Origin: Bdellovibrionales bacterium RIFOXYD12_FULL_39_22
GTDB taxonomy: Bacteria > Bdellovibrionota > Bacteriovoracia > Bacteriovoracales > Bacteriovoracaceae
Assembly (NCBI GenBank): GCA_001770205.1
Contig: MEQL01000015.1
Location: 1-52,064 of the forward strand
Reading direction: 5' to 3'
DNA length: 52,064 bases
In this document: positions 1-52,064 of the stretch, piece by piece
Position numbering within the stretch: position 1 is the first letter of the stretch
How the letters are laid out: the number at the start of each line of letters is the position of its first letter
Notes under the pieces: generated by a model
The model's input: only the letters and a program-made list of their open reading frames with translations
Database searches by the model: none
Told to the model about the DNA's origin: nothing
Program-made: the position numbers and the translations under genes

Positions 1-53
1 AGCGGCGAAGTTAGTGCCAGGGTAACTTGGTGTGAGAATAGCACGATGCACCT
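1..53 (+). rRNA. rrf: 5S rRNA, 3' portion (gene begins before the window)
   Basis: AGCGGCGAAGTTAGT-GCCAGG-GTAA-CTTGGT-GTGAGAATAGCACG matches the loop E/helix IV layout of bacterial 5S rRNA (AGCGCCGATGGTAGT-hairpin-GCGAGAGTAGG); a strong terminator follows directly. Confidence 0.75.
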
Positions 54-55
54 TC

Positions 56-91
56 AAAAAAAGGCCATATGAAAATATGGCCTTTTTTTTT
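56..91 (+). terminator. Rho-independent terminator of the rRNA operon
   Basis: AAAAAAAGGCCATAT-GAAA-ATATGGCC-T9: perfect stem, GAAA loop, U tract. Confidence 0.9.
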
Positions 92-270
92 GCTGAAATT
101 CTTCGTAAGCACATAAGTACAAAACGTAATTAGGCCATCGATAGTTTGCTGTCAAAAATACAGCTTTAACGTTCTAGTTTTAATGTTTATAATAAATTAG
201 CATAATTAATTTGCAAAATTGGCCAGTAGAATTAATCGTATCGTATTTCAAATTACGGAGTTTTATAGAT

Positions 271-1665
271 ATGAGATTGCACGGGAAAATAGGCACTAGA
301 GTTTTGAAAAAATTTGAAGGTTTTTCTTTTGTTGAAATCATGGTTGCCGTCGGACTTACTGGAATGATCTCATTAGGAACAGTTAAAATTATTGACATGA
401 TGAACAGAGGGCAAAAGAATTTAACTCAGCATGTGACAACAAATAGGCTTGATTTTGAAATTATGATGACATTGATGGATAAATCAGGCTGTGAATTGAC
501 AATGAATGGAATAACGCCACCCACGGTAACTGGCGACTCGTTAACCCTTGCCGATCACGGAATAATTGCTCGTGGTGATAGATTAATTACAACTACAGAT
601 TCTGCATTGCCACAAAATGTTCATGATTTTGCACAAGGTGGGATAATGATTCACGAGAGTACCTCTATCCTCAAGGACAGGGATTCAGACTCGTTAGCGC
701 CGGGAGATGGAATTCCAAATCACTACATGTTGAATTTGATGTTTAGAAAAAGGGCCTCGTCAGTTGGCGCAGACTCGATCCCTGTAAAAATCCCGCTATG
801 GGTAATTCAGGATAATGGTGTAGATGGAACAATAACTACATGTTTTACACAGGAAGATGCCTATGTACAGGCGGCATGCGCTTCGCTTTTGGGAACATTA
901 GAATACGGTTATTGCAAGCGATTGCAAATTTTTCAAAGTGGTGTACCTGTTCCGGCAATACCACCTGCTGACGATAATTATTCTATGAGCTTGTTTGGAA
1001 ATTTTTTTGTTAATGGAGAAGGTTCTGGGGCGGGCATAATTTTTCAGGATACTTTGGATGATACTGAGATTGATATAAGAGGTGGGGATTTTTCCGATAA
1101 TAAAATTGCAATGGCCTCAGATCGTATCGCAGGGCAGTTAGTACTTAATGCCGACAATAGTTTTGATTCCACAAAGGGTTATGCAAAATTATTCCTTCTC
1201 GGGAATGAAAGTGTTGAGCTTAGAGCACCTATTTATCATTTTAAATCATTAGATGGGGGGAATACATTTTTAACTGTTACTGATGGCCCTGCCGTTTTTA
1301 ACTATGGACTTACAATAGCTGCTGGTCAATCTATTGGTTTTGCCTCCGATAAATCACAAAAAAAAGAAATTAGTCCTTTGGTCAAAGTTTTAGAAAAAAT
1401 TGAAAAAATTAGCGGGGTAAGTTTTCGCTGGAAAGACTCAAATCAAAAGGATATTGGGGTGATTGCACAAGATATTGAAAAAGTATTTCCTGAATTAGTT
1501 GCCACAAATGGTGAAGATGGAAAACTTATGGTAAAATATCCTCAGCTATCTGCAGTCTCTATTCAGGCCATAAAAGAGCTTCATAAAGAAAATAGATATC
1601 TTCTACAAGAAGTTCAAAGCTTAAAAAAATATCTTTGTGATCGAGATGGGAAGTTTTGCAAGTAG
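271..1665 (+). CDS. Type IV prepilin-like N-terminus fused to a fibre body and a C-terminal peptidase S74 intramolecular chaperone domain
   Basis: KKFEG|FSFVEIMVAVGL class III signal with E5; C-terminal SDKSQKKEI...GVSFRWK...IGVIAQDIEKVFPELV...AIKEL plus coiled coil; ATG 271 has GGAG upstream (ORF track starts at TTG 211). Confidence 0.85.
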   Translation: MRLHGKIGTRVLKKFEGFSFVEIMVAVGLTGMISLGTVKIIDMMNRGQKNLTQHVTTNRLDFEIMMTLMDKSGCELTMNGITPPTVTGDSLTLADHGIIARGDRLITTTDSALPQNVHDFAQGGIMIHESTSILKDRDSDSLAPGDGIPNHYMLNLMFRKRASSVGADSIPVKIPLWVIQDNGVDGTITTCFTQEDAYVQAACASLLGTLEYGYCKRLQIFQSGVPVPAIPPADDNYSMSLFGNFFVNGEGSGAGIIFQDTLDDTEIDIRGGDFSDNKIAMASDRIAGQLVLNADNSFDSTKGYAKLFLLGNESVELRAPIYHFKSLDGGNTFLTVTDGPAVFNYGLTIAAGQSIGFASDKSQKKEISPLVKVLEKIEKISGVSFRWKDSNQKDIGVIAQDIEKVFPELVATNGEDGKLMVKYPQLSAVSIQAIKELHKENRYLLQEVQSLKKYLCDRDGKFCK

Positions 1666-1671
1666 AGTTTG

Positions 1672-2055
1672 TTAAGTGAATAGATTCCAGCCAATGTCTG
1701 GCCCCAAATATTGAAGAGTAAAATGTTTGGTTTCATCGAGGTTGATCTCTTTTTCAACGATAATGTCGCGAACAGTTCCCATAACTTTTTGACCATTTGA
1801 TAAGATGATGGGGCCATTTCGCCATTTTGTCTTTAGCACATAAAAATGAATTACGGTGGTGATTGCTTCTGGATTAGCAGGCAAAATTATCTTTGCATCA
1901 CCTACAAGGGTATGAGTGGCCGTTTCATTATCTGTAATTTTAATCTCTTTTTTTGCAAATAAATATAACGGGGCATCTTTAATCTTTTGCCCGATAGTCG
2001 CTTTGCCTGCAATTGCGGCCGCAAAAAGAGTCGTCAAAAAACTTCTTCGCTCCAT
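1672..2055 (-). CDS. Tat-signal protein carrying one phage tail-fibre-type repeat
   Basis: MERRSFLTTLFAAA twin-arginine-type signal; IILPANP...ILSNGQKVMG...FTLQYLGPDIGW resembles the LPxxP...NGxxIxG...LxY...GW repeat of T4-like long tail fibres. Confidence 0.6.
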   Translation of the reverse strand: MERRSFLTTLFAAAIAGKATIGQKIKDAPLYLFAKKEIKITDNETATHTLVGDAKIILPANPEAITTVIHFYVLKTKWRNGPIILSNGQKVMGTVRDIIVEKEINLDETKHFTLQYLGPDIGWNLFT

Positions 2056-2145
2056 AAAGTTCCCGTTGAAATTAAATCGGATATCAATTACCCTACTAGA
2101 GTATTTGTTTGGTTTTTATCTGTCAAAATTTACCTGGAGCTATTT

Positions 2146-2703
2146 ATGGCGTACTACTTAACAACGGCAAATATCCATGTTCCTCCAGCGACTTCAACAG
2201 TGGCCACAGCTGGAACAGGAAATGGTTTAGCGGTAACGGATGGAACTAATGTACCCGCGGGTAATTTTTCAGCAAACAAGGTTTTCAATGCTGTTTGGAA
2301 TGATGTTGCAGATTTTCAATTGTTGAATGACAAATTTATTCCAGGAAAGTGCTATGTCGATCACATAGAAGGTGCACGAATTGCATCACAGCGCTGTCAA
2401 ATGGGGGTAATTGGAATTGCCTCGGATACCTTTGGATATGGTGTCGGTTCAGGGGCAAATGAGAGTGAAGTTCCTATTGCGATTGCCGGTTGGGTTCTTG
2501 CTTTTGTAGATCAAGAATACCCATGTGGAACACCACTGACATGTAATGAGAACGGAGAATTGACAGAGATGTCGTTGGAAGAGAAAAGGGATTATCCAGA
2601 AAGAATAGTCGGTATATATAAAAAACCAGAACGCAATAAAGAGTTTGGGCCAAATAAGAATAAAATCCTGGTAAATGGGCGACACTGGGTTAAGGTCAAA
2701 TAA
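2146..2703 (+). CDS. Short Thr/Ala/Gly-rich segment fused to a peptidase G2-like autoproteolytic chaperone domain (185 aa)
   Basis: GGAG then ATG 2146; ANKVFNAVWNDVADF...GVIGIASDTFGYGVG...VPIAIAGWVLAFV resembles phage tail-spike C-terminal NAVWNDYAE domains. Confidence 0.65.
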   Translation: MAYYLTTANIHVPPATSTVATAGTGNGLAVTDGTNVPAGNFSANKVFNAVWNDVADFQLLNDKFIPGKCYVDHIEGARIASQRCQMGVIGIASDTFGYGVGSGANESEVPIAIAGWVLAFVDQEYPCGTPLTCNENGELTEMSLEEKRDYPERIVGIYKKPERNKEFGPNKNKILVNGRHWVKVK

Positions 2704-3345
2704 TTAGTCTCTTTTAAAAATCAGTCGGGCCACTTCACAATAGTTAAATCCAAATATTTTGCCATCAGATTCGTTGGTAATTTTTATTCCAGATAAACTA
2801 CATGGATGCGTGTCATCTTCTTTTATCTCACCTATATATCTTCGACACAGCTTCACTTTTGTTTCAATATACTTAGAAATATCAAATCCAACATTGAAAT
2901 GATGTTCGATAAATGACCAATCGGAACTACCTGGTATTTTATATTGATAAAACTCTCGAACAGAACACTTTCTAATTGGGCGACAGGTTAAACGGAGACT
3001 TTCGCCAACCACCTGATGATCTCGATGCAAATCACTTTCGCAGGGGCCAAATACAACATCAGGCATATATGTATTAACTTCTTCTTGAAGAATTGAGACA
3101 ACTTCTCGGAAATTGTTATGAAGTGTTAAGTCTGGAATCTCAAAAATTTGATGTGGAATTTTAAGTTCCAACATATTTTCGACAAAAGCTTTTTTTCTAT
3201 GCGTTGAATCTTCTGCGCTCCTTCCGTTACACAACACAATCGCCCTTATCGTGTTCACAGTAGAATATCTGGCCAAAGATCCTCCCAACCCAAACTCAAT
3301 ATCATCTAAATGTGCACCAACCATTAAAATTTTTCTATTTTCCAT
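2704..3345 (-). CDS. PIG-L/LmbE family de-N-acetylase
   Basis: GAHLDDIE and DLHRDHQ zinc-binding motifs. Confidence 0.9.
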   Translation of the reverse strand: MENRKILMVGAHLDDIEFGLGGSLARYSTVNTIRAIVLCNGRSAEDSTHRKKAFVENMLELKIPHQIFEIPDLTLHNNFREVVSILQEEVNTYMPDVVFGPCESDLHRDHQVVGESLRLTCRPIRKCSVREFYQYKIPGSSDWSFIEHHFNVGFDISKYIETKVKLCRRYIGEIKEDDTHPCSLSGIKITNESDGKIFGFNYCEVARLIFKRD

Positions 3346-3809
3346 TCAACATTATCCCACCCAAGCCTAATAAATCTCACTCCTTTTTTCTGTATTCCTT
3401 CCAAGACATTTTTTATAAAAGTCTTTCTATCGAAAGGAGAATACATTGGAATGCCTAAGGCCTTGCATAATTGCTCATCATCATCGATTAGATGCCCTCT
3501 TCCGGCCACACTATAACACCCATTGTGGCCAGCGTTAACAAAAATAATAGATCCAAAATTTTCAGCAAATCCCTTAATATTGAATTTAATCTGTTCATAC
3601 GCCTTATATATAACAAATCCGGCCACACCATAAATGATTACTTTCTTTCCTTGGGATGCTAGTCCTGCTGCGATATTGACCATGTTAGATTCCTGAACGC
3701 CGCAGTTTATTAAATTACACTTCGTTTCAAATCCCCACATATCACAGTGAAGAAGATAAATGTCATCACACTTCTGACGACTTAAGAAATAGTGCAAGGT
3801 CTTTCTCAT
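3324..3809 (-). CDS. Transketolase-like pyrimidine-binding subunit (short)
   Basis: INCGVQESNMVNIAAGLASQGKK, KAYEQIK motifs; lacks the C-terminal domain. Confidence 0.85.
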   Translation of the reverse strand: MRKTLHYFLSRQKCDDIYLLHCDMWGFETKCNLINCGVQESNMVNIAAGLASQGKKVIIYGVAGFVIYKAYEQIKFNIKGFAENFGSIIFVNAGHNGCYSVAGRGHLIDDDEQLCKALGIPMYSPFDRKTFIKNVLEGIQKKGVRFIRLGWDNVEWKIEKF

Positions 3810-4485
3810 TCAATTTCCTATAATGCCATTTTTTTGGATTTAACTCCATTTCAGGAACACCAAATCCCTTTATTGTTTTAAAAAAAACCGCTGTGGGGCG
3901 ACATCTTTTTAATTTATTCATTACTGTTATGATTTGCTTATGATCATATCCATCAACAAAATGGAAATCCCAGCTATAATTGATAAGTAATTGCGTTACT
4001 GGCCCGACGTCTAGTATTTCACTGGTTTTTCCAGTTACCTGAGAGTTGTTATAATCGACTGTAAGAAAAATATTTTTTAACTGGTGATGACCAATAAACC
4101 CGATGGCCTCCAACGTATTACCCATTTGTAAAGAGGCATCAGATATGTTTACCCAGACATTTTTGGTAGTTGTTAAAGCAATTCCACTTGCAACTCCCAG
4201 AGCATTTCCCATTGTCTCTTCGCTGAAAGCGACAAACGGAACTTCATCATGCTTCACGCCACTAGATAATTTCTCAATGTTGGCAATAAGCTTTAGTCTT
4301 TCCCAAACTAAGTAATAGGCCTGCGCCCCAAATGGTTTTCCAATACAAATAATGTCATCTAATGTAATAAACTTATCTGTAAAAAGGATATCAATGTAGG
4401 ACAGCATAGATAATGCCGATGGTATGTGAGACAGTCCATTTTTATAAGAGTAGCAGAGTAGTTGTTTTATGAGGTCTCTGTTCAT
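3766..4485 (-). CDS. Transketolase-like thiamine-diphosphate-binding subunit
   Basis: SHIPSALS, MGNALGVASGIA, divergent ThDP motif SDASLQMG...DYNN, TIKGFGV...KWH. Confidence 0.85.
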   Translation of the reverse strand: MNRDLIKQLLCYSYKNGLSHIPSALSMLSYIDILFTDKFITLDDIICIGKPFGAQAYYLVWERLKLIANIEKLSSGVKHDEVPFVAFSEETMGNALGVASGIALTTTKNVWVNISDASLQMGNTLEAIGFIGHHQLKNIFLTVDYNNSQVTGKTSEILDVGPVTQLLINYSWDFHFVDGYDHKQIITVMNKLKRCRPTAVFFKTIKGFGVPEMELNPKKWHYRKLNEKDLALFLKSSEV

Positions 4486-4630
4486 TAGTGCGTTTCTTGT
4501 ATTTTATTGCAAATGAAAATTTATTCCTCAAGCTGGATAAGTGATTATTAATTACACTACATGAAATTTTGACAAAACAACAGCTGGCAGATACACTTTT
4601 TTTGTATGGGCCAAATATCAGAGGTGCTCC

Positions 4631-5398
4631 ATGGAACATAACAATCTATTAGATGAACTGAAGAAAATCTACAAAATGCACTCGTATCAATGGTCAGATA
4701 AAATCGACCTCGAACATTTAACCGGATGCTACTTCCACCATCCGGTTAACGGTATAAATATATTCGTACGTAGTTTGCATCGAAGAGATTTTTTTTCGGA
4801 GGATGAAATCGATATTCTTGATGCGCTAAGACGTTATCCAGTTGGCCCTAGTCAGAAAACAATTGTTGATTTGTATCTGTCAAAATATATTGAGCGGCCA
4901 GAATTGCTTGATAAAGAGATGGATTTTTTTTTACATAAATATAAAAAATATTTCCCCAAGTTATATATCCACAAGGAATTTATAATCGTTGAAGATTACC
5001 GCTTAAAAAGCAGTGACTGGATAACTTTTACTCCAGAGATGGCCAAAAAACATTCTTCGCAATACTTTGATTTTTTAAATAACTATTACAGCGATACAAA
5101 GCAAGACTCTCATGTTCTTCGGATACATAGTATTTACTTTTCAAATTTATTATTTAATAAAAAAACCAAAAGGTTTGTTTTTACAAACCTTGGCTATTTT
5201 GAACCAGGGCCATTCACTTATCCCTACCTATTAATTGATGATAGAGATATTCATAATATTCGATATTACAATTTTGCGCCAGGAGTAGAGTATCCCTTTA
5301 AACCGTATGATGCCTGCAATTTAAGGTTAAAATTTCAATTGATGCGGAAAAAGATTAATTTAGTACAAGAGGCCATCGGTAAACATTTGCCCGAATGA
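4631..5398 (+). CDS. Hypothetical protein, possible degenerate kinase-like fold
   Basis: FPKLY...IIVEDY and IHSIYFSNLLF...FVFTNLG follow kinase subdomain spacing but lack both catalytic Asp residues. Confidence 0.45.
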   Translation: MEHNNLLDELKKIYKMHSYQWSDKIDLEHLTGCYFHHPVNGINIFVRSLHRRDFFSEDEIDILDALRRYPVGPSQKTIVDLYLSKYIERPELLDKEMDFFLHKYKKYFPKLYIHKEFIIVEDYRLKSSDWITFTPEMAKKHSSQYFDFLNNYYSDTKQDSHVLRIHSIYFSNLLFNKKTKRFVFTNLGYFEPGPFTYPYLLIDDRDIHNIRYYNFAPGVEYPFKPYDACNLRLKFQLMRKKINLVQEAIGKHLPE

Positions 5399-5435
5399 TT
5401 GAGAACTTACTGAATTTAAAATTTGAATACTTTTT

Positions 5436-6044
5436 ATGCAAGATAAAGTTAAATTAAGTATTTTAATATTAACACATAATAGGCCTATATTGTTTCAAAG
5501 GTGTATTGGTTCGGCACTAGAAAACAGGCCAAGTGGTGTAGAAATTATTGTCAATAATGATTCACAAGACATTAAAGAAATTCCAGGCGCTAAATATTTC
5601 TATGAAAAACACGATGACTTATCTCTGGTTTATAAGTTTTTATTTGATAATGCAAAAGGTGAATTTGTATATTTTCTCGAAGATGACGACTATCTCATGA
5701 AGAACTTCTATAAGGTAGTTATGGGTATTAAGCAAAACACTATCTTTCGATATTTTCCTGAAAAAAACATTAAGCTGTACTACGAGTACTTCAAAGATGA
5801 AGGAAAGTTTAAAACTGAATTTCAGCTGGGCCAAATTATATTTAAAAAAGAAACGGTAAAGAATTTTCCAATAGGAAATAGATTAGATAATGATTTTTTG
5901 CTTTATCTTGAAGCGAATGCAAATGAAAAATTTATAAAAAACGAAGCCTGTCTTTACGTTCAAACTCTCGATGGCAAAGATAATATTAGTTATCCATTGT
6001 TAAACAGAGATGTTCGATTTGTTGGAGATGGATGTGGAATATAA
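5436..6044 (+). CDS. Glycosyltransferase family 2
   Basis: LSILILTHNRP, EIIVNNDS, AKGEFVYFLEDDDY (DxD). Confidence 0.9.
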   Translation: MQDKVKLSILILTHNRPILFQRCIGSALENRPSGVEIIVNNDSQDIKEIPGAKYFYEKHDDLSLVYKFLFDNAKGEFVYFLEDDDYLMKNFYKVVMGIKQNTIFRYFPEKNIKLYYEYFKDEGKFKTEFQLGQIIFKKETVKNFPIGNRLDNDFLLYLEANANEKFIKNEACLYVQTLDGKDNISYPLLNRDVRFVGDGCGI

Positions 6045-6972
6045 TAGGCAATATGATAAATCACACAAAATACAAAGGCTCTATGTTCACTGGGATGTAA
6101 GTACTCAATGTAACTTTAACTGCTCATACTGTTATTCGCTTGCAGATTATTATTCTGAGTGGAACAGAATTGATTCTTGGGCCAGGCAGAAGTTAGTTAT
6201 CAGAAATATTTCAAAATCGCACCTGCCTGTTTTTTTAGGCCTTCTTGGTGGAGAGCCAACAATTCATCCTAACTACGAGGAGCTGGTTCGATTATGCCAT
6301 GAAGCTATTTCGACTCAAAAAGATGGAAGGTTATATATTACGACCAACGGTTCTCGGCCAACGAATTGGTTTGAAAGGCACAGATTCTATGAGAATACGT
6401 ATTTTTTATGGAGTGCACATTTTGAATATGAAAAATATTATGGTTTAAACTTCGAGTTAATGATCAACAATATTAAAATTATGAAGGAAAAAGGATTTCG
6501 AAATAAGGTTAATGTCATGCTTATTCCAGATAAGCAGCAATGGCCCAAAATTCATAAATTAGTCGATGAATTGGAAAAACTGGGGGTTGAGATTCATCCA
6601 CATTTTCTCTATGAGAAAGGTAATGTACACAGATTGCATGAATATTCCGATGAGTTTTATGATGAATTTGCAAGGTTTCAAAATTATCCGGGGCAATTTA
6701 TTTTTGAGGGGCCAACTGATAACCATGCCTACAACGACTATGACATATTTCATAATAAGCATACTTGTTTTACTGGATGGGATTGTTGGAATAATAATTA
6801 TGAAATTAACTATAAAGGCAAGGTGACTCGTTTTTGTTTTAAAGAAAATAGTGATTTAATAACTAATTTTAATTTTTTTAAGAATATTAAAGAAGTGCTT
6901 CCCTTGCAATGCCCCCACGAGACATGCAACTGTGATGGATTGCTGAAAATATATAAGGAAAAAATTGTTTAA
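6010..6972 (+). CDS. Radical SAM protein with C-terminal Cys motif
   Basis: CNFNCSYC, LLGGEPT, TTNGS, terminal CPHETCNC; true start may be GTG 6034 (GGAG 6 nt upstream). Confidence 0.92.
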   Translation: MFDLLEMDVEYNRQYDKSHKIQRLYVHWDVSTQCNFNCSYCYSLADYYSEWNRIDSWARQKLVIRNISKSHLPVFLGLLGGEPTIHPNYEELVRLCHEAISTQKDGRLYITTNGSRPTNWFERHRFYENTYFLWSAHFEYEKYYGLNFELMINNIKIMKEKGFRNKVNVMLIPDKQQWPKIHKLVDELEKLGVEIHPHFLYEKGNVHRLHEYSDEFYDEFARFQNYPGQFIFEGPTDNHAYNDYDIFHNKHTCFTGWDCWNNNYEINYKGKVTRFCFKENSDLITNFNFFKNIKEVLPLQCPHETCNCDGLLKIYKEKIV

Positions 6973-7858
6973 CTTTGACTCTAACACTCAATTTGATTCA
7001 GTCGGTAAAGATTACCCAATGGCCGAGTTTAGTTGGGCGATAACGAATTCATGTAACTATAATTGCAGTTATTGTTACGCAAAAAAATCAATGGAGAATT
7101 CCAAGGATGGGGATACAAGTTATAAATTTATACTTCAGAGATTGAAAATGTGTCAGGTGGTTTTTGATATAGCGCTGGTTGGAGGTGAGCCCACTAGACA
7201 TCCTAAGTTACAATTTATTATAGATGAGCTGGATAAAATAGAAAATTGCAGAGTACTAGAAATCTATTCTAACTTTACAAGGCCTGTCGATTATTATTTT
7301 AAATGGAGAAACATAAAAAAGTTGAATTTGAAAATGTCATATCACTCAGAATATCATGACAATTTTATAGGTAAGCTAAAAAAAGCAATTGAAGAAAAAA
7401 AGACCAATTTTTTGGTGCTTATAAATTTAAGTCCTAATGATAAATATTGGAACAACACGGAAGAGATTTTGAAGCTATGTAAGAATAATGGCATTGAATA
7501 TGAGATTAATTATTTATTAAGTACAGAAACTGTGCAAATAAACTATACAGAAAAGTTTTATGAATTTTTTGATGATTATATAACTGATAATATGAACGCA
7601 GAAGTTGAGCATATCATTGGCAATAAAATATACTCCATTCCAGAATCAAAAATCTTTAAATTAGGTCTATCATATCGAGGAATGAGTTGTATCCCCAGAA
7701 TGTATAGAATAGAAAGTAGCGGGGATATTATCAATAGCTGTAGCGGTAAAAGGCCAAGGTTAGTTATAAGAGAAGAAGAACTTGCTCAGAGCTACATTTG
7801 TCAGTACCAGTCTTGTGGTTGTAGCGCAATGCTGCTATTTAATAAGGTAAGAAAATAA
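6965..7858 (+). CDS. Radical SAM protein with C-terminal Cys motif (paralog of 22063-22959)
   Basis: CNYNCSYC, VGGEPT, SYHSEY, terminal CQYQSCGC. Confidence 0.92.
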   Translation: MFNFDSNTQFDSVGKDYPMAEFSWAITNSCNYNCSYCYAKKSMENSKDGDTSYKFILQRLKMCQVVFDIALVGGEPTRHPKLQFIIDELDKIENCRVLEIYSNFTRPVDYYFKWRNIKKLNLKMSYHSEYHDNFIGKLKKAIEEKKTNFLVLINLSPNDKYWNNTEEILKLCKNNGIEYEINYLLSTETVQINYTEKFYEFFDDYITDNMNAEVEHIIGNKIYSIPESKIFKLGLSYRGMSCIPRMYRIESSGDIINSCSGKRPRLVIREEELAQSYICQYQSCGCSAMLLFNKVRK

Positions 7859-7876
7859 AAACAACACAAGTGATAT

Positions 7877-8698
7877 TTGGGGGCCAGAGAAGTAATGAAT
7901 TTGGTTATTGCTGGAGCGTTTAGCAAATTTAAGGAGCTATCAGTATTTTTTCTTGAAAACAAGATTTACAAAAGAAATAAAATTACTGTTTATGATGGTA
8001 TTAATGAGTGTTCATGGAATGGCGGTAGAATTAATAGAAAAGTCTACTGGAGTCAATCGCAAATAGACTTCTATTATAATAGGGATATTGGGATAGGGCT
8101 GACTTTCACCAATCATGAGATCAATATTAATGATAAAGTTGGACTTTCACTGCTGGATAAATTTCATATTTCCGGGAATAAAATTATATTAATAAATGAT
8201 CATCTTAGAGAATTTATACGAAAAAATTATCCGTATTATAGACTAACCTACAGTGTTACTGGCGTAGGCCATATTCCCATCCCCCTTAATGACGAAGCCC
8301 TGGACATATACAAAGATCTAGAGGCGAAGTACGATTTAATTGTGCCCAGAATGGAACACGTCTTTGATGTTAGATTCAAGGAGCTGGATCAGTCCAAATA
8401 CGAGATAATGCTTAATGATACGTGCATATATAATTGTCCTCACTATACTGAGCATTTTATGGCCATTGCTACACAAAACTTGCTAAGACGCAACTATAAA
8501 GGCCATGAAGAGATTGAAGAGTGTTGGATTGATGGATATGACTTCAAGAAAAGCAAAAATGGAAAACATGGAATGGATTTATGCCTGGAACAAATCAGGG
8601 TATTACAAAAACAAGGGATAAACAGTTTTAAGCTTTCTGGTAGAGAATTAAATTCAGAAGAGTTTGTTAATGAGCTGAGGTATTATGCAAGATGGTAA
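7877..8698 (+). CDS. Peptidase U32-like putative Fe-S protein
   Basis: EIMLNDTCIYNCP...H...ECW...GINSFKLSGR pattern; likely start ATG 7895. Confidence 0.6.
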   Translation: MGAREVMNLVIAGAFSKFKELSVFFLENKIYKRNKITVYDGINECSWNGGRINRKVYWSQSQIDFYYNRDIGIGLTFTNHEININDKVGLSLLDKFHISGNKIILINDHLREFIRKNYPYYRLTYSVTGVGHIPIPLNDEALDIYKDLEAKYDLIVPRMEHVFDVRFKELDQSKYEIMLNDTCIYNCPHYTEHFMAIATQNLLRRNYKGHEEIEECWIDGYDFKKSKNGKHGMDLCLEQIRVLQKQGINSFKLSGRELNSEEFVNELRYYARW

Positions 8699-8741
8699 GA
8701 AATAAATGTACGATGATGAGACATGGGTAAGAATGCTGCGT

Positions 8742-9344
8742 TTAAAAGTGAGAGTAAAATTTTGTGAGAAAATTTTCTGTTTTTCTGCGAATCTCTTCAA
8801 TTGAGTTTTCACTATTAATATGGCCAGAAAGTGTTTTGATTGGTTGAAACAAATATGATGCTCTTAGCATTTTTTCTTTTGTATTTAAGTAATTTTCAAG
8901 TAGAGAAATGAGATCCTCGTCACCTGTTTCCAGGATTTCTAAGTATTTTTCCTCGCGATTTGATTCCGTTATTACATAACCCCTATCACCTAATTCATTC
9001 ATTGAGCAAAGATGCCGATACAAAACATATCCGGTGTTTTTAGCAAGATTTAAATCAATGACATTCTGTATTTTTTTAATCGCAGATTCTTTAACTTCCT
9101 GCAATTCATTATTGCCCACGGACCTGATCTTGATTTCGTCCGGTTGCACGGAGTCATGTTTTAAAGGCCTATGGATAAAAATATGTTTATTCTTTTTTAG
9201 AGCATCCGCAATTATTTTACTTGCAGCATGTGATAGAGATAAAAATTGGCCTTTATTAAGATCGAGGTAATACCCCTTGACTGAAGCAAGTACTTTCCAA
9301 TAATCCCCCTTGTCCTCTACGAATGCCCAATTATGGTTTAACAC
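8742..9344 (-). CDS. Hypothetical protein (paralog of 14728-15360)
   Basis: 200-aa ORF; shares VEDxGxYWxVL and NELxxRGYxxTESN...EILxTxDxxLI with 14728-15360. Confidence 0.8.
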   Translation of the reverse strand: MLNHNWAFVEDKGDYWKVLASVKGYYLDLNKGQFLSLSHAASKIIADALKKNKHIFIHRPLKHDSVQPDEIKIRSVGNNELQEVKESAIKKIQNVIDLNLAKNTGYVLYRHLCSMNELGDRGYVITESNREEKYLEILETGDEDLISLLENYLNTKEKMLRASYLFQPIKTLSGHINSENSIEEIRRKTENFLTKFYSHF

Positions 9345-9385
9345 GCTTTAACCTTTTATGTTTTCTAGTTCTTTTTTTTAATTCA

Positions 9386-9838
9386 TTAACCATAGTTGCA
9401 TCCACAGTCATTGTGGCAACCACAAACCTGATTACAGCCACAATCGGAATTACAAACACAACCTCCACTAGTCATGCTATTATAATGAGCTGCAATTTGA
9501 TTCAGTACTTTACTGGTTATTATTGTTCCTCGAGGGGTGTTTGATATTTCATCTACAATATCAAATGAAACAGCAAAAGGGTTGCTTCCTGCGCTATATG
9601 GTGGGAAACTACCAAATTTATTTTTTGCATTGGTAATAGCAGTTTTTAAGTTGGTAAGGTCACTGGCAGAAATAGAATCTCCTGCGGCAATAGAAAAGGA
9701 TAGAGATGACAAAGAAAGGGCCCCAGTAGCGACATGGCCGGCCCCGCATCCGATGTGTTGGGCACTTGGATCTGGAGCTGGAGAGGCCGTACCGTCCGGA
9801 AGCTTGTGCAAATTGCAATGTGAACCAGAGCAAGACAT
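9386..9838 (-). CDS. Cys-rich protein, putative radical SAM substrate/precursor
   Basis: Strong RBS (GAGGAG); C-terminus CVCNSDCGCNQVCGCHNDCGCNYG; directly downstream of two rSAM/SPASM genes on the same strand. Confidence 0.8.
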   Translation of the reverse strand: MSCSGSHCNLHKLPDGTASPAPDPSAQHIGCGAGHVATGALSLSSLSFSIAAGDSISASDLTNLKTAITNAKNKFGSFPPYSAGSNPFAVSFDIVDEISNTPRGTIITSKVLNQIAAHYNSMTSGGCVCNSDCGCNQVCGCHNDCGCNYG

Positions 9839-9850
9839 AAGATTTCTCCT

Positions 9851-11017
9851 CTATGCTATCTCTTTAAAATTGATCTCCTGTACAGCTCGATCAATTTCTC
9901 CTAATGCTTTAAAATAAAAGCACCTATTCAAGCAAGTACGATCCGTCCATTGTTCATCAAAACTTGCTTTTTTGCTTACATCAAGGCTATTGACAGGACA
10001 AATCATGCAAGTCGTTGCCACGCAATTCTCACATTCATTATACTTCTTTGAGCTTAATATCTTTCCAAATTTTAAAGAAAGCTCTGCAATATTGTCAATA
10101 AATTTATCATCATAGATTGTTGTCGTGGGCAGTCTATCCTTATTCTTGGAATATAAAATGCCATGACAGGCGTGAACTTCTCCAGCAACATCGATTATTG
10201 CCATATTGAAACCAGCAGTGCATGTAGTACGAGATGCTCCACCACCAAACCAAGAGCAAAGGAATCTGCCGTTTTGCTTAAAAAAATCAATCTCCTTTTT
10301 TGCCATAGAAAGAAGCTGTACCCGAAACCGTTTAATTAGCTCTTCTTCGCAAAGAAGGGACGCAGAAACAGCTTGGTCAATAGTTGGTGCGTACCTTATA
10401 ATACAGTTGGGATTAATTTTTCGAAACTCTTCCTGAAGATTGTAAAGGTCATTCCAGGCCGATGAAAAGTTAGATATTTCTTCTAGAGGTATGGTTGATT
10501 TGAAAGTTAAATCTATCCCTTTTTGAGCGAGTGCCTTAGAATTATTTATAATTATATCAGCAGTTTTTTTTCCGTTCTTGGTTAGGCGATAGCGATCATG
10601 AATAGGTTGGCCATCGTAGGATACCTGTATTCGAAGTCTTCTTGTATCTACATTGTCTACAATCTTGAAAAGATTGCTGCGATTAAAACCATTAGTATAT
10701 ATATGAAATGAAACATTTTCATGAGAAGAATATTTATTCATTACTTCAACAATAATTGCATGATTTAGGGTTGGCTCTCCTCCCCAGAAGGAGATATTTA
10801 AAGAATTATAATATTTTTGAAACCATTTATGGTCGCTTAAAATTTCATCAATTCTTTTAAAAAGGATGTCTTGATCATATTTGATTTCTTTCTCTCTCGC
10901 CTTCTCTCCCTCAAAGCAATATGCACAATTTAGATCGCAAAGATTAGTGGTGCATATTTCAAGAGTAAAGTTTCCTCTTTTATTGCTGGTGTGAGATTGA
11001 GAAAGAGTCATTCTCAT
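9851..11017 (-). CDS. Radical SAM/SPASM domain protein
   Basis: CDLNCAYC, FWGGEPT, SYDG; SPASM CTAG...GEVHACH...CENCVATTCMICP...C. Confidence 0.93.
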   Translation of the reverse strand: MRMTLSQSHTSNKRGNFTLEICTTNLCDLNCAYCFEGEKAREKEIKYDQDILFKRIDEILSDHKWFQKYYNSLNISFWGGEPTLNHAIIVEVMNKYSSHENVSFHIYTNGFNRSNLFKIVDNVDTRRLRIQVSYDGQPIHDRYRLTKNGKKTADIIINNSKALAQKGIDLTFKSTIPLEEISNFSSAWNDLYNLQEEFRKINPNCIIRYAPTIDQAVSASLLCEEELIKRFRVQLLSMAKKEIDFFKQNGRFLCSWFGGGASRTTCTAGFNMAIIDVAGEVHACHGILYSKNKDRLPTTTIYDDKFIDNIAELSLKFGKILSSKKYNECENCVATTCMICPVNSLDVSKKASFDEQWTDRTCLNRCFYFKALGEIDRAVQEINFKEIA

Positions 11018-11234
11018 TACCCGCTTTGTCTTTAAAATTGATAATTTCGTTGATCACTGCCTCAAGCCTATCCTTAGATATAACGCTTTCAGGTTCAATA
11101 ATTTTGATAAGCTTCAAAGCATAATCGAATAAATTATTGGCCGCTTCTTGATTGCAGCTTAACATATAATAACCGGCCTTTCCTAAATGCTCTGCTGATC
11201 TGAATATATTTTGCTGGAATTCGCTACGCGTCAT
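10980..11234 (-). CDS. Small hypothetical protein (84 aa) between two SPASM genes
   Basis: Overlaps both neighbours; GAG RBS; predicted helical. Confidence 0.65.
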   Translation of the reverse strand: MTRSEFQQNIFRSAEHLGKAGYYMLSCNQEAANNLFDYALKLIKIIEPESVISKDRLEAVINEIINFKDKAGNENDSFSISHQQ

Positions 11235-12234
11235 AGAGCTCCCTTTGAATTAAATCGCAAAATTTTGAACTGTCTTTTAAGGAAGCTACCATGCGAGAAA
11301 TATCATTGTAAATATGTTTATAGATGAGACAAAGTTCGGCAATAGGCCCTTTATTATTAATATTTTCGTGCAAACATCCTCTGCGACAAAACTTAATAAT
11401 TTCACAAGAAGCACAGCCAGTCATATTTGTATAGTTTGGTATTTGGCCAATTACGTCCTTATTTCTAAGTAGAAAGCATGGAATAATTCTGCCGTCGAGA
11501 TAAGAAAAATGAGATTTTCCAGCTCCACAATATGTCGGATTGCTTTTTTTGGCAAATGCCCGAATAAAATCCCGTAAGTGGTGCAAGATGATTGGAGGAA
11601 TTGGGTAATTATCAACATTTAAAATATACCAGTTGATCAATTCAGAAAATCCTTTATTAAAAAGCAACACGTCGCTTCTGCTCCATGCGCCAATATCTTT
11701 AATCAACTCCATTCCTGGTGATATCCCAAAAACGTCTAAAATGTATAAATGGTTTTCTAGCAGATTATTACATTCGCCCGATATCATGGTATGAATAGTG
11801 CAATCGTTAATTTTAAAAACAAGATCTTTTTTTTTCAAAAGAGAAGAAAGCGTCTTCTCTTTCTTTGGGGTAAGACGATTGTTATTTTGCCAGAGGCCAT
11901 CGAATGAAAGGGAGATTTTGATTTTATGTTCATTGATAAAATCAATTTTGTCTGCAGTTAAAAGCAGTCCATTTGTCGGTATAAGAAAATCATTGCCATC
12001 ATCTTTTAATGTATTAATGATAAGTTTTATAAGATCCCAGTGAATTAAAGGTTCTCCTCCAAAAAAATCAATCCGGATCGTTTCTTTATCAGGGATTGCT
12101 GACTTAAATTTTTGATATTCTAAAAAAAAATTATCAAGAGATATTGGAGTAAAAGATATATTGTTTTTTTTAAAATAACAGTAGGAGCAAGAAAGATTGC
12201 ATTGTCCGGATAATGTTATGCTTAAGGTGATCAT
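11224..12234 (-). CDS. Radical SAM/SPASM domain protein
   Basis: CNLSCSYC, FFGGEPL, SLSFDG; CGAG...GRIIPC...CASCEIIKFCRRGC...C. Confidence 0.93.
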   Translation of the reverse strand: MITLSITLSGQCNLSCSYCYFKKNNISFTPISLDNFFLEYQKFKSAIPDKETIRIDFFGGEPLIHWDLIKLIINTLKDDGNDFLIPTNGLLLTADKIDFINEHKIKISLSFDGLWQNNNRLTPKKEKTLSSLLKKKDLVFKINDCTIHTMISGECNNLLENHLYILDVFGISPGMELIKDIGAWSRSDVLLFNKGFSELINWYILNVDNYPIPPIILHHLRDFIRAFAKKSNPTYCGAGKSHFSYLDGRIIPCFLLRNKDVIGQIPNYTNMTGCASCEIIKFCRRGCLHENINNKGPIAELCLIYKHIYNDISRMVASLKDSSKFCDLIQRELYDA

Positions 12235-12308
12235 TTTTTTTCTCGTTTTTATTCCAAAAATGGGCGCAAACAGAAACTTTTTTGGTATGCGCTACAAATA
12301 TTTAAATA

Positions 12309-13127
12309 TTATTTCATCTTACTAAAGTTTCTAAGACAAAAGATTGTGGGAGTTATTTTTTTGGAAAATGAGTTGCATTTGAGGCAGTAATCATTATATT
12401 TTCCGCCTTTATGTTCTAGAATCATTTCCTTTCTTTTTGCTGAAAGATATAGTTTTTCTAGTGAGGTACTAAAAACATTTCCTAAGATCATATAAGAAGG
12501 TAAATCTCGGGCCTTTCCAGAACATGTGCAATACACAAAATCTCCATTGGATAGTATTCTTGGTAACCACAACATCCCACACAATCCATTTTTCATAACA
12601 ATTCTATCACGCTTTGTTTTATAGGTATCAGGTAGTGTTTTATCATCAGTGTTATCATAATTGAAATCATAAGAGAGAGGCCTGGGATCAACAAGAATGT
12701 GCAGGCCCTTCCTTTTTGCTTCAGCGATATTGTCTTCGATTCGGTCAAACATTGCCCTGTTTTGTTGAGTCATATATGAAAATGTTTCGTAGTTTCCGCA
12801 TCCGTAGTGTGAAATAAAAATATGTAGTTTTTTGTAGCGCAATAATTTGTCGATATTAACCAGACTGAAATTAGTGTGAAATTCAACTTTTTCTATTTTA
12901 GATTTCTCAATATAATCTAGCTTTTCATATATTTCATTATCTAAAAATATTTCTCCAGTACTGGGAGTTAGTTTTAATCTACTGACTCCAAGGTGGATGG
13001 CATCATCAATGATCGGATAAAAAATAGAATTGGGAATGGTTTCTCTCGGCTGATCAATTTTGTTCAGTCGAGCTCCACAAAAGAAGCAGTCGAAATTGCA
13101 TCTGTTAATTAATTCGATGGCCAGCAT
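12309..13127 (-). CDS. Radical SAM protein with Twitch/SPASM domain
   Basis: CNFDCFFC, TGEIF, CGMLW...NGDFVYCTC...LGNV...CLKC. Confidence 0.9.
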   Translation of the reverse strand: MLAIELINRCNFDCFFCGARLNKIDQPRETIPNSIFYPIIDDAIHLGVSRLKLTPSTGEIFLDNEIYEKLDYIEKSKIEKVEFHTNFSLVNIDKLLRYKKLHIFISHYGCGNYETFSYMTQQNRAMFDRIEDNIAEAKRKGLHILVDPRPLSYDFNYDNTDDKTLPDTYKTKRDRIVMKNGLCGMLWLPRILSNGDFVYCTCSGKARDLPSYMILGNVFSTSLEKLYLSAKRKEMILEHKGGKYNDYCLKCNSFSKKITPTIFCLRNFSKMK

Positions 13128-13717
13128 GGATGTTTGTCTTTTGCATTATTGGTTGATTCTAGTAAGTTTTCCACGGGAATTCTCTCATTTCCAAAAAAAA
13201 GAGTGATTTGATTTTTTCTAAGTATCTCTTTGTATAGGGGATATTCTTTGTTATACGGGAAGCAAAAAGATTTAATGTCTAAATCATTTTCTCTAAAAGA
13301 GGAGATCATCTTGTTGGTGTCGATGGTAAGTTCATCAAATAGTTTTCGTAATCCAATTTTTCCAAGATCGTATTTTTGATGTCTGTGGGAATGTCCTCCA
13401 ATGTGACAGTTTTTTTCTTTGCTTATTTCCTTGATCTGGCCCCACTTCATATAATTTGTTAAATCGCCATTATTAAAAAAACGCTCATGTGCTTCTCGAC
13501 ATTTTAAAAGATGTTGGTTTTGAGAGGTGTTCTCTGGACAAATGATATTCGTGCTAATAAAAAAATATTTCGTAGTATTTATTTTTAAAATTTTTTCAAG
13601 ATAAGCATACTGGCCGAATAGTCCATCATCAAAGGTCAAAACGTATTGATCTAATGGCAATTTAAAGACATCTTCTCGTATTTCGTGAATCATTAGGATT
13701 GGCTTGGATATACTCAT
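13109..13717 (-). CDS. Polysaccharide deacetylase (NodB-like)
   Basis: LTFDDG, IGGHSHRH, FCFPY motifs. Confidence 0.9.
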   Translation of the reverse strand: MSISKPILMIHEIREDVFKLPLDQYVLTFDDGLFGQYAYLEKILKINTTKYFFISTNIICPENTSQNQHLLKCREAHERFFNNGDLTNYMKWGQIKEISKEKNCHIGGHSHRHQKYDLGKIGLRKLFDELTIDTNKMISSFRENDLDIKSFCFPYNKEYPLYKEILRKNQITLFFGNERIPVENLLESTNNAKDKHPCWPSN

Positions 13718-14718
13718 TGTCTAAAGCTCAAAACATCAATTATTTTTTCGCCTAAAATTGGATAGGTCTCCTGGATTCCCTTCAGTTGTTTTTCAATCCC
13801 ATCACAAATAAAAAAATATTTACAGTCGAAACATTTTTTATACTTATGGTAGGATGTTATTCTTTTTTCATGTGCTCGTTTAAAATAATCTTCTATGGAT
13901 AATGGCCCTGAAGGCAATCGATCGACATTATAAGCAATTATATTCCAATCTCTTTCGTCATAAATATGCTGATAGGTTCCAACTACGTATTTTTCATATC
14001 CAGTCATGAAACAAAATGGAATATATCTTACATTGATCTCAATTTTTTTATCTATTAAGTCTATTGCCTTGCGAATATTTATACCAAGCTGCTCATATTT
14101 CACTGGAGGCATTTTTTCTGCGTCCCCCCAAAAATTTAATGGAAGAAAATTAATTTGCTGAGGAGAAAGATTATTAATTAGGGCGGCGTAGTCACCCAGA
14201 TGATTCAAGTTGTCGGACATTACGGTACAATTAATTCGAATATCGATTCCGAGTTTGAATGCGTTTTCAATGGCGATTAGAATTTTTTCAAAACTCTTTG
14301 GCCGCCCAACGATAGAATCATGTATTTGAAAACAGTGGCCGTGTAGGCTGAATAGGATTTCACTTAGGCCATGCTCTTTTGATTGTTGTAAAAAATTAAA
14401 ATTTGAAAAATTCCATCCATTAGAAAGAGTACTAATTTTTTTGAATTTTAAACTACGGCAATAATCGAGAATATCAAACCAGTTGGAATGTAAGCTGCTT
14501 TCGCCTCCGCTGAGATCAATCTCGTCAATTCCAAAGGCCTTAAGTTTTATTGCCCGCTGCTTTATGATATCAACTTCGGTTTTTATATGAAGTTTGTGCT
14601 TATAATAGCAAAAACAGCAGTCGCAGTTGCAAAAAGTTCCTGTGTCAAGCTTTGCTCTTTTTCCAAAATTGCTATTTTTTATTTCAAGTTTTGTGGAGCT
14701 AAAATAGTTATAGTTCAG
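13714..14718 (-). CDS. Radical SAM protein, ~334 aa, probable CTG start
   Basis: The frame of ORF 13714-14220 is open upstream: LNYNYFSS...KLDTGTFCNCDCCFCYY...DLSGGES...TLSNG...FSLHG; no ATG/GTG/TTG before the motif; GAGGG lies 6 nt before CTG 14718; C-terminal CFDCKYFFICDG. Confidence 0.85.
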   Translation of the reverse strand: MNYNYFSSTKLEIKNSNFGKRAKLDTGTFCNCDCCFCYYKHKLHIKTEVDIIKQRAIKLKAFGIDEIDLSGGESSLHSNWFDILDYCRSLKFKKISTLSNGWNFSNFNFLQQSKEHGLSEILFSLHGHCFQIHDSIVGRPKSFEKILIAIENAFKLGIDIRINCTVMSDNLNHLGDYAALINNLSPQQINFLPLNFWGDAEKMPPVKYEQLGINIRKAIDLIDKKIEINVRYIPFCFMTGYEKYVVGTYQHIYDERDWNIIAYNVDRLPSGPLSIEDYFKRAHEKRITSYHKYKKCFDCKYFFICDGIEKQLKGIQETYPILGEKIIDVLSFRQ

Positions 14719-14727
14719 AGTCTGCCC

Positions 14728-15360
14728 TCACTCTGCACAGGTTGAGTAGCGAGAATAGTACTTATTGAGAAAATCATCGACATTTTTCTGAATTATTTCC
14801 GGAGAAACTTCTTGATTGTTTTTAAGTCTAAGCTCTTCAAGAGAATTGTATAATGTGGCGGAGTCATTTATCTGTTCTTTATCTTCTAAGTACTGCTCCG
14901 TTAAGGCAATCAGCTCCTTATCCTCAGTTTTTAGAATCTCTTCATGTTTTTTCTTTTTATTGCTTTCGGTAAAAAAATATCCTCTCTCAACGAGTTCGTT
15001 GTTTGCGCACATGAAACGATAAAAAACGTTGCCGCTATTTTTTGCCAGCTCGGGAGTAACAATAAGTCTTGCTCGTTTAATGGCCGCAAGGCGGATTTCT
15101 TCAATATTGTTGGGGTCGATATCAAATATTTCAATTTGTGAGGCCTGGACCTCGCTTGTTTCTAGCGGTTTTTTTATTATTACCTTTTTTTCGTAAAGAA
15201 TGGCGTTATCAATAAGTTCATAGCATATGTTAGATAGCTTGAGGTAGTTTTGATTTTTTTCATTAAGATCGAAAGTGTTTTTGGAGACGCTTAAAACATG
15301 CCAGTACTCTCCGCAATCTTCAACGTTTGCTAAATTATAGACTAACATACGCCCTCGCAT
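14728..15360 (-). CDS. Hypothetical protein (paralog of 8742-9344)
   Basis: Shared motifs as above; probable start at MLVYNL. Confidence 0.8.
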   Translation of the reverse strand: MRGRMLVYNLANVEDCGEYWHVLSVSKNTFDLNEKNQNYLKLSNICYELIDNAILYEKKVIIKKPLETSEVQASQIEIFDIDPNNIEEIRLAAIKRARLIVTPELAKNSGNVFYRFMCANNELVERGYFFTESNKKKKHEEILKTEDKELIALTEQYLEDKEQINDSATLYNSLEELRLKNNQEVSPEIIQKNVDDFLNKYYSRYSTCAE

Positions 15361-15498
15361 TTTTTAAAATGGATTTTATGGATAGAAATGTGTGCTGTCA
15401 AGCTTTCCGTAAAATGATCTGGTAAGCAAGTATTGTAAAAACATAGAAACTTTACGATAATCAATCAGGAGTCAAATTCTAATTTATATATATAATCA

Positions 15499-16437
15499 AT
15501 GAATATTTTAATTACAGGTGGCTTTGGATTTATTGGAACACATCTTGTGGAGCATTATCTTCATCAAGGTGAGTATGTTACGGTTGTCGATAATCTATCC
15601 ACAAGTGTTATTAGAAGTGATAAGTTTTTTTGCCAACATGAGGATAAGATCAAATTTTACGATCTGGATCTGGGCGATTTGTCAGGAGATAAAACTAAGT
15701 TGGTGAGTGAAATTGTTGAAAGCGCAGACTTGATTTATCATCTGGCATGTCCTGTAGGAACAAGATACATTGAAGATAATCCGAAATCATCAATTAAAAA
15801 TGGCCTTCAAATTAATACAAATCTTTTTCCTATTTTTGAAAGGCATCAAAAAAAAGTAGTATTCTCAAGCTCTTCAGAGGTGTATGGAGATAATGATGAT
15901 GCACGGGAGGAGGATGTATTACAAATTGGTCCTCCTAATATTCCGAGATGGGGATACGCTTGTCAAAAATTAATGAGTGAGTTTTTGCTGGCCACATATA
16001 CTTTCCCCTACACGATTGCACGTTTGTTTAATGTTTCAGGCCAAAGACAGACCAGTAGGTATGGGATGGTTCTGCCTACGCTAATAGAGCAAGCAAAAAG
16101 CAATCTACCGTTAACAGTATATGATGATGGACGGCAAGTGCGAAGCTTTTGTGATATTCGTGATGCAGTGGCGATGCTTACTATTCTGGGAGAGTCGGAA
16201 GAGCATAATGGGGAGATATATAATATTGGTAATCCAAATAATACTATAACTATTAAAGCACTGGCCGAACTTGTAATAGATGATTTGAAATCAATAAGTA
16301 ATATTAATTATATTCCGTTCACTGATATATTTAGAAAAAATTACCAAGATATTATATACAGAAAAGTAAATACCAGTAAGATTAGTAAATACTATAGTTG
16401 TAAATATAGTATTTCTGATATTATAAAGAGCATGTAG
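15499..16437 (+). CDS. NAD-dependent epimerase/dehydratase (UDP-glucuronate decarboxylase-like SDR)
   Basis: ITGGFGFIG, SSSEVYG, YACQK (YxxxK), ARLFN, QVRSFC. Confidence 0.9.
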   Translation: MNILITGGFGFIGTHLVEHYLHQGEYVTVVDNLSTSVIRSDKFFCQHEDKIKFYDLDLGDLSGDKTKLVSEIVESADLIYHLACPVGTRYIEDNPKSSIKNGLQINTNLFPIFERHQKKVVFSSSSEVYGDNDDAREEDVLQIGPPNIPRWGYACQKLMSEFLLATYTFPYTIARLFNVSGQRQTSRYGMVLPTLIEQAKSNLPLTVYDDGRQVRSFCDIRDAVAMLTILGESEEHNGEIYNIGNPNNTITIKALAELVIDDLKSISNINYIPFTDIFRKNYQDIIYRKVNTSKISKYYSCKYSISDIIKSM

Positions 16438-16448
16438 TTTTAATCAAT

Positions 16449-17042
16449 CTATAGAGAGTACTTTTTCTTTATTTCATCAATGGTGTGCACGCGATAGTTT
16501 TTATAAGTGTAAATTTCATTTTTTAGTGACAGGCAATTGATAGTTTCTTCTATAAAGTCGTGTATATCAATAAACTGAACGAGTTTTTGCATGTCGTGTT
16601 TGGGGACTAAATTATCTCTGATTTTTCTCATTAACCCCTTTTTCCTTCCGCCTCCATAAACCCTGGGAATTCTCAAAATTAGGTAATTGTCATATGTGTC
16701 TTGAATATAATGTTCCATGGCAAGCTTATATGCTCCATAATTATTTTCAACAAAAGTAGCGGCCATGGAACTTGCGAAGACAAATTTTGCCTTGTTAGTT
16801 TTGGCCACTTCTAAGGCGTTAATAGTTCCATTAATCATGGTGGTGGCCGTTTTGGATGTGTTCTTAAAGTCAAGCTCATCGCTGGGCCCAGCAAAATGCA
16901 TTACTATTTGCAAGTTATTATAATTTTTCTTCAATCTGATATCTCCATATCCTTTTATTACATTGCCAATCAAAGAGGGGGCCAGCGCACTCATTAGAAA
17001 ACCGCTTTCTCCCGTGATCAAAATATTGGATGATGGTTCCAA
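16449..17042 (-). CDS. Short NAD-dependent epimerase/dehydratase
   Basis: ITGESGFL, FVFASS, YGAYK, LRIPRVYG. Confidence 0.8.
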   Translation of the reverse strand: MEPSSNILITGESGFLMSALAPSLIGNVIKGYGDIRLKKNYNNLQIVMHFAGPSDELDFKNTSKTATTMINGTINALEVAKTNKAKFVFASSMAATFVENNYGAYKLAMEHYIQDTYDNYLILRIPRVYGGGRKKGLMRKIRDNLVPKHDMQKLVQFIDIHDFIEETINCLSLKNEIYTYKNYRVHTIDEIKKKYSL

Positions 17043-17133
17043 GGTTCTATGATTCCTATGGCCTAGGCCTCTATGTTAAAAAATGAAAAAAACTTTATCT
17101 TATGATACACCAAGAATATGATATTAAGTATAT

Positions 17134-18042
17134 ATGTCAACAATTTTGCGTCTTGATAAAATTACATACGATCTCTGGTTGAGTTATTCTTGGAGCGGTA
17201 ATAACCAGGGCATATGTGGGCACACCTTTGAGGTAATTGATTATTACTTATTATTAAAGAAGTATTTTAGGGTTGGAATTCTTTTGGCGGAAGATATTGA
17301 TTGGCCAACGTTCAAGCAGGCAATTACTAGCAAATACGATATATCGCTTCTAGAGCTTGAAGAGATTCAAGCTGATACTGTATTTTTCAATCGTCCGAAG
17401 CTCGTTACTGGTAATAATATCCTTTTTACTGATGGGGGGGTTACTTCTCTTAAAAATAAGACATTACTTTTTGATAATATTTTTCATTTTAGTTGTGGAG
17501 ATTTAACAATTAAAAATAATAAATCTGCAAAAACCTTTATACTACAGGATGAAAGAATTTATGGTAGATGCTTAAATAGTATTGATTATAAGAAAAAGAT
17601 ATACTTTTCGAGGTATAAAAAAATTATATCCGCAGAAAATAATATTTTGCTTTACGGTACTAAAAACTGTCGGAATATATCGCTTGAACTTTATTACGAA
17701 ATACTAAATCAATATCACGGAAACTTTATTTGTCTAACCAACGAATCAAACCGCTTCGAAGGACTCCCTGAAAGATTTAGATTTTTAAAAATGCCAGTCG
17801 ATAATCTGTTTGAAATGTTTACAACCTATATTTATACTCCAATAGAAAGAAAGTTTGATTGTAGCCCGCGTTTAATCGCAGAATGTAAGTTTTATGGTAA
17901 GAATGTGATATATCATAAAATAGACTATTGGGATGAAGATCGTGGTCTGTACTACAGAAAGTGGGATATCGATAATGATTTTGATTCAATTTGTCTTAAC
18001 GAAAATGATGAAATTATAGATGTTTTAAAAAAAATAATTTAA
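17134..18042 (+). CDS. Hypothetical protein, possibly glycosyltransferase-like (family of 30508 and 31321)
   Basis: GICGHTFEVIDYY, KIYFSRYKKI, DCSPRLIAECKFYGK align with the two downstream genes. Confidence 0.65.
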   Translation: MSTILRLDKITYDLWLSYSWSGNNQGICGHTFEVIDYYLLLKKYFRVGILLAEDIDWPTFKQAITSKYDISLLELEEIQADTVFFNRPKLVTGNNILFTDGGVTSLKNKTLLFDNIFHFSCGDLTIKNNKSAKTFILQDERIYGRCLNSIDYKKKIYFSRYKKIISAENNILLYGTKNCRNISLELYYEILNQYHGNFICLTNESNRFEGLPERFRFLKMPVDNLFEMFTTYIYTPIERKFDCSPRLIAECKFYGKNVIYHKIDYWDEDRGLYYRKWDIDNDFDSICLNENDEIIDVLKKII

Positions 18043-18065
18043 CAAACAAATCGGTATTGTGCCAT

Positions 18066-19055
18066 TTAATAATATCGATAGTGATTGAAGTCGAAGAAAC
18101 ATTTGTCATATGTACAGGTAATCGATTTCATATTTTGCAAGAAGTCCAGGCACTCTTTTTTTGAAAATATGTTATGTTCCGCCTTCTGTGTTTCATCAAA
18201 AATTTGATTGAAACAGCGATAGCAATCTCCATTAGAGTCGATAACAATTCTTTCTTTGCCCACATCACAAAGCATGCCGTTAAAACTATTTTGACGATTT
18301 TTCCATAGATATGCGGAGGAGACATAGCTGTGGGTGCCATCACAATAGTTGACCCTTAATCTGTCAATAAAGGAAAAGTCATTTTTTGATAGATTAAGAG
18401 CTTCCGGGCAATTATAGAATTTATCAATATCTTCATATGGCCGAGGAGAGTTTTCTTTAACAGAACCACACAATAGAGGTAAAAGCTCGGTCTTAACTTT
18501 TGGAAAAATTTTCCGCAATATTTTTAGATTTTTAATTATGTCTGTTCGATAATCGTCCTGATACATCACGGCAATTTGGTCTAGCATTTTATATCTATTA
18601 GCGATGACGCAATTATTGAAAAAATCTTCAAAATCGCATTCTGTGTAATGATAAGAGGTAAGGAAAAAAACAGGCCGTGTTTTTCTATGGCCATTAATTC
18701 TGTCACAAAAGAATTGAAATTTTTCTTTCTTTACGGAGAGATTTGTTTGAATTTCTAAAATGCTGTTTCTCTCCAAAGCATCCAAAATACCTTCAACGGC
18801 ATATAGAAAATCAGGGTGAATAGTTGGTTCTCCTCCATATAGAAAAAAACGAATATCTCTATTTAATGCTTTTATTAAATTTTGCAGTCCTTTAATTTCG
18901 AACTGGTCATCTTTTCTGTCATTGTTGTGCATGTCGGTACAGTACCAACAATTGTAGTTACATTTTGAAGTTAGGCGATAATCTACGCAAAAGAGGTCAC
19001 GCTCTTCCGATCCAAAAGAAATCATATTTTTTATTGGCCTGTTTTCTTTAGCCAT
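18066..19055 (-). CDS. Radical SAM protein with C-terminal Cys motif
   Basis: CNYNCWYC, YGGEPTIHP, QTNLS, SYH, CDVG...GDCYRC...CTYDKC. Confidence 0.92.
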   Translation of the reverse strand: MAKENRPIKNMISFGSEERDLFCVDYRLTSKCNYNCWYCTDMHNNDRKDDQFEIKGLQNLIKALNRDIRFFLYGGEPTIHPDFLYAVEGILDALERNSILEIQTNLSVKKEKFQFFCDRINGHRKTRPVFFLTSYHYTECDFEDFFNNCVIANRYKMLDQIAVMYQDDYRTDIIKNLKILRKIFPKVKTELLPLLCGSVKENSPRPYEDIDKFYNCPEALNLSKNDFSFIDRLRVNYCDGTHSYVSSAYLWKNRQNSFNGMLCDVGKERIVIDSNGDCYRCFNQIFDETQKAEHNIFSKKECLDFLQNMKSITCTYDKCFFDFNHYRYY

Positions 19056-19983
19056 CTAGTATGTGCCTTTCCAAGTGGCCTTGGTAGTTTTCGCTGCTTT
19101 CCCTAAATCTGCGCCAATAATTTGGATCACTGTCCGGTGTGTTGTAGTCCACAAAATACCCCATCCACTGAGCTACATGTCTGTCGGCGGGATATTCTTC
19201 ATGCCTTGCGATTTTAAATCTTACTAGGCCCATATCTAAAAACTCTTGCAGTCGTTCTTTTGTGTACCAGTAGTCAAAGTTCTCGACTCCTAAATGGCAT
19301 TGCTTAAGGCATGTTTTTTGAAAAATATGATCATAAAGTTTTCCAAAGGGCGTTACTTTATTTAGCATGCTCAGATACCGGTACATTTGTCCGGCAAGTT
19401 TGCAATATAAGTAACAGTCATTATCGACAACAAGTTCTAGTCTCGATACATCTAAATTTTTGTGTAATTTTTCAAACAGAGGTGGTTCAAGAAGTTCTTT
19501 GGGAATTACAACTATGTTGTATTCGTCTAATTTTTTTTTATAGTAATCCCAAAATTTTTCACCTTTAAGGGCCCAGAGTGTTTCATCTGCATAAGAGGCC
19601 GTAATGGAATAGGAGGTTTCATAATCGGGATAATGAATCTTAATATGACTTCTTAAACTTTCATTACACAAAATAATTCTATTCCCTTTTCTGTAGAATC
19701 GCTCTAGCACTTCATTTCCCAAGGGGTCGTTGAGAGATATTTGGCGATTTGTTAGAGGTATGCTTATGTTTATATTTCTTTCGTAAAAATTTTCAAGGCC
19801 TTCATATTTCATCTTTTCTTTAGTAACAAACCTGCCCCCTCCCCAGGTACACATGCTAATACCATCGTAGACATTAACTTCCCCGTACTTAATTGGGAGA
19901 TTGTCAAAAACTTTTAAGAAAGGTTCTCGTAGTTGGAGTCCGCGGCCAATCTCCCATTTTATTTTTAAATTCCTGTCAGACAA
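19048..19983 (-). CDS. Peptidase U32-like putative Fe-S protein (paralog of 7877-8698)
   Basis: VYDGISMCTWGGGR vs VYDGINECSWNGGR; ELVVDNDCYLYC; RFKIAR. Confidence 0.6.
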   Translation of the reverse strand: MSDRNLKIKWEIGRGLQLREPFLKVFDNLPIKYGEVNVYDGISMCTWGGGRFVTKEKMKYEGLENFYERNINISIPLTNRQISLNDPLGNEVLERFYRKGNRIILCNESLRSHIKIHYPDYETSYSITASYADETLWALKGEKFWDYYKKKLDEYNIVVIPKELLEPPLFEKLHKNLDVSRLELVVDNDCYLYCKLAGQMYRYLSMLNKVTPFGKLYDHIFQKTCLKQCHLGVENFDYWYTKERLQEFLDMGLVRFKIARHEEYPADRHVAQWMGYFVDYNTPDSDPNYWRRFRESSENYQGHLERHILDG

Positions 19984-20045
19984 TTAATAATTCCTTTTAT
20001 TGATTCTTGCCCATAAGCTCAGGCACTGTTTCTAACTTATGTAGT

Positions 20046-20879
20046 CTATATTTTATTCAAATCATAATGCTTATCCATAAAAATTTTATCATCATACACT
20101 CTGGCCAGTCTGTAATAAATCAATTTGAGAAGTTTAATCTTTTCCTTACTGTAATTAAGAAAATTAAATAGTAGAAGTTCATCTCTTATTCTTTTGCTTG
20201 AATCACTTTCATACCCAGGGCCAAAATTGGGAAAATCAATAACGATTGAATCTAAATCACACATAACAATTTTGTCGCCATTAACAAGTAAATTCGCGGG
20301 CCTAATATCGATACAGGAGAGACCCTCTTTAATTGTTTCGTTGCCACTATATTTTTCAAGAATGAGCTCTGCCACGGCCTGTTCATCACTATTAAAATAT
20401 TCTAGCTCAAGCAATTTTTTTAGAGGTATTTCATCAAAATCGTTAATTATGGAATTCATCTGAATTAGCATTTTAACAAAATTTCTAATAAAACTGCAGT
20501 TGTCAAAATCTTCCAAGGTACTCTCCCTATAATCGGAATACCATTTAAAAATTAAACAACTTTCTAGATTATGCTCTAATTTTATAAAAAAATTAAAATG
20601 ATTCATGCAGGTGAAATAATTCTCGTAATAAAGATTTTTTGAGAGAGGGCCCCCACCAAGCGTTAAGATATTTTTAATATAACTTTTAGGAACAACTTTG
20701 TATTTTTCTCCATTTTTGTTAAACACAAATTTTCCAAGCTCAAATTTTTTTGAAGTATCTATATCTTTGAGCGTTATATTTAAATCAGTGAGTCTATTTA
20801 TTTCTTCTAAATAGTTGCCAGCACTTTGAAGTGCTTTTATATATTTTATATCCATCCTGTTGTTCATAGAAAATGCCAA
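20046..20879 (-). CDS. Protein-kinase-like/phosphotransferase fold protein
   Basis: CIDIRPANLLV...IVMCDLDS (catalytic DxxxxN and DxD). Confidence 0.65.
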   Translation of the reverse strand: MAFSMNNRMDIKYIKALQSAGNYLEEINRLTDLNITLKDIDTSKKFELGKFVFNKNGEKYKVVPKSYIKNILTLGGGPLSKNLYYENYFTCMNHFNFFIKLEHNLESCLIFKWYSDYRESTLEDFDNCSFIRNFVKMLIQMNSIINDFDEIPLKKLLELEYFNSDEQAVAELILEKYSGNETIKEGLSCIDIRPANLLVNGDKIVMCDLDSIVIDFPNFGPGYESDSSKRIRDELLLFNFLNYSKEKIKLLKLIYYRLARVYDDKIFMDKHYDLNKI

Positions 20880-20885
20880 ATGAGG

Positions 20886-21914
20886 TTAGTAGTTTCTTAT
20901 ACTTGATTTTTCTTCATGCAATCTTTTCGCTTGTTTGCATATCAACTCACAATTTTCATTACAAACAGGAATTTTGTGTTTAACAAGGCGGTCCCAAAAA
21001 TCCTCATAATGATTATTAAGTATTGTCATTATGTCGTAATGATAGATATTTATTTTATCCAGATCTTTTGAAAATGAGTAAGGCTCAGAAACATACTCAC
21101 CGGCCAGGCAGCAGGGAGAAACATATCCAAAGGCATCAATGAATGCACCTTGAGTATCCAATGCCTCGCACTCAATTGTAAATTTCTTTCTTTTGCCAAG
21201 GGCCTTCACCAGCCTACTTTCAAGATTATTATCAAGGCTAAACTCGTCAGTCCTTTTTTTTCTTCTATCGCTACCTTCTGAAACAAATAAGTCCCATGGC
21301 TCGTGTGCTACAAAGCGGGTAAATCCGTTATGCTGGCCAAGTTTTATTGCCTTAGAGAGGTGACAAACATTGTATCCAAAAGTAATAAATTTCCATACTG
21401 TTTCGCAGCTTCCTGCTTTTAAAGACGCATGGTTATTTAAAACTGTATTGAAGTTGCCATTTTTTCTATATCTAGAGTATGTTTCTTGATCTATACCATC
21501 CAACGCAAAGACAACGGTGTCACTTTTGGTGAGAATGCTTCCAAGATCACGCCACCACGTCTCTGGATGATTATTGCCGTTGGTCTCAATTTCGATTGCA
21601 ATTTCTCTCGATTTTAAAAATTTTATTATCTCAAGAAAATCAGGATGAAGGGTTGGCTCTCCCTGTATTCCACATAGTAATATAAACCGAATTGGCAGCG
21701 AAGATATCAATCTAAAAATAATCTCACTATTTAGAGAATGCCCGTATGGCCTTTTTGATGTGATTTCTTGAAAGCTTTGAAATACATGTGGAGCATTTCT
21801 TGAACATGATGGGCAAGCAAGCGAACAATTCTTTGTTAGTTCAATATGAAGATTTTTAATATCCCCGTATTTCACAATACTCAATCCATTTGTAGAAGTT
21901 TGTTTTGGCCTCAC
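20886..21914 (-). CDS. Radical SAM protein with Twitch/SPASM domain
   Basis: CSLACPSCSR, CGIQGEP, ETNG, FALDG, C...GYVSPCC...CNENC. Confidence 0.92.
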   Translation of the reverse strand: MRPKQTSTNGLSIVKYGDIKNLHIELTKNCSLACPSCSRNAPHVFQSFQEITSKRPYGHSLNSEIIFRLISSLPIRFILLCGIQGEPTLHPDFLEIIKFLKSREIAIEIETNGNNHPETWWRDLGSILTKSDTVVFALDGIDQETYSRYRKNGNFNTVLNNHASLKAGSCETVWKFITFGYNVCHLSKAIKLGQHNGFTRFVAHEPWDLFVSEGSDRRKKRTDEFSLDNNLESRLVKALGKRKKFTIECEALDTQGAFIDAFGYVSPCCLAGEYVSEPYSFSKDLDKINIYHYDIMTILNNHYEDFWDRLVKHKIPVCNENCELICKQAKRLHEEKSSIRNY

Positions 21915-22062
21915 TCTTTGTCAATTTTGCTTAAAGAAACCCCAGGTGTCAATGGAACCATTTGATGTCGTGGTTTACAATAGCAGAGATACATTTTACA
22001 ATTAATGGCCACAATAATTGCGATGGGCAATTAATATAATGGCCAATAATGCCAGGAAAGTA

Positions 22063-22959
22063 ATGCAAAATTTTAACTCCAGTACCCAATTCGATTTGGT
22101 TGGTAATGATAGTGAAGCATTAGATATTAATTGGGCGCTAACAAATTATTGTAACTACGACTGTAGTTACTGCTACAATAAAACATTAATGAGGCGTACT
22201 CCCAATAAGAATGCCGAATACAAAGTCATACTTAAAAGATTGAAAATGTGTCAGGTTTGTTTTGATATTTTACTAGACGGAGGAGAGCCGACGAAGCATC
22301 CCAATTTACAATTCATTCTAGAGGAACTCGAGAAAATCGATAACTGTAAACAGATTGAGGTTCATACAAATTTCACCGAGTCTATCGATTATTACTATAA
22401 CTTAAGAAATATAACAAAGTTGAATATAAAAGCATCATATCATCCTGAATATCATTATAATTTCATAGAAAAATTAAAAATGGCAATAGCGGAAAAGAAA
22501 AATAATTTTATGGTGTCAGTAAATCTGAGTTCAGATAAAAAATTTTGGAATAAAACCGAAGAAGTTATTATATTCTGTCAAACACATGCTGTCGGTTACG
22601 AGCTAAACTATTTGCATGATACAGAAAATGTTAAAATTGGTTACACGGAGCAGTTTTTCAAAATCTTCGATCAATATATAACAAATAGGGACGGGGCCAT
22701 TGTGCATGTTATTGACAATAAGATTTATAATTTTACCGAATCAAAAATTTATCAATTGGGTTTGACATACAAGGGGATGAGTTGTTTTCCAAGAATGTAC
22801 AGAATAGAAAGTAATGGGGAAATTATAAATGGCTGTAACGGTATAAAACTTCCCCTTGTTATAAAAAAAGAGCACGTTAACCAAGCATACATTTGCCCTC
22901 ATGAAATTTGTAGTTGTAGCGAGATGCTCTTTTTTAAGCGCACCAAGAAATATCAATAA
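22063..22959 (+). CDS. Radical SAM protein (paralog of 6965-7858)
   Basis: CNYDCSYC, GGEPT, long identical stretches (RLKMCQV, GMSC, PRMYRIES); start chosen by alignment with the paralog. Confidence 0.92.
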   Translation: MQNFNSSTQFDLVGNDSEALDINWALTNYCNYDCSYCYNKTLMRRTPNKNAEYKVILKRLKMCQVCFDILLDGGEPTKHPNLQFILEELEKIDNCKQIEVHTNFTESIDYYYNLRNITKLNIKASYHPEYHYNFIEKLKMAIAEKKNNFMVSVNLSSDKKFWNKTEEVIIFCQTHAVGYELNYLHDTENVKIGYTEQFFKIFDQYITNRDGAIVHVIDNKIYNFTESKIYQLGLTYKGMSCFPRMYRIESNGEIINGCNGIKLPLVIKKEHVNQAYICPHEICSCSEMLFFKRTKKYQ

Positions 22960-23136
22960 GTTTAAGGACATTAACGGGGGCGCACAACAGTGATTTGTAT
23001 CTTGGACTGATGGCCACATGTCGCAAACTAGGCATCAGTTCTGGTGAATTATTAAAAGATCGATTTTATCATATTGATAAGATTCCAGTACTTGCGGAAG
23101 TTATACTGGCAGCGCCATAGCTTTTTGAGCAATTAC
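22947..23136 (+). mobile_element. IS66-family remnant (transposase C-terminus plus right end)
   Basis: Frame ending TAG 23120 reads SLRTLTGAHNSDLYLGLMATCRKLGISSGELLKDR...IPVLAEVI, like IS66 C-termini (RSxxG...D.FL.L..TCRKLGIS); followed by TTTGAGCAATTAC (GTAA-type terminal repeat). Confidence 0.7.
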
Positions 23137-23235
23137 AATAAGGTAGCATTCCACAATTTTTTAACACTTTTCAAGTATTATGAAGCTGCACCACAAAATC
23201 AGATAAAAAATGATTCTTAACGAGGATGAGGTTTT

Positions 23236-24981
23236 ATGGAATCGCAAATTAACAATACAAGTAAATTAAAAATTAAAGTGGGAATAAGAATGGGCATTTT
23301 AACTCTTCTGCTTGTTGCTTTTGCTCAGGCAGAAGAATTTTTTCCACCTCCTCCAGGGCTCGGAATGTCAATGAGTGATGACCAAAAAGCAATCATGGAA
23401 TCTATGAGACAACATCAAGAACTCCGTCCAGAGATTGCCCGTATTATTGAATCTGCAGGAGGCCCTGAAAAAGCGATGAGTAATCCAGAAGTGAATAGTA
23501 AAATAAAGGCCTTGTTGGTAGAGAAGACAATTCCAAAAGCATCAACTTCCAAACCGGAAGAGAAGAAAGAAGAAAAAAAGGAAGAGAAAAAAGAAAATAT
23601 TACAGCAGACGAGTGTAAAGATGGTTGTTCTAAAAATCTAAAGTCAATTATTACTAATTTACGGGCAATCAGAGGTGATAGTAATGAATATGTTCGACTA
23701 GATGGAAAAATACCTACTGTATGTAGAGATAAAATTTCATTAGCGGTTAACTGCATTTCAAAAGACAATATAATTAAATTTCAATTTACAGAGATTGTTA
23801 AAGATGGGTTCCGTTGTCTCAATGAAAACAAAGCAAAGTGCCTAGATGATTCTAAAGAGGAGTGTTTAACCATCTATAAGCTATTTATGGAAGATGCAAA
23901 AAAATTTGATTCTAAAATATCTGTATCAACAGAAAATGAGACATGTAAAAACATGCATTTTGAGAATGTAAAAATTGGAGTACAGGGAAAATTATTTTCG
24001 GAAACAGATGAATTTCTAGCTGCTAAAATACAATCACAAAGCGACGATGATTTTTGTGTTCTATGCGTAGACTCTGAGCATTCCGAGATTGAACAGTTGC
24101 AGTCAGAAGTGAATAAACTCAAACAAATTATAGACAAGCAGCAGCAAGATTTATCTCATCCTGTTGTTAGTGAAAAGGTGGGGCCACCCAACGCCAATTC
24201 AAGTGCTTTGGAAAAAGCTGTACCGTCAAATGCTCCACCAATGGCGTTAGTTAAGTCAGAGATCCATCCACCCAAAGAGCGTCCTGAAGGAGATAAGCAA
24301 GACAAACCTCGGAAAAAAAATAGATCAAAGAAATGTCCTCCTATTCCTGGCGATGATGAAGAAATGGGCCCTCCGTTTGGTGATGATTTTGCGATGGATG
24401 ATGAATTTCAAGATGCTCTTGATAGCGAAATGAAAAAGTGTAAGAAGCAAGGAAAATTTAAGCGAAAAAGACCTAGTAAGTCAATGATTAGGGGTGGTGG
24501 AGATCGAAGAGAAATGATGGAAATGAACCCAAGTATGGGCATGGGATCTGACAATATGAATTCATCTGGTCCTTCAAATAATAATATGGCCTCAATGATG
24601 AATTCGATGATGCCTCAGAGTAGCATAGGTTATGGCAGCATGGGATCAATGATGGGCCATGGCAATACAGGTTCAATGATAGATTATAGTAAGCTTAGCT
24701 CAATGATAGATTATAGTAAGCTTAGCTCAATGATAGATTATAGTAAGCTTAGCTCAATGATAGATTATAGTAAGCTTGGCTCAATGATAAATTATAACAA
24801 TATGGGCCCAACAATGGGCCATGGCAATATTGGTTTAATGATGAATTATAACAACATAGGTTCAACAATGGGTTACGGCAGCAGAGGTTTTTCTTTGTTA
24901 GGTAATGAAAGCTACAATTTAAATTCATATTACAATGGAAATCAGGAAGGATCTGGGTATAATTTTGGTAGGAGTTATTAA
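23236..24981 (+). CDS. Secreted hypothetical protein with Cys-containing core and Met/Gly/Ser-rich repetitive tail
   Basis: Signal-like [16 protein letters not shown] repeats; SMIDYSKLS repeats. Confidence 0.75.
24673..24780 (+). repeat. 27-bp tandem repeat x4 (in frame, SMIDYSKLS)
   Basis: TCAATGATAGATTATAGTAAGCTTAGC at 24673, 24700, 24727 and, with one mismatch, 24754; degenerate copies on both sides. Confidence 0.95.
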
Positions 24982-25030
24982 TATATTACTATGAAGAATA
25001 GTTTTTGTTTGTGCTCTAGGAGATTATATT

Positions 25031-25705
25031 ATGATTCATATTTTACTAGTTGAAGATGATCAGATGATAGCAAGGGGTATTCAAATCAATCTTGAGTTGG
25101 AGGGATATAAATTTTCATTGGCAGAGAATTTAAAAATGGCCTTTGATATTAATCAAACTGAAAAAATCAATTTGGTTGTTTTAGATATTGGCCTCCCTGA
25201 CGGAAGTGGTTTTGAGTTTTTAAAAAAAATACGAGGCTCAGGTTCTAGGTTGCCAATTATTATTTTAACTGCCCAAACTGATGAAGACTTTGTGGTGGAA
25301 GGCCTTCAACTTGGAGCAAATGATTACATGAGAAAGCCATTTGGTAACAAAGAACTACTTGCTAGAATAAAAACAGCACTTAAAGAACCCCAGAGAAGAG
25401 ATCGTCAACTTAGGTTTGAAGATTTACTTATTATTATTGAAAAACGGAAAGTCATGTTTGGTGAAACTCTCATTGATTTGAATCCTCGAGAATTTGATAT
25501 ATTGCTTTATATGATTGAACGGGCAGATAGCATCATTACGAGAGAATCATTGCTCCAAGTTTTTGATAAAGATGGTGAAATATTTGATCGCACTATCGAT
25601 TCTCATGTAAGTCATCTGCGGGCAAGTCTAAAAAAGATGGGTGTAACCTCAATTAAAATTTCCTCTGTCTATGGAATTGGATATCGATTGGAGAAAGCAC
25701 TATGA
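25031..25705 (+). CDS. OmpR-family response regulator
   Basis: LLVEDD, LDIGLPDGSG, GANDYMRKPF, RTIDSHVSHLR, VYGIGYR. Confidence 0.95.
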   Translation: MIHILLVEDDQMIARGIQINLELEGYKFSLAENLKMAFDINQTEKINLVVLDIGLPDGSGFEFLKKIRGSGSRLPIIILTAQTDEDFVVEGLQLGANDYMRKPFGNKELLARIKTALKEPQRRDRQLRFEDLLIIIEKRKVMFGETLIDLNPREFDILLYMIERADSIITRESLLQVFDKDGEIFDRTIDSHVSHLRASLKKMGVTSIKISSVYGIGYRLEKAL

Positions 25706-27234
25706 AAATTAATATTTTCCAAAAGTATTTTATCTTTGCTATTGCAAGTGTCATCACTTTTATCGTGCTAGGTTTTTATTTTAATATGTTTTTAACGAAT
25801 ATTTTGGCCCATCCATCGACACTCTCTCAAATGCCTTCTAGAACTTTTATGGCAAAGCTTGTTGATCGACTAGCACCTGTCGACAAAGTTAGTGCGCTAC
25901 AAGAATTGGAGAAAATGCAAGAAGGCCAATTTTGGGGGCCTACACTTGTTTTGCTAGATGCGAGCGGTAATGTTTTGTATCCTAAAGAATTCAAAATTAA
26001 TATTGATTGGAATAAGGTTATAAAGCCGCAACGCCCATATGAAGTTACGATCATCCAGGAAAAACCAGAAAAATTTTCGCATTCCGCTGATCCGTTTGCC
26101 ATTAAGGATTCTGAGATGCATCCACCTCCACCATGGGGGCCATGGAAAGATATGATGAGTCAGTCTAATTTGATTAGATTAGCAGGAGAACCTGCAATGT
26201 ACCTTTATGAGCAATCCCCTCTTTTGGCCAATCAAAATGCGAAAGCTAGGATCAATTGGCAACCACCTAGGCCACCATCACCATTTTGGGGAACGATTTC
26301 ATTGTTGGTATCACTCATCTTGGGGATTGCTGTTACCCTTTCAGCGATTTATTACTCTGTTAATAAAAATGTAAAACAGGCAGATCTCGTTATTTCGGAA
26401 CTACAGAAAGGAAACCTTAAGGCAAGATTTCAAGTAACGCGCAAAGATGAATTTGGGCAGGCCATGCTTAGATTTAATCACATGGCAGATGAAATTGAAA
26501 AGTTGGTAGAGCACCTTAAATCGGTGGAGCGAGCAAGAACCAAGCTATTGCAAGAACTTGCCCACGATCTTAGAACTCCCATCACCTCTTTGAAAAATTT
26601 GTTGGAAACACTAAGCCTTAAAGGAGATCGGCTTGATCAGAGTGTTAAGACAGAATTAATTACTCTTTCTCTACGAGAAGTTGAATATTTTGAGAGGTTG
26701 GTGGAAGATTTGTTGTTTTTGGCAAAAGTTGAGGGGCCCAAATATCAACAAAATAGCTCAGCCGTTTTAATTGGAGAGGTGTTGCAAGAAGAAATAGATC
26801 AGGTTTTTCTCCGACACAAACATCAAGGATCAAATATTAAAATTATCTCAAATATGATGGATATGGAATCTGAAATTTTGGCCGATGACTATTTACTGCA
26901 CAGACTCTTTAGAAATGCACTGGAGAATGCTCATTCATTTGCCGTGTCAGAAGTTCAAGTCAGTTGTGTAAAAGATAATGGGAATGGAGCAGTTATTATT
27001 ACAATTGATGATGATGGGCCAGGTTTCTCGTTAGAAAGTTTAAAGGCATTTGGAGAGCGACGATTCAGTAGGCAATTGCAAAAAGATAAAAACGGAAGAC
27101 TTTCTGTTGGACTTGGATCAGTTGTTATGAAAACAATTTGCAATGCGTATGATGCAAAATTAAAGGTATCGAATAGGATAGATAGCAGCGGAAAAATCGT
27201 TGGTGCTCATCTTGAGATTGCTTTTTCTGCTTGA
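25702..27234 (+). CDS. Sensor histidine kinase (2 TM, HAMP, HisKA, HATPase)
   Basis: DEFGQAM HAMP, LAHDLRTP, NALENA, DDDGPG. Confidence 0.93.
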   Translation: MKINIFQKYFIFAIASVITFIVLGFYFNMFLTNILAHPSTLSQMPSRTFMAKLVDRLAPVDKVSALQELEKMQEGQFWGPTLVLLDASGNVLYPKEFKINIDWNKVIKPQRPYEVTIIQEKPEKFSHSADPFAIKDSEMHPPPPWGPWKDMMSQSNLIRLAGEPAMYLYEQSPLLANQNAKARINWQPPRPPSPFWGTISLLVSLILGIAVTLSAIYYSVNKNVKQADLVISELQKGNLKARFQVTRKDEFGQAMLRFNHMADEIEKLVEHLKSVERARTKLLQELAHDLRTPITSLKNLLETLSLKGDRLDQSVKTELITLSLREVEYFERLVEDLLFLAKVEGPKYQQNSSAVLIGEVLQEEIDQVFLRHKHQGSNIKIISNMMDMESEILADDYLLHRLFRNALENAHSFAVSEVQVSCVKDNGNGAVIITIDDDGPGFSLESLKAFGERRFSRQLQKDKNGRLSVGLGSVVMKTICNAYDAKLKVSNRIDSSGKIVGAHLEIAFSA

Positions 27235-27367
27235 CCTATAAGAAGATGTCGTTTTCCAGTAATGATATCCTGGTGCAATGTTAGTTGCCTTTCGAAAGGT
27301 CAGAGATCAACTCCTCGAGCGTATTACAAAGTGGTTTTGATCAGTTACCATATTAAATTCAAAAACA

Positions 27368-28225
27368 ATGTCTTTTTATTTTTGTAATATAGCAACCAGT
27401 GCATGGTGGTTGAAAAAATGTAAAATTAGTGTTGTCCCGAATGAATTTTTTTTATATACCTACTGTGTGGAATCAATAACAAGCATAAGTAATAAGTCAG
27501 AATGCCATCTATATGAGCGAATAGAAGAGCTTGAAAAACGAGAAATTAATCGAACAAAACAACTTCGTTCTCTATCGGTAGAGTTATCTATGATTGAGGA
27601 ACGACAGCGAAGATCAATTGCTTCCGATTTGCATGATCATGTCGGGCAGGCATTGGCCATTGTAAAATTCAAAATTCAAGAGCTACAAGGAAACAATATT
27701 TTTGATCCATTTTGTGAAACACTAGGAGAGCTGGAAACACTCGTTGAACAGATTATTCGCTATACCCGCTCATTAACGATTGAACTGGCACCGCCAATTC
27801 TCTATGAATTGGGTATTGATGCTGCAATTGAATGGCTATGTTCCCAAACAAAAAAGAAACATAAAAAGCTAAAATTTATTATAAAAAATGATAAAACTAT
27901 TAAACATTTAACTGATGATGTTAAAATTATTCTTTTTAGATCCGTTAGTGAAATTATCCAAAATATTATAAAGCATGCTAATGCTACCCACGTCATTATT
28001 GAGACCAAGCAGGAAAATGGTCAAATTGTAATTACCATAAGTGATAATGGCCAAGGATTTGGGCCATCAAAAATTGAAACTAATTCAAATAAAACCTTTG
28101 GACTTTTTAGTATTAGAGAACGAATCAATTATTTAGAAGGAACATTTAAGATTGAATCGCGCAATGGTGCAGGCACAAAAATTTTAATGGCAGTAGATTT
28201 AGAAAATAAGGTAGATAGAATATGA
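27368..28225 (+). CDS. NarX/UhpB-type (HisKA_3) histidine kinase with no evident input domain
   Basis: EERQRRSIASDLHDHVGQ, NIIKHA, SDNGQGF, FGLFSIRER; start uncertain. Confidence 0.88.
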   Translation: MSFYFCNIATSAWWLKKCKISVVPNEFFLYTYCVESITSISNKSECHLYERIEELEKREINRTKQLRSLSVELSMIEERQRRSIASDLHDHVGQALAIVKFKIQELQGNNIFDPFCETLGELETLVEQIIRYTRSLTIELAPPILYELGIDAAIEWLCSQTKKKHKKLKFIIKNDKTIKHLTDDVKIILFRSVSEIIQNIIKHANATHVIIETKQENGQIVITISDNGQGFGPSKIETNSNKTFGLFSIRERINYLEGTFKIESRNGAGTKILMAVDLENKVDRI

Positions 28226-28866
28226 TTACTAATATAATTATCGCTGATGATCATAAACTTGTTCGCGAGGGATTAAAGAATCTGATTGAAAAAAATCTAC
28301 AAATGAAGGTTGTTGGTGAAGCTTCTGATGGCCATGCTGCCGTACAATTGGCCCAACAGTTAAAACCGCATCTGGTTATTATGGATATTTCCATGCCTGG
28401 ACTAGGTGGTATTGATGCCACTCGAAAAATTTTAACCACCTTACCGAAAACCAAGATTGTCGCACTTTCTATGCACGATGATGAGCAGTTCGTTTTGGAA
28501 TCTCTGAAGGCCGGTGCCTCGGGATATCTTTTGAAGGATTGCGCATTTGATGAACTATCTCAGGCAATTACAGACGTTATGACTGGAAAAACATTTCTCT
28601 GTTGTCAGGTAAATCAATATATCATTAAAAGCTATGTCGCGAGGGTTTCACAATATGAAACAGCTTTTTCAGTATTAACACCAAGAGAGCGAGAAGTATT
28701 ACAAATGATTACCGAAGGAAACGCCACCAAATCAATTGCTGTGACATTAGAAGTTAGCATTAAAACAGTGGAAACACATCGCCAACAAATTATGCAAAAA
28801 CTAAATCTACACTCTATTGCTGAACTTACAAAGTATGCTATTCGCTCCGGAATCACGGTTCCCTAA
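28222..28866 (+). CDS. NarL/FixJ-family response regulator
   Basis: IADDH, MDISMP, GASGYLLK, LTPREREVL...KTVETHR. Confidence 0.95.
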   Translation: MITNIIIADDHKLVREGLKNLIEKNLQMKVVGEASDGHAAVQLAQQLKPHLVIMDISMPGLGGIDATRKILTTLPKTKIVALSMHDDEQFVLESLKAGASGYLLKDCAFDELSQAITDVMTGKTFLCCQVNQYIIKSYVARVSQYETAFSVLTPREREVLQMITEGNATKSIAVTLEVSIKTVETHRQQIMQKLNLHSIAELTKYAIRSGITVP

Positions 28867-28884
28867 GGTTTTTCGCAGTCTAAA

Positions 28885-28928
28885 ATAGGAAATCCCTGAT
28901 TGTGTAGCTACGAACTCGAAACTACACT
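28885..28928 (+). promoter_or_regulatory. Candidate sigma70 promoter of amtB with adjacent imperfect palindrome
   Basis: TTGTGT (28900)-17 bp-TACACT (28923); ATAGGAAATCCCTGAT abuts the -35. Confidence 0.4.
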
Positions 28929-28961
28929 TATCAAAAACACTAATTTTAAATGGGGGTATTT

Positions 28962-30164
28962 ATGCTCGACACGGGCAACACCGGTTTTATGCTACTTGCG
29001 ACTAGCTTGGTCATGTTAATGACCCCCGGCCTTGCTTTTTTCTATGGCGGGCTGGTAGGCCGAAAAAATGTTTTGGCAATAATGATTCAAAGTTTTGTTT
29101 CCATGGGATGGACTTCGGTAATTTGGTACACCTGTGGCTACTCTTTATGTTTTTCTGGAAAAGGTGCGATCATTGGGAATTTGAATTTGGCCTTCCTCTC
29201 TGGCGTGAAACCAACTGATCTGATGCCTGGAAATAATATTCCTCTTTTTGTTTTTATTGCCTATCAGATGATGTTTGCCATCATTACACCGGCACTCATT
29301 ACAGGGGCTTTTGCTAATCGCGTTCGCTTTCCTGCATATCTGGCCTTTTTAACGGCATGGCTATTTTTCGTCTATTTCCCTGCGGTACACATGATCTGGG
29401 GCGGTGGGATTTTGCAAGAATGGGGAGTGCTTGATTTCGCAGGAGGAATTGTCGTCCACGCTGTTGCTGGAATGGCGGCCCTTGCATCAGTATTCTTTGT
29501 GGGCACTCGCAAATTGAAAGAGCCTCTACCGCACAGTATTCCGCTAGTGGCCCTTGGAACTGGTCTATTATGGTTTGGATGGTATGGATTTAATGCCGGC
29601 AGTGAAGTAAAAGTTGATAGCATTACGGCAATGGCCTTTATTAATACAGATACAGCAGCATCTTTTGCGGCGATAACTTGGCTAATCATTGCTTGGGTGC
29701 TTGAAAAAAAACCAAAGTTTGTAGGTTTACTCACCGGCTCCATTGCAGGACTCGCCACAATTACCCCTGCTGCTGGATACGTCTCTGTTGGGACTGCTGC
29801 ATTGATTGGAGTTATCTCGGGAATCGTCTGTTACTTTGCGGTTTCTATGAAAAATAAATTAGGATGGGACGATGCACTCGATGTTTGGGGCGTTCATGGT
29901 GTTGGTGGAATTTTGGGAGTAATTTGTCTTGGCCTATTCGCCTCTACTGAGATCAATCCGGCAGGTGCCAATGGTCTATTTAATGGCGACTCATCTTTTT
30001 TTATGAAAGAAATTGTGGCAGTAGTTGGTTTTAGTATTTATGCTTTTATCTTTAGTTACATCGCCCTGTTTTGCATTAACTGGTTTACACCAGTTCGAAC
30101 AACTGAAAAAGAAGAAATTGATGGATTGGATTCTACACTACATGGAGAAGAAGCCTATATATAA
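28962..30164 (+). CDS. amtB: Ammonium transporter
   Basis: LMTPGLAFFYGG, QMMFAIITPAL, DFAGGIVVH, WFGWYGFNAGS, DDALDVWGVHG. Confidence 0.97.
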   Translation: MLDTGNTGFMLLATSLVMLMTPGLAFFYGGLVGRKNVLAIMIQSFVSMGWTSVIWYTCGYSLCFSGKGAIIGNLNLAFLSGVKPTDLMPGNNIPLFVFIAYQMMFAIITPALITGAFANRVRFPAYLAFLTAWLFFVYFPAVHMIWGGGILQEWGVLDFAGGIVVHAVAGMAALASVFFVGTRKLKEPLPHSIPLVALGTGLLWFGWYGFNAGSEVKVDSITAMAFINTDTAASFAAITWLIIAWVLEKKPKFVGLLTGSIAGLATITPAAGYVSVGTAALIGVISGIVCYFAVSMKNKLGWDDALDVWGVHGVGGILGVICLGLFASTEINPAGANGLFNGDSSFFMKEIVAVVGFSIYAFIFSYIALFCINWFTPVRTTEKEEIDGLDSTLHGEEAYI

Positions 30165-30507
30165 TCACACACTCAGGGAATCTGATATGAGGAAGATTTT
30201 AGATATTAAAAACTATTCCCTACTAGGCCATGGCAATGAGCGATCGCATTAGATAAGCAGTATCCCAGTATGTTGCACATAATTTTTTAGGTTATGAATA
30301 TCGATTGCTCAGCAATCATCATGCTAGACGTTAGAAAAATTAAAACAGATCATGTTGCAGACTTGAATAAACTTCTGTCTAGGAGCGACTGGGTCGTGAG
30401 ACATTTTCAAATCAATTTCGATTGTTGATTGTGACCATTTTCTAGATCATACTTTAAAACCAAGTGTCCACTTAGGGGTTGATATATGTAAAAATACGTG
30501 TGGGACG

Positions 30508-31302
30508 TTACCTTCCCAAGAAAGCATTTGACATAAAATCATCGTCGGTGAGAGTGTAGCCGGCAAGTCCGTTTTCTAAAATGTCGGTATAGCGCAAATA
30601 TACACTATCATCATAATTCCCATTATAATCAATAATAATATTTTTATTGTAAAAAAAGCATTCGGGAATAAGTCGGTTGTTTGAGTCCAGAATGCCGCAA
30701 TGATAATAATATAATGTATCGAAACTCTGAAAAAATAACGTATATGATCGATCGAATAATTTACGAAATGATTTTTTACTTTGAAGCGAGATTGGAAGAA
30801 CAATATCTAGCTTGCTATTTAGGCACGAGATAAAGACTTGTGGTAATGATGTTTCAAATTTCTTATAAATATCAAAATAAAACTTTAACCTACATTTATG
30901 GCCGTAGTTCTGATAGTTATAATAACCAAAATATGAGATTTCTTTATCTTTAGATTGTATTTTTTGATAACCCTTGTTGGCGTAGCAAATAATATCATTT
31001 TTTATAAAAATATATGACTGGCGCAATGTGTTCACATCAAGGATTAATGTCTTTATATTTTTTAATTTTGCCAGATCCCTTATGTTGTTTACTGGTAAAA
31101 TATCATTTAATATTTTACAATTAAAATTGTATCTACTCACAAAAACGTCTTTAATCATATCAAGATCCTGAGCGGTGATCTTATAAATATTAAATACAAC
31201 GCTGGGGTCTCGTTCTTTTAAGAAAACAAAGTACTCGAAGCAGTAAAAAAGAGTACCGTTAATTTTTTTATGTTCTTGAAATGCGTATAAAATATTTTTC
31301 AT
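30508..31302 (-). CDS. Hypothetical protein (family of 17134-18042)
   Basis: KINGTLFYCFEY, KFYFDIYKK, DSNNRLIPECFFYNK. Confidence 0.75.
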   Translation of the reverse strand: MKNILYAFQEHKKINGTLFYCFEYFVFLKERDPSVVFNIYKITAQDLDMIKDVFVSRYNFNCKILNDILPVNNIRDLAKLKNIKTLILDVNTLRQSYIFIKNDIICYANKGYQKIQSKDKEISYFGYYNYQNYGHKCRLKFYFDIYKKFETSLPQVFISCLNSKLDIVLPISLQSKKSFRKLFDRSYTLFFQSFDTLYYYHCGILDSNNRLIPECFFYNKNIIIDYNGNYDDSVYLRYTDILENGLAGYTLTDDDFMSNAFLGR

Positions 31303-31320
31303 TTTTCTTAATAAATGTTG

Positions 31321-32112
31321 TTAATATTCTAAAAAATCACGAATAATAGGATCGTCACATGTCAAAATATAATCACCCAGTCCATTTTGTCTAATGTCAT
31401 TATATCGGAAGTTGAGGCTATCTTGAATTGATTCATTATATTTTATGAAAATATTTTTTTTATAGTAAAAACATTCAGGAATGATTCTATTGTTTAAATC
31501 AAAAACTGTTTGAAAATAATAAATGGTATCAAAGAGGGAAAAGAAATTATCATAATGGCCAGTTTTTCTTTTTCTGATTTGCCTCATATTTTTAAGCTCA
31601 TCCGGCAAATCAATTTTACATGATTCATCCTTGCAATTGATAAACAGTCCATGCTGGGGATTTTCAATTTTTCTATAAATATCAAAATAGAATTTAAGTT
31701 TTGTTTTGATATCAAAAGGCTGATATTCATAATATCCATAGTAGGTAATATTTTTATGTCTAGAGCGAACCATTTGGTGATTTGTGTTGGAGTAACATTG
31801 GATGTCGTTTTTTATAAAAGAATATGTTTTTTTGAACGTATTGACGTCAAACATGAGTGAAAGGCCATAGTTTTGCTTGTCCAATGCCCCAATGTCGTTT
31901 ATCGATATAATATCATCTAAATATTCAGTATTAAATACATACCTATCTAGGAAAACATTTTTTACAAATTTTAAATCAGCTTCAGAAATATTATAAATAG
32001 TAAAAACAGTATTCTTGTCTCTTTCTTTTAAAAAAACGTAATATTCAAAACAATAAAAAAGAATTCCGTTGACCTTATTGTGAATTTGAAAGTGATAAAG
32101 TATGTTTTTCAT
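31321..32112 (-). CDS. Hypothetical protein, tandem paralog of 30508-31302
   Basis: MKNILYHFQ...KVNGILFYCFEY...NNRIIPECFYYKK; start set by alignment with the paralog. Confidence 0.75.
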   Translation of the reverse strand: MKNILYHFQIHNKVNGILFYCFEYYVFLKERDKNTVFTIYNISEADLKFVKNVFLDRYVFNTEYLDDIISINDIGALDKQNYGLSLMFDVNTFKKTYSFIKNDIQCYSNTNHQMVRSRHKNITYYGYYEYQPFDIKTKLKFYFDIYRKIENPQHGLFINCKDESCKIDLPDELKNMRQIRKRKTGHYDNFFSLFDTIYYFQTVFDLNNRIIPECFYYKKNIFIKYNESIQDSLNFRYNDIRQNGLGDYILTCDDPIIRDFLEY

Positions 32113-32242
32113 TGTTAAAAATGTACCTTGTAGATTCGTTTTTGCTAAACGTGCAAGGAGCTTGATGGCCAATACCTCAAGCATATTTGCCTGATATTAT
32201 ATATAAGCATCAGGCATAAACTCTGGCAAGCTATTGAGAGGT

Positions 32243-32665
32243 TTATAACTTCTTGGAATATGCAAAAAAAATAATCTGCTTTAGCATGGCCGCAAGCCCG
32301 TTGCTGCGGTTTTGAGAGAGATGTTCTTTTATTCCAATTTTATCAATGAAATCAGTCTTGGTATTTAGAATTTCTGACGGAGAGCTTTCAGAATAAATTT
32401 TTATTAAGAGGGCCGCGATTCCTTTGGTGATAGCAGCATCACTATCTCCAGCAAGAATTATTTTATCTTGGGAAGGTGATATGGTAGCATGAAGCCACAC
32501 TTGGGATTGACAGCCACGAATTAGATTGTCATCTGTTTTTAGAGAGACTTCCATCGGGGGAAGGTTTTTTCCATAAGTAATGAGAAGGCGATAGCGATCT
32601 TCAATATTTTCGAGAGTGCTAAATTCGCTAATTGCATCATTAATTCGATTTTGTAGTGTTGTCAT
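32243..32665 (-). CDS. sufE: Sulfur acceptor SufE
   Basis: IRGCQSQVW, DSDAAITKG, LSQNRSNG. Confidence 0.95.
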   Translation of the reverse strand: MTTLQNRINDAISEFSTLENIEDRYRLLITYGKNLPPMEVSLKTDDNLIRGCQSQVWLHATISPSQDKIILAGDSDAAITKGIAALLIKIYSESSPSEILNTKTDFIDKIGIKEHLSQNRSNGLAAMLKQIIFFAYSKKL

Positions 32666-33873
32666 AAAAAATCCTTAACTTTTCTAATGCCATCCGCAAG
32701 ACGATCAATATCAGAATTAGTGTTATATATTGTAAATGAGGCCCGCGCTATAGAGGTTAAATTTAAACATTTCATTAGTTGCTGAGCACAGTGATTGCCA
32801 GTACGAATGGCGATGCCTTGCATGTCTAGGATGCTGCCAAGGTCATATGAGTGTACATTTTCAAGAGTAAAAGATACTACTCCAGAACGCTTGGCCGGAT
32901 TGCCAATAATTTTAAGGCCAGAAATTGGTGAGAGCTTTGTGATAGTATATTTAAGAAGATCTTCATCGTACTTCGAAATTTGTTTTTGGCCAATGGCCTT
33001 AATAAATTTTATGGCCTCAGCAAAGGCAATAACTTCGCCGATGGCCGGAGTGCCGGCCTCAAATTTGTGTGGAATTTTATTGTAGGTTGAAGATATTTCT
33101 CCAACTTGATCGATCATATTTCCTCCCCCTTGATAGGGAGGCAATTCTTCGAGAATTGTTTGCTTGGCGTAAAGAACGCCGACGCCATTGGGGCCAAACA
33201 TTTTGTGCGCTGAGAATGCGTAAAAATCGCAGTCGAGTTCTTGAACATCTATCAGAATGTGATTAATTGATTGAGCTCCATCAATGAGGATGGGAACTCC
33301 TTGAGTATGGGCAAAAGAAATAAGTTCTTTTATCGGGTTTACAGTTCCTAGTACATTGGAGACATGAGTGATTGAAACAAGTTTTGTCTTAGAGGTAAAG
33401 AGCTTACGATATTCGGATAGTATTAGATCACCATTACCATCGATGGGAATATATTTGATAGTAATTTTTTTTCTGGAAGATAGAAGTTGCCATGGGATGA
33501 TATTGGAGTGGTGCTCTAAAGTGCTGAGAATAATTTCATCTCCATCATTAATAAAGCGTTCTCCGAAAGTGGCCGCAATGAGATTTATAGAATCGGTGGT
33601 GCCTTTGGTAAAAATTATCTCTTCGCGATGAGCAGCGTTGATAAAGTTTGCTACTAAATCGCGGGTATCTTCAAAAGCGGTAGTTCCTTTGTTTGCCAAA
33701 AAATGTGCGCCACGATGGATATTAGCAGTATCGTAAGTATAGTATTGAGTAAGTGCCTCAATCACTGAGCGTGGTTTTAAAGTGGTGGCAGCACTGTCTA
33801 GATAAGTAAAATCTTTGCCGCGAATTTTTTGATTTAGTGCCGGAAAGTATTCTTTAATAGATGTCGTTGACAT
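32662..33873 (-). CDS. sufS: Cysteine desulfurase SufS
   Basis: YLDSAATT, EHHSN, FSAHKMFGP, RTGNHCAQ. Confidence 0.95.
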   Translation of the reverse strand: MSTTSIKEYFPALNQKIRGKDFTYLDSAATTLKPRSVIEALTQYYTYDTANIHRGAHFLANKGTTAFEDTRDLVANFINAAHREEIIFTKGTTDSINLIAATFGERFINDGDEIILSTLEHHSNIIPWQLLSSRKKITIKYIPIDGNGDLILSEYRKLFTSKTKLVSITHVSNVLGTVNPIKELISFAHTQGVPILIDGAQSINHILIDVQELDCDFYAFSAHKMFGPNGVGVLYAKQTILEELPPYQGGGNMIDQVGEISSTYNKIPHKFEAGTPAIGEVIAFAEAIKFIKAIGQKQISKYDEDLLKYTITKLSPISGLKIIGNPAKRSGVVSFTLENVHSYDLGSILDMQGIAIRTGNHCAQQLMKCLNLTSIARASFTIYNTNSDIDRLADGIRKVKDFL

Positions 33874-33887
33874 ATGGCAACTCCGTA

Positions 33888-34787
33888 TTATGTAAAACTG
33901 TGTTGCCCATGAAGGCAGCGGTCGGCCTCTACGAGACTATTATCCAAGGAATCTGTTCGGTAGCGGTCAAAACTTAGAGCTAGATTATTATTTAATAGTT
34001 TTCGAAGTTCGTGAGAATTAACTTTGGTAATGATCTCACGGGCAAAGGCGTGGTATATTATTTTTTTTGCATTTTCTTTGTTAATACCACGACTTTGAAG
34101 ATAGAAAAGTTCATCCTGGTTAATGTCGCCAACGGTCGCACCATGAGAACACTTAACATCATCATTTAAAATTTCAAGTACGGGGCGTGCATTTATGTGT
34201 GCGGTGGAAGAGAGGAGTAAATTTTTATTAGATTGCTGGGAAATTGACTTGGATGAACCTTTTTCAATTATTATGTTGCCTACATAATTTGCGTAGGCGT
34301 GATCATCTAAGATGCCTTTAAAGTATAGATTGCTTTCGGTATGAGGACTATTGTGTCGAATGGTTATGTTATTATCAGCTTGTTCCTCATTTTTTAGAGA
34401 GTATAGTCCATTAATGGATGCGCTAGCATTTTGGCCATTTAGATTAACTTCTATATTGTTTTTTGCATTAGTTGTTTTGTCATTGATTATAACAATATTT
34501 AAAGTTGCATTTTTGGTGAGCGTAGCGGTTATTTGAGTGGAGAGCGAGGTGGTTGCCAGCTCTAGATGGCAGTTTGCTTCCAAAGAAAGATGAATTTGTG
34601 CCATGGAGTTATTAGGAGAGTGGATATACAAAGTGGCGCGAGACTCAATTGGACAGATAATTTCAAAGGGTGGACAAAACTCAGGAAGAGAAAGAGATAT
34701 TAATTTTTCAGGAAGAAATGAGATTTTAGCTCCTGGGGGAAGATTTTGTTTTTTATCATTGATTATGAACTTATATTTTGTTTCCAT
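33888..34787 (-). CDS. sufD: Fe-S assembly protein SufD
   Basis: NKNLLLS, PVLEILNDDVKCSHGATVG, LFYLQSRGI. Confidence 0.92.
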   Translation of the reverse strand: METKYKFIINDKKQNLPPGAKISFLPEKLISLSLPEFCPPFEIICPIESRATLYIHSPNNSMAQIHLSLEANCHLELATTSLSTQITATLTKNATLNIVIINDKTTNAKNNIEVNLNGQNASASINGLYSLKNEEQADNNITIRHNSPHTESNLYFKGILDDHAYANYVGNIIIEKGSSKSISQQSNKNLLLSSTAHINARPVLEILNDDVKCSHGATVGDINQDELFYLQSRGINKENAKKIIYHAFAREIITKVNSHELRKLLNNNLALSFDRYRTDSLDNSLVEADRCLHGQHSFT

Positions 34788-34796
34788 ATGGCCGCC

Positions 34797-35564
34797 TCAT
34801 TGTTTATTTTCGTTAACAATCCAATCGTAACCACGTTTTTCTAATTCAAGGGCCAGCTCATGGCCGCCAGTTCTAATGATCTTGCCGTTGTATAAAACAT
34901 GAATAAAGTCTGGGCGGATATAGTCGAGTAGTCGTTGATAATGGGTTATTAGTACAATGGTATTGTTAGAATTTTTCAGATGATTTACTCCATTGGCAAC
35001 GATTTTCAGCGCATCAATGTCTAGCCCCGAGTCTGTTTCGTCAAGAAAGGCAACTCGAGGTTCGAGTAGGGCCATTTGTAAAATTTCATTTTTCTTTTTT
35101 TCACCACCAGAGAAACCAACATTCACTGGGCGATTTAAGAAATTTTCGTCCATATCTAGAAAATGTAACTTTTCCTTGGCATATTCAATAAAGTCTTTTT
35201 TATTTTTAGGTTTTCTCTTTTGGTACAAGGCCACGTCAGTGGCAGCTTCCCATAGAAAAGAGAGATTAGTTACACCGGGAATTTCAACAGGATATTGAAA
35301 ACCTAGAAAAATTCCTTCTCGGGCCCTTTGGTCTGGTTCGAGTGCGAGCAGATCGGATCGTGTGTTGTCTTTCGAATGGAGAAAGATCTCGCCTCCAGTA
35401 ACAATATAATCGGGATGTCCAGCAACTGTTTTTGCTAGCGTACTCTTACCAGAACCATTGGGCCCCATGATGGCATGAATTTCTCCGGCCTTCATGTTAA
35501 GATTAATTCCTTTTAATATTTTGTTTCCTTGAATTTCCACATTAAGATTTTTTATTTCCAGCAT
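34797..35564 (-). CDS. sufC: Fe-S assembly ATPase SufC
   Basis: GPNGSGKSTL, FSGGEKK, LDETDSGLDIDA; ATG 35564 follows GGAG. Confidence 0.96.
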   Translation of the reverse strand: MLEIKNLNVEIQGNKILKGINLNMKAGEIHAIMGPNGSGKSTLAKTVAGHPDYIVTGGEIFLHSKDNTRSDLLALEPDQRAREGIFLGFQYPVEIPGVTNLSFLWEAATDVALYQKRKPKNKKDFIEYAKEKLHFLDMDENFLNRPVNVGFSGGEKKKNEILQMALLEPRVAFLDETDSGLDIDALKIVANGVNHLKNSNNTIVLITHYQRLLDYIRPDFIHVLYNGKIIRTGGHELALELEKRGYDWIVNENKQ

Positions 35565-35596
35565 ATAATTCTCCAGCAAGGCGATGCGCCGATCAA

Positions 35597-37021
35597 TCAG
35601 CCAACGCTATTTTCTAATTTCATTTCAATTAACTTAACGGCCTCGATAGAAAATTCTAGAGGCAGTTCTTTAAATACTTCCTTACAAAAACCATTCACGA
35701 TAAGTGAAATTGCCTTTTCAGTAGAGATTCCACGTGATTTTAAATAAAAAAGTTGATCTTCACTTATTTTAGAAGTCGTGGCCTCGTGTTCTACAGTGGC
35801 GCTTTTGTTTTTTATATCAAGATATGGATAAGTATGAGCAGAAGATTTGTTTCCAACTAACATTGAATCACATTGAGAATAGTTGCGAGCGTTGTGCGCA
35901 GATGGCATGATTTTAACTAAACCACGATATGCGTTAGATGATTCTTCTGCAGAAATTCCCTTTGAGATAATAGTGCTTTTAGTATTTTTACCAATATGTA
36001 CCATTTTGGTGCCGGTGTCGGCCTGCATGTGATTATTAGTAATGGCCACAGAGTAAAAGGCGCCTTGGGAATTATCACCGATAAGATTGCAGCTTGGATA
36101 TTTCCAAGTTATGGCCGAACCAGCTTCAACTTGAGTCCAAGATATTTTAGAATTAATTCCCAGACAGTTCCCACGCTTTGTTACAAAATTATAGATGCCA
36201 CCACGTCCCTCGCTATCTCCTGCGTACCAATTTTGAACAGTAGAATATTTAATTTCAGCATTGTCCAAGGCGATAAGTTCAACAATAGCTGCGTGTAATT
36301 GATTTTCATCGCGCGCCGGAGCCGTGCAGCCTTCAAGATAGTTAACGAAGCTGCCGGCCTCGGCAATGATAAGCGTGCGCTCAAACTGGCCACTTCCTTT
36401 AGCATTGATTCGAAAGTAGGAGGAGAGATCAATTGGACAGTGTGTGTTTGGTGGGATGTAAACAAAGGAGCCATCGGAAAAGATGGCCGAGTTTAAGGCC
36501 GCATAGAAATTATCAGAATAGGGAACAACTTTTCCCATATATTTTTTTACTAAGTCTGGATACTTTTGAATTGCTTCAGAGATAGAACAAAATATTATTC
36601 CATGTTCTGCTAAATCTTTTTGATGAGTGGTAGCGACGGAAACACTATCAAACACGGCATCAACTGCCACAGAGGAAAGACGCTTCTGTTCTTCAATGGG
36701 TATGCCAAGTTTTTCAAAAGTGGCCAGTAGTTCTTGATCGATAAGGCCGTTATTCATACCCGGAAAAATTGTTTTTTTGGGGGTGTTGTAATAACAGATT
36801 TTATCAAAAGTAATTGGGGGAATTTTAAGTTTTGCCCAGTTTGGATGTTTTAGCGTCTTCCAGTGAGCAAATGCTCTAAGACGAAAATCCAAAACCCAGG
36901 ATGGTTCGTTTTTTTTATGAGAAAGAAGAGTGATGATTTTTTCATTTATGCCAATAGGGAAATCTTCTGATTCTAATTTTGATTCAAAACCATACTTGTA
37001 TTCATTTTGCCTGTTTTCCAT
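35597..37021 (-). CDS. sufB: Fe-S assembly protein SufB
   Basis: [44 protein letters not shown]. Confidence 0.97.
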
Positions 37022-37162
37022 AATTCACCACTTAAATAGGTTAAAAAATAGCCTATATGCCATTATAGTCTAAAACTTCAAAAAAAGCGACTATACTTCT
37101 CTATCTAGTAATAGATATAATTGATGGTAAGTTTTTTATGAATATTAATTAAAATTAATTGC

Positions 37163-37564
37163 ATGATGATTGAAGTAGGATTGAATATGGGATTGGTGAA
37201 AAAAATTACACCCTTTCAGCAAAAAGTCTATGCCATTGTTTCCAGAATTCCACGAGGACGAGTGATGACCTACCAGGGAATTGCAAAAATTATAGGTTGT
37301 AATAGTGCCCAAGCAGTAGGGCAGGCACTGAAAAAGAATCCATTTGCACCAAAAGTTCCTTGTCATAGAGTTATAAAAAGTAATTTATCCGTCGGTGGTT
37401 TTTTTGGTAAACAGAGTGGAAAATATGTCGAAAAAAAAATAGCATTGCTCAAAAAAGAAGGGGTGCTGTTCTTGGATGGCCATCTAAAGGATGTTTGTCG
37501 AGTTTTATCTGGTAAAATCAGTCAAAAAACTAATTACTTCGGCGGTAAGAAGAGTCCAAAGTAA
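37163..37564 (+). CDS. MGMT-family O6-methylguanine-DNA methyltransferase (single domain)
   Basis: IPRGRVMTY, AVGQAL, VPCHRVI active-site motif. Confidence 0.9.
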   Translation: MMIEVGLNMGLVKKITPFQQKVYAIVSRIPRGRVMTYQGIAKIIGCNSAQAVGQALKKNPFAPKVPCHRVIKSNLSVGGFFGKQSGKYVEKKIALLKKEGVLFLDGHLKDVCRVLSGKISQKTNYFGGKKSPK

Positions 37565-37772
37565 AAATAACAACCAAGGTAAGTAGTTTTCTTTTTTCAT
37601 GGCATGTATCCAGGTCACGGACAATGTAAGGTTGCCCCAGAGACCTCAAGCAAAAAATAGGCCAGCTAAAATCCAAAAATAAAATGTCTCTTTGCGAGGT
37701 TATGAGCTTAGGTTATTGGATAGTGAAAGGAAAAAGCATCTAATTGACACCAAAAAAGGCCAAATGGCACCA

Positions 37773-39014
37773 CTAAATATTTTCTTCAAAATAATCAAGA
37801 TCCTTACTAAATGTTTCTTCTAGGCCGGCAAGAGATAAGAATGCCGCGATAAGGCAGACGGCGCCAACGGTTAATGCGCTGGCCTCCATCGACATATAGT
37901 TTTTTAAAAACTGAAACGCGATAGTGATCGGGACGACCATACCACGGACAAAATTGGGAACAGTTGTTGCGACTGTGGCACGAAGATTCGTTCCAAATTG
38001 TTCGGCGGCAACCGTAACAAAAATGGCCCAATAACCCCCGGCCACACCGAGAGTAAAGCATACGCCATAGAAAAATGTAGTGCTTTGGGCGCCTTGTAAA
38101 AAATAGAAAGTGATACCGGCCACAGTGAGAATCATAAAAATTAAGACGGCCTTTTTGCGGCTTTTTAAAATTTGACTAAGAAGGCCACTAGAAAAATCAC
38201 CAAAGATTAAGCCTAAGTAACATAACATAACCGCATTACCGGCAGAAATTGGGCCAGTAATTCCAAATTCCTTAGCAAATTCGGGAGAGAAGGTGATGAG
38301 AATTGCGACGACGTACCAAATAGGGACGCCGATCAAGACTGAGTTTAAGTATCGTAAAAATCTTTTTCCATTAGTGAAGAGCGCCAGAAAATTGCCTTTG
38401 CTTACAGAAGAATTTACTTCCATGGTTTGAAACATTCCGGATTCTGCAACACTAATTCGGGTAATCAATAGCAGCATTCCGAGTCCTCCCCCGATATAGA
38501 AGGCAGTTCGCCAATCAAAAGAAGTGGCCACCCAGTTTGCCAAGATGGCGCCAGAGACGCCGATGGAGGCAACCATCATAGTGCCGTATCCCCGGATATG
38601 TTTTGGTAGTACTTCTGCCACTAAAGTTATTCCAGCACCCAATTCTCCTGCCAAGCCGATTCCGGCGATAAAACGAAGTACTGCATATACCGGAAGTGAA
38701 TTAGCAAAACCATTAGCAAAATTGGCCACAGAGTAGATAAAGATGGAGGCAAACATGATTTTAAGACGCCCTTTTCGATCACCCAGTATCCCCCAGAGAA
38801 TTCCCCCAAGCAGCATTCCGATCATTTGCATATTGAGAAGAAAAACACCCTTATCTACAAGGTCTTGTCCATCAAGACCGATTGCCTTAAGACTTGGTAC
38901 GCGCACAATGCTAAAAAGCACAAGATCATAAATATCTACGAAATATCCTAGTGCGGCCACGATAACAGGCAGACTAAAAATCAAACGAATATTAGATTTT
39001 TCAGATGGGGCCAT
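37773..39014 (-). CDS. MFS transporter
   Basis: About 12 hydrophobic segments, GILGDRKGR motif A. Confidence 0.92.
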   Translation of the reverse strand: MAPSEKSNIRLIFSLPVIVAALGYFVDIYDLVLFSIVRVPSLKAIGLDGQDLVDKGVFLLNMQMIGMLLGGILWGILGDRKGRLKIMFASIFIYSVANFANGFANSLPVYAVLRFIAGIGLAGELGAGITLVAEVLPKHIRGYGTMMVASIGVSGAILANWVATSFDWRTAFYIGGGLGMLLLITRISVAESGMFQTMEVNSSVSKGNFLALFTNGKRFLRYLNSVLIGVPIWYVVAILITFSPEFAKEFGITGPISAGNAVMLCYLGLIFGDFSSGLLSQILKSRKKAVLIFMILTVAGITFYFLQGAQSTTFFYGVCFTLGVAGGYWAIFVTVAAEQFGTNLRATVATTVPNFVRGMVVPITIAFQFLKNYMSMEASALTVGAVCLIAAFLSLAGLEETFSKDLDYFEENI

Positions 39015-39029
39015 ATTGAATTTCTCCGA

Positions 39030-39683
39030 TTATTGATTGCTATTTTTATCATCTTCGGGTGAAGGCCGTTCTAGATTTTGTATGACTTTATTTTTCAGGT
39101 AGTGCCCCCAGATGAGCAGCGCCACCAAAAATATGGCAAAAAGAAGACTTCCTGTTTTCATCTTTCTAATAATTTTTTCCAAGTAATCTAAATTTTCCCC
39201 GAATAATTTTCCAACATAGATCCAAGCAGGAACAGAAATTAGTGCCGCTAATCCATCTACAGAGATAAATAATGGGTATGGTTTTTTTAAAGTGCCGACA
39301 AAAAAATAGATAGGAGCGCGTAGGCCAGGTAAAAAACGAGCTATGAAAATAACCTTATTGCCAAAACGGTGAAAAGCACGGGCCGCCACATTTAAAAGAG
39401 AGGGGCGAATTATTTTGCTCATTATCTTACTTTGAAATAGGCGTTGTCCCCAGATTCGGCCCATCCAAAATATAATTGAATCTCCAATTACAACGCCGGC
39501 CATACTAACAAAAAGAGTTCTCCAAAATCCAGAGGTGTGAGAGGAGACCAATACGCCTCCGGCAACCAGGGTAATATCTTCAGGAATAGGTAGACCTAGG
39601 CCGCAGGCCACCAGGATCATAAAGATTAATAATAGGGAATACCCCTCATGTTGCATAAGAAAGTCGAGTAGTTGATCAAACAT
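39030..39683 (-). CDS. DedA family membrane protein
   Basis: GLPIPED, GDSIIFWMGR, ARFLPGLR. Confidence 0.92.
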   Translation of the reverse strand: MFDQLLDFLMQHEGYSLLLIFMILVACGLGLPIPEDITLVAGGVLVSSHTSGFWRTLFVSMAGVVIGDSIIFWMGRIWGQRLFQSKIMSKIIRPSLLNVAARAFHRFGNKVIFIARFLPGLRAPIYFFVGTLKKPYPLFISVDGLAALISVPAWIYVGKLFGENLDYLEKIIRKMKTGSLLFAIFLVALLIWGHYLKNKVIQNLERPSPEDDKNSNQ

Positions 39684-39853
39684 TCGATCATGCTAATTGA
39701 TTGTGAAATTTTTGGCCAGTACTCAATTGCAAAAAAATAATAAAAATCTAATTAAGCTTATCATCGAGGTAGACTATTTTTAATTGGACGCTGAAGGTAT
39801 GAGGCCATAAAATTTACTTAATATACATTCTATTTCGGGAGGATACAAAAGCA

Positions 39854-40735
39854 ATGTTGCAGATATTGGCCGCTCCACCACTTTTATTTTGTTTGCTGAT
39901 GTTTTCTGGTGCCACCGATTGGATTTATTCGTCAAATAAAATGAAATACCAGTTTAGTCCAGATACACCGTTTTTCCCGGCGTATTTAGCTGCCAAGTCG
40001 GTACCTCGTCACCGTCTCTCGGTTCGGAAACTTCCATATACGGAGATTATTCATGCGGGTAAATTGCGCTATGGTGTTGGCCTAGGAGGACAATTTAAAC
40101 TTTTTAGATATACAGAGGAAGGTGAGGCGGGCCCGTCACAAAACAGAGGAATGCAGTATAATTTTAGCGCAGGAATAACTACACAGACCGATTTAGAAGA
40201 AGGACTAGATGTTATTGGATGGGATGGTGTTATGATGTCAGAGACATCTTTTTCAATTGGAGAAAAATCATTTTTAAAGATAGGTGTGTTTCACATCTCT
40301 GGCCATATTGGAGATGAGTATCTTCAGAAGGTTAAAAGGAAAAGGCAATCTTATGCACGCAATGAGATTACCCTGGCCCTTTCTAATAACTCTTTTTTTA
40401 ATTTAAGAACTTATTTTGAGGTCGGATATGATTATTCTACTAATAGGGCGGCGCCAGATGATCCATATCGCTTGGAGTTTGGAATGGAATATTCTGGGGT
40501 AGGAGCGCAAAAGGAGAAAACTGTGGCCCCGTTTGCTGCCAGCGATATTGAATCGTATCAGGAGGATAATTGGAGATTTAATCAGACCTATCAGTTGGGC
40601 ATTATAGCTCAGGCCAATAATTTTTCCAGAATGTATCGAGTATACTTAGAGTATTATGTCGGAAGGTCACAAATGAGTGAGTTTTTTAACCACCACGAAA
40701 ATCATTATGCGCTCGAGTTTGCTTTAGACTTTTAA
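39854..40735 (+). CDS. DUF1207-like outer-membrane protein
   Basis: FHISGHIGDEY motif, alternating beta-strand pattern, terminal Phe. Confidence 0.65.
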   Translation: MLQILAAPPLLFCLLMFSGATDWIYSSNKMKYQFSPDTPFFPAYLAAKSVPRHRLSVRKLPYTEIIHAGKLRYGVGLGGQFKLFRYTEEGEAGPSQNRGMQYNFSAGITTQTDLEEGLDVIGWDGVMMSETSFSIGEKSFLKIGVFHISGHIGDEYLQKVKRKRQSYARNEITLALSNNSFFNLRTYFEVGYDYSTNRAAPDDPYRLEFGMEYSGVGAQKEKTVAPFAASDIESYQEDNWRFNQTYQLGIIAQANNFSRMYRVYLEYYVGRSQMSEFFNHHENHYALEFALDF

Positions 40736-40908
40736 TTAAATGATCGCTATCCCGCCTTAATTTTCTCGGAACATATAATCTTTACCGAATTGTTAAAAAA
40801 AATTCCGCATAGCGCCAAAACGTGATAAACAATTGCCCGGGAAGCAAAAACTTTTCAAAAGGCGTAGTTTTAGCGTCGTTTTGATTGATTATTAACGAGG
40901 AGAAAGTA

Positions 40909-41532
40909 ATGAAAAAATCACTTTTTAGTTTATTGTTACTTGTGGCCACGGTTACGGTAGTGCAAGCTAATATTGTGGATCTATCCGAAAGGATTGTTTC
41001 GCAATCGCAAAAGTTACAAAGATCTGTTTATGACATGCGATATGGATCTAGCTGGGATCATCGCATTGCACGCGAAGATGCGACTGAACTTCGAAGGATG
41101 GTAGAGAGAATGTTGATGCAACTAGATGGAGAGGGGCCACGTCCTCCGATGCCGCCAACTCCGCCAACTCCGCCAACTCCACCATATCCACCATATCCAC
41201 CATATCCACCATATCCACCAATGCCGCCACGTCCGACACATACTATCTCTGCTAGCTGCGAATATGATATCGGTGGAAATTTTTTTAATCCTGAAACTAA
41301 AGTTGAGTGTACAGTCTATGGCCGTGGCGCCGCTGGTTATGAAGTAGAGGTTGTTTCTAAATACAATAGGACGATAGAATTTCGTGGAACTCTTGAACCG
41401 CAACAGACCACACAACAGTTTAAAACTGATGAGGAGAAAGTTGGTGGTAGTGGAGTGACCTATAATGTCTATATTTTAACTCGCGAGGGCGCAAAGATAT
41501 TAGTTAATACAAGACGAGCATCCACATTCTAA
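40909..41532 (+). CDS. Secreted protein with Pro-rich linker
   Basis: GAGGAG RBS, signal MKKSLFSLLLLVATVTVVQA, (PPT)3(PPY)4. Confidence 0.8.
   Translation: MKKSLFSLLLLVATVTVVQANIVDLSERIVSQSQKLQRSVYDMRYGSSWDHRIAREDATELRRMVERMLMQLDGEGPRPPMPPTPPTPPTPPYPPYPPYPPYPPMPPRPTHTISASCEYDIGGNFFNPETKVECTVYGRGAAGYEVEVVSKYNRTIEFRGTLEPQQTTQQFKTDEEKVGGSGVTYNVYILTREGAKILVNTRRASTF
41152..41214 (+). repeat. 9-bp tandem repeats CCGCCAACT x3 and CCACCATAT x4
   Basis: Read directly; encode PPT and PPY. Confidence 0.95.
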
Positions 41533-41566
41533 GAATTGTGATTTAAAGGTTGAACTGTAAAAAAAT

Positions 41567-41594
41567 AAAGGGCCTCGTTTTCTGAGGCCCTTTT
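41567..41594. terminator. Bidirectional intrinsic terminator
   Basis: AAAGGGCCTC-N7-GAGGCCCTTTT between convergent genes. Confidence 0.85.
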
Positions 41595-41621
41595 CTTTGG
41601 CGAAGTAAAGTAATGATCTAT

Positions 41622-42272
41622 TTAATGGACAATCTCGGAGCTGGGGATCGGAGTTGATTGTTGGCCTAAAGGCACGGGAGATAAATTAGCGCGTCCTCCG
41701 CCTCCGCTGACACTCTGCTTGCTATATTTCATTATGCTGCTTTCCAGACTCTTAATAGCGATATTTTTATTAGTTTTTAGCTCTTGTAATCGTTGATTGT
41801 GGATATACTCAAGATATTTTCGGCGAGCATCATACATATTATTGATAAATTCGATTTGAAAACTTTTTAGCTCCATCCAGCAGGCAATTTTCTCTTCTTT
41901 CGTCAGTGCGGTTGGGGTATTGCTTAGAACCGTTTCGCTATTAATTGTCGGGGCCTTATTCCCTTTGCTGTCATAGGCCAAAATGATAGAGGAAAACTCG
42001 CCATTACAAACCATCTTTTTATGATCCAAATAACGCTCTACTACTTCCTCCCGAATGCGATCAATTTCGTTAAAATAGTTTTCTGGAGATAGTGTTTTTA
42101 TCTTAGAAATTTCATCTTTAATTTTTCGCACGTAATCGATTTCATTTTCCGGGGGACGAATAGGACTAACCTTGGCCGAGGGAGTAGCGCTGTTTGACTG
42201 TGCCAGGGCCAGAGTAATAAAAGTTAGCAATATGGTTATAATGGAGTGTTTAATGAGTTTTGGTCCTTGCAT
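41622..42272 (-). CDS. Secreted hypothetical protein
   Basis: Signal-like IITILLTFITLALA; helical, two Cys. Confidence 0.7.
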   Translation of the reverse strand: MQGPKLIKHSIITILLTFITLALAQSNSATPSAKVSPIRPPENEIDYVRKIKDEISKIKTLSPENYFNEIDRIREEVVERYLDHKKMVCNGEFSSIILAYDSKGNKAPTINSETVLSNTPTALTKEEKIACWMELKSFQIEFINNMYDARRKYLEYIHNQRLQELKTNKNIAIKSLESSIMKYSKQSVSGGGGRANLSPVPLGQQSTPIPSSEIVH

Positions 42273-42328
42273 TAATTCTAATTATTAATTATTAATAATT
42301 AATTCAAATTTTTATTTAATTTTTTTAA

Positions 42329-42691
42329 TCACGTTTCTAGATAATAGGCCAGATCTTTACTGTCTGTAAAAAAAATTGTGACAATCACATGCTTATATCG
42401 AGATTTTTCTCCGCGAGTTACTTCTACACAGCTTTTACTTAACCTAAAATATTTTGCTATGATGACACGAATTGCTTCATTGGCCTGTCCATCAATCGGG
42501 CGTGCGTGAGTATGAATAATTAAATTACCATCGCTATCGGGTATAATTTTTTCCTGTTTTGATCCAGGTTTGGCGTGTACGTAAATCGAAAAACTAACCC
42601 CGTTTTTATGGGCCAAAAAATGTGAAACTTTTATGCCGCGCCTTGTGAATTTGTCCTCAAGTGGATGTATGTTATATGATCTAGTACTCAT
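42329..42691 (-). CDS. DUF167/YggU family protein
   Basis: VHAKPGSK, ARPIDGQANEA, GEKSRYK. Confidence 0.88.
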   Translation of the reverse strand: MSTRSYNIHPLEDKFTRRGIKVSHFLAHKNGVSFSIYVHAKPGSKQEKIIPDSDGNLIIHTHARPIDGQANEAIRVIIAKYFRLSKSCVEVTRGEKSRYKHVIVTIFFTDSKDLAYYLET

Positions 42692-42697
42692 GAGTGG

Positions 42698-43366
42698 TTA
42701 ATGATGGATTAAATTACGCCAAATACTAGAGTCGGATTGATTCTCCCAATCTTCTACTAAAAATTTTTGCAGTTCGCTCAAAAAGAGATCTATCGGGAAT
42801 CCGACGACGTTGGAATATGATCCATTTAGGGAGGAAATAAAGGTGAGTGCTTGCCCTTGAATACCATATGACCCGGCCTTGTCTAAGGATTCACCTGTGC
42901 GAATATAGCGCGCTAAAATATCTGGCGAAATATTTGTAAATGTTACGTCAGTAACGCAGTGAAACGACTTTTCAATTAGCTTACCACAAGCAATATCATG
43001 TCGGCAGATGGCCACACCAGTTACTACACGATGTGTTTTTCCGGCCAGCTCTAAGAGCATTCTTTTGGCGTCATCAGCATCGTTGGGTTTTCCGTATAAT
43101 TTGTCACCTAAAGATACGATGGTATCGGAAGAGACAATTAATGGGAAAAAGGTTTTTCCCAAGTCATTTCTTTGCTGACATAGCTCATAGGCCGCTAATC
43201 CCTTTTTTCTTGCAACATCCTTAGCAATATCTACTGGGTGTTCATAATCACTTACTTCATTTATGTCGGTATCGATAATGGTAAAAGGAACTTCTATCCA
43301 ACTTAAAATTTGTTTTCGGCGTGGACTTTTACTGGCCAAAATGAGTGAATACTTTTTATCGCTCAC
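42698..43366 (-). CDS. maf: Maf family nucleoside triphosphate pyrophosphatase
   Basis: LILASKSPRR, SDTIV, DKAGSYGIQ, NVVGFP. Confidence 0.93.
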   Translation of the reverse strand: MSDKKYSLILASKSPRRKQILSWIEVPFTIIDTDINEVSDYEHPVDIAKDVARKKGLAAYELCQQRNDLGKTFFPLIVSSDTIVSLGDKLYGKPNDADDAKRMLLELAGKTHRVVTGVAICRHDIACGKLIEKSFHCVTDVTFTNISPDILARYIRTGESLDKAGSYGIQGQALTFISSLNGSYSNVVGFPIDLFLSELQKFLVEDWENQSDSSIWRNLIHH

Positions 43367-43406
43367 AATTTTTCTCCTTAACTTCCAATTTGCGTATAAC
43401 TATTTC

Positions 43407-44822
43407 TTATTCTTGCACAAAACCACCGACGGAATCACCATAGGCCCAGGGGCCAAATTCTTGAAGAGTAGCAATATCTTCTCCGCGAGCAAGCATTTTT
43501 TTGCGCATTTTTTGCCATGCCAATAATTCCATTTTTTCCTCTAAGGGAATTTGGTTGCGCAAAAATCTCAGGCGTAGGCATAAGTCATTATCATTATCAT
43601 TTTCATTTTCATTTTCGTTACAAAACATTTTTTTCCATAATTTAAATCCCATTTCTTCCGCTAGTTCTTTTGCGCTAATTTGTGGCCGGAAGAGCGGGGA
43701 AGAGTATTTTTTTAACATTAATTCGCGCGCAACAAAAATAGAGTTAAGGCGACGGGTTGGGAATTCACTAAAATGAAATCTTTGATCATTATCAAAATTT
43801 TCTTCAGAGATGGAGGTTCCGTCATAGGCAACTTGATACCAGGTGTCGACTTTTAGAGGAGTAGTTGTAAATGTTTCATCTCCAAAAATAGTAAAGCTTG
43901 GTTGTTGTTGGGCAGAAGAAGTGGATAAATTAGAGGATATTTCTGAACTATCTAAATCACCTAGTCCCGGATTAAAAAATTTCGCTGAGCGATTTTTTAA
44001 ATAACTATTACTGCCATCAAGTACGATAAACTCTGCTTGAGTCTCTTCGCCCCAGTAATAACCAGTTGGCAAGACAATTAGAGAATAACTTTTTTTGTCT
44101 CTAAAAATCTGATTATTTTCGATGATTAGTTGATTCAGTTTTTTAGAGTGCTCTAAGTTTAGATTTTCCAAGCTCTCTTGCCAGGCAGGATTGGCCTCTT
44201 CAAAAGCAAGAGGAAGAAAGAGTCCATCAGTTTCTCGATCTTTGCTTTCAGGAAACAGATGTTGTTTTCTTGAAAGCCATAACATATTTCCTCTTGTTAT
44301 TTTAGCGTGCAATAAAATTTCTTGTTGACCAACATTAATTTCTCGCAGGTTTAAGTGAGTTAGGGGAGAGAGGCGAACCAGGGTTCCATCCATCAAAAAA
44401 ATCCACAAAAGAGAATGAGCACTAGTTATGATGTCATCACCTTCACGCACATAAGAATTGAAGGATGGATGAAAATACCCATCATCACGATATATGCGAC
44501 AGTCACCAACTGCACCAATAATTCGGCCGGCCACTTCGTGTAGTGCAAGATAACGCTGAAAAATTCTCCACTGTGGGTTAAGATCTTTTTGTTCTCTTTC
44601 TTTCGACCACTGATTAAAATCAATCCACTCTTGGTAGTTGTCTGCGATTTTTTTCCAGGGAATATTACTTCTAGGGTGATATTTGAAACGATAAGGAAGG
44701 TCGAGTCCATCGACCGAAAGAATGGCCGCATTGGGAGAGTTAGCAGTTTCGGGAAATGCCGGCAGGGATGCTGTCAATATAGTCAATATGCTAAATAGGA
44801 ATAATGTTGGGCCAGACTTCAT
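43407..44822 (-). CDS. Secreted hypothetical protein with FecR-like segment
   Basis: Signal peptide; VREGDDIITSAHS...LMDGTLVRLSPLT. Confidence 0.65.
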   Translation of the reverse strand: MKSGPTLFLFSILTILTASLPAFPETANSPNAAILSVDGLDLPYRFKYHPRSNIPWKKIADNYQEWIDFNQWSKEREQKDLNPQWRIFQRYLALHEVAGRIIGAVGDCRIYRDDGYFHPSFNSYVREGDDIITSAHSLLWIFLMDGTLVRLSPLTHLNLREINVGQQEILLHAKITRGNMLWLSRKQHLFPESKDRETDGLFLPLAFEEANPAWQESLENLNLEHSKKLNQLIIENNQIFRDKKSYSLIVLPTGYYWGEETQAEFIVLDGSNSYLKNRSAKFFNPGLGDLDSSEISSNLSTSSAQQQPSFTIFGDETFTTTPLKVDTWYQVAYDGTSISEENFDNDQRFHFSEFPTRRLNSIFVARELMLKKYSSPLFRPQISAKELAEEMGFKLWKKMFCNENENENDNDNDLCLRLRFLRNQIPLEEKMELLAWQKMRKKMLARGEDIATLQEFGPWAYGDSVGGFVQE

Positions 44823-45076
44823 AATTGCTATTCGGAAGGAAGAGGAGTTATTTTCAAAGTAACACGTTATTTAAGCGCAAGCGGAAAATTAGTCTTGTTT
44901 TCTGCCATTTGGCCCATATTGGGGATAATTATACCTCACATCGCAGGAGTAAAAAAATGGCCGATAAAAAAGAGATGATAAAGCTTAGGCCCCAGGACTG
45001 ATTTGCCGAAAAGTAGTCTGCGGATAGTTGTGATGGAAAGTGTGACGGTTAAACTATTTACATTCGGGGTGTTTTA

Positions 45077-45658
45077 ATGAACAAGTCAATATTTGATGGG
45101 AAGATTATTTTAAATAACAAGAAAATAACGACAAGCTTGGCCCCCTCAACTTCAACTTCAAAAAAAATAATGAATGTAAAATTAAATGCCCCAGATATTA
45201 GTTTTGAAGAAACGTTTATGCGGCACTTTAACACGCTTGGACTAAATGGCCAAGAAAAAAGCCAGCTATCTCTTAAACATAGAAGAGAGATGTGTGCATA
45301 TAAAAATGTAGATCAACGTTCTTTGAAGTCAGCTATTAAAAATCTTAGCAAAAGAATCAATGATGACTCATCCTCGGAGATCACTATCGAGGCAGATGAT
45401 TTTGGAAGCTATGTTTGTCTCGCAACTATTTTTTCGGGAGAAATTTCTACAAATAAAATGGTTCATTTTGAATTGAATAATATCCCACTAAAGTTAATGT
45501 CTCCACAATTGTTGTCTGGAAAAATCAATTCTGCCAATATAACGGTTAATATAAATTTTGAGCATGGGCATTGGGTCACTTCATTTAAAACCTTACATGC
45601 GCTACCAACAGGGATTGAACTGGATCACAATATTGTTTATAAAAAGGCCTGTGCTTGA
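45077..45658 (+). CDS. Hypothetical protein
   Basis: 193-aa ORF with GGGG RBS. Confidence 0.65.
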   Translation: MNKSIFDGKIILNNKKITTSLAPSTSTSKKIMNVKLNAPDISFEETFMRHFNTLGLNGQEKSQLSLKHRREMCAYKNVDQRSLKSAIKNLSKRINDDSSSEITIEADDFGSYVCLATIFSGEISTNKMVHFELNNIPLKLMSPQLLSGKINSANITVNINFEHGHWVTSFKTLHALPTGIELDHNIVYKKACA

Positions 45659-45719
45659 TTTTTTGATTGATTGAGCATTATTTTGTCGGGTTTACATATT
45701 CAGGATAATCATTGATAAT

Positions 45720-46853
45720 TTGTTCATGTTTTTTAGCTTGAAAATATTTTTCTGCAGATTCAAAACAACGGTCAGGTCAGTTATTACAACTATTATACTA
45801 TTGGCAATGTTAGCAATGCCGCAGGATATTTCGGCGACCTATCCATTTTACTTTTTCAATGAAGATAAGCTAACACTTACGGACAATTCTTTTGAGAAAT
45901 ATGTTCTGCCGCAGTTAAAAATAATTATTACAGAGTATTACTATATTCTCAGCAAAATTGGACCGGAGATTGCCGATGTTATTGTAATTAAGGATAACAT
46001 TTTAGAACTTAAAATGCTGTGGCAGAATTTTCATGATAATTGCACCAATATTGTTGGTGAAAGCTGTGAAATGGTTTTACGGAAAATCTACAAGAAAGCG
46101 TTGATTGTCGATCAGTTAACATTGGCCTTCAAGAGCAAATCCCTAACGCTCAATAATTATTCGGGAAACAATAATCTTATTGATAATTGGCTCAAGGTTG
46201 TGGCCCTTATCAACGAAGTTGCCGGTATAAATTATCAGCAACTTCATACGTTGGAAGAGATTTTAATCTTTTCCTCTCAAGAAAATATTTCTTTTGATCG
46301 GCAGTATCGAGAGTTAACCGAAATTGCACAACGTATGTTGATTTTGTCTGAAATAATTATTACCTCCAGTCTGGATCGTAAGTATCGTGGACTTTTTGAA
46401 GAACTACAGGTGAATATGATTAAGGACATGGAGTATCTTTGTAACCTTGAACCGCAGCAGGATTTTTTTATAAAAAAAATGGGTGATTTTAATTTTTTTT
46501 GGAACTCTTTTAATATGAAAATTTCTAAGGGGACGGTTGTTCTCCCAGGAAATACCAATATTACTCTAACGGTAATTCAAAACAGGTGGAATTCAATTTT
46601 AAGATTATATCTAAAAAACACAGCATTCATTTCTCCCAAGGATTTTCCTAAAGCAACGGTTTCTCATCGCGCTGATTTGGATGATAATGTAGTATTTCCA
46701 GATCAAACGGGAAGTAGTGCAGGCAGTGCTGCCACAGTCATAGAACCGTCTACTCCTGATGCGACAAGTGAAGTTGGTCAGCAAGATGGACAAAAAACAT
46801 CAGTTCCCGCGCCTACTAACACAGGCCCAGAGGCAACTTCCACTGGGCAATAA
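45720..46853 (+). CDS. Secreted hypothetical protein with low-complexity tail
   Basis: Hydrophobic N-terminus, Thr/Ser/Gly/Pro-rich C-terminus; start uncertain. Confidence 0.7.
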   Translation: MFMFFSLKIFFCRFKTTVRSVITTIILLAMLAMPQDISATYPFYFFNEDKLTLTDNSFEKYVLPQLKIIITEYYYILSKIGPEIADVIVIKDNILELKMLWQNFHDNCTNIVGESCEMVLRKIYKKALIVDQLTLAFKSKSLTLNNYSGNNNLIDNWLKVVALINEVAGINYQQLHTLEEILIFSSQENISFDRQYRELTEIAQRMLILSEIIITSSLDRKYRGLFEELQVNMIKDMEYLCNLEPQQDFFIKKMGDFNFFWNSFNMKISKGTVVLPGNTNITLTVIQNRWNSILRLYLKNTAFISPKDFPKATVSHRADLDDNVVFPDQTGSSAGSAATVIEPSTPDATSEVGQQDGQKTSVPAPTNTGPEATSTGQ

Positions 46854-46861
46854 TGGACAAA

Positions 46862-46889
46862 AAAATGCCCTCCATTCAGAGGGCATTTT
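46862..46889. terminator. Bidirectional intrinsic terminator
   Basis: AAAATGCCCTC-N6-GAGGGCATTTT between convergent genes. Confidence 0.85.
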
Positions 46890-46933
46890 GAAAAGCAGAG
46901 AAGTTTTAAATTTAAATTATAGTCTTTGTATAA

Positions 46934-47161
46934 TTAAAATCGTACTCCTCTATCTCCTTTTACTACGGCCTTGTTTCTTCGCTTTTCAGCAGAAGAAATT
47001 TTTTCTTTTAAACGAACAGAAGGTTTTTTATATTCCTGACGTTTTCGATACTCGCGAATAACTCCAAATGATTCGCAAAGGCGCTTGAACTTTTTCAAGG
47101 AGCGCTCAATTCCGTTTTTATCATCGATTTCAACACGGATTGATGTACATTGACGTGGCAT
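46934..47161 (-). CDS. rpsU: 30S ribosomal protein S21
   Basis: IERSLKKFKR...EYRKRQEYKKPSVR; AGGAGG RBS before ATG 47161. Confidence 0.93.
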   Translation of the reverse strand: MPRQCTSIRVEIDDKNGIERSLKKFKRLCESFGVIREYRKRQEYKKPSVRLKEKISSAEKRRNKAVVKGDRGVRF

Positions 47162-47309
47162 AATTATCACCTCCTTTTTATGGCATTTGAAAAACTCAAA
47201 CTAACTAATTTAATAGCTATTTAAGGATAGCTAAGTTAGGATGCCCGCTTATAAAAGTCAACCTGAAATAAGGGAACATTGTTTATATCAGACTGAAATA
47301 GTATACGAT

Positions 47310-48671
47310 ATGCAGATAGAACAACCTTCATTTTTTACTGATGACGCGACAGAAAGTAACAATAAAACTGAACATGATTCTTCCATAAATTTGAATTTGC
47401 CCACTTCTGGAACTACTTATTTTCCACTAAATACCGCTCCATTGGCCCATATCGCCAGACCATATAAGTTTGAAGATTTTAAGGGCCAAGAGCATATTTT
47501 TAAAAGATATCCTTTCTTAAGGGAGCGTAATTTTCCTAGTGTTGTTTTCTGGGGGCCTCCGGGAATAGGGAAAACCACTTTGGCCCATATTTTGGCGCAA
47601 AATAGTGGCAAGGATATTTATCCGTTTAGTCCGGTTATGGGTGGTGTGGCAGAATTAAAAAAGCTTATCCATTCCGCGATAGAAGTAAAAAAAACTTTTA
47701 ATCGCGAATCGATTATTTTCATTGATGAGATTCATCGTTTTAACAAAGGGCAGCAGGATGCCCTTTTGCCATATGTCGAAAATGGTTCATTTACCTTAAT
47801 CGGGGCCACGACTGAAAACCCTCGGCGTTCTATTAACAACGCTCTACTTTCTCGCACCCAAATTATTGAATTAAAGGCCCTCTCTGAGGATAGCGTTTTA
47901 GAAATATTGGAACGAGTAAATGGCCAGTTTGAAATTGGCTGTGCGGCAGAAATTGTGAAGTTTATTGCTGATCATTCAGGCGGTGATGCAAGACGTGCCC
48001 TTAATGCGCTAGACATTCTCTATCAAAAGCAAAAGGAAAGTAGTTGCAAACTATCCCTGGTGGAAGTTCGTGGGTTGATTTTAGAAAATGCCCGCAACTA
48101 TGATCGCAATCAGGATCGTCATTATGACGTAATATCTGCTTTCATCAAAAGTTTGCGTGGAAGTGATCCGCAGGCGGCACTTCTTTGGTTGGCCGTAATG
48201 TTAGACGGAGGCGAGGATCCGGTTTTCATCGCTCGCCGACTGGTGATTTTTGCCTCTGAAGATATTGGTAATGCAGATATTCATGCTATAAGCTTGGCCA
48301 CCTCGGTTTTATTGGCAGTACAGAATATTGGAATGCCAGAAGCGCGTATTAATTTGGCACAGGCCGCGACCTACTTGGCCTCAACCGTGAAAAGTAATGC
48401 TGTGTATGAGGGGATTTCTCGCGCATTAGAGTATGTGCAAAATCATCCCAACATAGCGGTTCCTGGACATTTAAAAAACCGGCCGCCAGCAGAATTTTTG
48501 CCAGAAGGTAAATTGGCCAATGAGGCGTATAAATATCCGCACTCTTATCCAAATAATTTTATCAGACAAAAATATTCTAACGAAGGTAAACAGATTAATG
48601 ATTTTTATCGGCCGACAGAAAATGGCCATGAGAAAAATCTTAAAAGAAGGCTGGATTCACTTTGGAATTAA
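47310..48671 (+). CDS. rarA: Replication-associated recombination protein A
   Basis: GPPGIGKTT, IDEIHRFNKGQQD, GATTENP, SAFIKSLRGSD, ASEDIG; start uncertain (47241 possible). Confidence 0.95.
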   Translation: MQIEQPSFFTDDATESNNKTEHDSSINLNLPTSGTTYFPLNTAPLAHIARPYKFEDFKGQEHIFKRYPFLRERNFPSVVFWGPPGIGKTTLAHILAQNSGKDIYPFSPVMGGVAELKKLIHSAIEVKKTFNRESIIFIDEIHRFNKGQQDALLPYVENGSFTLIGATTENPRRSINNALLSRTQIIELKALSEDSVLEILERVNGQFEIGCAAEIVKFIADHSGGDARRALNALDILYQKQKESSCKLSLVEVRGLILENARNYDRNQDRHYDVISAFIKSLRGSDPQAALLWLAVMLDGGEDPVFIARRLVIFASEDIGNADIHAISLATSVLLAVQNIGMPEARINLAQAATYLASTVKSNAVYEGISRALEYVQNHPNIAVPGHLKNRPPAEFLPEGKLANEAYKYPHSYPNNFIRQKYSNEGKQINDFYRPTENGHEKNLKRRLDSLWN

Positions 48672-48913
48672 TGGCCATTTTTGTTGTGTACAAAAGCCAC
48701 TGCTGGTTGTCTCTAATTTTTAATTAAAGCAATCACTGCCTGTTTGTGCGCATTTCCCCTCTTGACTCATGATTAATTGCTGGTAAAGGGCCAAGTATTA
48801 TTTGTGTCATAGTTCCCCCTTCTTCAATTTATTGAAAATATTATCGCATTGCTGGTATTGAGAATCGATCTGTTGTATTATGTTGTTTTTTGTATTGAAA
48901 GTAGTTTTTTTAT

Positions 48914-49282
48914 GGGGGTGCACTGGTTTCGACGGGGAAAATGAATTTTTGTGGGCGTGTTCAGGTTGGTCACCAGGCCTGATAAAAAGGAGACCAAAAA
49001 CTAACAGGCGAATCTTATGATTACGCCATGGCCGCCTAATCTTCGGATTACGTGACCATTGAGGGCGCTCTCGCCCAAGAAACAGAATGAGAGCAAACAT
49101 GTTGGGCGGGCATGTAAACTTTGCCTCAAGAGTAAGTCGGGGTAACTTGAAAAATTTACCGAGATTTGTCAGTTTCACAAAACTGAATGGTCTGGCCACT
49201 GGACGATAATCAGAGGCTACACACGTAGGCCGCAAATTGGATTTTTTTTCGGACGTGGGTTCGATTCCCACCACCTCCACCA
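48914..49282 (+). ncRNA. ssrA: tmRNA
   Basis: 5' GGGGGTG pairs with 3' CACCTCC-ACCA with a G3-U wobble; TTCGAC near the 5' end, GGTTCGATTCC T-arm; tag ORF 49007-49039 GESYDYAMAA*. Confidence 0.96.
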
Positions 49283-49477
49283 AACTTCCGCAGTTGGTGG
49301 ACACTCCCGAAACAAATCATTTCACAAGTAATTTAAATCACTTCAATTAGGTTTCATTAAGAGGATCAATCATTTCGTCGGCCAACATTGCTGGAAATTG
49401 CCCAAAATTTCTCTCGTTGGCTTAGTTGTGGCTTTGTTTTTGGCTTACCCCAAAAATTTCGTCGTTATCCATTGGAC

Positions 49478-49543
49478 TACACGCGTAGTTTTGAGTGGTA
49501 AAATCGCACTTAAGCTTTGGTTATTATTCGGACTACGCGTGTA
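49478..49543. promoter_or_regulatory. 12-bp inverted repeat pair, candidate operators of the Xre gene
   Basis: TACACGCGTAGT (49478-49489) and ACTACGCGTGTA (49532-49543). Confidence 0.5.
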
Positions 49544-49585
49544 TCCAAAATTGATGAGTTTTTATTAAAATTTTGGAGGTAAACG

Positions 49586-49939
49586 ATGAAAAGAGTTAAT
49601 AAGAAAAACAGAAGAAGTGATACAAAGATTATGACAAAAGAGGCGGCAGTACTTAAATATTTGAGAGAGTCTCGAAAACTCTCTCTTCGAAAGGCGGCCA
49701 GCGTGATTGGCCTCTCCGAAGCAAAATTAAACCATGCTGAGAATGGCCGCTGTGATCTAATCCCGTCATTGATTCTGAAGATCATTAGTGGATACAAATA
49801 TAGCTACGAGGATTTTATTAATTTGGTGAGAGGCAATAAAGAGATGCCATCAAACACTTATGCGGAGTGTGTTGAAATTTTGAAACGCCTAGATAAGGTA
49901 AAGCTGAAAACGGTAAAGGCAATTTTGGAAAGTTTTTAG
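49586..49939 (+). CDS. Xre-family HTH transcriptional regulator
   Basis: LKYLRESRKLSLRKAASVIGLSEAKLNHAENGR; GGAGG RBS. Confidence 0.88.
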   Translation: MKRVNKKNRRSDTKIMTKEAAVLKYLRESRKLSLRKAASVIGLSEAKLNHAENGRCDLIPSLILKIISGYKYSYEDFINLVRGNKEMPSNTYAECVEILKRLDKVKLKTVKAILESF

Positions 49940-50146
49940 GTTCCATTATACCAGTTCTGTCCTTGAGTTTGTCATAGTCCGTCCATTTAGTCTTTGAAAC
50001 TTCGTCAGCGGTCCATTCCGGAGACATAGTTTACACTTTTAAACCATTCTGATCGGAATCCAATTCAAAATCTTGAACAACCAAGCTAAGACACGAATTG
50101 GGTTCACTTGAAGCCCGTTAACTAACTTAAATTATTCAGATAAGTG

Positions 50147-50177
50147 TGGTGGAGGTGGTGTCCACCATTCCCATGTC
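50147..50177 (-). repeat. Inverted degenerate copy of the tmRNA 3' end (att-like)
   Basis: Reverse complement GACATGGGAATGGTGGACACCACCTCCACCA vs tmRNA GACGTGGGTTCGATTCCCACCACCTCCACCA: colinear, last 14 nt identical. Confidence 0.65.
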
Positions 50178-50457
50178 TTGATTAGATTTATAGCTAACAG
50201 AAGCGCTAATGTTGCGTGTAGAACCCTTGTGTGAATAATAGGGGTTTAAAAAGGATCCGCAGCTACTTGGCCGTGAGTTGTTCTTGCGTCAGGGGTAGGA
50301 AGATTAGAAGGAATGACTTTGACAGCTAATATGTGAAGGGCCACTTCTGTTTAAACGATGCCCAGAAGAAATTGGCCGATGGCCATAAATTAGTAGAGAC
50401 CCGCCACGGAAATGAATTGTCATTGTTCGTTTGCTACTTCTGTGTTTTAGTTGATGC

Positions 50458-50976
50458 ATGCTAACGAAAGAAACTATTTTCAAAATGTTTGATAAATTGA
50501 ATGAAAAGCTGGCAAAAGATAACTGCCATGGAGAACTATGCATTGTTGGTGGGGCTGCAATGATTTTGCATTTCAACAATCGAATGGCTACGAAGGACAT
50601 CGATGGAATTTTCAAACCGACAAAACAATTTCGACAATATATTTTTGATATTGCAGATGAGTTGGAAATAAATCATGACTGGCTTAATGATGGTGCCAAA
50701 GGATTTATGGGAAAAATTAGTGACGTTTTGGATGTTTATAATGGATCAAATTTGAAGGTATATTCTCCATCGCTTGATTATCTTTTTGCCATGAAGTGCA
50801 TTAGTGCTCGAGCCGATTCATATGATAAACAGGATGTTGAAACATTGGTCAAGGCCTTGAATATTGGTAGTATTGAAGAGGCCATTTTAATTATTGAAAA
50901 ACATTATGATAGGGCCAAGGTTTTACCTAAGACTAAATACTTTTTAGATGAAATTATCAGTAATATGAAAAAATAG
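50458..50976 (+). CDS. Nucleotidyltransferase, AbiEii/DUF6036-like putative toxin
   Basis: IVGGAAM...RMATKDIDG, WLND, LFAMK...AR...DKQD. Confidence 0.8.
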   Translation: MLTKETIFKMFDKLNEKLAKDNCHGELCIVGGAAMILHFNNRMATKDIDGIFKPTKQFRQYIFDIADELEINHDWLNDGAKGFMGKISDVLDVYNGSNLKVYSPSLDYLFAMKCISARADSYDKQDVETLVKALNIGSIEEAILIIEKHYDRAKVLPKTKYFLDEIISNMKK

Positions 50977-51034
50977 ACTAATTTTTTCTGAAATATAGAC
51001 ATAATAATTTCAAAATCATGCTATAATTATAAGT

Positions 51035-51649
51035 ATGAACATAACTCAAGAACTTAGACAGATACTTACCATTGAGGAGATGGCGGTAATTGCCAAGGTA
51101 TCGTCGAGAACGGTTCACAATTGGTTAAACGAAGCTCCAGCAAAAATCCACCCAGGATTTGAAACGCTAAAAACGTTACATGCAGAAGTTTCTAAAATAT
51201 CTGAAAAAGTTCATAATGAACTTTTAAAAAGAGTAATTTTTCAAGGAAACATTTCGAATCTTGCTCTCAAGTATCAGCAGGTATTACTGAAAGGTCGCAC
51301 TTCGGTTTTACAAGCGAGCAAGCAAGTCGTTGATGGGGTGGATTGGAAGATTGCCTTTTTTAATTTCGTAGATGATTTTCGATCGACAAAAAGTTCTAAG
51401 CTTATAGAAGATGCTCCCGTAATTGATTTACCAGAAAAGGAGTATGCGCTTATTTCGGCGATGGTTAGATTTTTGTGCAGGGAGCAGCAGCTTTCGATTC
51501 CTGAGTGGGCAAAGCGCCCATGGCCGCTATCGACACCATGGTTTGTGTCAGGTATGGAGAAGCTGCGAGAGATTGCGCAGAGAGAGGCTCCTGATGATTT
51601 TAGAGTTAATAATATTTTTGTTTTAGATAATTTTATGAGCAGGGCCTAA
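51035..51649 (+). CDS. HTH-containing putative antitoxin/partner
   Basis: N-terminal HTH (TIEEMAVIAKVSSRTVHNWLN); C-terminal IPEWA...PWFV...P..FR.NNIF. Confidence 0.7.
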   Translation: MNITQELRQILTIEEMAVIAKVSSRTVHNWLNEAPAKIHPGFETLKTLHAEVSKISEKVHNELLKRVIFQGNISNLALKYQQVLLKGRTSVLQASKQVVDGVDWKIAFFNFVDDFRSTKSSKLIEDAPVIDLPEKEYALISAMVRFLCREQQLSIPEWAKRPWPLSTPWFVSGMEKLREIAQREAPDDFRVNNIFVLDNFMSRA

Positions 51650-51970
51650 ATTTTTAATCGGAAGTTTTAAAGAAAATATAAAGCGTGGGTGGAAATCGTA
51701 AAAAATTGAGGTTCTTTGTAAGTTGTCTATCCCCATCTTTGACCAAATGTTGTAAACGGGCCTCCAGTAGACACCAGTGCTCTCCATGGCAACTTCAGTT
51801 ACACCGAGTGATTTAATTTTTTTTCCTGCCTCAACCAAATCATCAGTATAGGTGCCACATTCCCAAGTCGTCCTGGTGATTTTTTTGGAATTATTTCCAA
51901 CTAATGTTGTGATAGTTAGTTTCTGTTGGTGAACATCCACACCAGCAACTGCGTTGTACATTGATTCCAT
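51623..51970 (-). pseudogene. Truncated IS110-family transposase (N-terminal RuvC-like part)
   Basis: AGVDVHQ and VAMESTGVYWRPVYN; similarity lost after ~80 aa; GGAGG RBS. Confidence 0.85.
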
Positions 51971-52064
51971 AAAAACCTCCCTAAAAAGTTAATAAGAAGG
52001 CAGGCAATCTAGAAAAATGCAAACTTTGCTATCCGTCTTCAAGATATATATCTTGAGTACAATT

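Follow-up and report, generated by a model that had tools for sequence, protein, structure and literature searches.

The gene at 271..1665 joins a class III prepilin leader to a C-terminal S74 autocleaving chaperone within a single open reading frame. Its product is moderately likely to be a modular minor type IV pilin that bears an S74-matured trimeric fibre on a type IV filament and serves as an adhesin, with the fibre probably placed at the pilus tip. An earlier note on this DNA had arrived at a trimeric phage-type fibre shown on a pilus or pseudopilus tip; this is still the best reading and is partly supported by the evidence assembled here. The features lie in the window, the whole stretch of 52,064 nucleotides that was analysed:

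166..193, forward strand: candidate promoter-like site TTAACG-16-TATAAT, 10/12 matches, some 78 nt 5′ of the initiation codon
257..260, forward strand: GGAG ribosome-binding site, 10 nt 5′ of the ATG at 271, read from the sequence
271..1665, forward strand: whole gene for the modular pilin-like protein with C-terminal S74 chaperone, 464 aa plus stop
271..321, forward strand: class III (prepilin) leader, which comprises residues 1-17 and has G17 as its last residue, with predicted PilD cleavage between G17 and F18
322..504, forward strand: alpha-1 helix of the pilin module (AF2 model), covering residues 18-78 and including C74 as well as E22 at position +5
505..849, forward strand: pilin-like head with a four-stranded antiparallel sheet at residues 125-193, ending at C191 (AF2 model)
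850..948, forward strand: small helix-hairpin module containing C203 and C215 in the motif C..LxG......C (sequence and AF2 model)
949..1344, forward strand: Pro-rich linker and variable fibre segment, residues 227-358, the presumed trimeric part left after the predicted cleavage
1345..1662, forward strand: S74 intramolecular chaperone (Pfam 359-410), C-terminal helix 423-458 and C456...C463 tail, with predicted self-cleavage between A358 and S359
2146..2703, forward strand: conserved neighbour of 185 aa, resembling phage Peptidase_G2 autoproteolytic chaperone domains of the phi29 pre-neck appendage type

Gene, Family and Genome Context

The frame starts with the ATG at 271, ends with the stop codon at 1663-1665 and encodes 464 aa; the ORF listing shows it open upstream as far as a TTG at 211. 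Promoter-like sites are not in excess in this region (6 found, 7.0 expected in shuffles). The presence of a pilin leader and an S74 domain in one ORF is confirmed. An identical copy of the gene is carried by a 132,645-bp metagenome contig (locus L058), and the sizeable family in which the fusion is retained rules out an artefact of assembly or reading frame. No pilus-assembly genes or other pilin genes lie beside the pilin-S74 gene in the window or in loci L034-L039. A prophage origin of the gene was considered and rejected because the window holds no other phage genes.

The earlier note had called for the paralogues to be counted. The genome holds two S74 domains, both on pilin-like proteins, and the paralogue sits elsewhere in the same genome. 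Full-length ORFs are also found in five related genomes and in two named Halobacteriovorax genomes; the Halobacteriovorax loci were recovered by querying genome contigs with a two-sequence alignment, a single-protein query having given none. When the fusion family is counted solely by matches covering the whole profile, the lower bounds are 14 of 100 sampled genomes within the same bacterial family and 1 of 53 in another. The threshold of E<=1e-30 did not keep out S74-only proteins, so the counts of 1823 and 108/401 are no measure of the fusion family. Named carriers of full-length relatives belong to Halobacteriovorax or Bacteriovorax, both of which are predatory bacteria. The genome has a prepilin peptidase (Peptidase_A24, 57.7 bits) together with 5 secretin, 10 T2SSE ATPase and 15 N_methyl matches spread over at least three clusters.

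The Prepilin Leader and the Pilin-like Head

The N-terminus reads MRLHGKIGTRVLKKFEG^FSFVEIMVAVGLTGMISLG, where the caret marks the predicted cleavage point. A basic leader of 16 residues precedes G17 and about 20 hydrophobic residues follow the motif. The G^FSFVE class III signal described earlier is indeed found at residues 17-22, and it is kept across relatives. In alignment A4, which consists of the 464-aa protein (P0001) and 114 relatives, G17 is present in 108/115 sequences, F18 in 79/115 and E22 in 93/115, with Gln replacing the latter in 10 more; all 13 N-domains of alignment A5 have E22. The pattern G-[FM..]-x-x-x-[EQ] stands within 70 residues of the start in 126 of the 147 best library matches, preceded by leaders of 4-25 aa. 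Glu at +5 is required for pilin filament assembly, not for anchoring.

A Pfam scan had been suggested for both ends of the protein and places one of them above its cut-off. Peptidase_S74 (PF13884) matches residues 359-410 with 55.3 bits (cut-off 22, E 8.4e-15), and N_methyl (PF07963) at residues 13-37 stays below its cut-off (15.7 bits, cut-off 21.2, E 0.012). The genome scan gives the 464-aa protein 59.6 bits for Peptidase_S74 and 20.1 bits for N_methyl, the latter again below 21.2. N_methyl exceeds the cut-off in only two of the seven related ORFs scanned, the paralogue (23.0) and one orthologue (23.3). At E<=0.01 it is detected in 76/115 relatives and S74 in 115/115, and the NCBIfam model TIGR02532 matches 11 of the 13 N-domains.

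The AF2 model used was built from the 115-sequence alignment, a 9-sequence version being poor (mean pLDDT 49.8). Helices span residues 20-69 and 71-78 (pLDDT 85-94 over residues 21-80) and strands span 125-135, 150-160, 169-180 and 188-193; the modelled N-domain consists of a helix some 50 residues long and then a sheet of four strands, at pLDDT 70-94. C74 is retained in 112/115 sequences of A4 and C191 in 113/115, C203 in 48/115 and C215 in 43/115. The three paired Cys positions of the protein fit folding outside the cytoplasm. VIA fold matches of the head to GspK, PilA, PilE, PilA4, EpsI and others are weak (Z 3.2-4.6); pilins and pseudopilins make up 9 of its 50 fold-match rows, with Z in a range that the tool rates uninformative. 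A Foldseek query with the N-domain found no pilin match.

The Variable Fibre Segment

Residues 231-338 have pLDDT below 50 in the AF2 monomer model, and block occupancy in A4 is 0.11-0.50 over residues 221-340. PHROG tail-fibre profiles extend back to residues 245 and 262; a PDB sequence search with residues 225-359 retrieved no relative, only noise at E 0.5. Three syntenic orthologues are 63-93% identical over the first 60 aa and 90-100% identical from alignment column 511 to the end (~120 aligned positions); identity is 5-50% across most of the middle. Conserved ends around a hypervariable middle suggest that the binding part may be swapped by recombination.

The S74 Chaperone Domain

The S-D-x-x-x-K motif corresponds to S359-D360-K361-S362-Q363-K364. 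The claim that the catalytic Ser and Lys are retained in a C-terminal S74 domain holds throughout the family, with S359, D360 and K364 present in 115/115 sequences of A4. The Ser is the first residue of the domain and lies C-terminal to the fibre-like segment, an arrangement as in phage fibres. The model of this part has pLDDT >90 over residues 361-460. Its fold is matched by VIA to 7dc3 (Z 9.6, rmsd 2.6, 119 residues), the T5 fibre 4uw8 (Z 6.9), K1F 3gw6 (Z 6.7) and 3gud (Z 6.6), and by Foldseek to 7dc3 at E 7e-6. PDB profile matches include the long tail fibre of phage S16 (6f45, E 1.6e-18), and the C-terminal part is matched by 38 PHROG families of tail fibres and baseplates.

The Neighbouring Peptidase_G2-like Gene

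In a census that took in four candidates per genome, 11 genomes have the 185-aa neighbour, and in 7 of them it directly adjoins a pilin-S74 gene. Pfam gives no match for this protein even at E<=10, and its PDB profile match to phi29 gp12 (6qz9, residues 687-743) falls short of significance (E 0.34). No signal peptide is obvious by eye, which makes a poor fit with the role of a periplasmic partner. The neighbour probably takes part in the pilin-S74 fibre system.

Proposed Mechanism and Its Significance

From these features we infer processing by PilD, trimerisation, self-cleavage and a location on the pilus. The prepilin peptidase of the genome would remove the class III leader after G17, and the N-terminal helix with the small pilin head would allow entry into a type IV filament. 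In the periplasm, S74 would gather three chains and fold the variable segment that precedes it into a trimeric fibre of the phage type. As expected from S74 family chemistry, the domain would then excise itself between A358 and S359 via the S359/K364 dyad, and the end product would be a homotrimeric pilin cap. Given a flexible Pro-rich linker and three pilin heads in the first helical positions, the fibre would be directed outward from the tip. The fibre would likely bind a structure on the surface of prey, because the lineage is predatory and Bacteriovorax/Halobacteriovorax-like.

A three-fold trimer is mismatched to the helical symmetry of a pilus unless the linker is flexible, a point that counts against a pilin cap. 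The earlier note had set a trimeric fibre beside pilins that assemble as monomers, a supposed paradox. The monomer premise is softened by the homotrimeric tip pilins CofB and TcpB (PMC8179133).

The pilin-S74 fibre and the free-standing Peptidase_G2-like protein may form a two-gene module by which predators fit their type IV pili with a three-fold, exchangeable tip for recognising prey, an idea offered tentatively and judged rather unlikely as it stands. Type IV pili and MAT-type trimeric fibres are systems known to matter in prey attachment and entry. The module, if real, would directly unite the two, and it would mean that a chaperone-matured pilin homotrimer can cap a pilus. This would be a second example of a homotrimeric pilin cap after CofB and TcpB, and a mechanistically distinct one in that a removable chaperone assembles it. 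The matter bears on how predatory bacteria recognise prey and on what their essential type IV pili bind. The anchor of the MAT fibres is stated to be unknown in the MAT paper, where an interplay with type IV pili 'may also be of interest' (excerpts of PMC10769870). For one class of fibres at least, a pilin base would be an answer that is both simple and testable. The conserved ends, the variable middle and the G2-like neighbour are experimental handles in cultivable Halobacteriovorax.

Alternative Explanations

The carrier could be a pseudopilus of the type II secretion kind or another type IV filament, with the protein acting within the envelope or being pushed out as a cargo-like tip. This is improbable. 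The genome does have several filament systems, as counted above; NCBIfam gives weak pseudopilin matches at the N-terminus (GspH in 8/13, GspJ in 2/13 and GspI in 2/13 N-domains), and one relative is labelled 'pseudopilin PulG' by one database source. However, the NCBIfam matches span the shared N-terminal helix alone, the hypervariable middle is better suited to a surface-exposed than to a periplasmic part, and T2SS genes adjoining the pilin-S74 gene are absent from the window and from loci L034-L039. A similarly low probability is given to a class III signal that serves as an inner-membrane anchor or export route for a fibre that stays in the membrane or is released and never polymerises. Retention of Glu at +5, or of Gln in 10 further sequences, speaks against it, this residue being needed for filament assembly, as does the entire pilin-like head, retained with its conserved Cys pair in 112-113/115. 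On its side are the orphan position of the gene, distant from pilus genes in the annotated loci, the low Z values of the pilin fold matches, and the long S74 fibres of related genomes, where ordinary signal-like N-termini are found in all three with complete N-termini; pilin-free fibres therefore exist in the lineage.

In the 2021 survey of modular pilins the N_methyl and S74 architecture comes under the heading 'peptidase activity' (excerpts of PMC8179133), which would make S74 a working peptidase displayed by the pilus to cut other proteins. This is very unlikely. In the excerpts of PMC10769870, S74 is described as a self-cleaving chaperone/protease domain that secures trimerisation; the Ser stands at the first residue of the domain, at the end of a fibre-like segment, and after self-cleavage S74 would depart from the pilin. 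It is extremely unlikely that the gene is a remnant prophage or tailocin tail-fibre gene behind a pilin-like leader, devoid of a cellular role. The PHROG matches of the C-terminal part and the likeness of the neighbour to phage Peptidase_G2 proteins would be expected of such a remnant, but the reading frame is unbroken, the catalytic residues do not vary, and conservation of both the architecture and the gene pair extends over many genera. A modular minor pilin with an S74-matured fibre thus remains the preferred reading.

Comparison with Known Systems

The architecture is already catalogued and thus not new, and no member has yet been characterised. Dataset S1 of the survey by Raynaud et al. 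(PNAS 2021, PMC8179133) contains 29 proteins of the N_methyl-S74 architecture (IPR012902-IPR030392) and a further 4 with an additional IPR008640 domain. Modular pilins in general are proposed there to be tip-exposed. The 464-aa protein has the same order as these pilins, a class III signal and pilin module followed by S74, and in it, as in modular pilins, the N-terminal pilin module is joined to a further module with no specific tie to pilus biology. The survey merely counted the architecture and read the module as a 'peptidase'; its excerpts make no mention of Bdellovibrio-like predators, a variable fibre segment or a conserved neighbour gene. A literature search found no relevant paper linking Peptidase_S74 or tail-fibre domains with pilins, or S74 with Halobacteriovorax.

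The minor pilins CofB (ETEC CFA/III) and TcpB (Vibrio cholerae TCP) are homotrimers located at the tip (excerpts of PMC8179133). These type IVb pilins combine a pilin module, a flexible linker and trimerising C-terminal beta domains, and the working model proposed here is alike. In contrast, they have no removable S74 chaperone, the presumed driver of trimerisation in the 464-aa protein, and the leader of the latter is short and type IVa-like. CofB_pilin_dom and CofB_C give no Pfam match in this protein at E<=1; TcpB/CofB clusters occur, at 0.81, among the Atlas feature neighbours of its N-domain, and this is no more than a lead.

By sequence or predicted fold, the S74 domain is the same as that of K1F endosialidase (3gw6), the T5 L-shaped fibre (4uw8), the GA-1 neck appendage (3gud) and S16 (6f45), and by predicted fold the same as that of eukaryotic MyRF (7dc3). 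Phage S74 fibres and MyRF share the Ser and Lys positions and the C-terminal placement. The attachment part differs, being a pilin module here and a virion-binding domain in phage fibres, and the gene is chromosomal and stands outside any phage context.

PilY1 docks on a minor-pilin complex via a beta-propeller and does not itself belong to the pilins; Pfam found no PilY1-type beta-propeller domain in the 464-aa protein. The PilY1/PilC adhesins of type IVa pili do an analogous job as large adhesins at the pilus tip (excerpts of PMC8179133).

The MAT (mosaic adhesive trimer) fibres of Bdellovibrio bacteriovorus are S74 fibres on the predator surface whose S74 domain cleaves itself, as shown for the MAT fibre Bd3182 (Caulton et al., Nat Microbiol 2024, PMC10769870, in excerpt). 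The word 'pilin' does not occur in that paper. MAT fibres carry a Sec signal and then a conserved N-domain, rich in beta structure and some 130 aa long, whereas the 464-aa protein has a prepilin leader and a head made of a 50-residue helix plus a sheet; judged by the description of the MAT N-domain, its N-terminus is not of the MAT type. It is also far shorter than MAT fibres. At the other end, the long S74 proteins of related genomes share both S74 and the 'YLCxKD...C' tail with the 464-aa protein. MAT fibres likewise belong to a predatory lineage and are S74-terminated trimers with an SDxxxK motif and variable tips, the features in which the pilin-S74 protein is, or is predicted to be, alike.

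Two ends of one reading frame

Positions 271-1665 (+) of the window hold an uninterrupted reading frame (464 codons and a stop), with GGAG at 257-260, 5′ of the ATG at 271; the ORF listing shows the same frame open back to a TTG at 211, the start used by the database copy P0002 (484 aa). The protein (P0001) starts with MRLHGKIGTRVLKKFEG^FSFVEIMVAVGLTGMISLG (^ marks a predicted cleavage site). The leader is short and basic and its last residue is Gly; after it come Phe at +1, Glu at +5 and a run of hydrophobic residues. Its C-terminal part runs through ...GFA^SDKSQKKEI into a Peptidase_S74 domain. Pfam places this domain at residues 359-410 (55.3 bits, cut-off 22, E 8.4e-15), and the Ser and Lys that an earlier note had read there, S359 and K364, are invariant in an alignment of P0001 with 114 relatives (115/115), as is D360. 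There can be no doubt about the S74 half of the observation. For the pilin N-terminus read in the same note, the motif is conserved, with G17 in 108/115 sequences and E22 in 93/115 (Q in 10 more), and the Pfam N_methyl model matches residues 13-37 at 15.7 bits, under its cut-off of 21.2 (E 0.012). NCBIfam yields weak matches only, to the N-termini of prepilin-peptidase-dependent proteins, ComGE and GspJ. The pilin half is therefore based on the class III motif and its conservation in the family. The observation of a prepilin-S74 fusion is confirmed.

A conserved family

The earlier note proposed a count of paralogues. In the window's own genome (3.95 Mb, 62 contigs, 94.6% complete) S74 matches number exactly two, and the second is also prepilin-led. 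This ORF of 373 aa has the leader ...SNG^FTLIEIL and an N_methyl match of 23.0 bits, and lies on contig C31 (locus L039, 9764-10885, minus strand). Ten nucleotides downstream of it lie a 675-aa and then a 1393-aa ORF (L039 2623-9754), neither with a Pfam match.

A word-based search gave 177 matches, most of which share the S74 part only; among the non-self proteins listed (119), 5 had the prepilin motif. Nine full-length members were made into a profile and compared with 1.84 billion cluster representatives. The top 150 matches nearly all span the whole profile or both its ends, and among them 126 of 147 new sequences have the pattern G-[FMILV..]-x-x-x-[EQ] in their N-terminal 70 residues (E in 114, Q in 12) behind leaders of 4-25 residues. 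The 1823 matches at E<=1e-30, like the 108 of 401 at that threshold in the phylum sample below, take in S74-only proteins and are not a measure of fusion-family size. When P0001 and the 114 profile matches of up to 600 aa were scanned with Pfam, the 33 longer ones being left out, S74 was found in 115/115 and N_methyl at E<=0.01 in 76/115. Judged by these alignments, the pilin-S74 fusion is a conserved family.

Full-length pilin-S74 ORFs occur in five related genomes (loci L034, L035, L036, L037 with two in tandem, and L038). The tandem genes (G024, L037 8731-12956; 391 and 667 aa) directly adjoin a flagellin gene, and the 667-aa protein bears a Cys-rich insert. In a 401-genome sample of the phylum, whose counts are lower bounds with four candidates scored per genome, matches over the full profile were found in at least 14 of 100 further genomes from the window's family and in at least 1 of 53 from a second family. 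Since every full-length relative with a name is a Halobacteriovorax or Bacteriovorax (two genome records; five named clusters among 20 looked up), the lineage is that of Bdellovibrio-like predatory bacteria; by kinship, the bacterium of the window may itself be predatory. Database names of the relatives ('tail fiber domain-containing protein', 'prepilin-type cleavage/methylation N-terminal domain protein', 'Peptidase S74 domain-containing protein', 'pseudopilin PulG') each describe a single end of the protein, and none describes the two together.

Modular architecture

An AF2 model built from the 115-sequence alignment (mean pLDDT 71) divides the protein as follows.

Segments of the modelled protein (residues of P0001)
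20-78: long helix; block-mean pLDDT 85-94 over 21-80
125-193: four-stranded sheet; block-mean pLDDT 69-90
194-216: small helix-hairpin module with C203 (48/115) and C215 (43/115)
231-338 and 340-344: unconfident stretch; pLDDT <50
350-464: S74 domain and long terminal helix; block-mean pLDDT 81-98

Structure comparison clearly relates the S74 part to the solved chaperones of MyRF (7dc3, Z 9.6), T5 fibre (4uw8, 6.9), K1F endosialidase (3gw6, 6.7) and GA-1 appendage (3gud, 6.6), with a Foldseek E of 7e-6, and a PDB profile search retrieves the long tail fibre of phage S16 (E 1.6e-18). Pilins and pseudopilins (GspK, S. sanguinis PilA, PilE, PilA4, EpsI and others) make up 9 of 50 structure matches of the N-domain at Z 3.2-4.6, a range that the tool rates uninformative. 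A PDB sequence search with the middle segment returned no relative; two PHROG tail-fibre profiles reach back to residues 245 and 262. The six Cys form three co-conserved pairs, 74/191 (C74 in 112/115, C191 in 113/115), 203/215 and 456/463 (49/115), as fits a protein that folds in an extracytoplasmic compartment.

Among three syntenic orthologues of Halobacteriovorax type, conservation is mosaic: identity is 63-93% in the N-terminal 60 residues, 90-100% in the final ~120 alignment positions (from column 511) and 5-50%, with indels, across most of the region between. The pilin-like head also occurs with other, repeat-rich or Cys-rich C-termini (L020, L021, L024, L027, L028, L030, L033); as each of them is also found without the other, the head and the S74 end behave as separate modules. 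The proteins of L020, L021, L024 and L030 (585-599 aa, from related genomes) share the prepilin leader, the head and a C..LGG..C module and have non-S74 ends rich in beta-helix-like repeats. On contig C45 of the window's genome (L056 9229-11198), three tandem short pilin-like genes (234, 220 and 196 aa) have the same head without S74; on their flanks are Cys-rich proteins that look secreted and a coiled-coil protein of 1245 aa.

Genomic neighborhood

The gene starts 270 nt into the window, among the following features.

Features around the pilin-S74 gene (window positions)
1-54: end of a 5S gene
56-98: hairpin and T-run (-19.1 kcal/mol, z -5.3), the 5S terminator
1672-2055 (-): 127-aa ORF
2146-2703 (+): 185-aa ORF
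2704-22959: glycan-type island

An identical gene copy on a longer metagenome contig (L058) has a complete 16S, tRNA, 23S, 5S operon upstream, and this rRNA operon accounts for the contig break at the window start. The downstream island is unusually dense in radical-SAM genes (8) and also holds PIG-L, a split transketolase-like pair, GT2, polysaccharide deacetylase and two epimerase-family genes; orthologues in L034, L035, L040 and L041 likewise adjoin an epimerase - deacetylase - radical SAM - PIG-L - DegT set. No pilus genes adjoin the pilin-S74 gene in the annotated loci (window, L034-L039). Filament machinery is encoded in the genome, with a Peptidase_A24 prepilin peptidase (57.7 bits) and 5 secretin, 10 T2SSE ATPase and 15 N_methyl matches. 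The 127-aa ORF, on the opposite strand between the pilin-S74 gene and the 185-aa ORF, begins with MERRSFLTTLFAAAIAG, which resembles a twin-arginine signal; by tblastn, none of the other loci fetched contains a copy.

The 185-aa ORF is 60% identical to the ORF directly after the pilin-S74 gene in the related genome G032. Its family is single-copy in 11 of 101 family genomes, the window's own included, and 7 of the 11 have a prepilin-S74 ORF as its immediate same-strand neighbor (G000, which is the window's genome, and G032, G179, G379, G419, G261, G435). The two genes lie 17 kb apart in G013 and G015, within the same glycan island, and 29 kb apart in G243; in G365 no pilin ORF lies within the 1.5-kb flanks. 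For several database relatives the longest contig has the same size as that of pilin-S74 proteins (19661, 165843, 21733, 1718533), which suggests linkage there too. Conservation is unusually high (55-71% identity, 19 relatives aligned). Pfam gives no match and no signal peptide is obvious by eye. Three leads agree on a possible resemblance to the Peptidase_G2-type autoproteolytic chaperone domain of the phi29 pre-neck appendage: the UniRef name of one family member, Atlas feature neighbors of that type (0.97, 0.97, 0.96; 17 of 30 matches in that set) and a non-significant profile match to phi29 gp12 residues 687-743 (E 0.34).

Proposed function

PilD would cut after G17. The S74 domain may then bring three chains together in the periplasm, fold the variable segment into a fibre and remove itself between A358 and S359. 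Three pilin heads on flexible Pro-rich linkers (VPVPAIPPADD) could start or cap a type IV filament, and the fibre would therefore point outward as an adhesin. On balance we consider this model likely. Observation supplies both domains with the invariant Ser/Lys, a conserved class III motif, a head of helix plus sheet, the genome's machinery and the mosaic conservation; precedent supplies the tip trimers of CofB and TcpB, the tip exposure proposed for modular pilins and the self-cleavage and surface location of S74 MAT fibres.

The protein could instead belong to a pseudopilus or another filament, which we regard as unlikely; a fibre anchored in the membrane and never polymerised has a similarly small chance. 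It is very improbable that S74 is a true trans-acting peptidase. A phage remnant, despite the tail-fibre profiles, is the least probable reading of an intact gene with conserved relatives. The trimeric fibre on a pilus or pseudopilus tip, as the earlier note had it, is plausible.

Comparison with known systems

Bdellovibrio has MAT fibres of S74 and non-S74 kinds, and for the S74 kind self-cleavage is proven and the location is at the surface (Caulton et al. 2024, PMC10769870); pilins do not occur in that paper. S74 proteins 1133-1825 aa long that resemble these fibres are present in related genomes. All three complete N-termini among them are, by eye, ordinary signal-like hydrophobic segments without the prepilin motif, and the 'YLCxKD...C' tail of the pilin-S74 protein recurs in 2 of 4 of their S74 C-termini; a fifth stretch retrieved contained no S74 ORF. 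The non-S74 MAT fibres are paralleled by the proteins of L020, L021, L024 and L030, with their prepilin head and non-S74 ends.

An InterPro survey of 'modular pilins' (Raynaud et al. 2021, PMC8179133) already contains the fusion: Dataset S1 gives 29 proteins for IPR012902-IPR030392 and 4 for IPR012902-IPR008640-IPR030392, and the article's one remark on the module is that it is a predicted S74 peptidase. It also describes CofB and TcpB as trimeric tip minor pilins and proposes tip exposure for modular pilins. No study of a prepilin-S74 fusion was found in the open-access literature. The fusion is less paradoxical and less new than the earlier note held; the gene is a catalogued but uncharacterised sort of modular pilin. 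Added here are its predator lineage, the S74 tail common to the pilin-S74 protein and MAT-like fibres, the conserved ends around a variable middle, and the conserved G2-like neighbor gene.

Follow-up and report, generated by a model that had tools for sequence, protein, structure and literature searches.

The window, that is, the whole 52-kb stretch of DNA analyzed here, holds a block of ~20 kb (2704-22959) made up of radical SAM (rSAM) and sugar enzymes that are elsewhere seen in tailed phages. All 26 open reading frames (ORFs) of this cassette were open, and the island contained no broken ORF. Two short contigs from MAGs, here called L005 and L006, carry the same cassette as a compact operon. 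An earlier note on this DNA had listed nine rSAM genes, a CxC-repeat protein, two deacetylases, a GT2 glycosyltransferase, two epimerases, and a split transketolase, and this observed gene content was largely confirmed. The note had also seen no capsid, terminase, portal, or integrase gene, and Pfam, PHROG, and other family searches likewise found none of these families across the 52 kb. We searched the island borders for an integrase, a tRNA gene, and a direct repeat and found none, and Pfam and NCBIfam identified no oligosaccharyltransferase, flippase, exporter, protease, lipid-carrier enzyme or transferase, polymerase, or initiating transferase in the island.

Pfam PF04055 matched eight ORFs, and a ninth rSAM gene (13714-14727, minus strand; PF04055 E = 2.7e-15; phrog_27238 E = 2.7e-83) brings the total to nine intact genes, all nine with CX3CX2C near the N terminus and C-terminal Cys clusters. 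The ninth gene is open from stop to stop over 337 amino acids (aa) without an ATG, GTG, or TTG, and the sequence suggests that it probably starts at an in-frame CTG at 14718, 6 nt after GAGGG. It was 48% identical to CP220 gp163, with its C-terminal 160 aa only as the query. This gene is part of a nine-gene run on the minus strand (15360-8742) in which the gaps between genes range from -38 to +74 nt. The run begins (14728-15360) and ends (8742-9344) with phrog_25260/CP220 gp015-like genes whose products are 40% identical. Within it lie an rSAM/SPASM gene (12309-13127; Pfam rSAM; SPASM 23.9 bits, cutoff 21.5; CP220 gp087 E = 9.5e-11) and two PapB-like rSAM genes, one at 11224-12234 (NCBIfam PapB 94.8 bits, QhpD-type 70 bits; CP220 gp023 E = 5e-30) and one with a SPASM-like C-terminal Cys cluster at 9851-11017 (NCBIfam PapB 97 bits; CP220 gp136 E = 3e-42), all 15 of whose phage matches were to Campylobacter phages. 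Between these two is an 84-aa ORF (10980-11234, minus strand) with no Pfam or PHROG family. The best curated families for the two PapB-like enzymes were SPASM maturases that crosslink peptides or proteins (PapB, QhpD-type, CXXX-repeat, and SCIFF), with scores of 97 and 95 bits that are both below the 340-bit cutoff for PapB, a ranthipeptide maturase; Pfam SPASM was above its cutoff in one of the three enzymes showing SPASM.

The other rSAM genes lie to either side of this operon. On the left, both on the plus strand, are 6010-6972 (Pfam; CX3CX2C at residue 34; 55% identical to its L006 homologue) and 6965-7858 (Pfam; phrog_13987 E = 4e-26). The latter is a paralogue, at 56% identity, of the gene at the right-hand island end (22018-22959, plus strand; Pfam; Cys motifs). 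The remaining two, on the minus strand, are 18066-19055 (Pfam; Cys motifs) and 20886-21914, which has a SPASM-like end (Pfam; phrog_21308 E = 2.5e-39; CP220 gp080/083/084 E ~ 1e-24).

The two deacetylases are a PIG-L/LmbE-type de-N-acetylase (2704-3345, minus strand; PF02585 E = 5.8e-12; CP220 gp157 E = 5e-4; homologue in L006) and a CE4-type polysaccharide deacetylase (13109-13717, minus strand; PF01522; phrog_26430 E = 3.6e-24; CP220 gp156 E = 5.8e-25). The split transketolase is a mini transketolase on the minus strand, with a ThDP-binding half of 239 aa (3766-4485; Transketolase_N E = 3.5e-10, 39.8 bits, cutoff 22; CP220 gp072 E = 4.7e-14) and a pyrimidine-binding half, TK-C, of 161 aa (3324-3809; phrog_23258 E = 1.9e-35), which scored 20 bits for Transket_pyr, under the Pfam cutoff of 27. 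All 14 phage records matching TK-C are Campylobacter phages (43 to 50% identity), and of its 366 relatives, the 120 listed are 65 to 75% identical. The GT2 family glycosyltransferase has 202 aa (5436-6044, plus strand; PF00535 E = 4.1e-7; L006 homologue, 44% identity). The epimerases are a UXS/ArnA-like SDR nucleotide-sugar epimerase/dehydratase (15499-16437, plus strand; Pfam Epimerase E = 5.9e-43; NCBIfam; CP220 gp158) and a short SDR of 197 aa (16449-17042, minus strand; Pfam; phrog_25469; CP220 gp012), which is not a truncation because it keeps this size in both L005 and L006. A possible GT-B-like glycosyltransferase (17134-18042, plus strand; phrog_24441 E = 1.8e-25) gave a predicted structure (pLDDT 63, pTM 0.68) whose PDB matches at E <= 0.001 are GT-B glycosyltransferases, MshA and BshA among them, at TM 0.30 to 0.46; its top BFVD matches are Campylobacter phage CP20 proteins.

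Two further pairs named in the earlier note fared less well. The pair called U32-like (7877-8698, plus strand; 19048-19983, minus strand) are paralogues (32% identity, E = 2e-25) with no Pfam match even at E < 5, and the U32-like fold of the first is a structural lead from the Atlas, where a cluster automatically named Peptidase U32 matched at TM 0.83; our own predicted model was of poor quality (pLDDT 48). This protein has an L006 homologue at 47% identity, and its nearest Atlas clusters are mostly viral (59 to 83% in the top feature clusters). The name "kinase-like" found no backing for a 255-aa protein (4631-5398, plus strand), which has no Pfam or PHROG family, or for a 277-aa protein (20046-20879, minus strand), which has a D-x4-N/DLD motif by eye only, no Pfam match, and no usable match in a PDB sequence search; paralogy between the two was not detectable (E = 0.29).

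Three genes that the earlier note had assigned to tail fiber parts sit 5' of the enzyme block in window coordinates and do not follow it. The assignment is solid for the gene at 271-1665 (plus strand; Pfam Peptidase_S74 E = 8.9e-15), which encodes a fiber-type protein of 464 aa from the ATG at 271 (the ORF list has an alternative TTG start at 211) with a C-terminal S74 domain and, as read from the sequence, a prepilin-type leader (KKFEG/FSFVEIMVAV). An SDKSQK motif stands at residue 359, and the C-terminal region matched 36 PHROG families at E <= 0.001, mostly tail fiber or baseplate among the 25 shown. A prepilin-like N terminus and S74 are also combined in the three closest relatives and in protein P0128; by sequence, pilin-S74 fusions are a small family. 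A terminator-like hairpin with a T-run (55-100, plus strand), also a reading of the sequence, ends the upstream gene and sets the pilin-S74 gene apart from the left side, and a promoter-like site lies at 166-193, 5' of the gene. The pilin-S74 gene is its own transcription unit 3' of the terminator, convergent or divergent relative to its neighbors. The second gene encodes a protein of 127 aa (1672-2055, minus strand) with a Tat-like twin-arginine N terminus (MERRSFL), no Pfam match, and phrog_35687 as its only family (E = 0.0066); both export signals claimed in the earlier note, prepilin and Tat, were found, and a fiber origin of this protein was unsupported. The third, a stand-alone protein of 185 aa (2146-2703, plus strand) with no Pfam match, may resemble Peptidase_G2, an autoproteolytic chaperone domain found in phage appendages, a lead from the Atlas (feature score 0.95; three top clusters with recorded taxa 100% viral; PF11962 in 45 to 63% of members). 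The left end of the window carries genes with bacterial export signals. Type IV pilins and other prepilin-leader proteins are expected to fold outside the cytoplasm, away from rSAM enzymes and nucleotide-sugar transferases, which are cytoplasmic. The three genes are best read as separately transcribed fiber-type neighbors and not as direct substrates.

Inside the minus-strand operon, 12 nt downstream of the SPASM-type rSAM gene 9851-11017, lies the CxC-repeat gene (9386-9838, minus strand), whose product of 150 aa (C terminus CVCNSDCGCNQVCGCHNDCGCNYG) is our proposed substrate. The search of 1.84 billion representatives found 61 family members at E <= 0.001, query included, and the family is rare. 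We call its eight-Cys block, with the pattern C-x-C-N-S-D...C-x-C-H-N-D...C-G-C-N-Y, invariant; the alignment shows no variation at C127, C129, C133, N136, C139, C145, C147, and Y149 and next to none at D132 and C141. The S74 cleavage motif (SD...K) stands directly after the Cys block in 25 of 49 aligned members, and a Pfam-detectable S74 domain is present in 9 of the 49 and in 9 of the 16 longer relatives. Because its relatives carry this motif or domain after the Cys block, the CxC protein of the window looks, by its sequence, like a fiber-type protein; it itself lacks both an S74 domain and a signal peptide. The family profile found no match in CP220, L005, or L006. In tblastn, the CxC protein and its relative P0367 had no phage match, and relative P0363 matched phages through its S74 part only.

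In our preferred explanation, a tentative one that falls somewhat short of an even chance, the cassette acts on the CxC protein that it encodes, crosslinking it and perhaps adding an unusual amino sugar. Module 1 would be the operon at 15360-8742, with the CxC protein and the three SPASM-like rSAM enzymes encoded directly upstream, and gene adjacency, the sole link between protein and enzymes, suggests the invariant Cys block as their target. The likeliest chemistry would be Cys-to-Asp/Asn thioether crosslinks, as formed by QhpD and PapB in their own substrates, giving a stapled needle-like tip that is possibly metal binding. Module 2 would be two arms (2704-8698 and 15499-22959) that together make an unusual sugar, either an amino sugar or one with a longer carbon chain, with the UXS/ArnA-like SDR, the short SDR, the GT-B-like transferase and PIG-L pair, the CE4 deacetylase, the mini transketolase, the GT2, and six more rSAM enzymes as its parts, and this sugar may decorate the same CxC protein. 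The product might be exported and could have a role in predation. The new point is a 150-aa CxC protein as a fiber-type candidate substrate within the cassette. The earlier interpretation, a domesticated phage fiber-tailoring system that builds a surface adhesin, is partly supported: its fiber link gains support through the CxC family, and the pilin-S74 gene as the target is not supported.

The earlier note had taken the pilin-S74 protein (271-1665) as the target, so that the island would crosslink or glycosylate it into a modified surface adhesin for prey recognition. Only 1 kb separates this gene from the nearest gene of the cassette, pilin-S74 fusions form a small family, the host is a Bacteriovoracales predator, and Bdellovibrio uses S74-terminated fibers on its surface (PMC10769870). 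However, we consider this target improbable, given a gene that is transcribed separately, follows a terminator, and converges on its next neighbor, a protein with a handful of Cys only and no repeat, a prepilin leader that implies folding and S74 trimerization outside the cytoplasm with the enzymes inside, and an island with no oligosaccharyltransferase, flippase, exporter, or lipid-carrier transferase. Moreover, CP220 has no match to the pilin-S74 protein, and no fiber, S74, pilin, or CxC gene was seen on the short contigs L005 and L006. These contigs carry module 2 genes without module 1, and independence of the two modules is therefore possible. Their gene content also favors another explanation: that what the enzymes make is free, lipid-linked, or nucleotide-linked and unrelated to fibers, with the CxC protein as a separate RiPP precursor or a metal or Fe-S carrier for the nine rSAM enzymes. 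Such a product could be a sugar of an unusual kind, a pseudo-oligosaccharide, or a small molecule resembling a cofactor. GT-B and PIG-L pairs recur in mycothiol, bacillithiol, and aminoglycoside pathways, in keeping with MshA and BshA among the fold matches, and the additional genes of L005, L006, and CP220 (see below) point the same way. Yet neither an exporter or flippase nor a polymerase or initiating transferase was identified in the island, the CxC gene is inside the operon and not beside it, and the S74 cleavage motif in half of the CxC family is not a RiPP-precursor or Fe-S-carrier feature; we regard a non-fiber product as unlikely, though far from negligible.

Two other explanations concern the origin of the island. 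Its phage-type relatives, the lack of a recognizable export route for its products, and an AGA share of 0.45 of Arg codons, versus 0.22 in the flank, would fit a decaying prophage or phage-derived remnant without present function. We give this little credence, as the ORFs are open with catalytic motifs intact, the genes agree in size with their L005 and L006 counterparts, the borders show neither an integrase or tRNA gene nor a direct repeat, and the composition is ameliorated to the host. That host is, by sequence, a Bdellovibrio-like predator of the Bacteriovoracales (all nine SufB matches with organism names are Bacteriovoracales/Bdellovibrionota). Tetranucleotide correlations between island and host flank (r = 0.80 to 0.91) were as high as those between flanks (0.79 to 0.90), compared with 0.12 to 0.34 for CP220 and near zero for L006, and GC3 was alike (0.318 in the island, 0.334 in the housekeeping flank). 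An assembly chimera of phage and bacterium, which the earlier note had raised, is therefore very improbable, the more so with bacterial export signals on the left-end genes, even though the cassette relatives are mostly viral and those in genome collections are confined to short MAG contigs whose phyla are unrelated. Domestication, judged by composition, is plausible, and the block is best read as a phage-type tailoring cassette that a Bacteriovoracales predator carries on its chromosome.

The likeness to CP220-like Campylobacter phages named in the earlier note is, at the sequence level, real and specific: of 29 ORFs, 19 have a CP220 match at E < 1e-3, 12 of them at E <= 1e-9. L006 shares 15 of the 29 and L005 11, in one-direction operons matching the same PHROG families. 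Each system has its own extras, which are genes for UDP-glucose dehydrogenase, amidinotransferase, and cytidylyltransferase in CP220 and further glycosyl- and methyltransferases and an SDR in L005 and L006. CP220 also encodes a Cys-repeat protein, gp140, with (CDCNYCT)x6, to which the CxC protein is weakly similar (pairwise E = 0.001 over 62 aa); its gene adjoins the CP220 TK-C gene and lies ~2 kb from the CP220 orthologue of the rSAM gene at 9851.

The stretch from 211 to 22959 contains 28 ORFs, and the cassette proper (2704-22959) falls into two modules: a minus-strand operon (15360-8742), which includes the gene for a 150-aa cysteine-repeat protein (the CxC protein; 9386-9838, minus strand), and a pair of sugar arms on either side of it (2704-8698 and 15499-22959). 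The earlier note had counted nine radical SAM (rSAM) genes, and this count held. Eight were confirmed by Pfam, and the ninth lies at 13714-14727 on the minus strand; scores against the superfamily model PF04055 were above the Pfam cutoff (32 to 57 bits; cutoff, 29.5), and each of the nine has CX3CX2C as well as C-terminal Cys clusters. The ninth gene was first listed as a 168-aa fragment only because its frame has no ATG, GTG, or TTG. The frame is open for 337 aa and matches PF04055 (E = 2.7e-15) and phrog_27238 (E = 2.7e-83). The upstream gene's stop codon overlaps a GAGGG, and six bases beyond this GAGGG comes an in-frame CTG (14718-14716), an arrangement that suggests a translationally coupled CTG start. 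For two of the rSAM genes, 9851-11017 and 11224-12234, the best curated family was the PapB-family ranthipeptide maturase NF047865, but their scores (97.1 and 94.8 bits, respectively) were far from the curated cutoff of 340 and place them outside that family. The SPASM model PF13186 (cutoff, 21.5 bits) gave 23.9 for 12309-13127, 20.6 for 20886-21914, and 18.0 for 9851-11017, three genes that have C-terminal Cys clusters.

Most of the other predicted enzyme activities were likewise recovered, namely, the two deacetylases (PIG-L and CE4), the GT2 glycosyltransferase, the two SDR epimerases (one UXS/ArnA-like, one short), and the split transketolase, together with the CxC protein itself. The two-gene transketolase is, on its domain content, a transketolase-like mini enzyme: the N domain passed in Pfam (39.8 versus a cutoff of 22), the Pyr domain was below its cutoff (20 versus 27), the C-terminal domain was absent, and the two halves, 400 aa in total, scored 72.9 bits against the 488 that NCBIfam sets for transketolase. 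Two pairs did not keep their names. The "U32-like" pair (7877-8698 and 19048-19983) had no match to Pfam PF01136 even at E < 5, and neither member of the "kinase-like" pair (4631-5398 and 20046-20879) matched Pfam; a PDB sequence search with 20046-20879 alone gave an unrelated protein as its best match (E = 1.7). A structural match of the U32-like protein in the Atlas (TM 0.83) to a cluster automatically named Peptidase U32 is a lead only. Its Atlas neighbors were 59 to 83% viral, and its model, built from a three-row alignment, had a pLDDT of 48, too poor for a fold search. Another lead is 17134-18042, possibly a GT-B-like glycosyltransferase; its model was mediocre, its PDB matches at E ≤ 0.001 were GT-B glycosyltransferases, and its best viral matches were Campylobacter phage proteins. 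The two arms mirror each other about the central operon, which is bracketed by a gp015-like pair. Three paralogue pairs in this arrangement (6965-7858/22018-22959, 56% identity; 7877-8698/19048-19983, 32%; 8742-9344/14728-15360, 40%) suggest an old internal duplication or module insertion.

The CxC protein belongs to a rare family. Searched exhaustively, 1.84 billion representatives yielded 61 proteins at E ≤ 0.001, query included, with lengths of 150 to 290 aa. Among the 49 aligned members, 14 start with M-x-C-x-G (typically MACSG), and members share a near-invariant Cys in a C-x-G-H-R-like motif, two I-x-A-x-x-i-x-x-L-R motifs, and the invariant block C-x-C-N-S-D-C-x-C-N-x-V-C-x-C-H-N-D-C-G-C-N-Y. 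In 25 of the 49, SD...K, the catalytic motif of the S74 chaperone, follows directly after this block, with a long tail in 9 and a stub of 12 to 13 aa in 16; Pfam S74 was found in 9 of the 49 aligned members and in 9 of the 16 longer relatives. Nineteen of the 49 stop no more than two residues past the block, at the site that S74 would cleave. The window protein, which has no S74 domain of its own, is among these. The position of SD...K or S74 right after the Cys block in its relatives marks the CxC protein as a putative fiber-type protein. The stub, in four relatives (P0364, P0367, P0369, and P0372) and 12 others, typically reads SDxRLKxEIxY[C/L/I]; it is the very start of the S74 domain and too short for a chaperone.

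The CxC gene lies 12 nt downstream of the rSAM gene 9851-11017; among curated families, that enzyme is closest to SPASM maturases that crosslink Cys, at scores far below the cutoffs. With respect to what defines a RiPP cluster, a maturase-like rSAM gene beside a Cys-rich C terminus is present; the precursor has 150 aa and a family that carries S74, and no leader protease or exporter was found in the island with Pfam and NCBIfam. A profile of the CxC family, searched against the PDB, found a weak match to the S74 part only (3GUD, E = 0.27) and no solved relative of the Cys block. Homotrimer prediction with three copies and the 49-member alignment scored 0.01 against a mark of 0.42; the partner fold is itself uncertain, and the result weighs neither way. 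Six-frame ORFs from the window and from all 62 loci, searched with the family profile, contained no match besides the window's own protein. Neither this protein nor its relative P0367 had a tblastn match among 50,697 phage records, and another relative, P0363, had S74-only matches in the same set (41 Brucella, 2 Rhizobium, and 1 Microcystis records). Our literature search found no paper describing the CxC-block-then-S74 family.

To the left of the cassette, the gene at 271-1665 follows a terminator hairpin (55-100) and is preceded by a promoter-like site and a Shine-Dalgarno sequence of its own. Its product starts with a canonical prepilin-type leader (G/FSFVE and a hydrophobic helix; full motif, KKFEG/FSFVEIMVAVGLTG) and ends in an S74 domain (Peptidase_S74, 55 bits; cutoff, 22) with the SDxxxK motif as SDKSQK at residue 359. 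Pfam N_methyl was not reported, and the NCBIfam prepilin-peptidase-dependent model gave 19 bits against a cutoff of 120. The prepilin-like N terminus and S74 are shared by its three closest relatives (P0123 to P0125) and by P0128, and two Cys near the C-terminal end are found in the window protein and in three of these four (none in P0124); the remaining matches cover the S74 part only or 17 to 55% of the query. Prepilin-leader/S74 fusions thus occur in other genomes as well and are a small family, one that was not found in our literature searches on S74 and pilin. The next ORF, 1672-2055, has a twin-arginine N terminus and no recognizable family, and 2146-2703 has a likeness, seen in Atlas features alone, to the autoproteolytic chaperone domain Peptidase_G2. 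Because each of the three genes runs convergently or divergently relative to its neighbors, cassette included, none is cotranscribed with the cassette. The earlier note had made the pilin-S74 protein the target of the cassette. This was not supported: because the gene is on a separate transcript, its product should fold outside the cytoplasm, and the island has no machinery for glycosylation in the periplasm, the pilin-S74 gene is more probably a neighbor of the cassette than its target.

The pilin-S74 protein shares with the Bdellovibrio MAT fibers (PMC10769870) a predatory lineage and an S74 end with the SDxxxK motif. In contrast, MAT proteins, as described in the accessible text of that paper, have about 1,000 aa, and the window protein has 464 aa and a prepilin-type leader. 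The MAT family is defined by a signal peptide followed by a conserved beta-rich N-terminal domain of about 130 aa, and a prepilin-type leader in place of a Sec signal peptide would argue against membership.

The window is bacterial chromosome, and to the right of 25 kb it encodes two two-component systems, an ammonium transporter, sufEBCDS, MGMT, an MFS transporter, Maf, MgsA, and tmRNA. SufB was 75 to 78% identical to its best relatives, and all nine rows that named an organism were Bacteriovoracales, Halobacteriovoraceae, Bacteriovorax, or Bdellovibrionota. These relatives bear out the view of the host as a Bdellovibrio-like predator. Tetranucleotide correlations between island and flank (0.80 to 0.91) matched those between flank and flank (0.79 to 0.90), and GC3 was similar (0.318 versus 0.334); codon choice differed in some cases only, e.g., AGA. 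By comparison, the island correlated with CP220, a Campylobacter phage, at 0.12 to 0.34. A phage/host chimera at the island borders was one of the possibilities that would have undone the earlier note; the likeness in composition makes either an assembly chimera or a recent arrival of the island appear unlikely.

Several features to the right of the island are worth recording. Directly adjacent, 23236-24981 (plus strand) encodes 581 aa with a signal-peptide-like N terminus and low-complexity, M/G/S/N-rich sequence, including a 27-nt tandem repeat at 24673-24796 (4.6 copies, SMIDYSKLS); it matches no family. The two adjacent two-component systems follow at 25031-28866 (plus strand), an OmpR-type regulator with a HAMP kinase and then a HisKA_3 kinase with a LuxR-type regulator. 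The tmRNA gene (48914-49282, plus strand; tag peptide ESYDYAMAA), at 48.9 kb, is the sole RNA gene found in the window; an Rfam search of the island gave no riboswitch or other RNA. A listed ORF at 48807-49304 (minus strand) overlaps the tmRNA gene and is probably spurious. Near it, 49586-50976 (plus strand) encodes a small HTH protein and then a DUF6036 nucleotidyltransferase, which may be a toxin-antitoxin-like pair.

The link to CP220-type phages named in the earlier note was confirmed: when 29 ORFs were searched by local tblastn against the complete CP220 genome, 19 matched at E < 1e-3 and 12 at E ≤ 1e-9, the latter being both transketolase halves, CE4, both SDRs, the GT-B-like protein, one of the two gp015-like proteins, and five rSAM proteins; PIG-L matched weakly (E = 5e-4). 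There was no CP220 match for the U32-like pair, 4631-5398, 20046-20879, or the CxC family proper. Identities between the island and its phage homologues ranged from 22 to 50%. The comparison group is the group II Campylobacter myoviruses (Firehammervirus: CP220, CPt10, CP21, and IBB_35). Whereas CP220 has these genes dispersed over 177 kb, amid structural and replication genes, the window has them in one 20-kb block without a phage structural gene. Among the 50,697 phage records, the pyrimidine-binding transketolase half (3324-3809) had 14 matches and rSAM 9851-11017 had 15, all in group II Campylobacter phages; rSAM 20886-21914 matched three Campylobacter phage records and Pelagibacter phage Mosig. 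Like the cassette, CP220 has a Cys-repeat protein, gp140, encoded beside its own copy of this transketolase half, but gp140 resembles the CxC protein weakly (pairwise E = 0.001) and is missed by the CxC family profile. CP220 also encodes gp032 (24206-24574 of its sequence L003) and gp166 (38106-38528 of L004), small CxxCxx-repeat proteins (e.g., CKNCINCSNCKNCFDCEDC); this phage, which has 11 rSAM genes, carries Cys-repeat proteins of two kinds. The role of these 11 proteins has been unexplained since 2010, as far as the accessible text of PMC2853527 goes. In the portions of PMC2853527, PMC3322345, and PMC12398825 that are available, the functions of the rSAM and carbohydrate genes are unassigned in these phages too, and the last of these, a 2025 genome paper, merely lists the rSAM genes. 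Our literature searches found nothing on a phage gene set of rSAM, transketolase, deacetylase, and epimerase, nothing relevant on rSAM thioether chemistry in bacteriophage tail fibers, and no paper linking an intramolecular chaperone, rSAM, and a cysteine-rich protein.

The same transketolase half had 366 relatives; the 120 listed were 65 to 75% identical and nearly all from metagenomes. A scan of 185,579 species genomes (the window's own genome not among them) with its alignment gave 58 loci. Only two of these carried the cassette, both on short MAG contigs, L005 (NZIV01000084.1) and L006 (NYZO01000048.1); the remaining 56 had ordinary split-transketolase pairs at most. L006 and L005 have 15 and 11 of the 29 ORFs in common with the island, respectively, at 27 to 55% identity and in the same PHROG families, with the genes tightly packed in one direction. 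The one-direction run of 23 genes on L006 contains seven rSAM genes, three Pfam glycosyltransferases, and two methyltransferases and no structural or fiber gene; relative to the island, L006 has extra glycosyl- and methyltransferases and an SDR. The composition of both contigs is unrelated to that of the window (tetranucleotide correlation of the island with L006, about 0).

We weighed several accounts of the cassette. A prophage found no support: nowhere in the 52-kb window is there a gene for integrase, terminase, portal, capsid, or tail, and within it the island has no tRNA gene and no border repeat longer than 12 nt. Prokaryotic viperin NF038283 gave 28 to 57 bits where 180 is needed, and a defense system was rejected because PADLOC returned only generic rSAM-core matches to pVip, mostly partial and centered on the N-terminal core. 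Firehammervirus DNA carries a deazaguanine base, and a role in DNA modification was rejected because the island has no DNA-handling or deazaguanine-pathway gene. In the main rival account, the sugar module would yield a product unconnected with fibers. This account stays alive because L005 and L006 show the sugar module alone; unlike the island, their sequence has no CxC protein, PapB-like rSAM, gp015-like gene, or fiber gene. In our reading, the cassette is a phage-type tailoring kit, and its likeliest substrate would be its own CxC protein, which the sugar module might also decorate. A broader proposal, which we think rather unlikely, is that CxC-needle proteins are a new class of fiber tip, stapled by SPASM-type rSAM enzymes and capped with an unusual sugar, and that the kit is common to uncultured tailed phages, Campylobacter Firehammerviruses, and a bacterial predator.

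If true, this CxC-needle proposal would explain the 11 to 12 rSAM genes in those phages, and phages and predatory bacteria would share a chemistry that hardens or tunes structures used to attack Gram-negative cells. The island packs the phage gene set and a candidate substrate into one operon-like block, so that the role of these genes becomes testable by expression in another host. Further, it brings out a rare protein family in which a CxC block is followed by S74, as well as prepilin-leader/S74 fusions as a fiber architecture that a word search of PMC10769870 did not find, the word "pilin" being absent from the text searched. Were the chemistry confirmed, protein-scale rSAM crosslinking, possibly with glycosylation, would join the ways of building receptor-binding proteins.

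Among known systems, the best curated matches for 9851-11017 and 11224-12234 are SPASM maturases (PapB/ranthipeptides, QhpD/QhpC, SCIFF, and CXXX-repeat). The island resembles SPASM thioether systems in that a Cys-rich candidate target is encoded beside the enzyme and Asp/Asn are conserved in the Cys block. It differs in that the enzyme scores far below every curated cutoff, leader protease and exporter are absent from the island, and there is coupling to a sugar pathway; moreover, in place of a short leader-core peptide, the candidate target here belongs to a family of 150 to 250 aa, often with S74 at the end. QhpD offers a precedent, since its substrate is an entire small protein subunit. 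A second point of comparison is T4 gp37, whose HxH iron needle is a metal-stapled phage fiber tip. The ligand there is His rather than Cys, and the CxC protein is known from sequence alone, but, as in such tips, the CxC family has a short, evenly spaced two-ligand motif (CxC every six residues) at the far end of a fiber-type chain, immediately ahead of the site where the chaperone would be cleaved off.

Follow-up and report, generated by a model that had tools for sequence, protein, structure and literature searches.

Fibres that carry the S74 chaperone have been described in Bdellovibrio bacteriovorus as mosaic adhesive trimer (MAT) fibres (PMC10769870). As the cited part of that work presents them, they are predator proteins made from phage fibre parts, bear an SDxxxK motif and act in prey recognition, and in their parts they resemble the first gene of the locus reported here. 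MAT fibres are about 1000 aa long and begin with a signal peptide and a conserved, β-rich domain of about 130 aa, whereas the present fibres have 350-570 aa and a type IV prepilin signal; the main text of the MAT paper contains neither the word 'pilin' nor the word 'radical' and describes no tailoring cassette. A precedent for thioethers made in proteins by a SPASM enzyme is CrpC/CrpA of Methanococcus voltae (PMC13692751, in the portion cited), where a SPASM radical SAM enzyme adjoins a cysteine-rich protein rather than a short peptide, and CrpA has ranthionine cross-links. That system is archaeal and consists of a single enzyme, without the fibre, S74, pilin or sugar genes found here. In the HXS system, as outlined in the cited part of PMC13128918, maturation of an exported protein takes a pair of radical SAM enzymes and a small partner, and His-x-Ser repeats recur in one of the payloads discussed below. 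However, the target in the window (the whole stretch of 52,064 nucleotides that we analysed) is of the CxC type, no HxsA-like peptidoglycan-binding effector was seen here, and phage origin and fibre context set our locus apart. The PapB (NF047865) and CXXX-repeat (TIGR04115) families provide the top NCBIfam profiles for two of our enzymes, rs3 and rs4, and share with them an adjacent Cys-rich target, but both enzymes score far under the family cut-offs and their target, with its CxCxxx repeats, is a folded protein of fibre type.

The radical SAM gene content of the Campylobacter phages CP220 and CPt10 has been called highly unusual (PMC2853527, cited in part). These phages have homologues of rs1-4, rs6, rs7, rs9, h200, h302 and the CxC protein, of both transketolase halves, both epimerases and the deacetylases. 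The likeness to CP220 drawn in an earlier note on this DNA thus extends to the radical SAM, transketolase, deacetylase and epimerase genes, and not to the U32 and GT2 genes, for which the CP220/CPt10 pieces searched gave no counterpart. In the phages the homologues are dispersed, do not adjoin annotated tail-fibre genes and are read, in the published text cited, as metabolic aids; here they form one chromosomal block with genes that carry export signals. The whole system had no match in the literature searched, and its component parts belong to known families. What is new is a conserved three-gene mount, coupled to one of two mutually exclusive phage radical SAM cassettes, and this suggests a type of enzyme-finished surface fibre not described before.

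Three fibre-derived genes at the head of the island

The host of the island is a Bacteriovoracaceae predator. The island begins at the contig end, has a GC content of 0.347 versus 0.379, and opens with three fibre-derived genes, followed by radical SAM, CxC protein, U32-fold, sugar and transketolase genes. The earlier note had described the first three as built from tail-fibre parts, and our searches bear this out for a prepilin-S74 gene, a Tat-signal gene with a T4 gp9/gp10-like fold, and g185, a chaperone with a phage-fibre-end domain. The prepilin-S74 fibre (464 aa, positions 271-1665, plus strand) matches tail-fibre PHROGs and Pfam S74 (PF13884, E 8e-15), and joins a type IV prepilin N-terminus (G|F, Glu +5, hydrophobic helix) through a variable middle to a C-terminal S74 self-cleaving chaperone with SDxxxK. 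The N_methyl match of the window copy is weak (E 0.012) and under the cut-off, which two homologues exceed; among 37 bacterial homologues the G|F..E motif is present in 31 and SDxxxK in all. Its N-terminus qualifies as a class III signal, and the genome encodes a prepilin peptidase (PF01478). Since 124 of 238 class genomes have prepilin-like N-termini, a pilin neighbour by itself is weak evidence.

The Tat-signal protein (127 aa, 1672-2055, minus strand) has a mature domain similar to the fibre-docking domains of the phage T4 gp9/gp10 type, with structure-atlas matches at TM 0.70 to all-viral clusters. RRxF/L/I is found in 23/23 aligned homologues, rows chosen with a profile in which the signal is included, and nine of these 23 exceed the hydrophobicity mark used here; with TatC present in the genome, the motif and the hydrophobic stretch make it a predicted Tat substrate. 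The third gene, g185 (2146-2703, plus strand), lacks a signal peptide and encodes a short fibre-tip peptide and a predicted self-cleaving chaperone (NAVWN-D) that we take to be of the Peptidase G2 type. This domain forms the C-terminal end of fibres as long as 2328 aa in phages; it matches the phi29 pre-neck appendage protein weakly (E 0.85), and 20 members of the g185 family gave no match to Pfam G2. g185 occurs as a single copy in 31 of the 238 class genomes, and the complete mount (prepilin-S74, Tat gp10-like and G2-like chaperone genes) in 31 of 36 loci. Two g29 genomes carry g185 and a cassette, and there neither a Tat nor a pilin gene lies within 10 kb.

The CxC protein and the enzymes of the cassette

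The CxC-repeat protein noticed earlier is present (150 aa, 9386-9838, minus strand) and is the proposed substrate. It is of fibre type and has no signal peptide; its tail cysteines are invariant in the alignment, and its repeats are CxCxxx, with no HxS repeats in the window copy. In 26 of the 34 distinct phage homologues, and in 106 of 149 profile matches, the CxC tail is followed by S74. As a correction to the first reading, it is this signal-less CxC protein, and not the pilin-S74 fibre itself, that is the likely direct substrate. Next to it lie two PapB-like radical SAM/SPASM enzymes on the minus strand, rs3 (9851-11017; Pfam; a homologue of CP220 gp136), the proposed cross-linker, and rs4 (11224-12234; Pfam, NCBIfam). 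Between them sits the small partner h84 (10980-11234, minus strand), in a position kept in bacterial and phage loci. In bacteria as in phages, the CxC gene is followed by the partner gene h200 (8742-9344, minus strand; phrog_25260), for which the structure atlas returned no family. The PapB scores of rs3 and rs4 (97.1 and 94.8 bits) do not reach the family cut-off of 340, and the CXXX-repeat profile gives 58 against 350. Both enzymes have the SPASM cysteine positions, with PF13186 weak in rs3. All phage loci with a CxC gene (39/39) carry rs3 or rs4, and the CxC gene stands in 39 of the 42 phage loci with a strong rs3/rs4.

The nine radical SAM genes counted in the first reading were recovered, eight of them by Pfam PF04055 in a scan of 30 proteins; the ninth, rs6, lies in an ORF (13714-14727, minus strand) without ATG, whose stop-to-stop reading matches PF04055 (E 2.7e-15). 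Its start is probably the CTG at 14718, giving 13714-14718, as homologues begin at the same place. With 602 homologues and 47% identity to CPt10_1671, rs6 is the most conserved marker of the cassette. The other radical SAM genes, all matched by Pfam, are rs1 (6010-6972) and rs2 (6965-7858) on the plus strand, rs5 (12309-13127, minus; short SPASM/twitch end), rs7 (18066-19055, minus), rs8 (20886-21914, minus; SPASM/twitch end, phrog_21308 E 2.5e-39) and rs9 (22018-22959, plus), which is 56% identical to rs2. An h200 paralogue, h210 (14728-15360, minus), shares 40% identity with it in pairwise comparison.

Pfam also matched the two deacetylases, the GT2 enzyme, the two epimerases and the split transketolase that had been recognised in the first reading. 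These are a PIG-L family deacetylase (2704-3345, minus; PF02585 E 6e-12) and a polysaccharide deacetylase (13109-13717, minus; PF01522, 34% identity to CP220 gp156); a GT2 glycosyltransferase (5436-6044, plus; PF00535); an NAD-dependent nucleotide-sugar epimerase/decarboxylase-like protein (15499-16437, plus; PF01370 E 6e-43, top NCBIfam profile UDP-xylose synthase, under its cut-off) and a short epimerase-like protein (16449-17042, minus; Pfam, PHROG). The transketolase consists of a short pyrimidine-binding half of 161 aa (3324-3809, minus; phrog_23258 E 2e-35, 50% identity to CP220 gp141) and a short N-terminal ThDP-binding half (3766-4485, minus; PF00456, phrog_18761, with a CPt10 homologue).

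The two U32-like genes hold up by predicted fold. U32-fold protein a (7877-8698, plus; model pLDDT 87.9) has U32 Mk0906 (5d88) as its top PDB match (E 1e-5), and U32-fold protein b (19048-19983, minus) is 32% identical to it; the Pfam U32 match is weak in 10/21 homologues, and the window copies, with the predicted U32 barrel and its conserved cysteines, lie under Pfam detection. Protein a was in no other genome among the 238 of the class. The two genes called kinase-like (4631-5398, plus, degenerate; 20046-20879, minus) are orphans with kinase-like motifs only and found no Pfam, PHROG, NCBIfam or PDB match; the former had no homologue among the related loci searched.

GT-B-fold glycosyltransferases act also on DNA, LPS and small molecules, and the fold of h302-type proteins does not fix their acceptor. 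The model of h302 (17134-18042, plus; pLDDT 94.8) has a predicted two-domain GT-B fold, superposing on GT-B chains with Z 15.6 and rmsd 3.8 over 264 aligned residues, with a best Foldseek E of only 5e-3. The first reading had passed over this gene and two related ones outside the island (30508-32184): h264 (30508-31302, minus), whose homologues in phages and other genomes are flanked by h200 and h302, and its 50% identical paralogue h287 (31321-32184, minus), weakly like h302 (E 3e-6). Both are displaced here among host genes, adjoining suf. The sugar half varies by genome, with GT2, U32 and transketolase genes here and an aminotransferase and several rs8-like genes elsewhere.

Phage origin and exchange of the cassette

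In large T4-like phages the same enzyme set occurs as a syntenic cassette. The 68 viral loci around rs6 contain h302 (61), rs3 (42), GT2 (41), rs4 (40), CxC and rs1 (39 each) and U32-fold protein a (31); in 29 of them the CxC gene was not found within the stretches examined. Upstream of the phage cassette, six of six proteins tested, from four loci, match tail-fibre PHROGs. The homologues form the same block in large phages, behind tail-fibre genes in the 4/4 loci tested; a scatter over LPS or cofactor loci, which would have spoken against the earlier proposal, was not seen. The 11 virion bands given in the cited part of PMC2853527 do not include the CxC protein of CP220, gp140. In trees of rs6 and h302 the bacterial sequences form one clade each among phage rows (100/99 and 100/97), and on sequence evidence these data show the bacterial cassette to come from large T4-like phages.

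In predators the phage-derived set comprises about 25 genes. The block was found in eight of 238 related genomes, among them a complete chromosome (L115) and six further ones that have it between host genes; its expected co-occurrence with prepilin-S74 genes was seen in seven other Bacteriovoracaceae genomes. Genes of the island are under purifying selection, with dN/dS far below 1 (for G145/G146, 0.005/0.26 in CxC, 0.004/0.30 in g185, 0.008/0.34 in the Tat protein and 0.006/0.43 in rs3), and the rs6 and rs3 matches in these genomes have no internal stop. Phage synteny, the single bacterial clade and this selection support the proposal that a phage fibre-tailoring system was domesticated. A PHROG scan of 30 proteins found no capsid, terminase, portal or integrase gene, as had been remarked, and the genome (94.6% complete) gave no Terminase_6N or tail-sheath match in searches whose positive controls matched; the control of a Gp23 search was silent. 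The lack of terminase, sheath and capsid genes in the island, and of Terminase_6N and sheath matches in the genome, speaks against a prophage or tailocin.

Two kinds of phage radical SAM cassette are paired with the mount, one with the CxC protein and one, type B, with a Cys-His-x-Ser payload that contains His-x-Ser repeats, and the two never occur together. A marker of either (rs3 or type B) is present in 30 of 31 g185-positive and 4 of 207 g185-negative class genomes, which are related and not independent. The g185 genes of G209 (CxC) and G232 (Cys-His) are sisters (99/91) and lie at the same site ahead of a tRNA-rRNA operon. In G015 the CxC, g185 and Tat genes are of one allele type and the rs3 gene between them is of another, a single event in five genomes. 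In 14 genera, and in two families besides, the mount has stayed with the two unrelated cassettes despite inversions and moves to other sites. The mount of three fibre genes is older and conserved and pairs also with a second, different phage cassette, and the best reading is that the cassette is an exchangeable payload, with other predators loading a Cys-His-x-Ser cassette on the same mount. As 207 of 238 class genomes lack g185, the system is not needed for predation.

What the island may make

We favour, at a probability of roughly 60%, the reading that predatory Bdellovibrionota domesticated a phage pathway for chemically finishing a tail-fibre tip and mount this tip with a pilin fibre. The genes retained beside the cassette are fibre tips equipped with export signals of the pilin and Tat kinds, and this suggests that the target is a surface protein and not DNA or metabolism. 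We infer the steps with certainty falling from the cross-link through the sugar, the cytoplasm and Tat exit, and pilus joining to recognition. The SPASM pair rs4/rs3, with h84 and h200, would cross-link the CxC protein at its cysteine tail, and the bonds would probably be thioethers. An unusual sugar may be made by the epimerases, transketolase halves, deacetylases, U32-fold proteins and the other radical SAM enzymes, and the GT2 and GT-B-fold proteins would transfer it onto fibre proteins. The tailoring enzymes have no signal peptides, and their work would therefore be done in the cytoplasm. The signal-less CxC protein and the g185 tip peptide could then exit in folded form, with the Tat-signal gp10-like domain as carrier. 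Outside the cell they would associate with the trimeric prepilin-S74 fibre on a type IV pilus, and the finished tip would serve in prey or surface recognition. The full chain, in which a plug-in mount takes swappable phage cassettes and a thioether-stapled, glycosylated, receptor-binding tip hitch-hikes folded through Tat, is displayed on a type IV pilus and sets prey range, is put forward tentatively, with the odds somewhat against it.

The same capture and chemistry might instead yield an anti-phage product, a modified protein of the periplasm or surface that prevents DNA entry, serves as a decoy or covers a pilus used by phages as receptor, which we consider unlikely. In HXS a periplasmic effector matured by radical SAM enzymes keeps phage DNA from entering (PMC13128918, in the part cited), and the His-x-Ser repeats of the type B payload recall it, but the HXS maturase profiles score far under their cut-offs in our enzymes (HxsB 60.9 against 370, HxsC 23 against 268). 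Patchy occurrence and swapping are typical of defence islands, and pilus glycosylation against phage appears in the literature; PADLOC, however, gave no match other than a generic radical SAM likeness to viperin profiles along partial lengths, and the mount consists of fibre and pilin parts, with phage cassettes standing behind tail-fibre genes.

Still less probable is a product unconnected with the pilus, either a protein that is cross-linked and binds metal or is secreted, or a sugar destined for LPS, DNA or a small molecule, with the fibre genes as neighbours retained through linkage. Metal binding is suggested for CrpA (PMC13692751, cited in part), and the missing export signals of CxC and g185, the variable sugar half and the two genomes without nearby pilin and Tat genes would agree with it; against this stand the retention of the mount with both cassettes across those genera and families and the trimer-fibre chaperone on CxC homologues. 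An assembly chimera or a decaying prophage remnant without host function, which the contig-end start, lower GC, phage-like content and the filing of one such island (L160) in IMG/VR as a viral contig might suggest, is largely refuted and very improbable given the complete chromosome, the copies between host genes, the two cassette genes by suf, the rs6 and rs3 matches free of internal stops, the purifying selection, the single clade within phage sequences, and a genome without terminase or sheath match.

The question of why large phages have a dozen radical SAM genes dates from the CP220/CPt10 genomes. Under the favoured reading of a domesticated fibre-finishing pathway, the bacterial capture is a natural experiment on the target of these cassettes, and the question becomes testable in harmless, cultured predators such as Halobacteriovorax and Peredibacter. 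If true, the reading would add enzyme-finished adhesins as a new class, show a way for predators to alter their prey range, and open a reservoir of new chemistry for radical SAM enzymes and sugars. Should the plug-in mount prove correct as well, it would give the first culturable bacterial handle on the role of the widespread phage radical SAM cassettes.

Gene content and setting of the island

The window represents an entire contig (C15) of a 3.95-Mb genome (62 contigs, 94.6% complete), and among named organisms the nearest homologues come from Halobacteriovorax and Peredibacter, so that the organism probably belongs to the Bacteriovoracaceae, predatory Bdellovibrionota. The island, which occupies about the first 23 kb, has a GC content of 34.7% vs. 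37.9% at 24001-49300, and host genes lie to its right (two-component systems, amtB, suf, mgsA and tmRNA). No att-like or terminal repeats bounding the island were found within 1-23300. The product of 23236-24981 (581 aa) has an N-terminus that resembles a signal sequence and Met/Ser/Gly-rich low-complexity repeats; it matched no Pfam family, and its gene precedes a two-component pair. At 48914-51970, after the tmRNA, come an HTH gene, a gene pair made up of a DUF6036 nucleotidyltransferase and its partner, and an IS110 fragment, probably a small mobile insert at the tmRNA.

An earlier note had listed nine radical SAM (rSAM) genes, and all nine were recovered, eight by Pfam among 30 proteins and the ninth, rs6, by a PF04055 match on an open frame with CxxxCxxC at 13714-14727. 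rs6 has no ATG, GTG or TTG and lies in frame after the stop of h210, a paralogue of h200 (14716-14730); its start is probably a CTG at 14718, and for want of an ordinary start codon gene callers would shorten it to 168 aa. The deacetylases, GT2, epimerases and transketolase halves of that list were all found by Pfam, and the U32 assignment of two genes was supported by their fold, with weak Pfam matches in 10 of 21 homologues. The two kinase-like genes retained their motifs and gained no support from the libraries. Searched by sequence against the PDB, the two kinase-like proteins and the Tat, U32 and h302 alignments gave chance-level matches, and the partner gene h200 returned no family in the atlas search. 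Viperin identity was considered for the island rSAMs and rejected, the matches being partial and of generic radical SAM similarity.

Absent from the list were h302 and two related genes at 30508-32184 (h264 and h287). The model of h302 has a GT-B glycosyltransferase fold (pLDDT 94.8; Z 15.6, rmsd 3.8, 264 aligned), with a Foldseek E of just 5e-3. h264 and h287 are located 7 kb outside the island, directly after the Fe-S assembly genes sufB..sufS-sufE and on their strand, and given this position the cassette is possibly tied to Fe-S supply.

The cassette in large phages

We collected 68 IMG/VR loci around rs6 with 10 kb on each side, some of them near-identical. The cassette recurs across them as an ordered block that includes h302 (61 loci), the SPASM PapB-like pair rs3 (42) and rs4 (40), GT2 (41), the transketolase N half (39) and U32 (31). 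The 150-aa CxC-tail protein of the window (9386-9838) has relatives in 39 of the 68 loci, each of which also has rs3 or rs4, and these account for 39 of the 42 loci with strong rs3/rs4. The CxC family was recovered by profile search, a word search having returned the CxC protein alone; pattern scans of viral contigs that started from one sequence of the transketolase half or of rs6 gave no match, and alignments were required. An S74 chaperone directly follows the CxC tail in 26 of 34 distinct phage proteins and in 106 of the 149 profile matches examined, and from this continuity and the function of S74 we infer that CxC is a trimeric fibre-type protein. Tandem arrays of three or four CxC paralogues occur in two phage loci (L091, L099), and in several of these paralogues S74 is a truncated stub.

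Phage homologues had been expected in tail-fibre regions, and indeed all six upstream proteins that were tested (four loci) matched tail-fibre PHROGs; a UDP-glucose dehydrogenase lies between fibre and cassette (one such gene tested). Among 22 genome loci with rs6, three are from Bacteriovoracaceae, two (L118, L131) are short MAG contigs with the block in its phage-type form, and the remainder are lone or distant rs6 matches. The short transketolase half was also sought in 60 relatives, and in 24 of them it matched, in each case just ordinary open frames of 296-339 aa.

The earlier note had likened the gene set to that of CP220-like Campylobacter phages. In a tblastn search of five pieces jointly spanning one CP220/CPt10 genome, the likeness held for rSAM, transketolase and deacetylase genes and failed for U32. 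Homologues of the short transketolase half (50%), rs6 (47%) and the polysaccharide deacetylase (34%) were found, together with rs3, rs4, h302, h200/h210, both epimerases and several further rSAMs, and none of U32, GT2, the pilin, the Tat gene or g185. Unlike a single block, these homologues are dispersed. A 534-aa CxC-repeat protein, gp140 of CP220, is encoded four genes ahead of the rs3 homologue. It is annotated as hypothetical, "repetitive region x" (L016:20933-22537), and its conservation across 15 records of Campylobacter phages, three of which call it a lyase, is 92-100%. The paper on these phages (PMC2853527) terms their 11-12 rSAM genes highly unusual and proposes a metabolic role, and gp140 is missing from the 11 virion bands listed there.

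A conserved mount and exchangeable cassettes

Eight of 238 genomes of the class have rs6 at roughly 50% identity or above, and these eight are also the ones with rs3 at that level; in G110 a divergent rs3 is accompanied by a Cys-tail neighbour of its own. The seven besides that of the window keep the order rs4-h84-rs3-CxC-h200-h287-h302-rs6 unbroken, with a Tat-signal gp10-like gene (the Tat gene), the putative G2-type chaperone gene g185 and prepilin-S74 at the block ends and host genes beyond, which supports the proposed linkage to pilin-S74 genes. Among the named records that carry the block is a complete chromosome (L115). In IQ-TREE trees (midpoint root; rows below 80% cover excluded), the eight bacterial rs6 fall on one branch among phage rows (64 rows; 100/99), as do the bacterial h302 (59 rows; 100/97). 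For every gene tested in five g16 genomes dN was far below dS, by simple counting and with dS saturated in distant pairs. U32 is found in one of the 238 genomes, that of this window, which also has GT2 and transketolase; the sugar half of other genomes has several rs8-like genes and a DegT aminotransferase, and phages carry both versions. In G209 the CxC gene (L031:16265-17139) ends in an S74-motif stub followed by a separate 93-aa S74 fragment, so the chaperone appears to be split.

The three mount genes are complete in 31 of 36 loci (8/8 CxC, 19/23 other class and 4/5 other-family loci), the misses including short contigs and two g29 genomes with no Tat or pilin gene within 10 kb. g185 is single-copy in 31 of the 238 genomes (14 of 70 genera) and occurs in 5 of ~300 sampled genomes from other families. 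The domain of g185 terminates phage fibres as long as 2328 aa and shows a weak match (E 0.85) to the phi29 pre-neck appendage protein; the g185 tree does not resolve a single bacterial origin (3 changes, 1 forced). The gp10-like call for the mature Tat domain is based on its structure match (TM 0.70) to all-viral clusters, one named T4 gp9/10-like. As neither the Tat-domain nor the g185 profile had a match in the 68 rs6-anchored phage loci, a phage source shared with the CxC cassette is unsupported. In G152, which has g185 and neither cassette marker, the Tat-protein domain forms the C-terminus of a longer fibre-like protein that is truncated where the contig ends (L138:10358-11026). The window's genome encodes a second prepilin-S74 protein of 373 aa (L291:5264-6385, on G000:C31), with rSAM neighbours absent over 12 kb. 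At four loci outside the class (L286, L287, L289, L290), g185 is surrounded by two or three prepilin-S74 genes and accompanied by the Cys-His cassette described below.

Where g185 occurs without the CxC cassette, the genome in most cases has another multi-rSAM cassette, whose small protein ends in Cys-His-x-Ser repeats and RGRR. Its marker was found in 25 of the 238 genomes, of which 21 also have g185. A cassette of either type is present in 30 of 31 g185-positive vs. 4 of 207 g185-negative genomes, kin among them not being independent; no genome has both, and both types occur within single genera (g16, g37). The Cys-His cassette is a phage module too, with 298 relatives and an HxS tail at 65 of 80 retained loci. 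On a quick tree, three or more changes are required to place its bacterial copies, which points to repeated capture. The g185 genes of G209 (CxC) and G232 (Cys-His) are sisters (99/91) and occupy the same site, ahead of a tRNA and rRNA operon, a pattern that we read as exchange of the cassette while the mount stayed in place. In G015, rs3 lies between the Tat gene, g185 and CxC; these three are nearer G144 and rs3 is nearer G145/G146, a single case that fits a need of CxC for matching partners. A 13.8-kb "viral" record (L160/L212, IMGVR_UViG_2883826669_000001) consists of a bacterial mount and the Cys-His cassette; such islands can be filed as viruses.

Proposed function

The comparisons show that the cassette came from phages, resides in bacterial chromosomes, is under selection, is coupled to the mount and is exchanged as a payload. 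We found no description of the system in the open-access literature, and the passages of the Peredibacter genome paper examined do not mention the block. What is new here is that a bacterium carries the CxC cassette, that the mount is conserved and that cassettes are swapped on it.

By analogy with the archaeal SPASM enzyme CrpC and its Cys-rich protein CrpA (PMC13692751), and with PapB-like profiles matched well below cut-off, rs3/rs4 would cross-link the CxC tail. The sugar genes may make and transfer an unusual glycan. Iron-sulfur enzymes act in the cytoplasm, and as the enzymes here have no export signal, the product would have to exit folded, which would account for the Tat signal on a docking-type domain. 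No aligned row of CxC or g185 has a signal sequence. The twin arginine is kept in 23 of 23 rows, SDxxxK in 37 of 37 and the prepilin motif in 31 of 37; TatC and prepilin peptidase are both encoded in the genome, and prepilin-like N-termini alone are common (124/238). The finished product would be shown on a type IV pilus together with the prepilin-S74 fibre.

An anti-phage product, for which the anti-phage system HXS (PMC13128918) provides a precedent, is unlikely. A product that is not part of the pilus seems slightly less probable still, and artefact or decay, set against selection and chromosomal residence, is very improbable. To the surface-fibre reading as a whole we assign a probability of roughly 0.6; by analogy with the mosaic adhesive trimer (MAT) fibres of Bdellovibrio (PMC10769870), on which both pilus display and function are modelled, such a fibre may serve in prey recognition.

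Follow-up and report, generated by a model that had tools for sequence, protein, structure and literature searches.

A cysteine-ladder gene beside two radical SAM genes

The window – the whole 52,064-nucleotide stretch of Bdellovibrionales bacterium RIFOXYD12_FULL_39_22 DNA analyzed here – encodes on its minus strand a 150-amino acid protein (9386..9838 (-)) in which a Cys/His motif at the N-terminus and a cysteine core at the C-terminus flank a middle predicted to form three helices. We refer to it as the CxC-ladder protein. Its open reading frame confirmed what a first-pass annotation had described: the C-terminus, GGCVCNSDCGCNQVCGCHNDCGCNYG, contains eight cysteines in four CxC units with a strict six-residue period, and the N-terminus reads MSCSGSHCNLH...HIGCGAGH. 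The core, delimited by regular expression and alignment, comprises 23 residues (CVCNSDCGCNQVCGCHNDCGCNY; residues 127–149, 9392..9460 (-)) and bears the four CxC rungs at period 6; the protein ends one residue past it, at G150. A six-frame regular-expression scan of the whole 52-kb window found such a CxC run in this reading frame only. The N-terminal motif read from the same frame (CSGSHCNLH ... CGAGH; residues 3–35, 9734..9832 (-)) is restricted, within the window and the loci scanned, to this protein and its Halobacteriovorax ortholog.

Altogether the protein contains 11 Cys and 6 His, with the cysteines confined to residues 3–31 and 127–147 and none in residues 36–126. We identified no Pfam or NCBIfam match, no signal peptide and no ferredoxin-type CxxCxxCxxxC motif in it. 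An AF2 monomer (pLDDT 66) has a usable helical middle, with helices at residues 58–76, 89–99 and 109–125; the cysteine tail and residues 26–34 fall below pLDDT 50. A Foldseek search with this monomer returned no BFVD match at E≤1e-3, and a homotrimer prediction (three copies, alignment A1), which scored 0.01 with the partner's own fold uncertain, carries no weight for or against a trimer. In the DNA, a Shine-Dalgarno sequence AGGAG (9846..9850 (-)) abuts the stop codon of the upstream radical SAM (rSAM) gene and is separated from the ATG by a 7-nt spacer. With the TAG at 9851–9853 and the ATG at 9836–9838, 12 nt separate the two genes, so the strong ribosome-binding site and short gap claimed earlier are both borne out.

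That upstream gene encodes rSAM/SPASM enzyme A (9851..11017 (-), 388 aa; Pfam Radical_SAM, Fer4_12 and a weak SPASM match), and rSAM/SPASM enzyme B follows at 11224..12234 (-) (336 aa; Pfam Radical_SAM). Both carry a radical-SAM motif and a SPASM auxiliary cysteine set. The CX3CX2C motif of enzyme A (C27/C31/C34) and its seven auxiliary cysteines (C266, C284, C329, C332, C337, C340 and C366) are invariant with homologs from Halobacteriovorax and phage CP220. Enzyme B likewise shares its CX3CX2C (C12/C16/C19) and SPASM-type cysteines (C253, C274, C277, C283, C287 and C302) with all homologs, and C236 with bacterial copies only.

The earlier idea that these enzymes are thioether maturases stands as far as resemblance goes – the nearest curated model is PapB and the nearest structure CteB – but both score below the cut-off of every curated family. 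Against the PapB model (NF047865, the best NCBIfam match), enzyme A scored 97.1 bits (E 1e-27) and enzyme B 94.8 bits (E 6e-27, model positions 4–328 of 330), with a cut-off of 340. The next curated models were QhpD, TIGR04463 (the CrpC family), the CXXX-repeat maturase and the SCIFF maturase. For TIGR04463, enzyme A scored 59.4 bits against a cut-off of 525 and enzyme B was outside the best 25 families listed; for TIGR04115 (CXXX-repeat) the scores were 58.4 and 44.3 against 350, and the repeat in the putative target here reads CxCxxx. For QhpD/QhpC (TIGR03906) they were 53.8 and 70.3 against 453, and Pfam/NCBIfam scans of the window turned up no genes for dehydrogenase subunits. CteB was the best PDB match of both the enzyme A profile (5WGG/5WHY, residues 101–423, E 1.2e-13) and enzyme B (E 2.2e-13). 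Both enzymes lack an N-terminal RRE, the CX3CX2C lying at residue 27 or 12 and the CteB alignment beginning at residue 101 or 99, and no PqqD-like protein was found. Because all scores fall far below every curated cut-off, the reaction of enzymes A and B cannot be read from family membership.

An 84-aa reading frame (10980..11234 (-)) overlaps both enzyme genes and has 29% identity to a 71-aa reading frame in the same place in a Halobacteriovorax locus (L001). Its product, which has no Pfam match up to E 10, is possibly a substrate-handling partner. We rejected it as an RRE, given the absence of a Pfam match at that threshold and its dissimilarity to the small reading frames beside the phage enzymes. 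A 200-aa partner (8742..9344 (-)) is encoded 42 nt downstream of the CxC-ladder gene, has 41% identity to the product at the same position in L001 (10173–10781) and matches phrog_25260. Its AF2 model (pLDDT 83) combines an N-terminal beta part with long helices, and Foldseek searches against PDB and BFVD returned nothing at E≤1e-3. The weak fold leads were a phage 'receptor binding protein' and DUF4376 (E 0.0025–0.06), besides the DnaK substrate-binding domain (E 0.018).

Upstream of these genes the same minus-strand string continues across 12309..14718 (-) with an rSAM/SPASM gene (12309–13127), a polysaccharide deacetylase gene (13109–13717) and a further rSAM gene with a CTG start (13714–14718). 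The first gene of the string (14728..15360 (-)) encodes a 210-aa paralog of the 200-aa partner (40% identity) and is preceded by a promoter-like site at 15401–15373(-) that agrees with 11 of 12 consensus positions, a consensus match only. The island as a whole contains nine rSAM genes, a glycosyltransferase, deacetylases and epimerases. An S74 fibre is also encoded in the window, at 211–1665.

Conservation of the cassette and relatives of the ladder protein

A scan of 185,579 species genomes yielded 14 pattern matches, two of which were confirmed by tblastn. Both belong to Halobacteriovorax species that are closely related to each other, and their loci (L001 and L002) share 91% DNA identity, so that the cellular cases represent two independent lineages only. 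All three cellular genomes found to hold the family, including that of the window, contain the same cassette: rSAM-B, the small reading frame, rSAM-A, the CxC-ladder protein and the 200-aa protein. In this order, amino acid identities between the window and Halobacteriovorax are 45, 29, 50, 47 (C-terminal part only) and 41%. The five genes overlap or lie 1–42 nt apart, and the island around them is arranged differently in the window and in Halobacteriovorax. The proposed linkage of the CxC-ladder protein to two rSAM/SPASM genes thus recurs as a tight cassette across both lineages. In the CxC-ladder gene, 27 codon differences between the two Halobacteriovorax species are synonymous and 2 are non-synonymous, and the four other genes follow the same synonymous-dominated pattern; all five cassette genes are under purifying selection.

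To define the family, we used a HMMER scan that gave 61 matches at E≤1e-3. Sixty were non-self, representing clusters at 50% identity, one of which (P0012) is repeat junk. We aligned 56, leaving out P0012 and four long proteins of 462–832 aa (P0021, P0045, P0056 and P0061). The 23-residue core is kept in 54 of the 56, so the CxC run is not a product of chance. Its common form, C.CNSDC.CN.VC.C..DCGCNY, includes seven invariant cysteines (C1, C3, C7, C13, C15, C19 and C21) and an invariant Asn and Tyr (N10 and Y23); C9 (48/54), D6 (51/54) and D18 (36/54, otherwise Asn) are less strict. By regular expression, an N-terminal C..C..[HNY] motif is present in 17 of the 54 core-matching relatives, the window protein included, and CxxH[RHQK] in 42.

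What follows the core links the family to fibres. Directly after it, 30 of 54 relatives have SDxxLK, a motif of the S74 intramolecular chaperone; in 20 of these it is borne by a tail of only 12–13 aa. Pfam recognizes a complete S74 domain after the core in 10 of 56. In the relatives of 462–832 aa the cysteine module is at the end of fibre-like proteins. The window protein has neither a C-terminal Peptidase_S74 domain (PF13884) nor an SDxxxK dyad; it ends where S74 cleavage would leave a mature end. The view of the protein as a lone precursor is contradicted by these fusions to the chaperone of trimeric phage fibres, which point to a structural role.

We found no entry for the 23-residue core in Pfam, NCBIfam, PHROG or PDB. 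The family profile retrieved nothing below E 0.24 from PDB, and no NCBIfam or Pfam target model matches any of the 56 family members. PF27846 (Pfam 38.1) came up solely as an Atlas lead, with shares of 23% (score 0.84) and 58% (TM 0.46). A word-based protein search with the CxC-ladder protein returned only itself, and with the family alignment six proteins, all unnamed or 'hypothetical'. A description of the family or cassette was not found in literature on radical SAM/SPASM enzymes, CXXX-repeat systems, cysteine-rich fibres, intramolecular chaperones, Firehammervirus or Halobacteriovorax. As far as these searches reach, the family is undescribed, and it is largely of a phage-like fibre type.

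These relatives, together with the gene neighbourhood, make it improbable that the protein is a classical RiPP precursor, with its N-terminal ~125 residues as leader and its 24-residue cysteine core crosslinked, cut and exported as a sacti- or ranthipeptide. Such a precursor would explain a conserved N-terminal part, whose motif recurs in the 17 relatives noted above, joined to a C-terminal cysteine core beside SPASM maturases. Yet the protein is long for this role at 150 aa, and its middle is confidently predicted to be a helical domain. The core is nearly invariant in 54 relatives, whereas RiPP cores diversify, and fibre-length relatives and S74 fusions carry the same module. The first-pass annotation had seen no protease or ABC exporter, and Pfam scans of the window's reading frames agree: none lies in 1–24 kb save the S74 in ORF 211–1665, nor does an immunity gene; SufC (34797–35579) is far off. 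None of the three was present among the listed reading frames of the 20-kb Halobacteriovorax loci, a listing as opposed to a family scan.

Still more improbable is an accessory metalloprotein that would serve the island's rSAM enzymes as a carrier of Fe-S or electrons or as a metal store like metallothionein. Metallothioneins and Zn3Cys9 CXC domains typically contain CxC runs, and a protein this rich in Cys and His adjoins nine Fe-S enzymes. However, the ferredoxin-type motif and any Pfam or NCBIfam match are missing, the predicted helical, cysteine-free middle does not fit metallothionein anatomy, and S74 fusions and fibre-length relatives would make no sense for an electron carrier.

Homologs of the enzymes also occur in phages. 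By tblastn, enzyme A has homologs in 15 Firehammervirus records (29% identity, 97% coverage, E 4e-38), the 200-aa partner has homologs in the same 15 records, and enzyme B matches CP220 gp023 (27%, E 6e-32). In total, 16 of the 25 island genes in the window, these three included, have homologs in CP220-type phages at E≤1e-4. CP220 further encodes, 2.2 kb upstream of the enzyme A homolog, a 534-aa protein (gp140) with (CTCDCNY)n repeats of period 7 and six further CxC[ND]x[ND] motifs; the CxC-heptad protein of CP220-type phages is probably CPT_0180 of PMC2853527, described with a 21-bp repeat. We rejected gp140 as a true homolog: the core HMM misses it among 1,432 phage ORFs, and hhalign gave 20% probability (E 1e-3) over an N-terminal helix motif only. 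The resemblance between the phage and window proteins is one of analogy, with no detectable homology in the core.

A tblastn search of 50,697 phage records with family members did not reveal the core itself, which the BLAST low-complexity filter may hide. Among the queries, P0001, P0026 and P0017 had no match in these records. P0028 matched 45, of which the one inspected (Brucella phage Pr) has an S74 tail without the CxC core, and P0046 matched 54, all from residue 152/153 and hence in the S74 tail only. Given this result and the 30 of 54 relatives that resemble fibre ends, most relatives may be without an rSAM neighbour.

A proposed role for the cysteine tail

A fibre-type family and a conserved operon with crosslinking-type enzymes together suggest that the CxC-ladder protein is probably a stapled structural protein and not an antibiotic peptide. 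Our favored reading, to which we assign a probability of roughly 45%, is that of a fibre-related structural protein whose cysteine tail would be thioether-stapled by enzymes A and B. The 150-aa protein would probably be a minimal form of the module that also caps trimeric phage-type fibres. A trimeric, structural character is suggested by the S74 link in relatives and the six-residue period; action of the enzymes on this protein, and thioether formation as their chemistry, are proposals from sequence.

With no signal peptide, the CxC-ladder protein would be made in the cytoplasm. Its C-terminal tail, with four CxC rungs each followed by Asn or His and two of them as C-x-x-D, would still be unfolded at that stage, and the absence of structure in the AF2 monomer fits the access that the enzymes would require. 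The two SPASM enzymes encoded just upstream would then act on the unfolded tail, converting Cys thiols into permanent ranthionine- or sactionine-type thioether crosslinks that, unlike disulfides, would be redox-proof. The 84-aa and 200-aa proteins may help in substrate presentation or assembly, and the product would be a covalently stapled, very stable end-piece. The tail contains CNSD and CHND; C-X-X-Q/D is a motif discussed for CrpA (PMC13692751, partial text), and PapB forms links from Cys to Asp/Glu as well as to a C-terminal residue (PMC12373016, partial text). The first-pass suggestion of a modified protein in place of a released peptide has gained a whole-protein precedent in CrpA/CrpC (PMC13692751, partial text).

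Several points count against stapling. The proposed links come from gene neighbourhood and family resemblance, the enzymes lack the RRE of CteB and CrpC, and they could belong to another pathway, the island having seven more rSAM genes plus sugar enzymes. Moreover, a triple beta-helix with cysteines toward the axis, as suggested by the S74 link, favors metal or disulfide ladders and may be hard to square with intrachain i/i+3 thioether rings.

We weighed whether the CxC rungs face the axis of a trimeric fibre end and there bind metal or, once exported, form interchain disulfides, the rSAM enzymes serving a separate pathway such as sugar or glycan chemistry. The S74 domains and SDxxLK motifs after the core speak for this, since S74 is a chaperone/protease that assists trimeric beta-helical fibres (PMC10769870, partial text), and HxH pairs in T4 gp37 coordinate seven iron ions (PMC11705849, partial text). 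Residues i and i+2 of a strand face the same side, and three six-residue repeats would make 18 residues per turn. The invariant Asn after each rung is like the Asn ladders of beta-solenoids, and the sugar-related genes of the island, with its nine rSAM genes, would accommodate the separate pathway. However, the five genes have stayed together as a compact block in an otherwise rearranged island, and the enzymes are closer to peptide/protein Cys-maturases than to sugar-modifying rSAM enzymes. Disulfides are unlikely where the protein is made, because it has no signal peptide, and we know of no precedent for six-thiolate metal sites stacked four high. On balance we consider metal or disulfide ladders, the main rival to stapling, unlikely.

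Returning to a thioether-stapled tail, a more specific version is doubtful but conceivable: a phage-derived trimeric cysteine-ladder end-cap, stapled in the cytoplasm by two RRE-less SPASM enzymes and common to Halobacteriovorax-like predators and Campylobacter group II phages. If so, it would provide a first function for part of the 11–12 phage rSAM genes and carry RiPP-like thioether chemistry over to structural proteins of virions and cell surfaces. For whole proteins, very few cases of enzymatically made thioether crosslinks are described – QHNDH, MCR, the E. coli ribosome and CrpA (PMC13692751, partial text). If stapling is true, the family would be a second kind of substrate, unrelated and equipped with an enzyme pair of its own, and would show thioether chemistry to be a general route to redox-proof staples. 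New here are an unannotated family of 60 clusters at 50% identity, tied to the phage-fibre S74 chaperone, and a common gene set that offers a testable lead on many rSAM genes of Campylobacter group II phages. In predatory bacteria, the CxC-ladder protein may represent a new component of the surface or of a fibre.

Comparison with known systems

The Campylobacter group II phages CP220 and CPt10 have 11–12 rSAM genes of unknown role, called 'highly unusual' in 2010 (PMC2853527, partial text); a 2025 paper on these phages describes them only in general terms in its accessible part (PMC12398825). They share with the window homologs of enzymes A and B and of the 200-aa protein and have a CxC-heptad protein of their own, but their genes are dispersed, whereas those of the window form a cassette.

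Among S74 fibres – endosialidase, the T5 fibre and the Bdellovibrio MAT fibres (PMC10769870, partial text) – the likeness lies in relatives with the S74 SDxxLK dyad right after the cysteine core. The window, with an S74 fibre of its own, also probably derives from a predator akin to Halobacteriovorax. The window protein differs in being only 150 aa and in having no S74, no signal peptide and no N-terminal MAT domain (~130 aa). MAT fibres have no cysteine ladder, and cysteine is unmentioned in the accessible text of PMC10769870. The HxH iron-binding tips of T4 gp37 and relatives (PMC11705849, partial text) repeat an X-x-X pair along a trimeric fibre end, as the window protein would, a spacing at which both side chains face the fibre axis. 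This likeness is one of analogy: the window protein has Cys instead of His and a strict period of 6.

PapB/PapA and CteB/SCIFF provide the best curated model and the best structure, respectively, and in both systems, as with the putative pairs in the window protein, Cys donors lie upstream of Asp acceptors. The window enzymes score far below the cut-offs and lack an RRE, and the known substrates are peptides of ~40–50 aa with a leader, whereas here the substrate would be a 150-aa folded protein.

Protein-level ranthionine crosslinks are described for CrpA/CrpB/CrpC of Methanococcus voltae, in which CrpA is 28.8 kDa (PMC13692751, partial text). CrpC, a TIGR04463 member, has an RRE at its N-terminus, whereas the window has two enzymes without one, enzyme A scoring 59 bits against 525; the window protein repeats a 6-residue unit (CxCxxx) four times, CrpA a 17-residue unit ten times. 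The hosts also differ – a predatory bacterium and phages as against a methanogen – and the two supplementary spreadsheets of PMC13692751 contain no Halobacteriovorax, Bdellovibrio, Bacteriovorax, phage, virus or Campylobacter. In its organization, as far as the partial text describes it, the Crp system is nonetheless like the window: an SPASM rSAM gene adjoins a gene for a Cys-rich protein that exceeds 100 aa and has its cysteines in C-terminal repeats bearing C-X-X-D/Q, an extra small companion protein is present, the cluster has no protease or exporter, and the product is – for the window, by proposal – a modified protein and not a peptide.

The CxC protein and its adjoining enzymes

The first-pass annotation had proposed that a Cys-rich protein adjoining two radical-SAM (rSAM)/SPASM enzymes is their substrate. 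This 150 amino acid protein is encoded on the minus strand at 9386..9838 of the window, which is low in GC content, and ends in GGCVCNSDCGCNQVCGCHNDCGCNYG – a tail of four CxC units whose eight cysteines follow a strict six-residue period. Three further cysteines and several histidines lie within its first 35 residues. In the DNA, the stop codon of the rSAM/SPASM gene upstream (9851..11017) is at 9851-9853, AGGAG occupies 9846-9850, and the CxC-gene ATG is at 9836-9838; the coordinates, motif, ribosome-binding site, and 12-nt gap initially described for the gene all agree with ORF and DNA. A six-frame regular-expression search found a CxC run of this type in the window only within this ORF. 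In a monomer model, residues 58-125 form three helices and the Cys tail is unstructured. Two readings fit this anatomy poorly: a released RiPP, which we consider improbable, and an Fe-S or metal accessory protein, which ranks below it as very improbable.

A word-based protein search returned nothing beyond the CxC protein itself. An exhaustive HMMER scan of 1.84 billion representatives yielded 61 matches at E≤1e-3, with the self match alone below 1e-10. One match (P0012) was discarded as repeat junk, and four others are long proteins (462-832 amino acids) with the module in their C-terminal part; leaving these out gave an alignment (A1) of 56 proteins. A 23-residue core, C.C[NHD][STA]DC.[C]N.VC.C..[DN]C.C[NH]Y, is present in 54 of the 56. 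Core positions C1, C3, C7, C13, C15, C19, C21, N10, and Y23 are invariant among the 54, while C9 (48/54), D6 (51/54), and D18 (36/54, with N in the others) are less strict. By regular expression, 17 of the 54 have C..C..[HNY] at the N-terminus, in the manner of MxCSGxHCxxH, and 42 have CxxH[RHQK] near the start. Scans of the window protein and family members found no Pfam or NCBIfam model matching the Cys core, and the best E value from a PDB profile search with the family was not below 0.24. The CxC family is real and unannotated.

Both enzyme A (9851..11017, minus strand) and enzyme B (11224..12234, minus strand) contain CX3CX2C and conserved SPASM cysteines, and their mutual identity is only 28%, within the N-terminal core. 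PapB is the best curated model for the two (E 1e-27 and 6e-27, far below its cut-off), followed by models of other maturases that modify Cys in peptides and proteins – QhpD, TIGR04463, CXXX-repeat, SCIFF, and anSME – all far under their cut-offs. CteB is the nearest solved structure to both. Because the alignment of enzyme A covers CteB residues 101-423, the first 100 residues of CteB – its RRE domain – have no counterpart. The Pfam scan identified no PqqD-like protein.

A conserved cassette within an rSAM-rich island

The enzymes and the CxC protein are part of a five-gene cassette. Among 185,579 species genomes we obtained 14 pattern matches, two of which were confirmed: Halobacteriovorax sp. 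CON-3 (locus L001) and ZH2_bin.1 (L002). Their gene order is that of the window – rSAM-B (334 amino acids), a 71 amino acid ORF, rSAM/SPASM-A (407 amino acids), the CxC protein (183 amino acids, MACSGGHCSYHNTG...CGCHY), and a 202 amino acid protein – with identities to the window of 45, 29, 50, 47 (C-terminal 51 residues), and 41%, respectively. Halobacteriovorax provides the closest match to the window cassette, and in both settings the genes overlap or lie 1-42 nt apart. Since L001 and L002 share 91% DNA identity over the first 11 kb, we counted them as one lineage; the cassette is present in three of the three cellular genomes holding the CxC family, which represent two independent lineages. 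Gene order in the remainder of the island differs between the window and L001, which singles out the cassette as the conserved unit. Each of the five genes shows purifying selection; synonymous/non-synonymous codon differences between the two Halobacteriovorax species are 61/12, 13/3, 74/5, 27/2, and 34/5 in cassette order.

The island (2704-22959) contains nine radical-SAM genes (at 6010, 6965, 9851, 11224, 12309, 13714, 18066, 20886, and 22018). It also encodes a GT2 glycosyltransferase, PIG-L and polysaccharide deacetylases, two SDR epimerase-like genes, and a split transketolase-like pair. The radical-SAM gene at 13714-14718 (minus strand), listed by default only as a 168 amino acid ORF (13714-14220), extends as an open frame up to 14718, and its product aligns over the full length with a 343 amino acid Halobacteriovorax radical-SAM protein (55% identity, 339 columns, including CNCDCCFC). 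As its sole available start is CTG at 14718, the start codon is either a rare one or misassigned.

Campylobacter Firehammervirus phages offer a parallel. Enzyme A and the window's 200 amino acid protein (8742..9344, minus strand) each match the same 15 records, and CP220 gp023 is the match of enzyme B. Compared with 1,432 stop-to-stop ORFs from the two parts of CP220 and the five parts of CJLB-13, 16 of the 25 island genes scanned have phage homologs at E≤1e-4 and nine at E≤1e-15, with some rSAM-rSAM matches at superfamily level only. CP220 gp140 (L004, the CP220 locus, 5933-7537; 534 amino acids) carries ...ACLCDCNY(CTCDCNY)n plus six more CxC[ND]x[ND] motifs and lies 2.2 kb upstream of the CP220 enzyme-A homolog; neither the core HMM nor an hhalign comparison established homology between gp140 and the CxC family. 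The gene next upstream of gp140, gp141, shares 43-44% identity with window ORF 3324-3809. CJLB-13 encodes a Cys-repeat ORF of 171 amino acids (L006, the CJLB-13 locus, 30490-31002; 27% Cys, CxxC repeats). Timms et al. counted 11 rSAM proteins in CP220 and 12 in CPt10, a finding they termed highly unusual, and noted the 21-bp intragenic repeat (PMC2853527); a 2025 paper still offers no more than a general account (PMC12398825).

Elsewhere in the window, 23236-24981 (plus strand) encodes a 581 amino acid protein with a signal-peptide-like start, a 10-residue stretch (letters not shown), and scattered cysteines, for which neither Pfam nor PHROG gave a match; its C-terminus is Met/Ser/Gly/Asn-rich with SMIDYSKLS repeats. 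A complete suf Fe-S assembly operon (32243-37021, minus strand; SufB, SufC, SufD-like, SufS, SufE), 20 kb from the island, is ordinary housekeeping. A tmRNA gene (48914-49282, plus strand; Rfam 130.6 bits) encodes the tag ESYDYAMAA, and the 165 amino acid ORF across it (48807-49304, minus strand) is probably spurious. Given the HTH and DUF6036 nucleotidyltransferase-like genes downstream, the tmRNA gene may mark an integration site.

Association with phage-type fibres

Peptidase_S74 (S74), known as the intramolecular chaperone of endosialidase and tail fibres, lies directly C-terminal to the core in 10 of the 56 aligned members by Pfam. By regular expression, SDxxLK stands right behind ...C.C[NH]Y in 30 of 54, comprising 10 long tails and 20 short tails of 12-13 residues (e.g., SDERLKKDIVYC); in 22 the chain ends at the core (≤3 extra residues), and two have other tails. 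The short tails are a remnant, SDxRLKxxIxY[CLI], that keeps the S74 Ser/Lys dyad with the chaperone domain absent. Cys is the last residue in 12 of the 20. S74 acts both as chaperone and as protease, and carries an SDxxxK dyad; it secures productive trimerization of beta-helical fibres, cleaves itself off at the Ser, and is used by Bdellovibrio in its MAT fibres (PMC10769870). Because S74 cuts at the Ser after the core, the window protein, like the Halobacteriovorax ortholog, ends at the would-be mature C-terminus.

S74-bearing members match tail-fibre families in PHROG; in 12 members scanned singly the PHROG matches fall over the S74 tail, with one relative (P0004) alone also matching back over the core. 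The Atlas look-alikes, which count as leads only, are hypothetical proteins from viruses (Uroviricota; feature score 0.90 for the window protein, <0.8 for the ortholog), and one row of the Atlas structural comparison, also lead-level, is a cluster with 91% S74. The CxC core was not found in 50,697 phage records with five family queries, three of which gave no match. The other two queries bear S74. Relative P0046 matched 54 records, all from residue 152/153 onward – the S74 part only. Relative P0028 matched 45 with more of the query covered, and the one record examined, Brucella phage Pr, lacks the CxC core. By these sequence associations, the CxC family is tied to phage-type fibres.

The window also contains an S74 fibre gene (211-1665, plus strand) with a prepilin-like N-terminus (...FEGFSFVEIMVAVGL...), C-terminal Peptidase_S74 (residues 379-430, E 9e-15), and strong PHROG tail-fibre matches; its product may be a predatory bacterium's fibre, either pilin-anchored or pseudopilin-like. 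Adjoining it, 1987-2703 (plus strand) encodes the region's most conserved protein, 68% identical over 148 amino acids to its Halobacteriovorax counterpart (L001 6642-7166). In Halobacteriovorax its gene sits immediately upstream of the cassette; in the window 6.7 kb separate the two. This protein has no Pfam match and a weak PHROG 'tail protein' match (E 0.006).

Possible roles of the Cys tail

The main rival account takes the cysteines to form a metal or disulfide ladder within a trimeric end-piece, with the enzymes serving the island of sugar and rSAM genes. This account, which we consider unlikely, draws on an analogy with HxH iron sites (PMC11705849). We favour, at a probability of roughly 45%, a structural protein related to fibres, with a Cys tail that enzymes A and B would staple. 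This preference rests on the unstructured tail, its CNSD and CHND sequences and invariant C-terminal Tyr, PapB chemistry, and the CrpC precedent. PapB joins Cys to Asp/Glu and even to a C-terminal residue (PMC12373016). The SPASM enzyme CrpC builds ranthionine crosslinks into CrpA, a Cys-rich protein of 28.8 kDa with C-X-X-Q/D repeats (PMC13692751) – a precedent for SPASM-made crosslinks on a whole Cys-rich protein.
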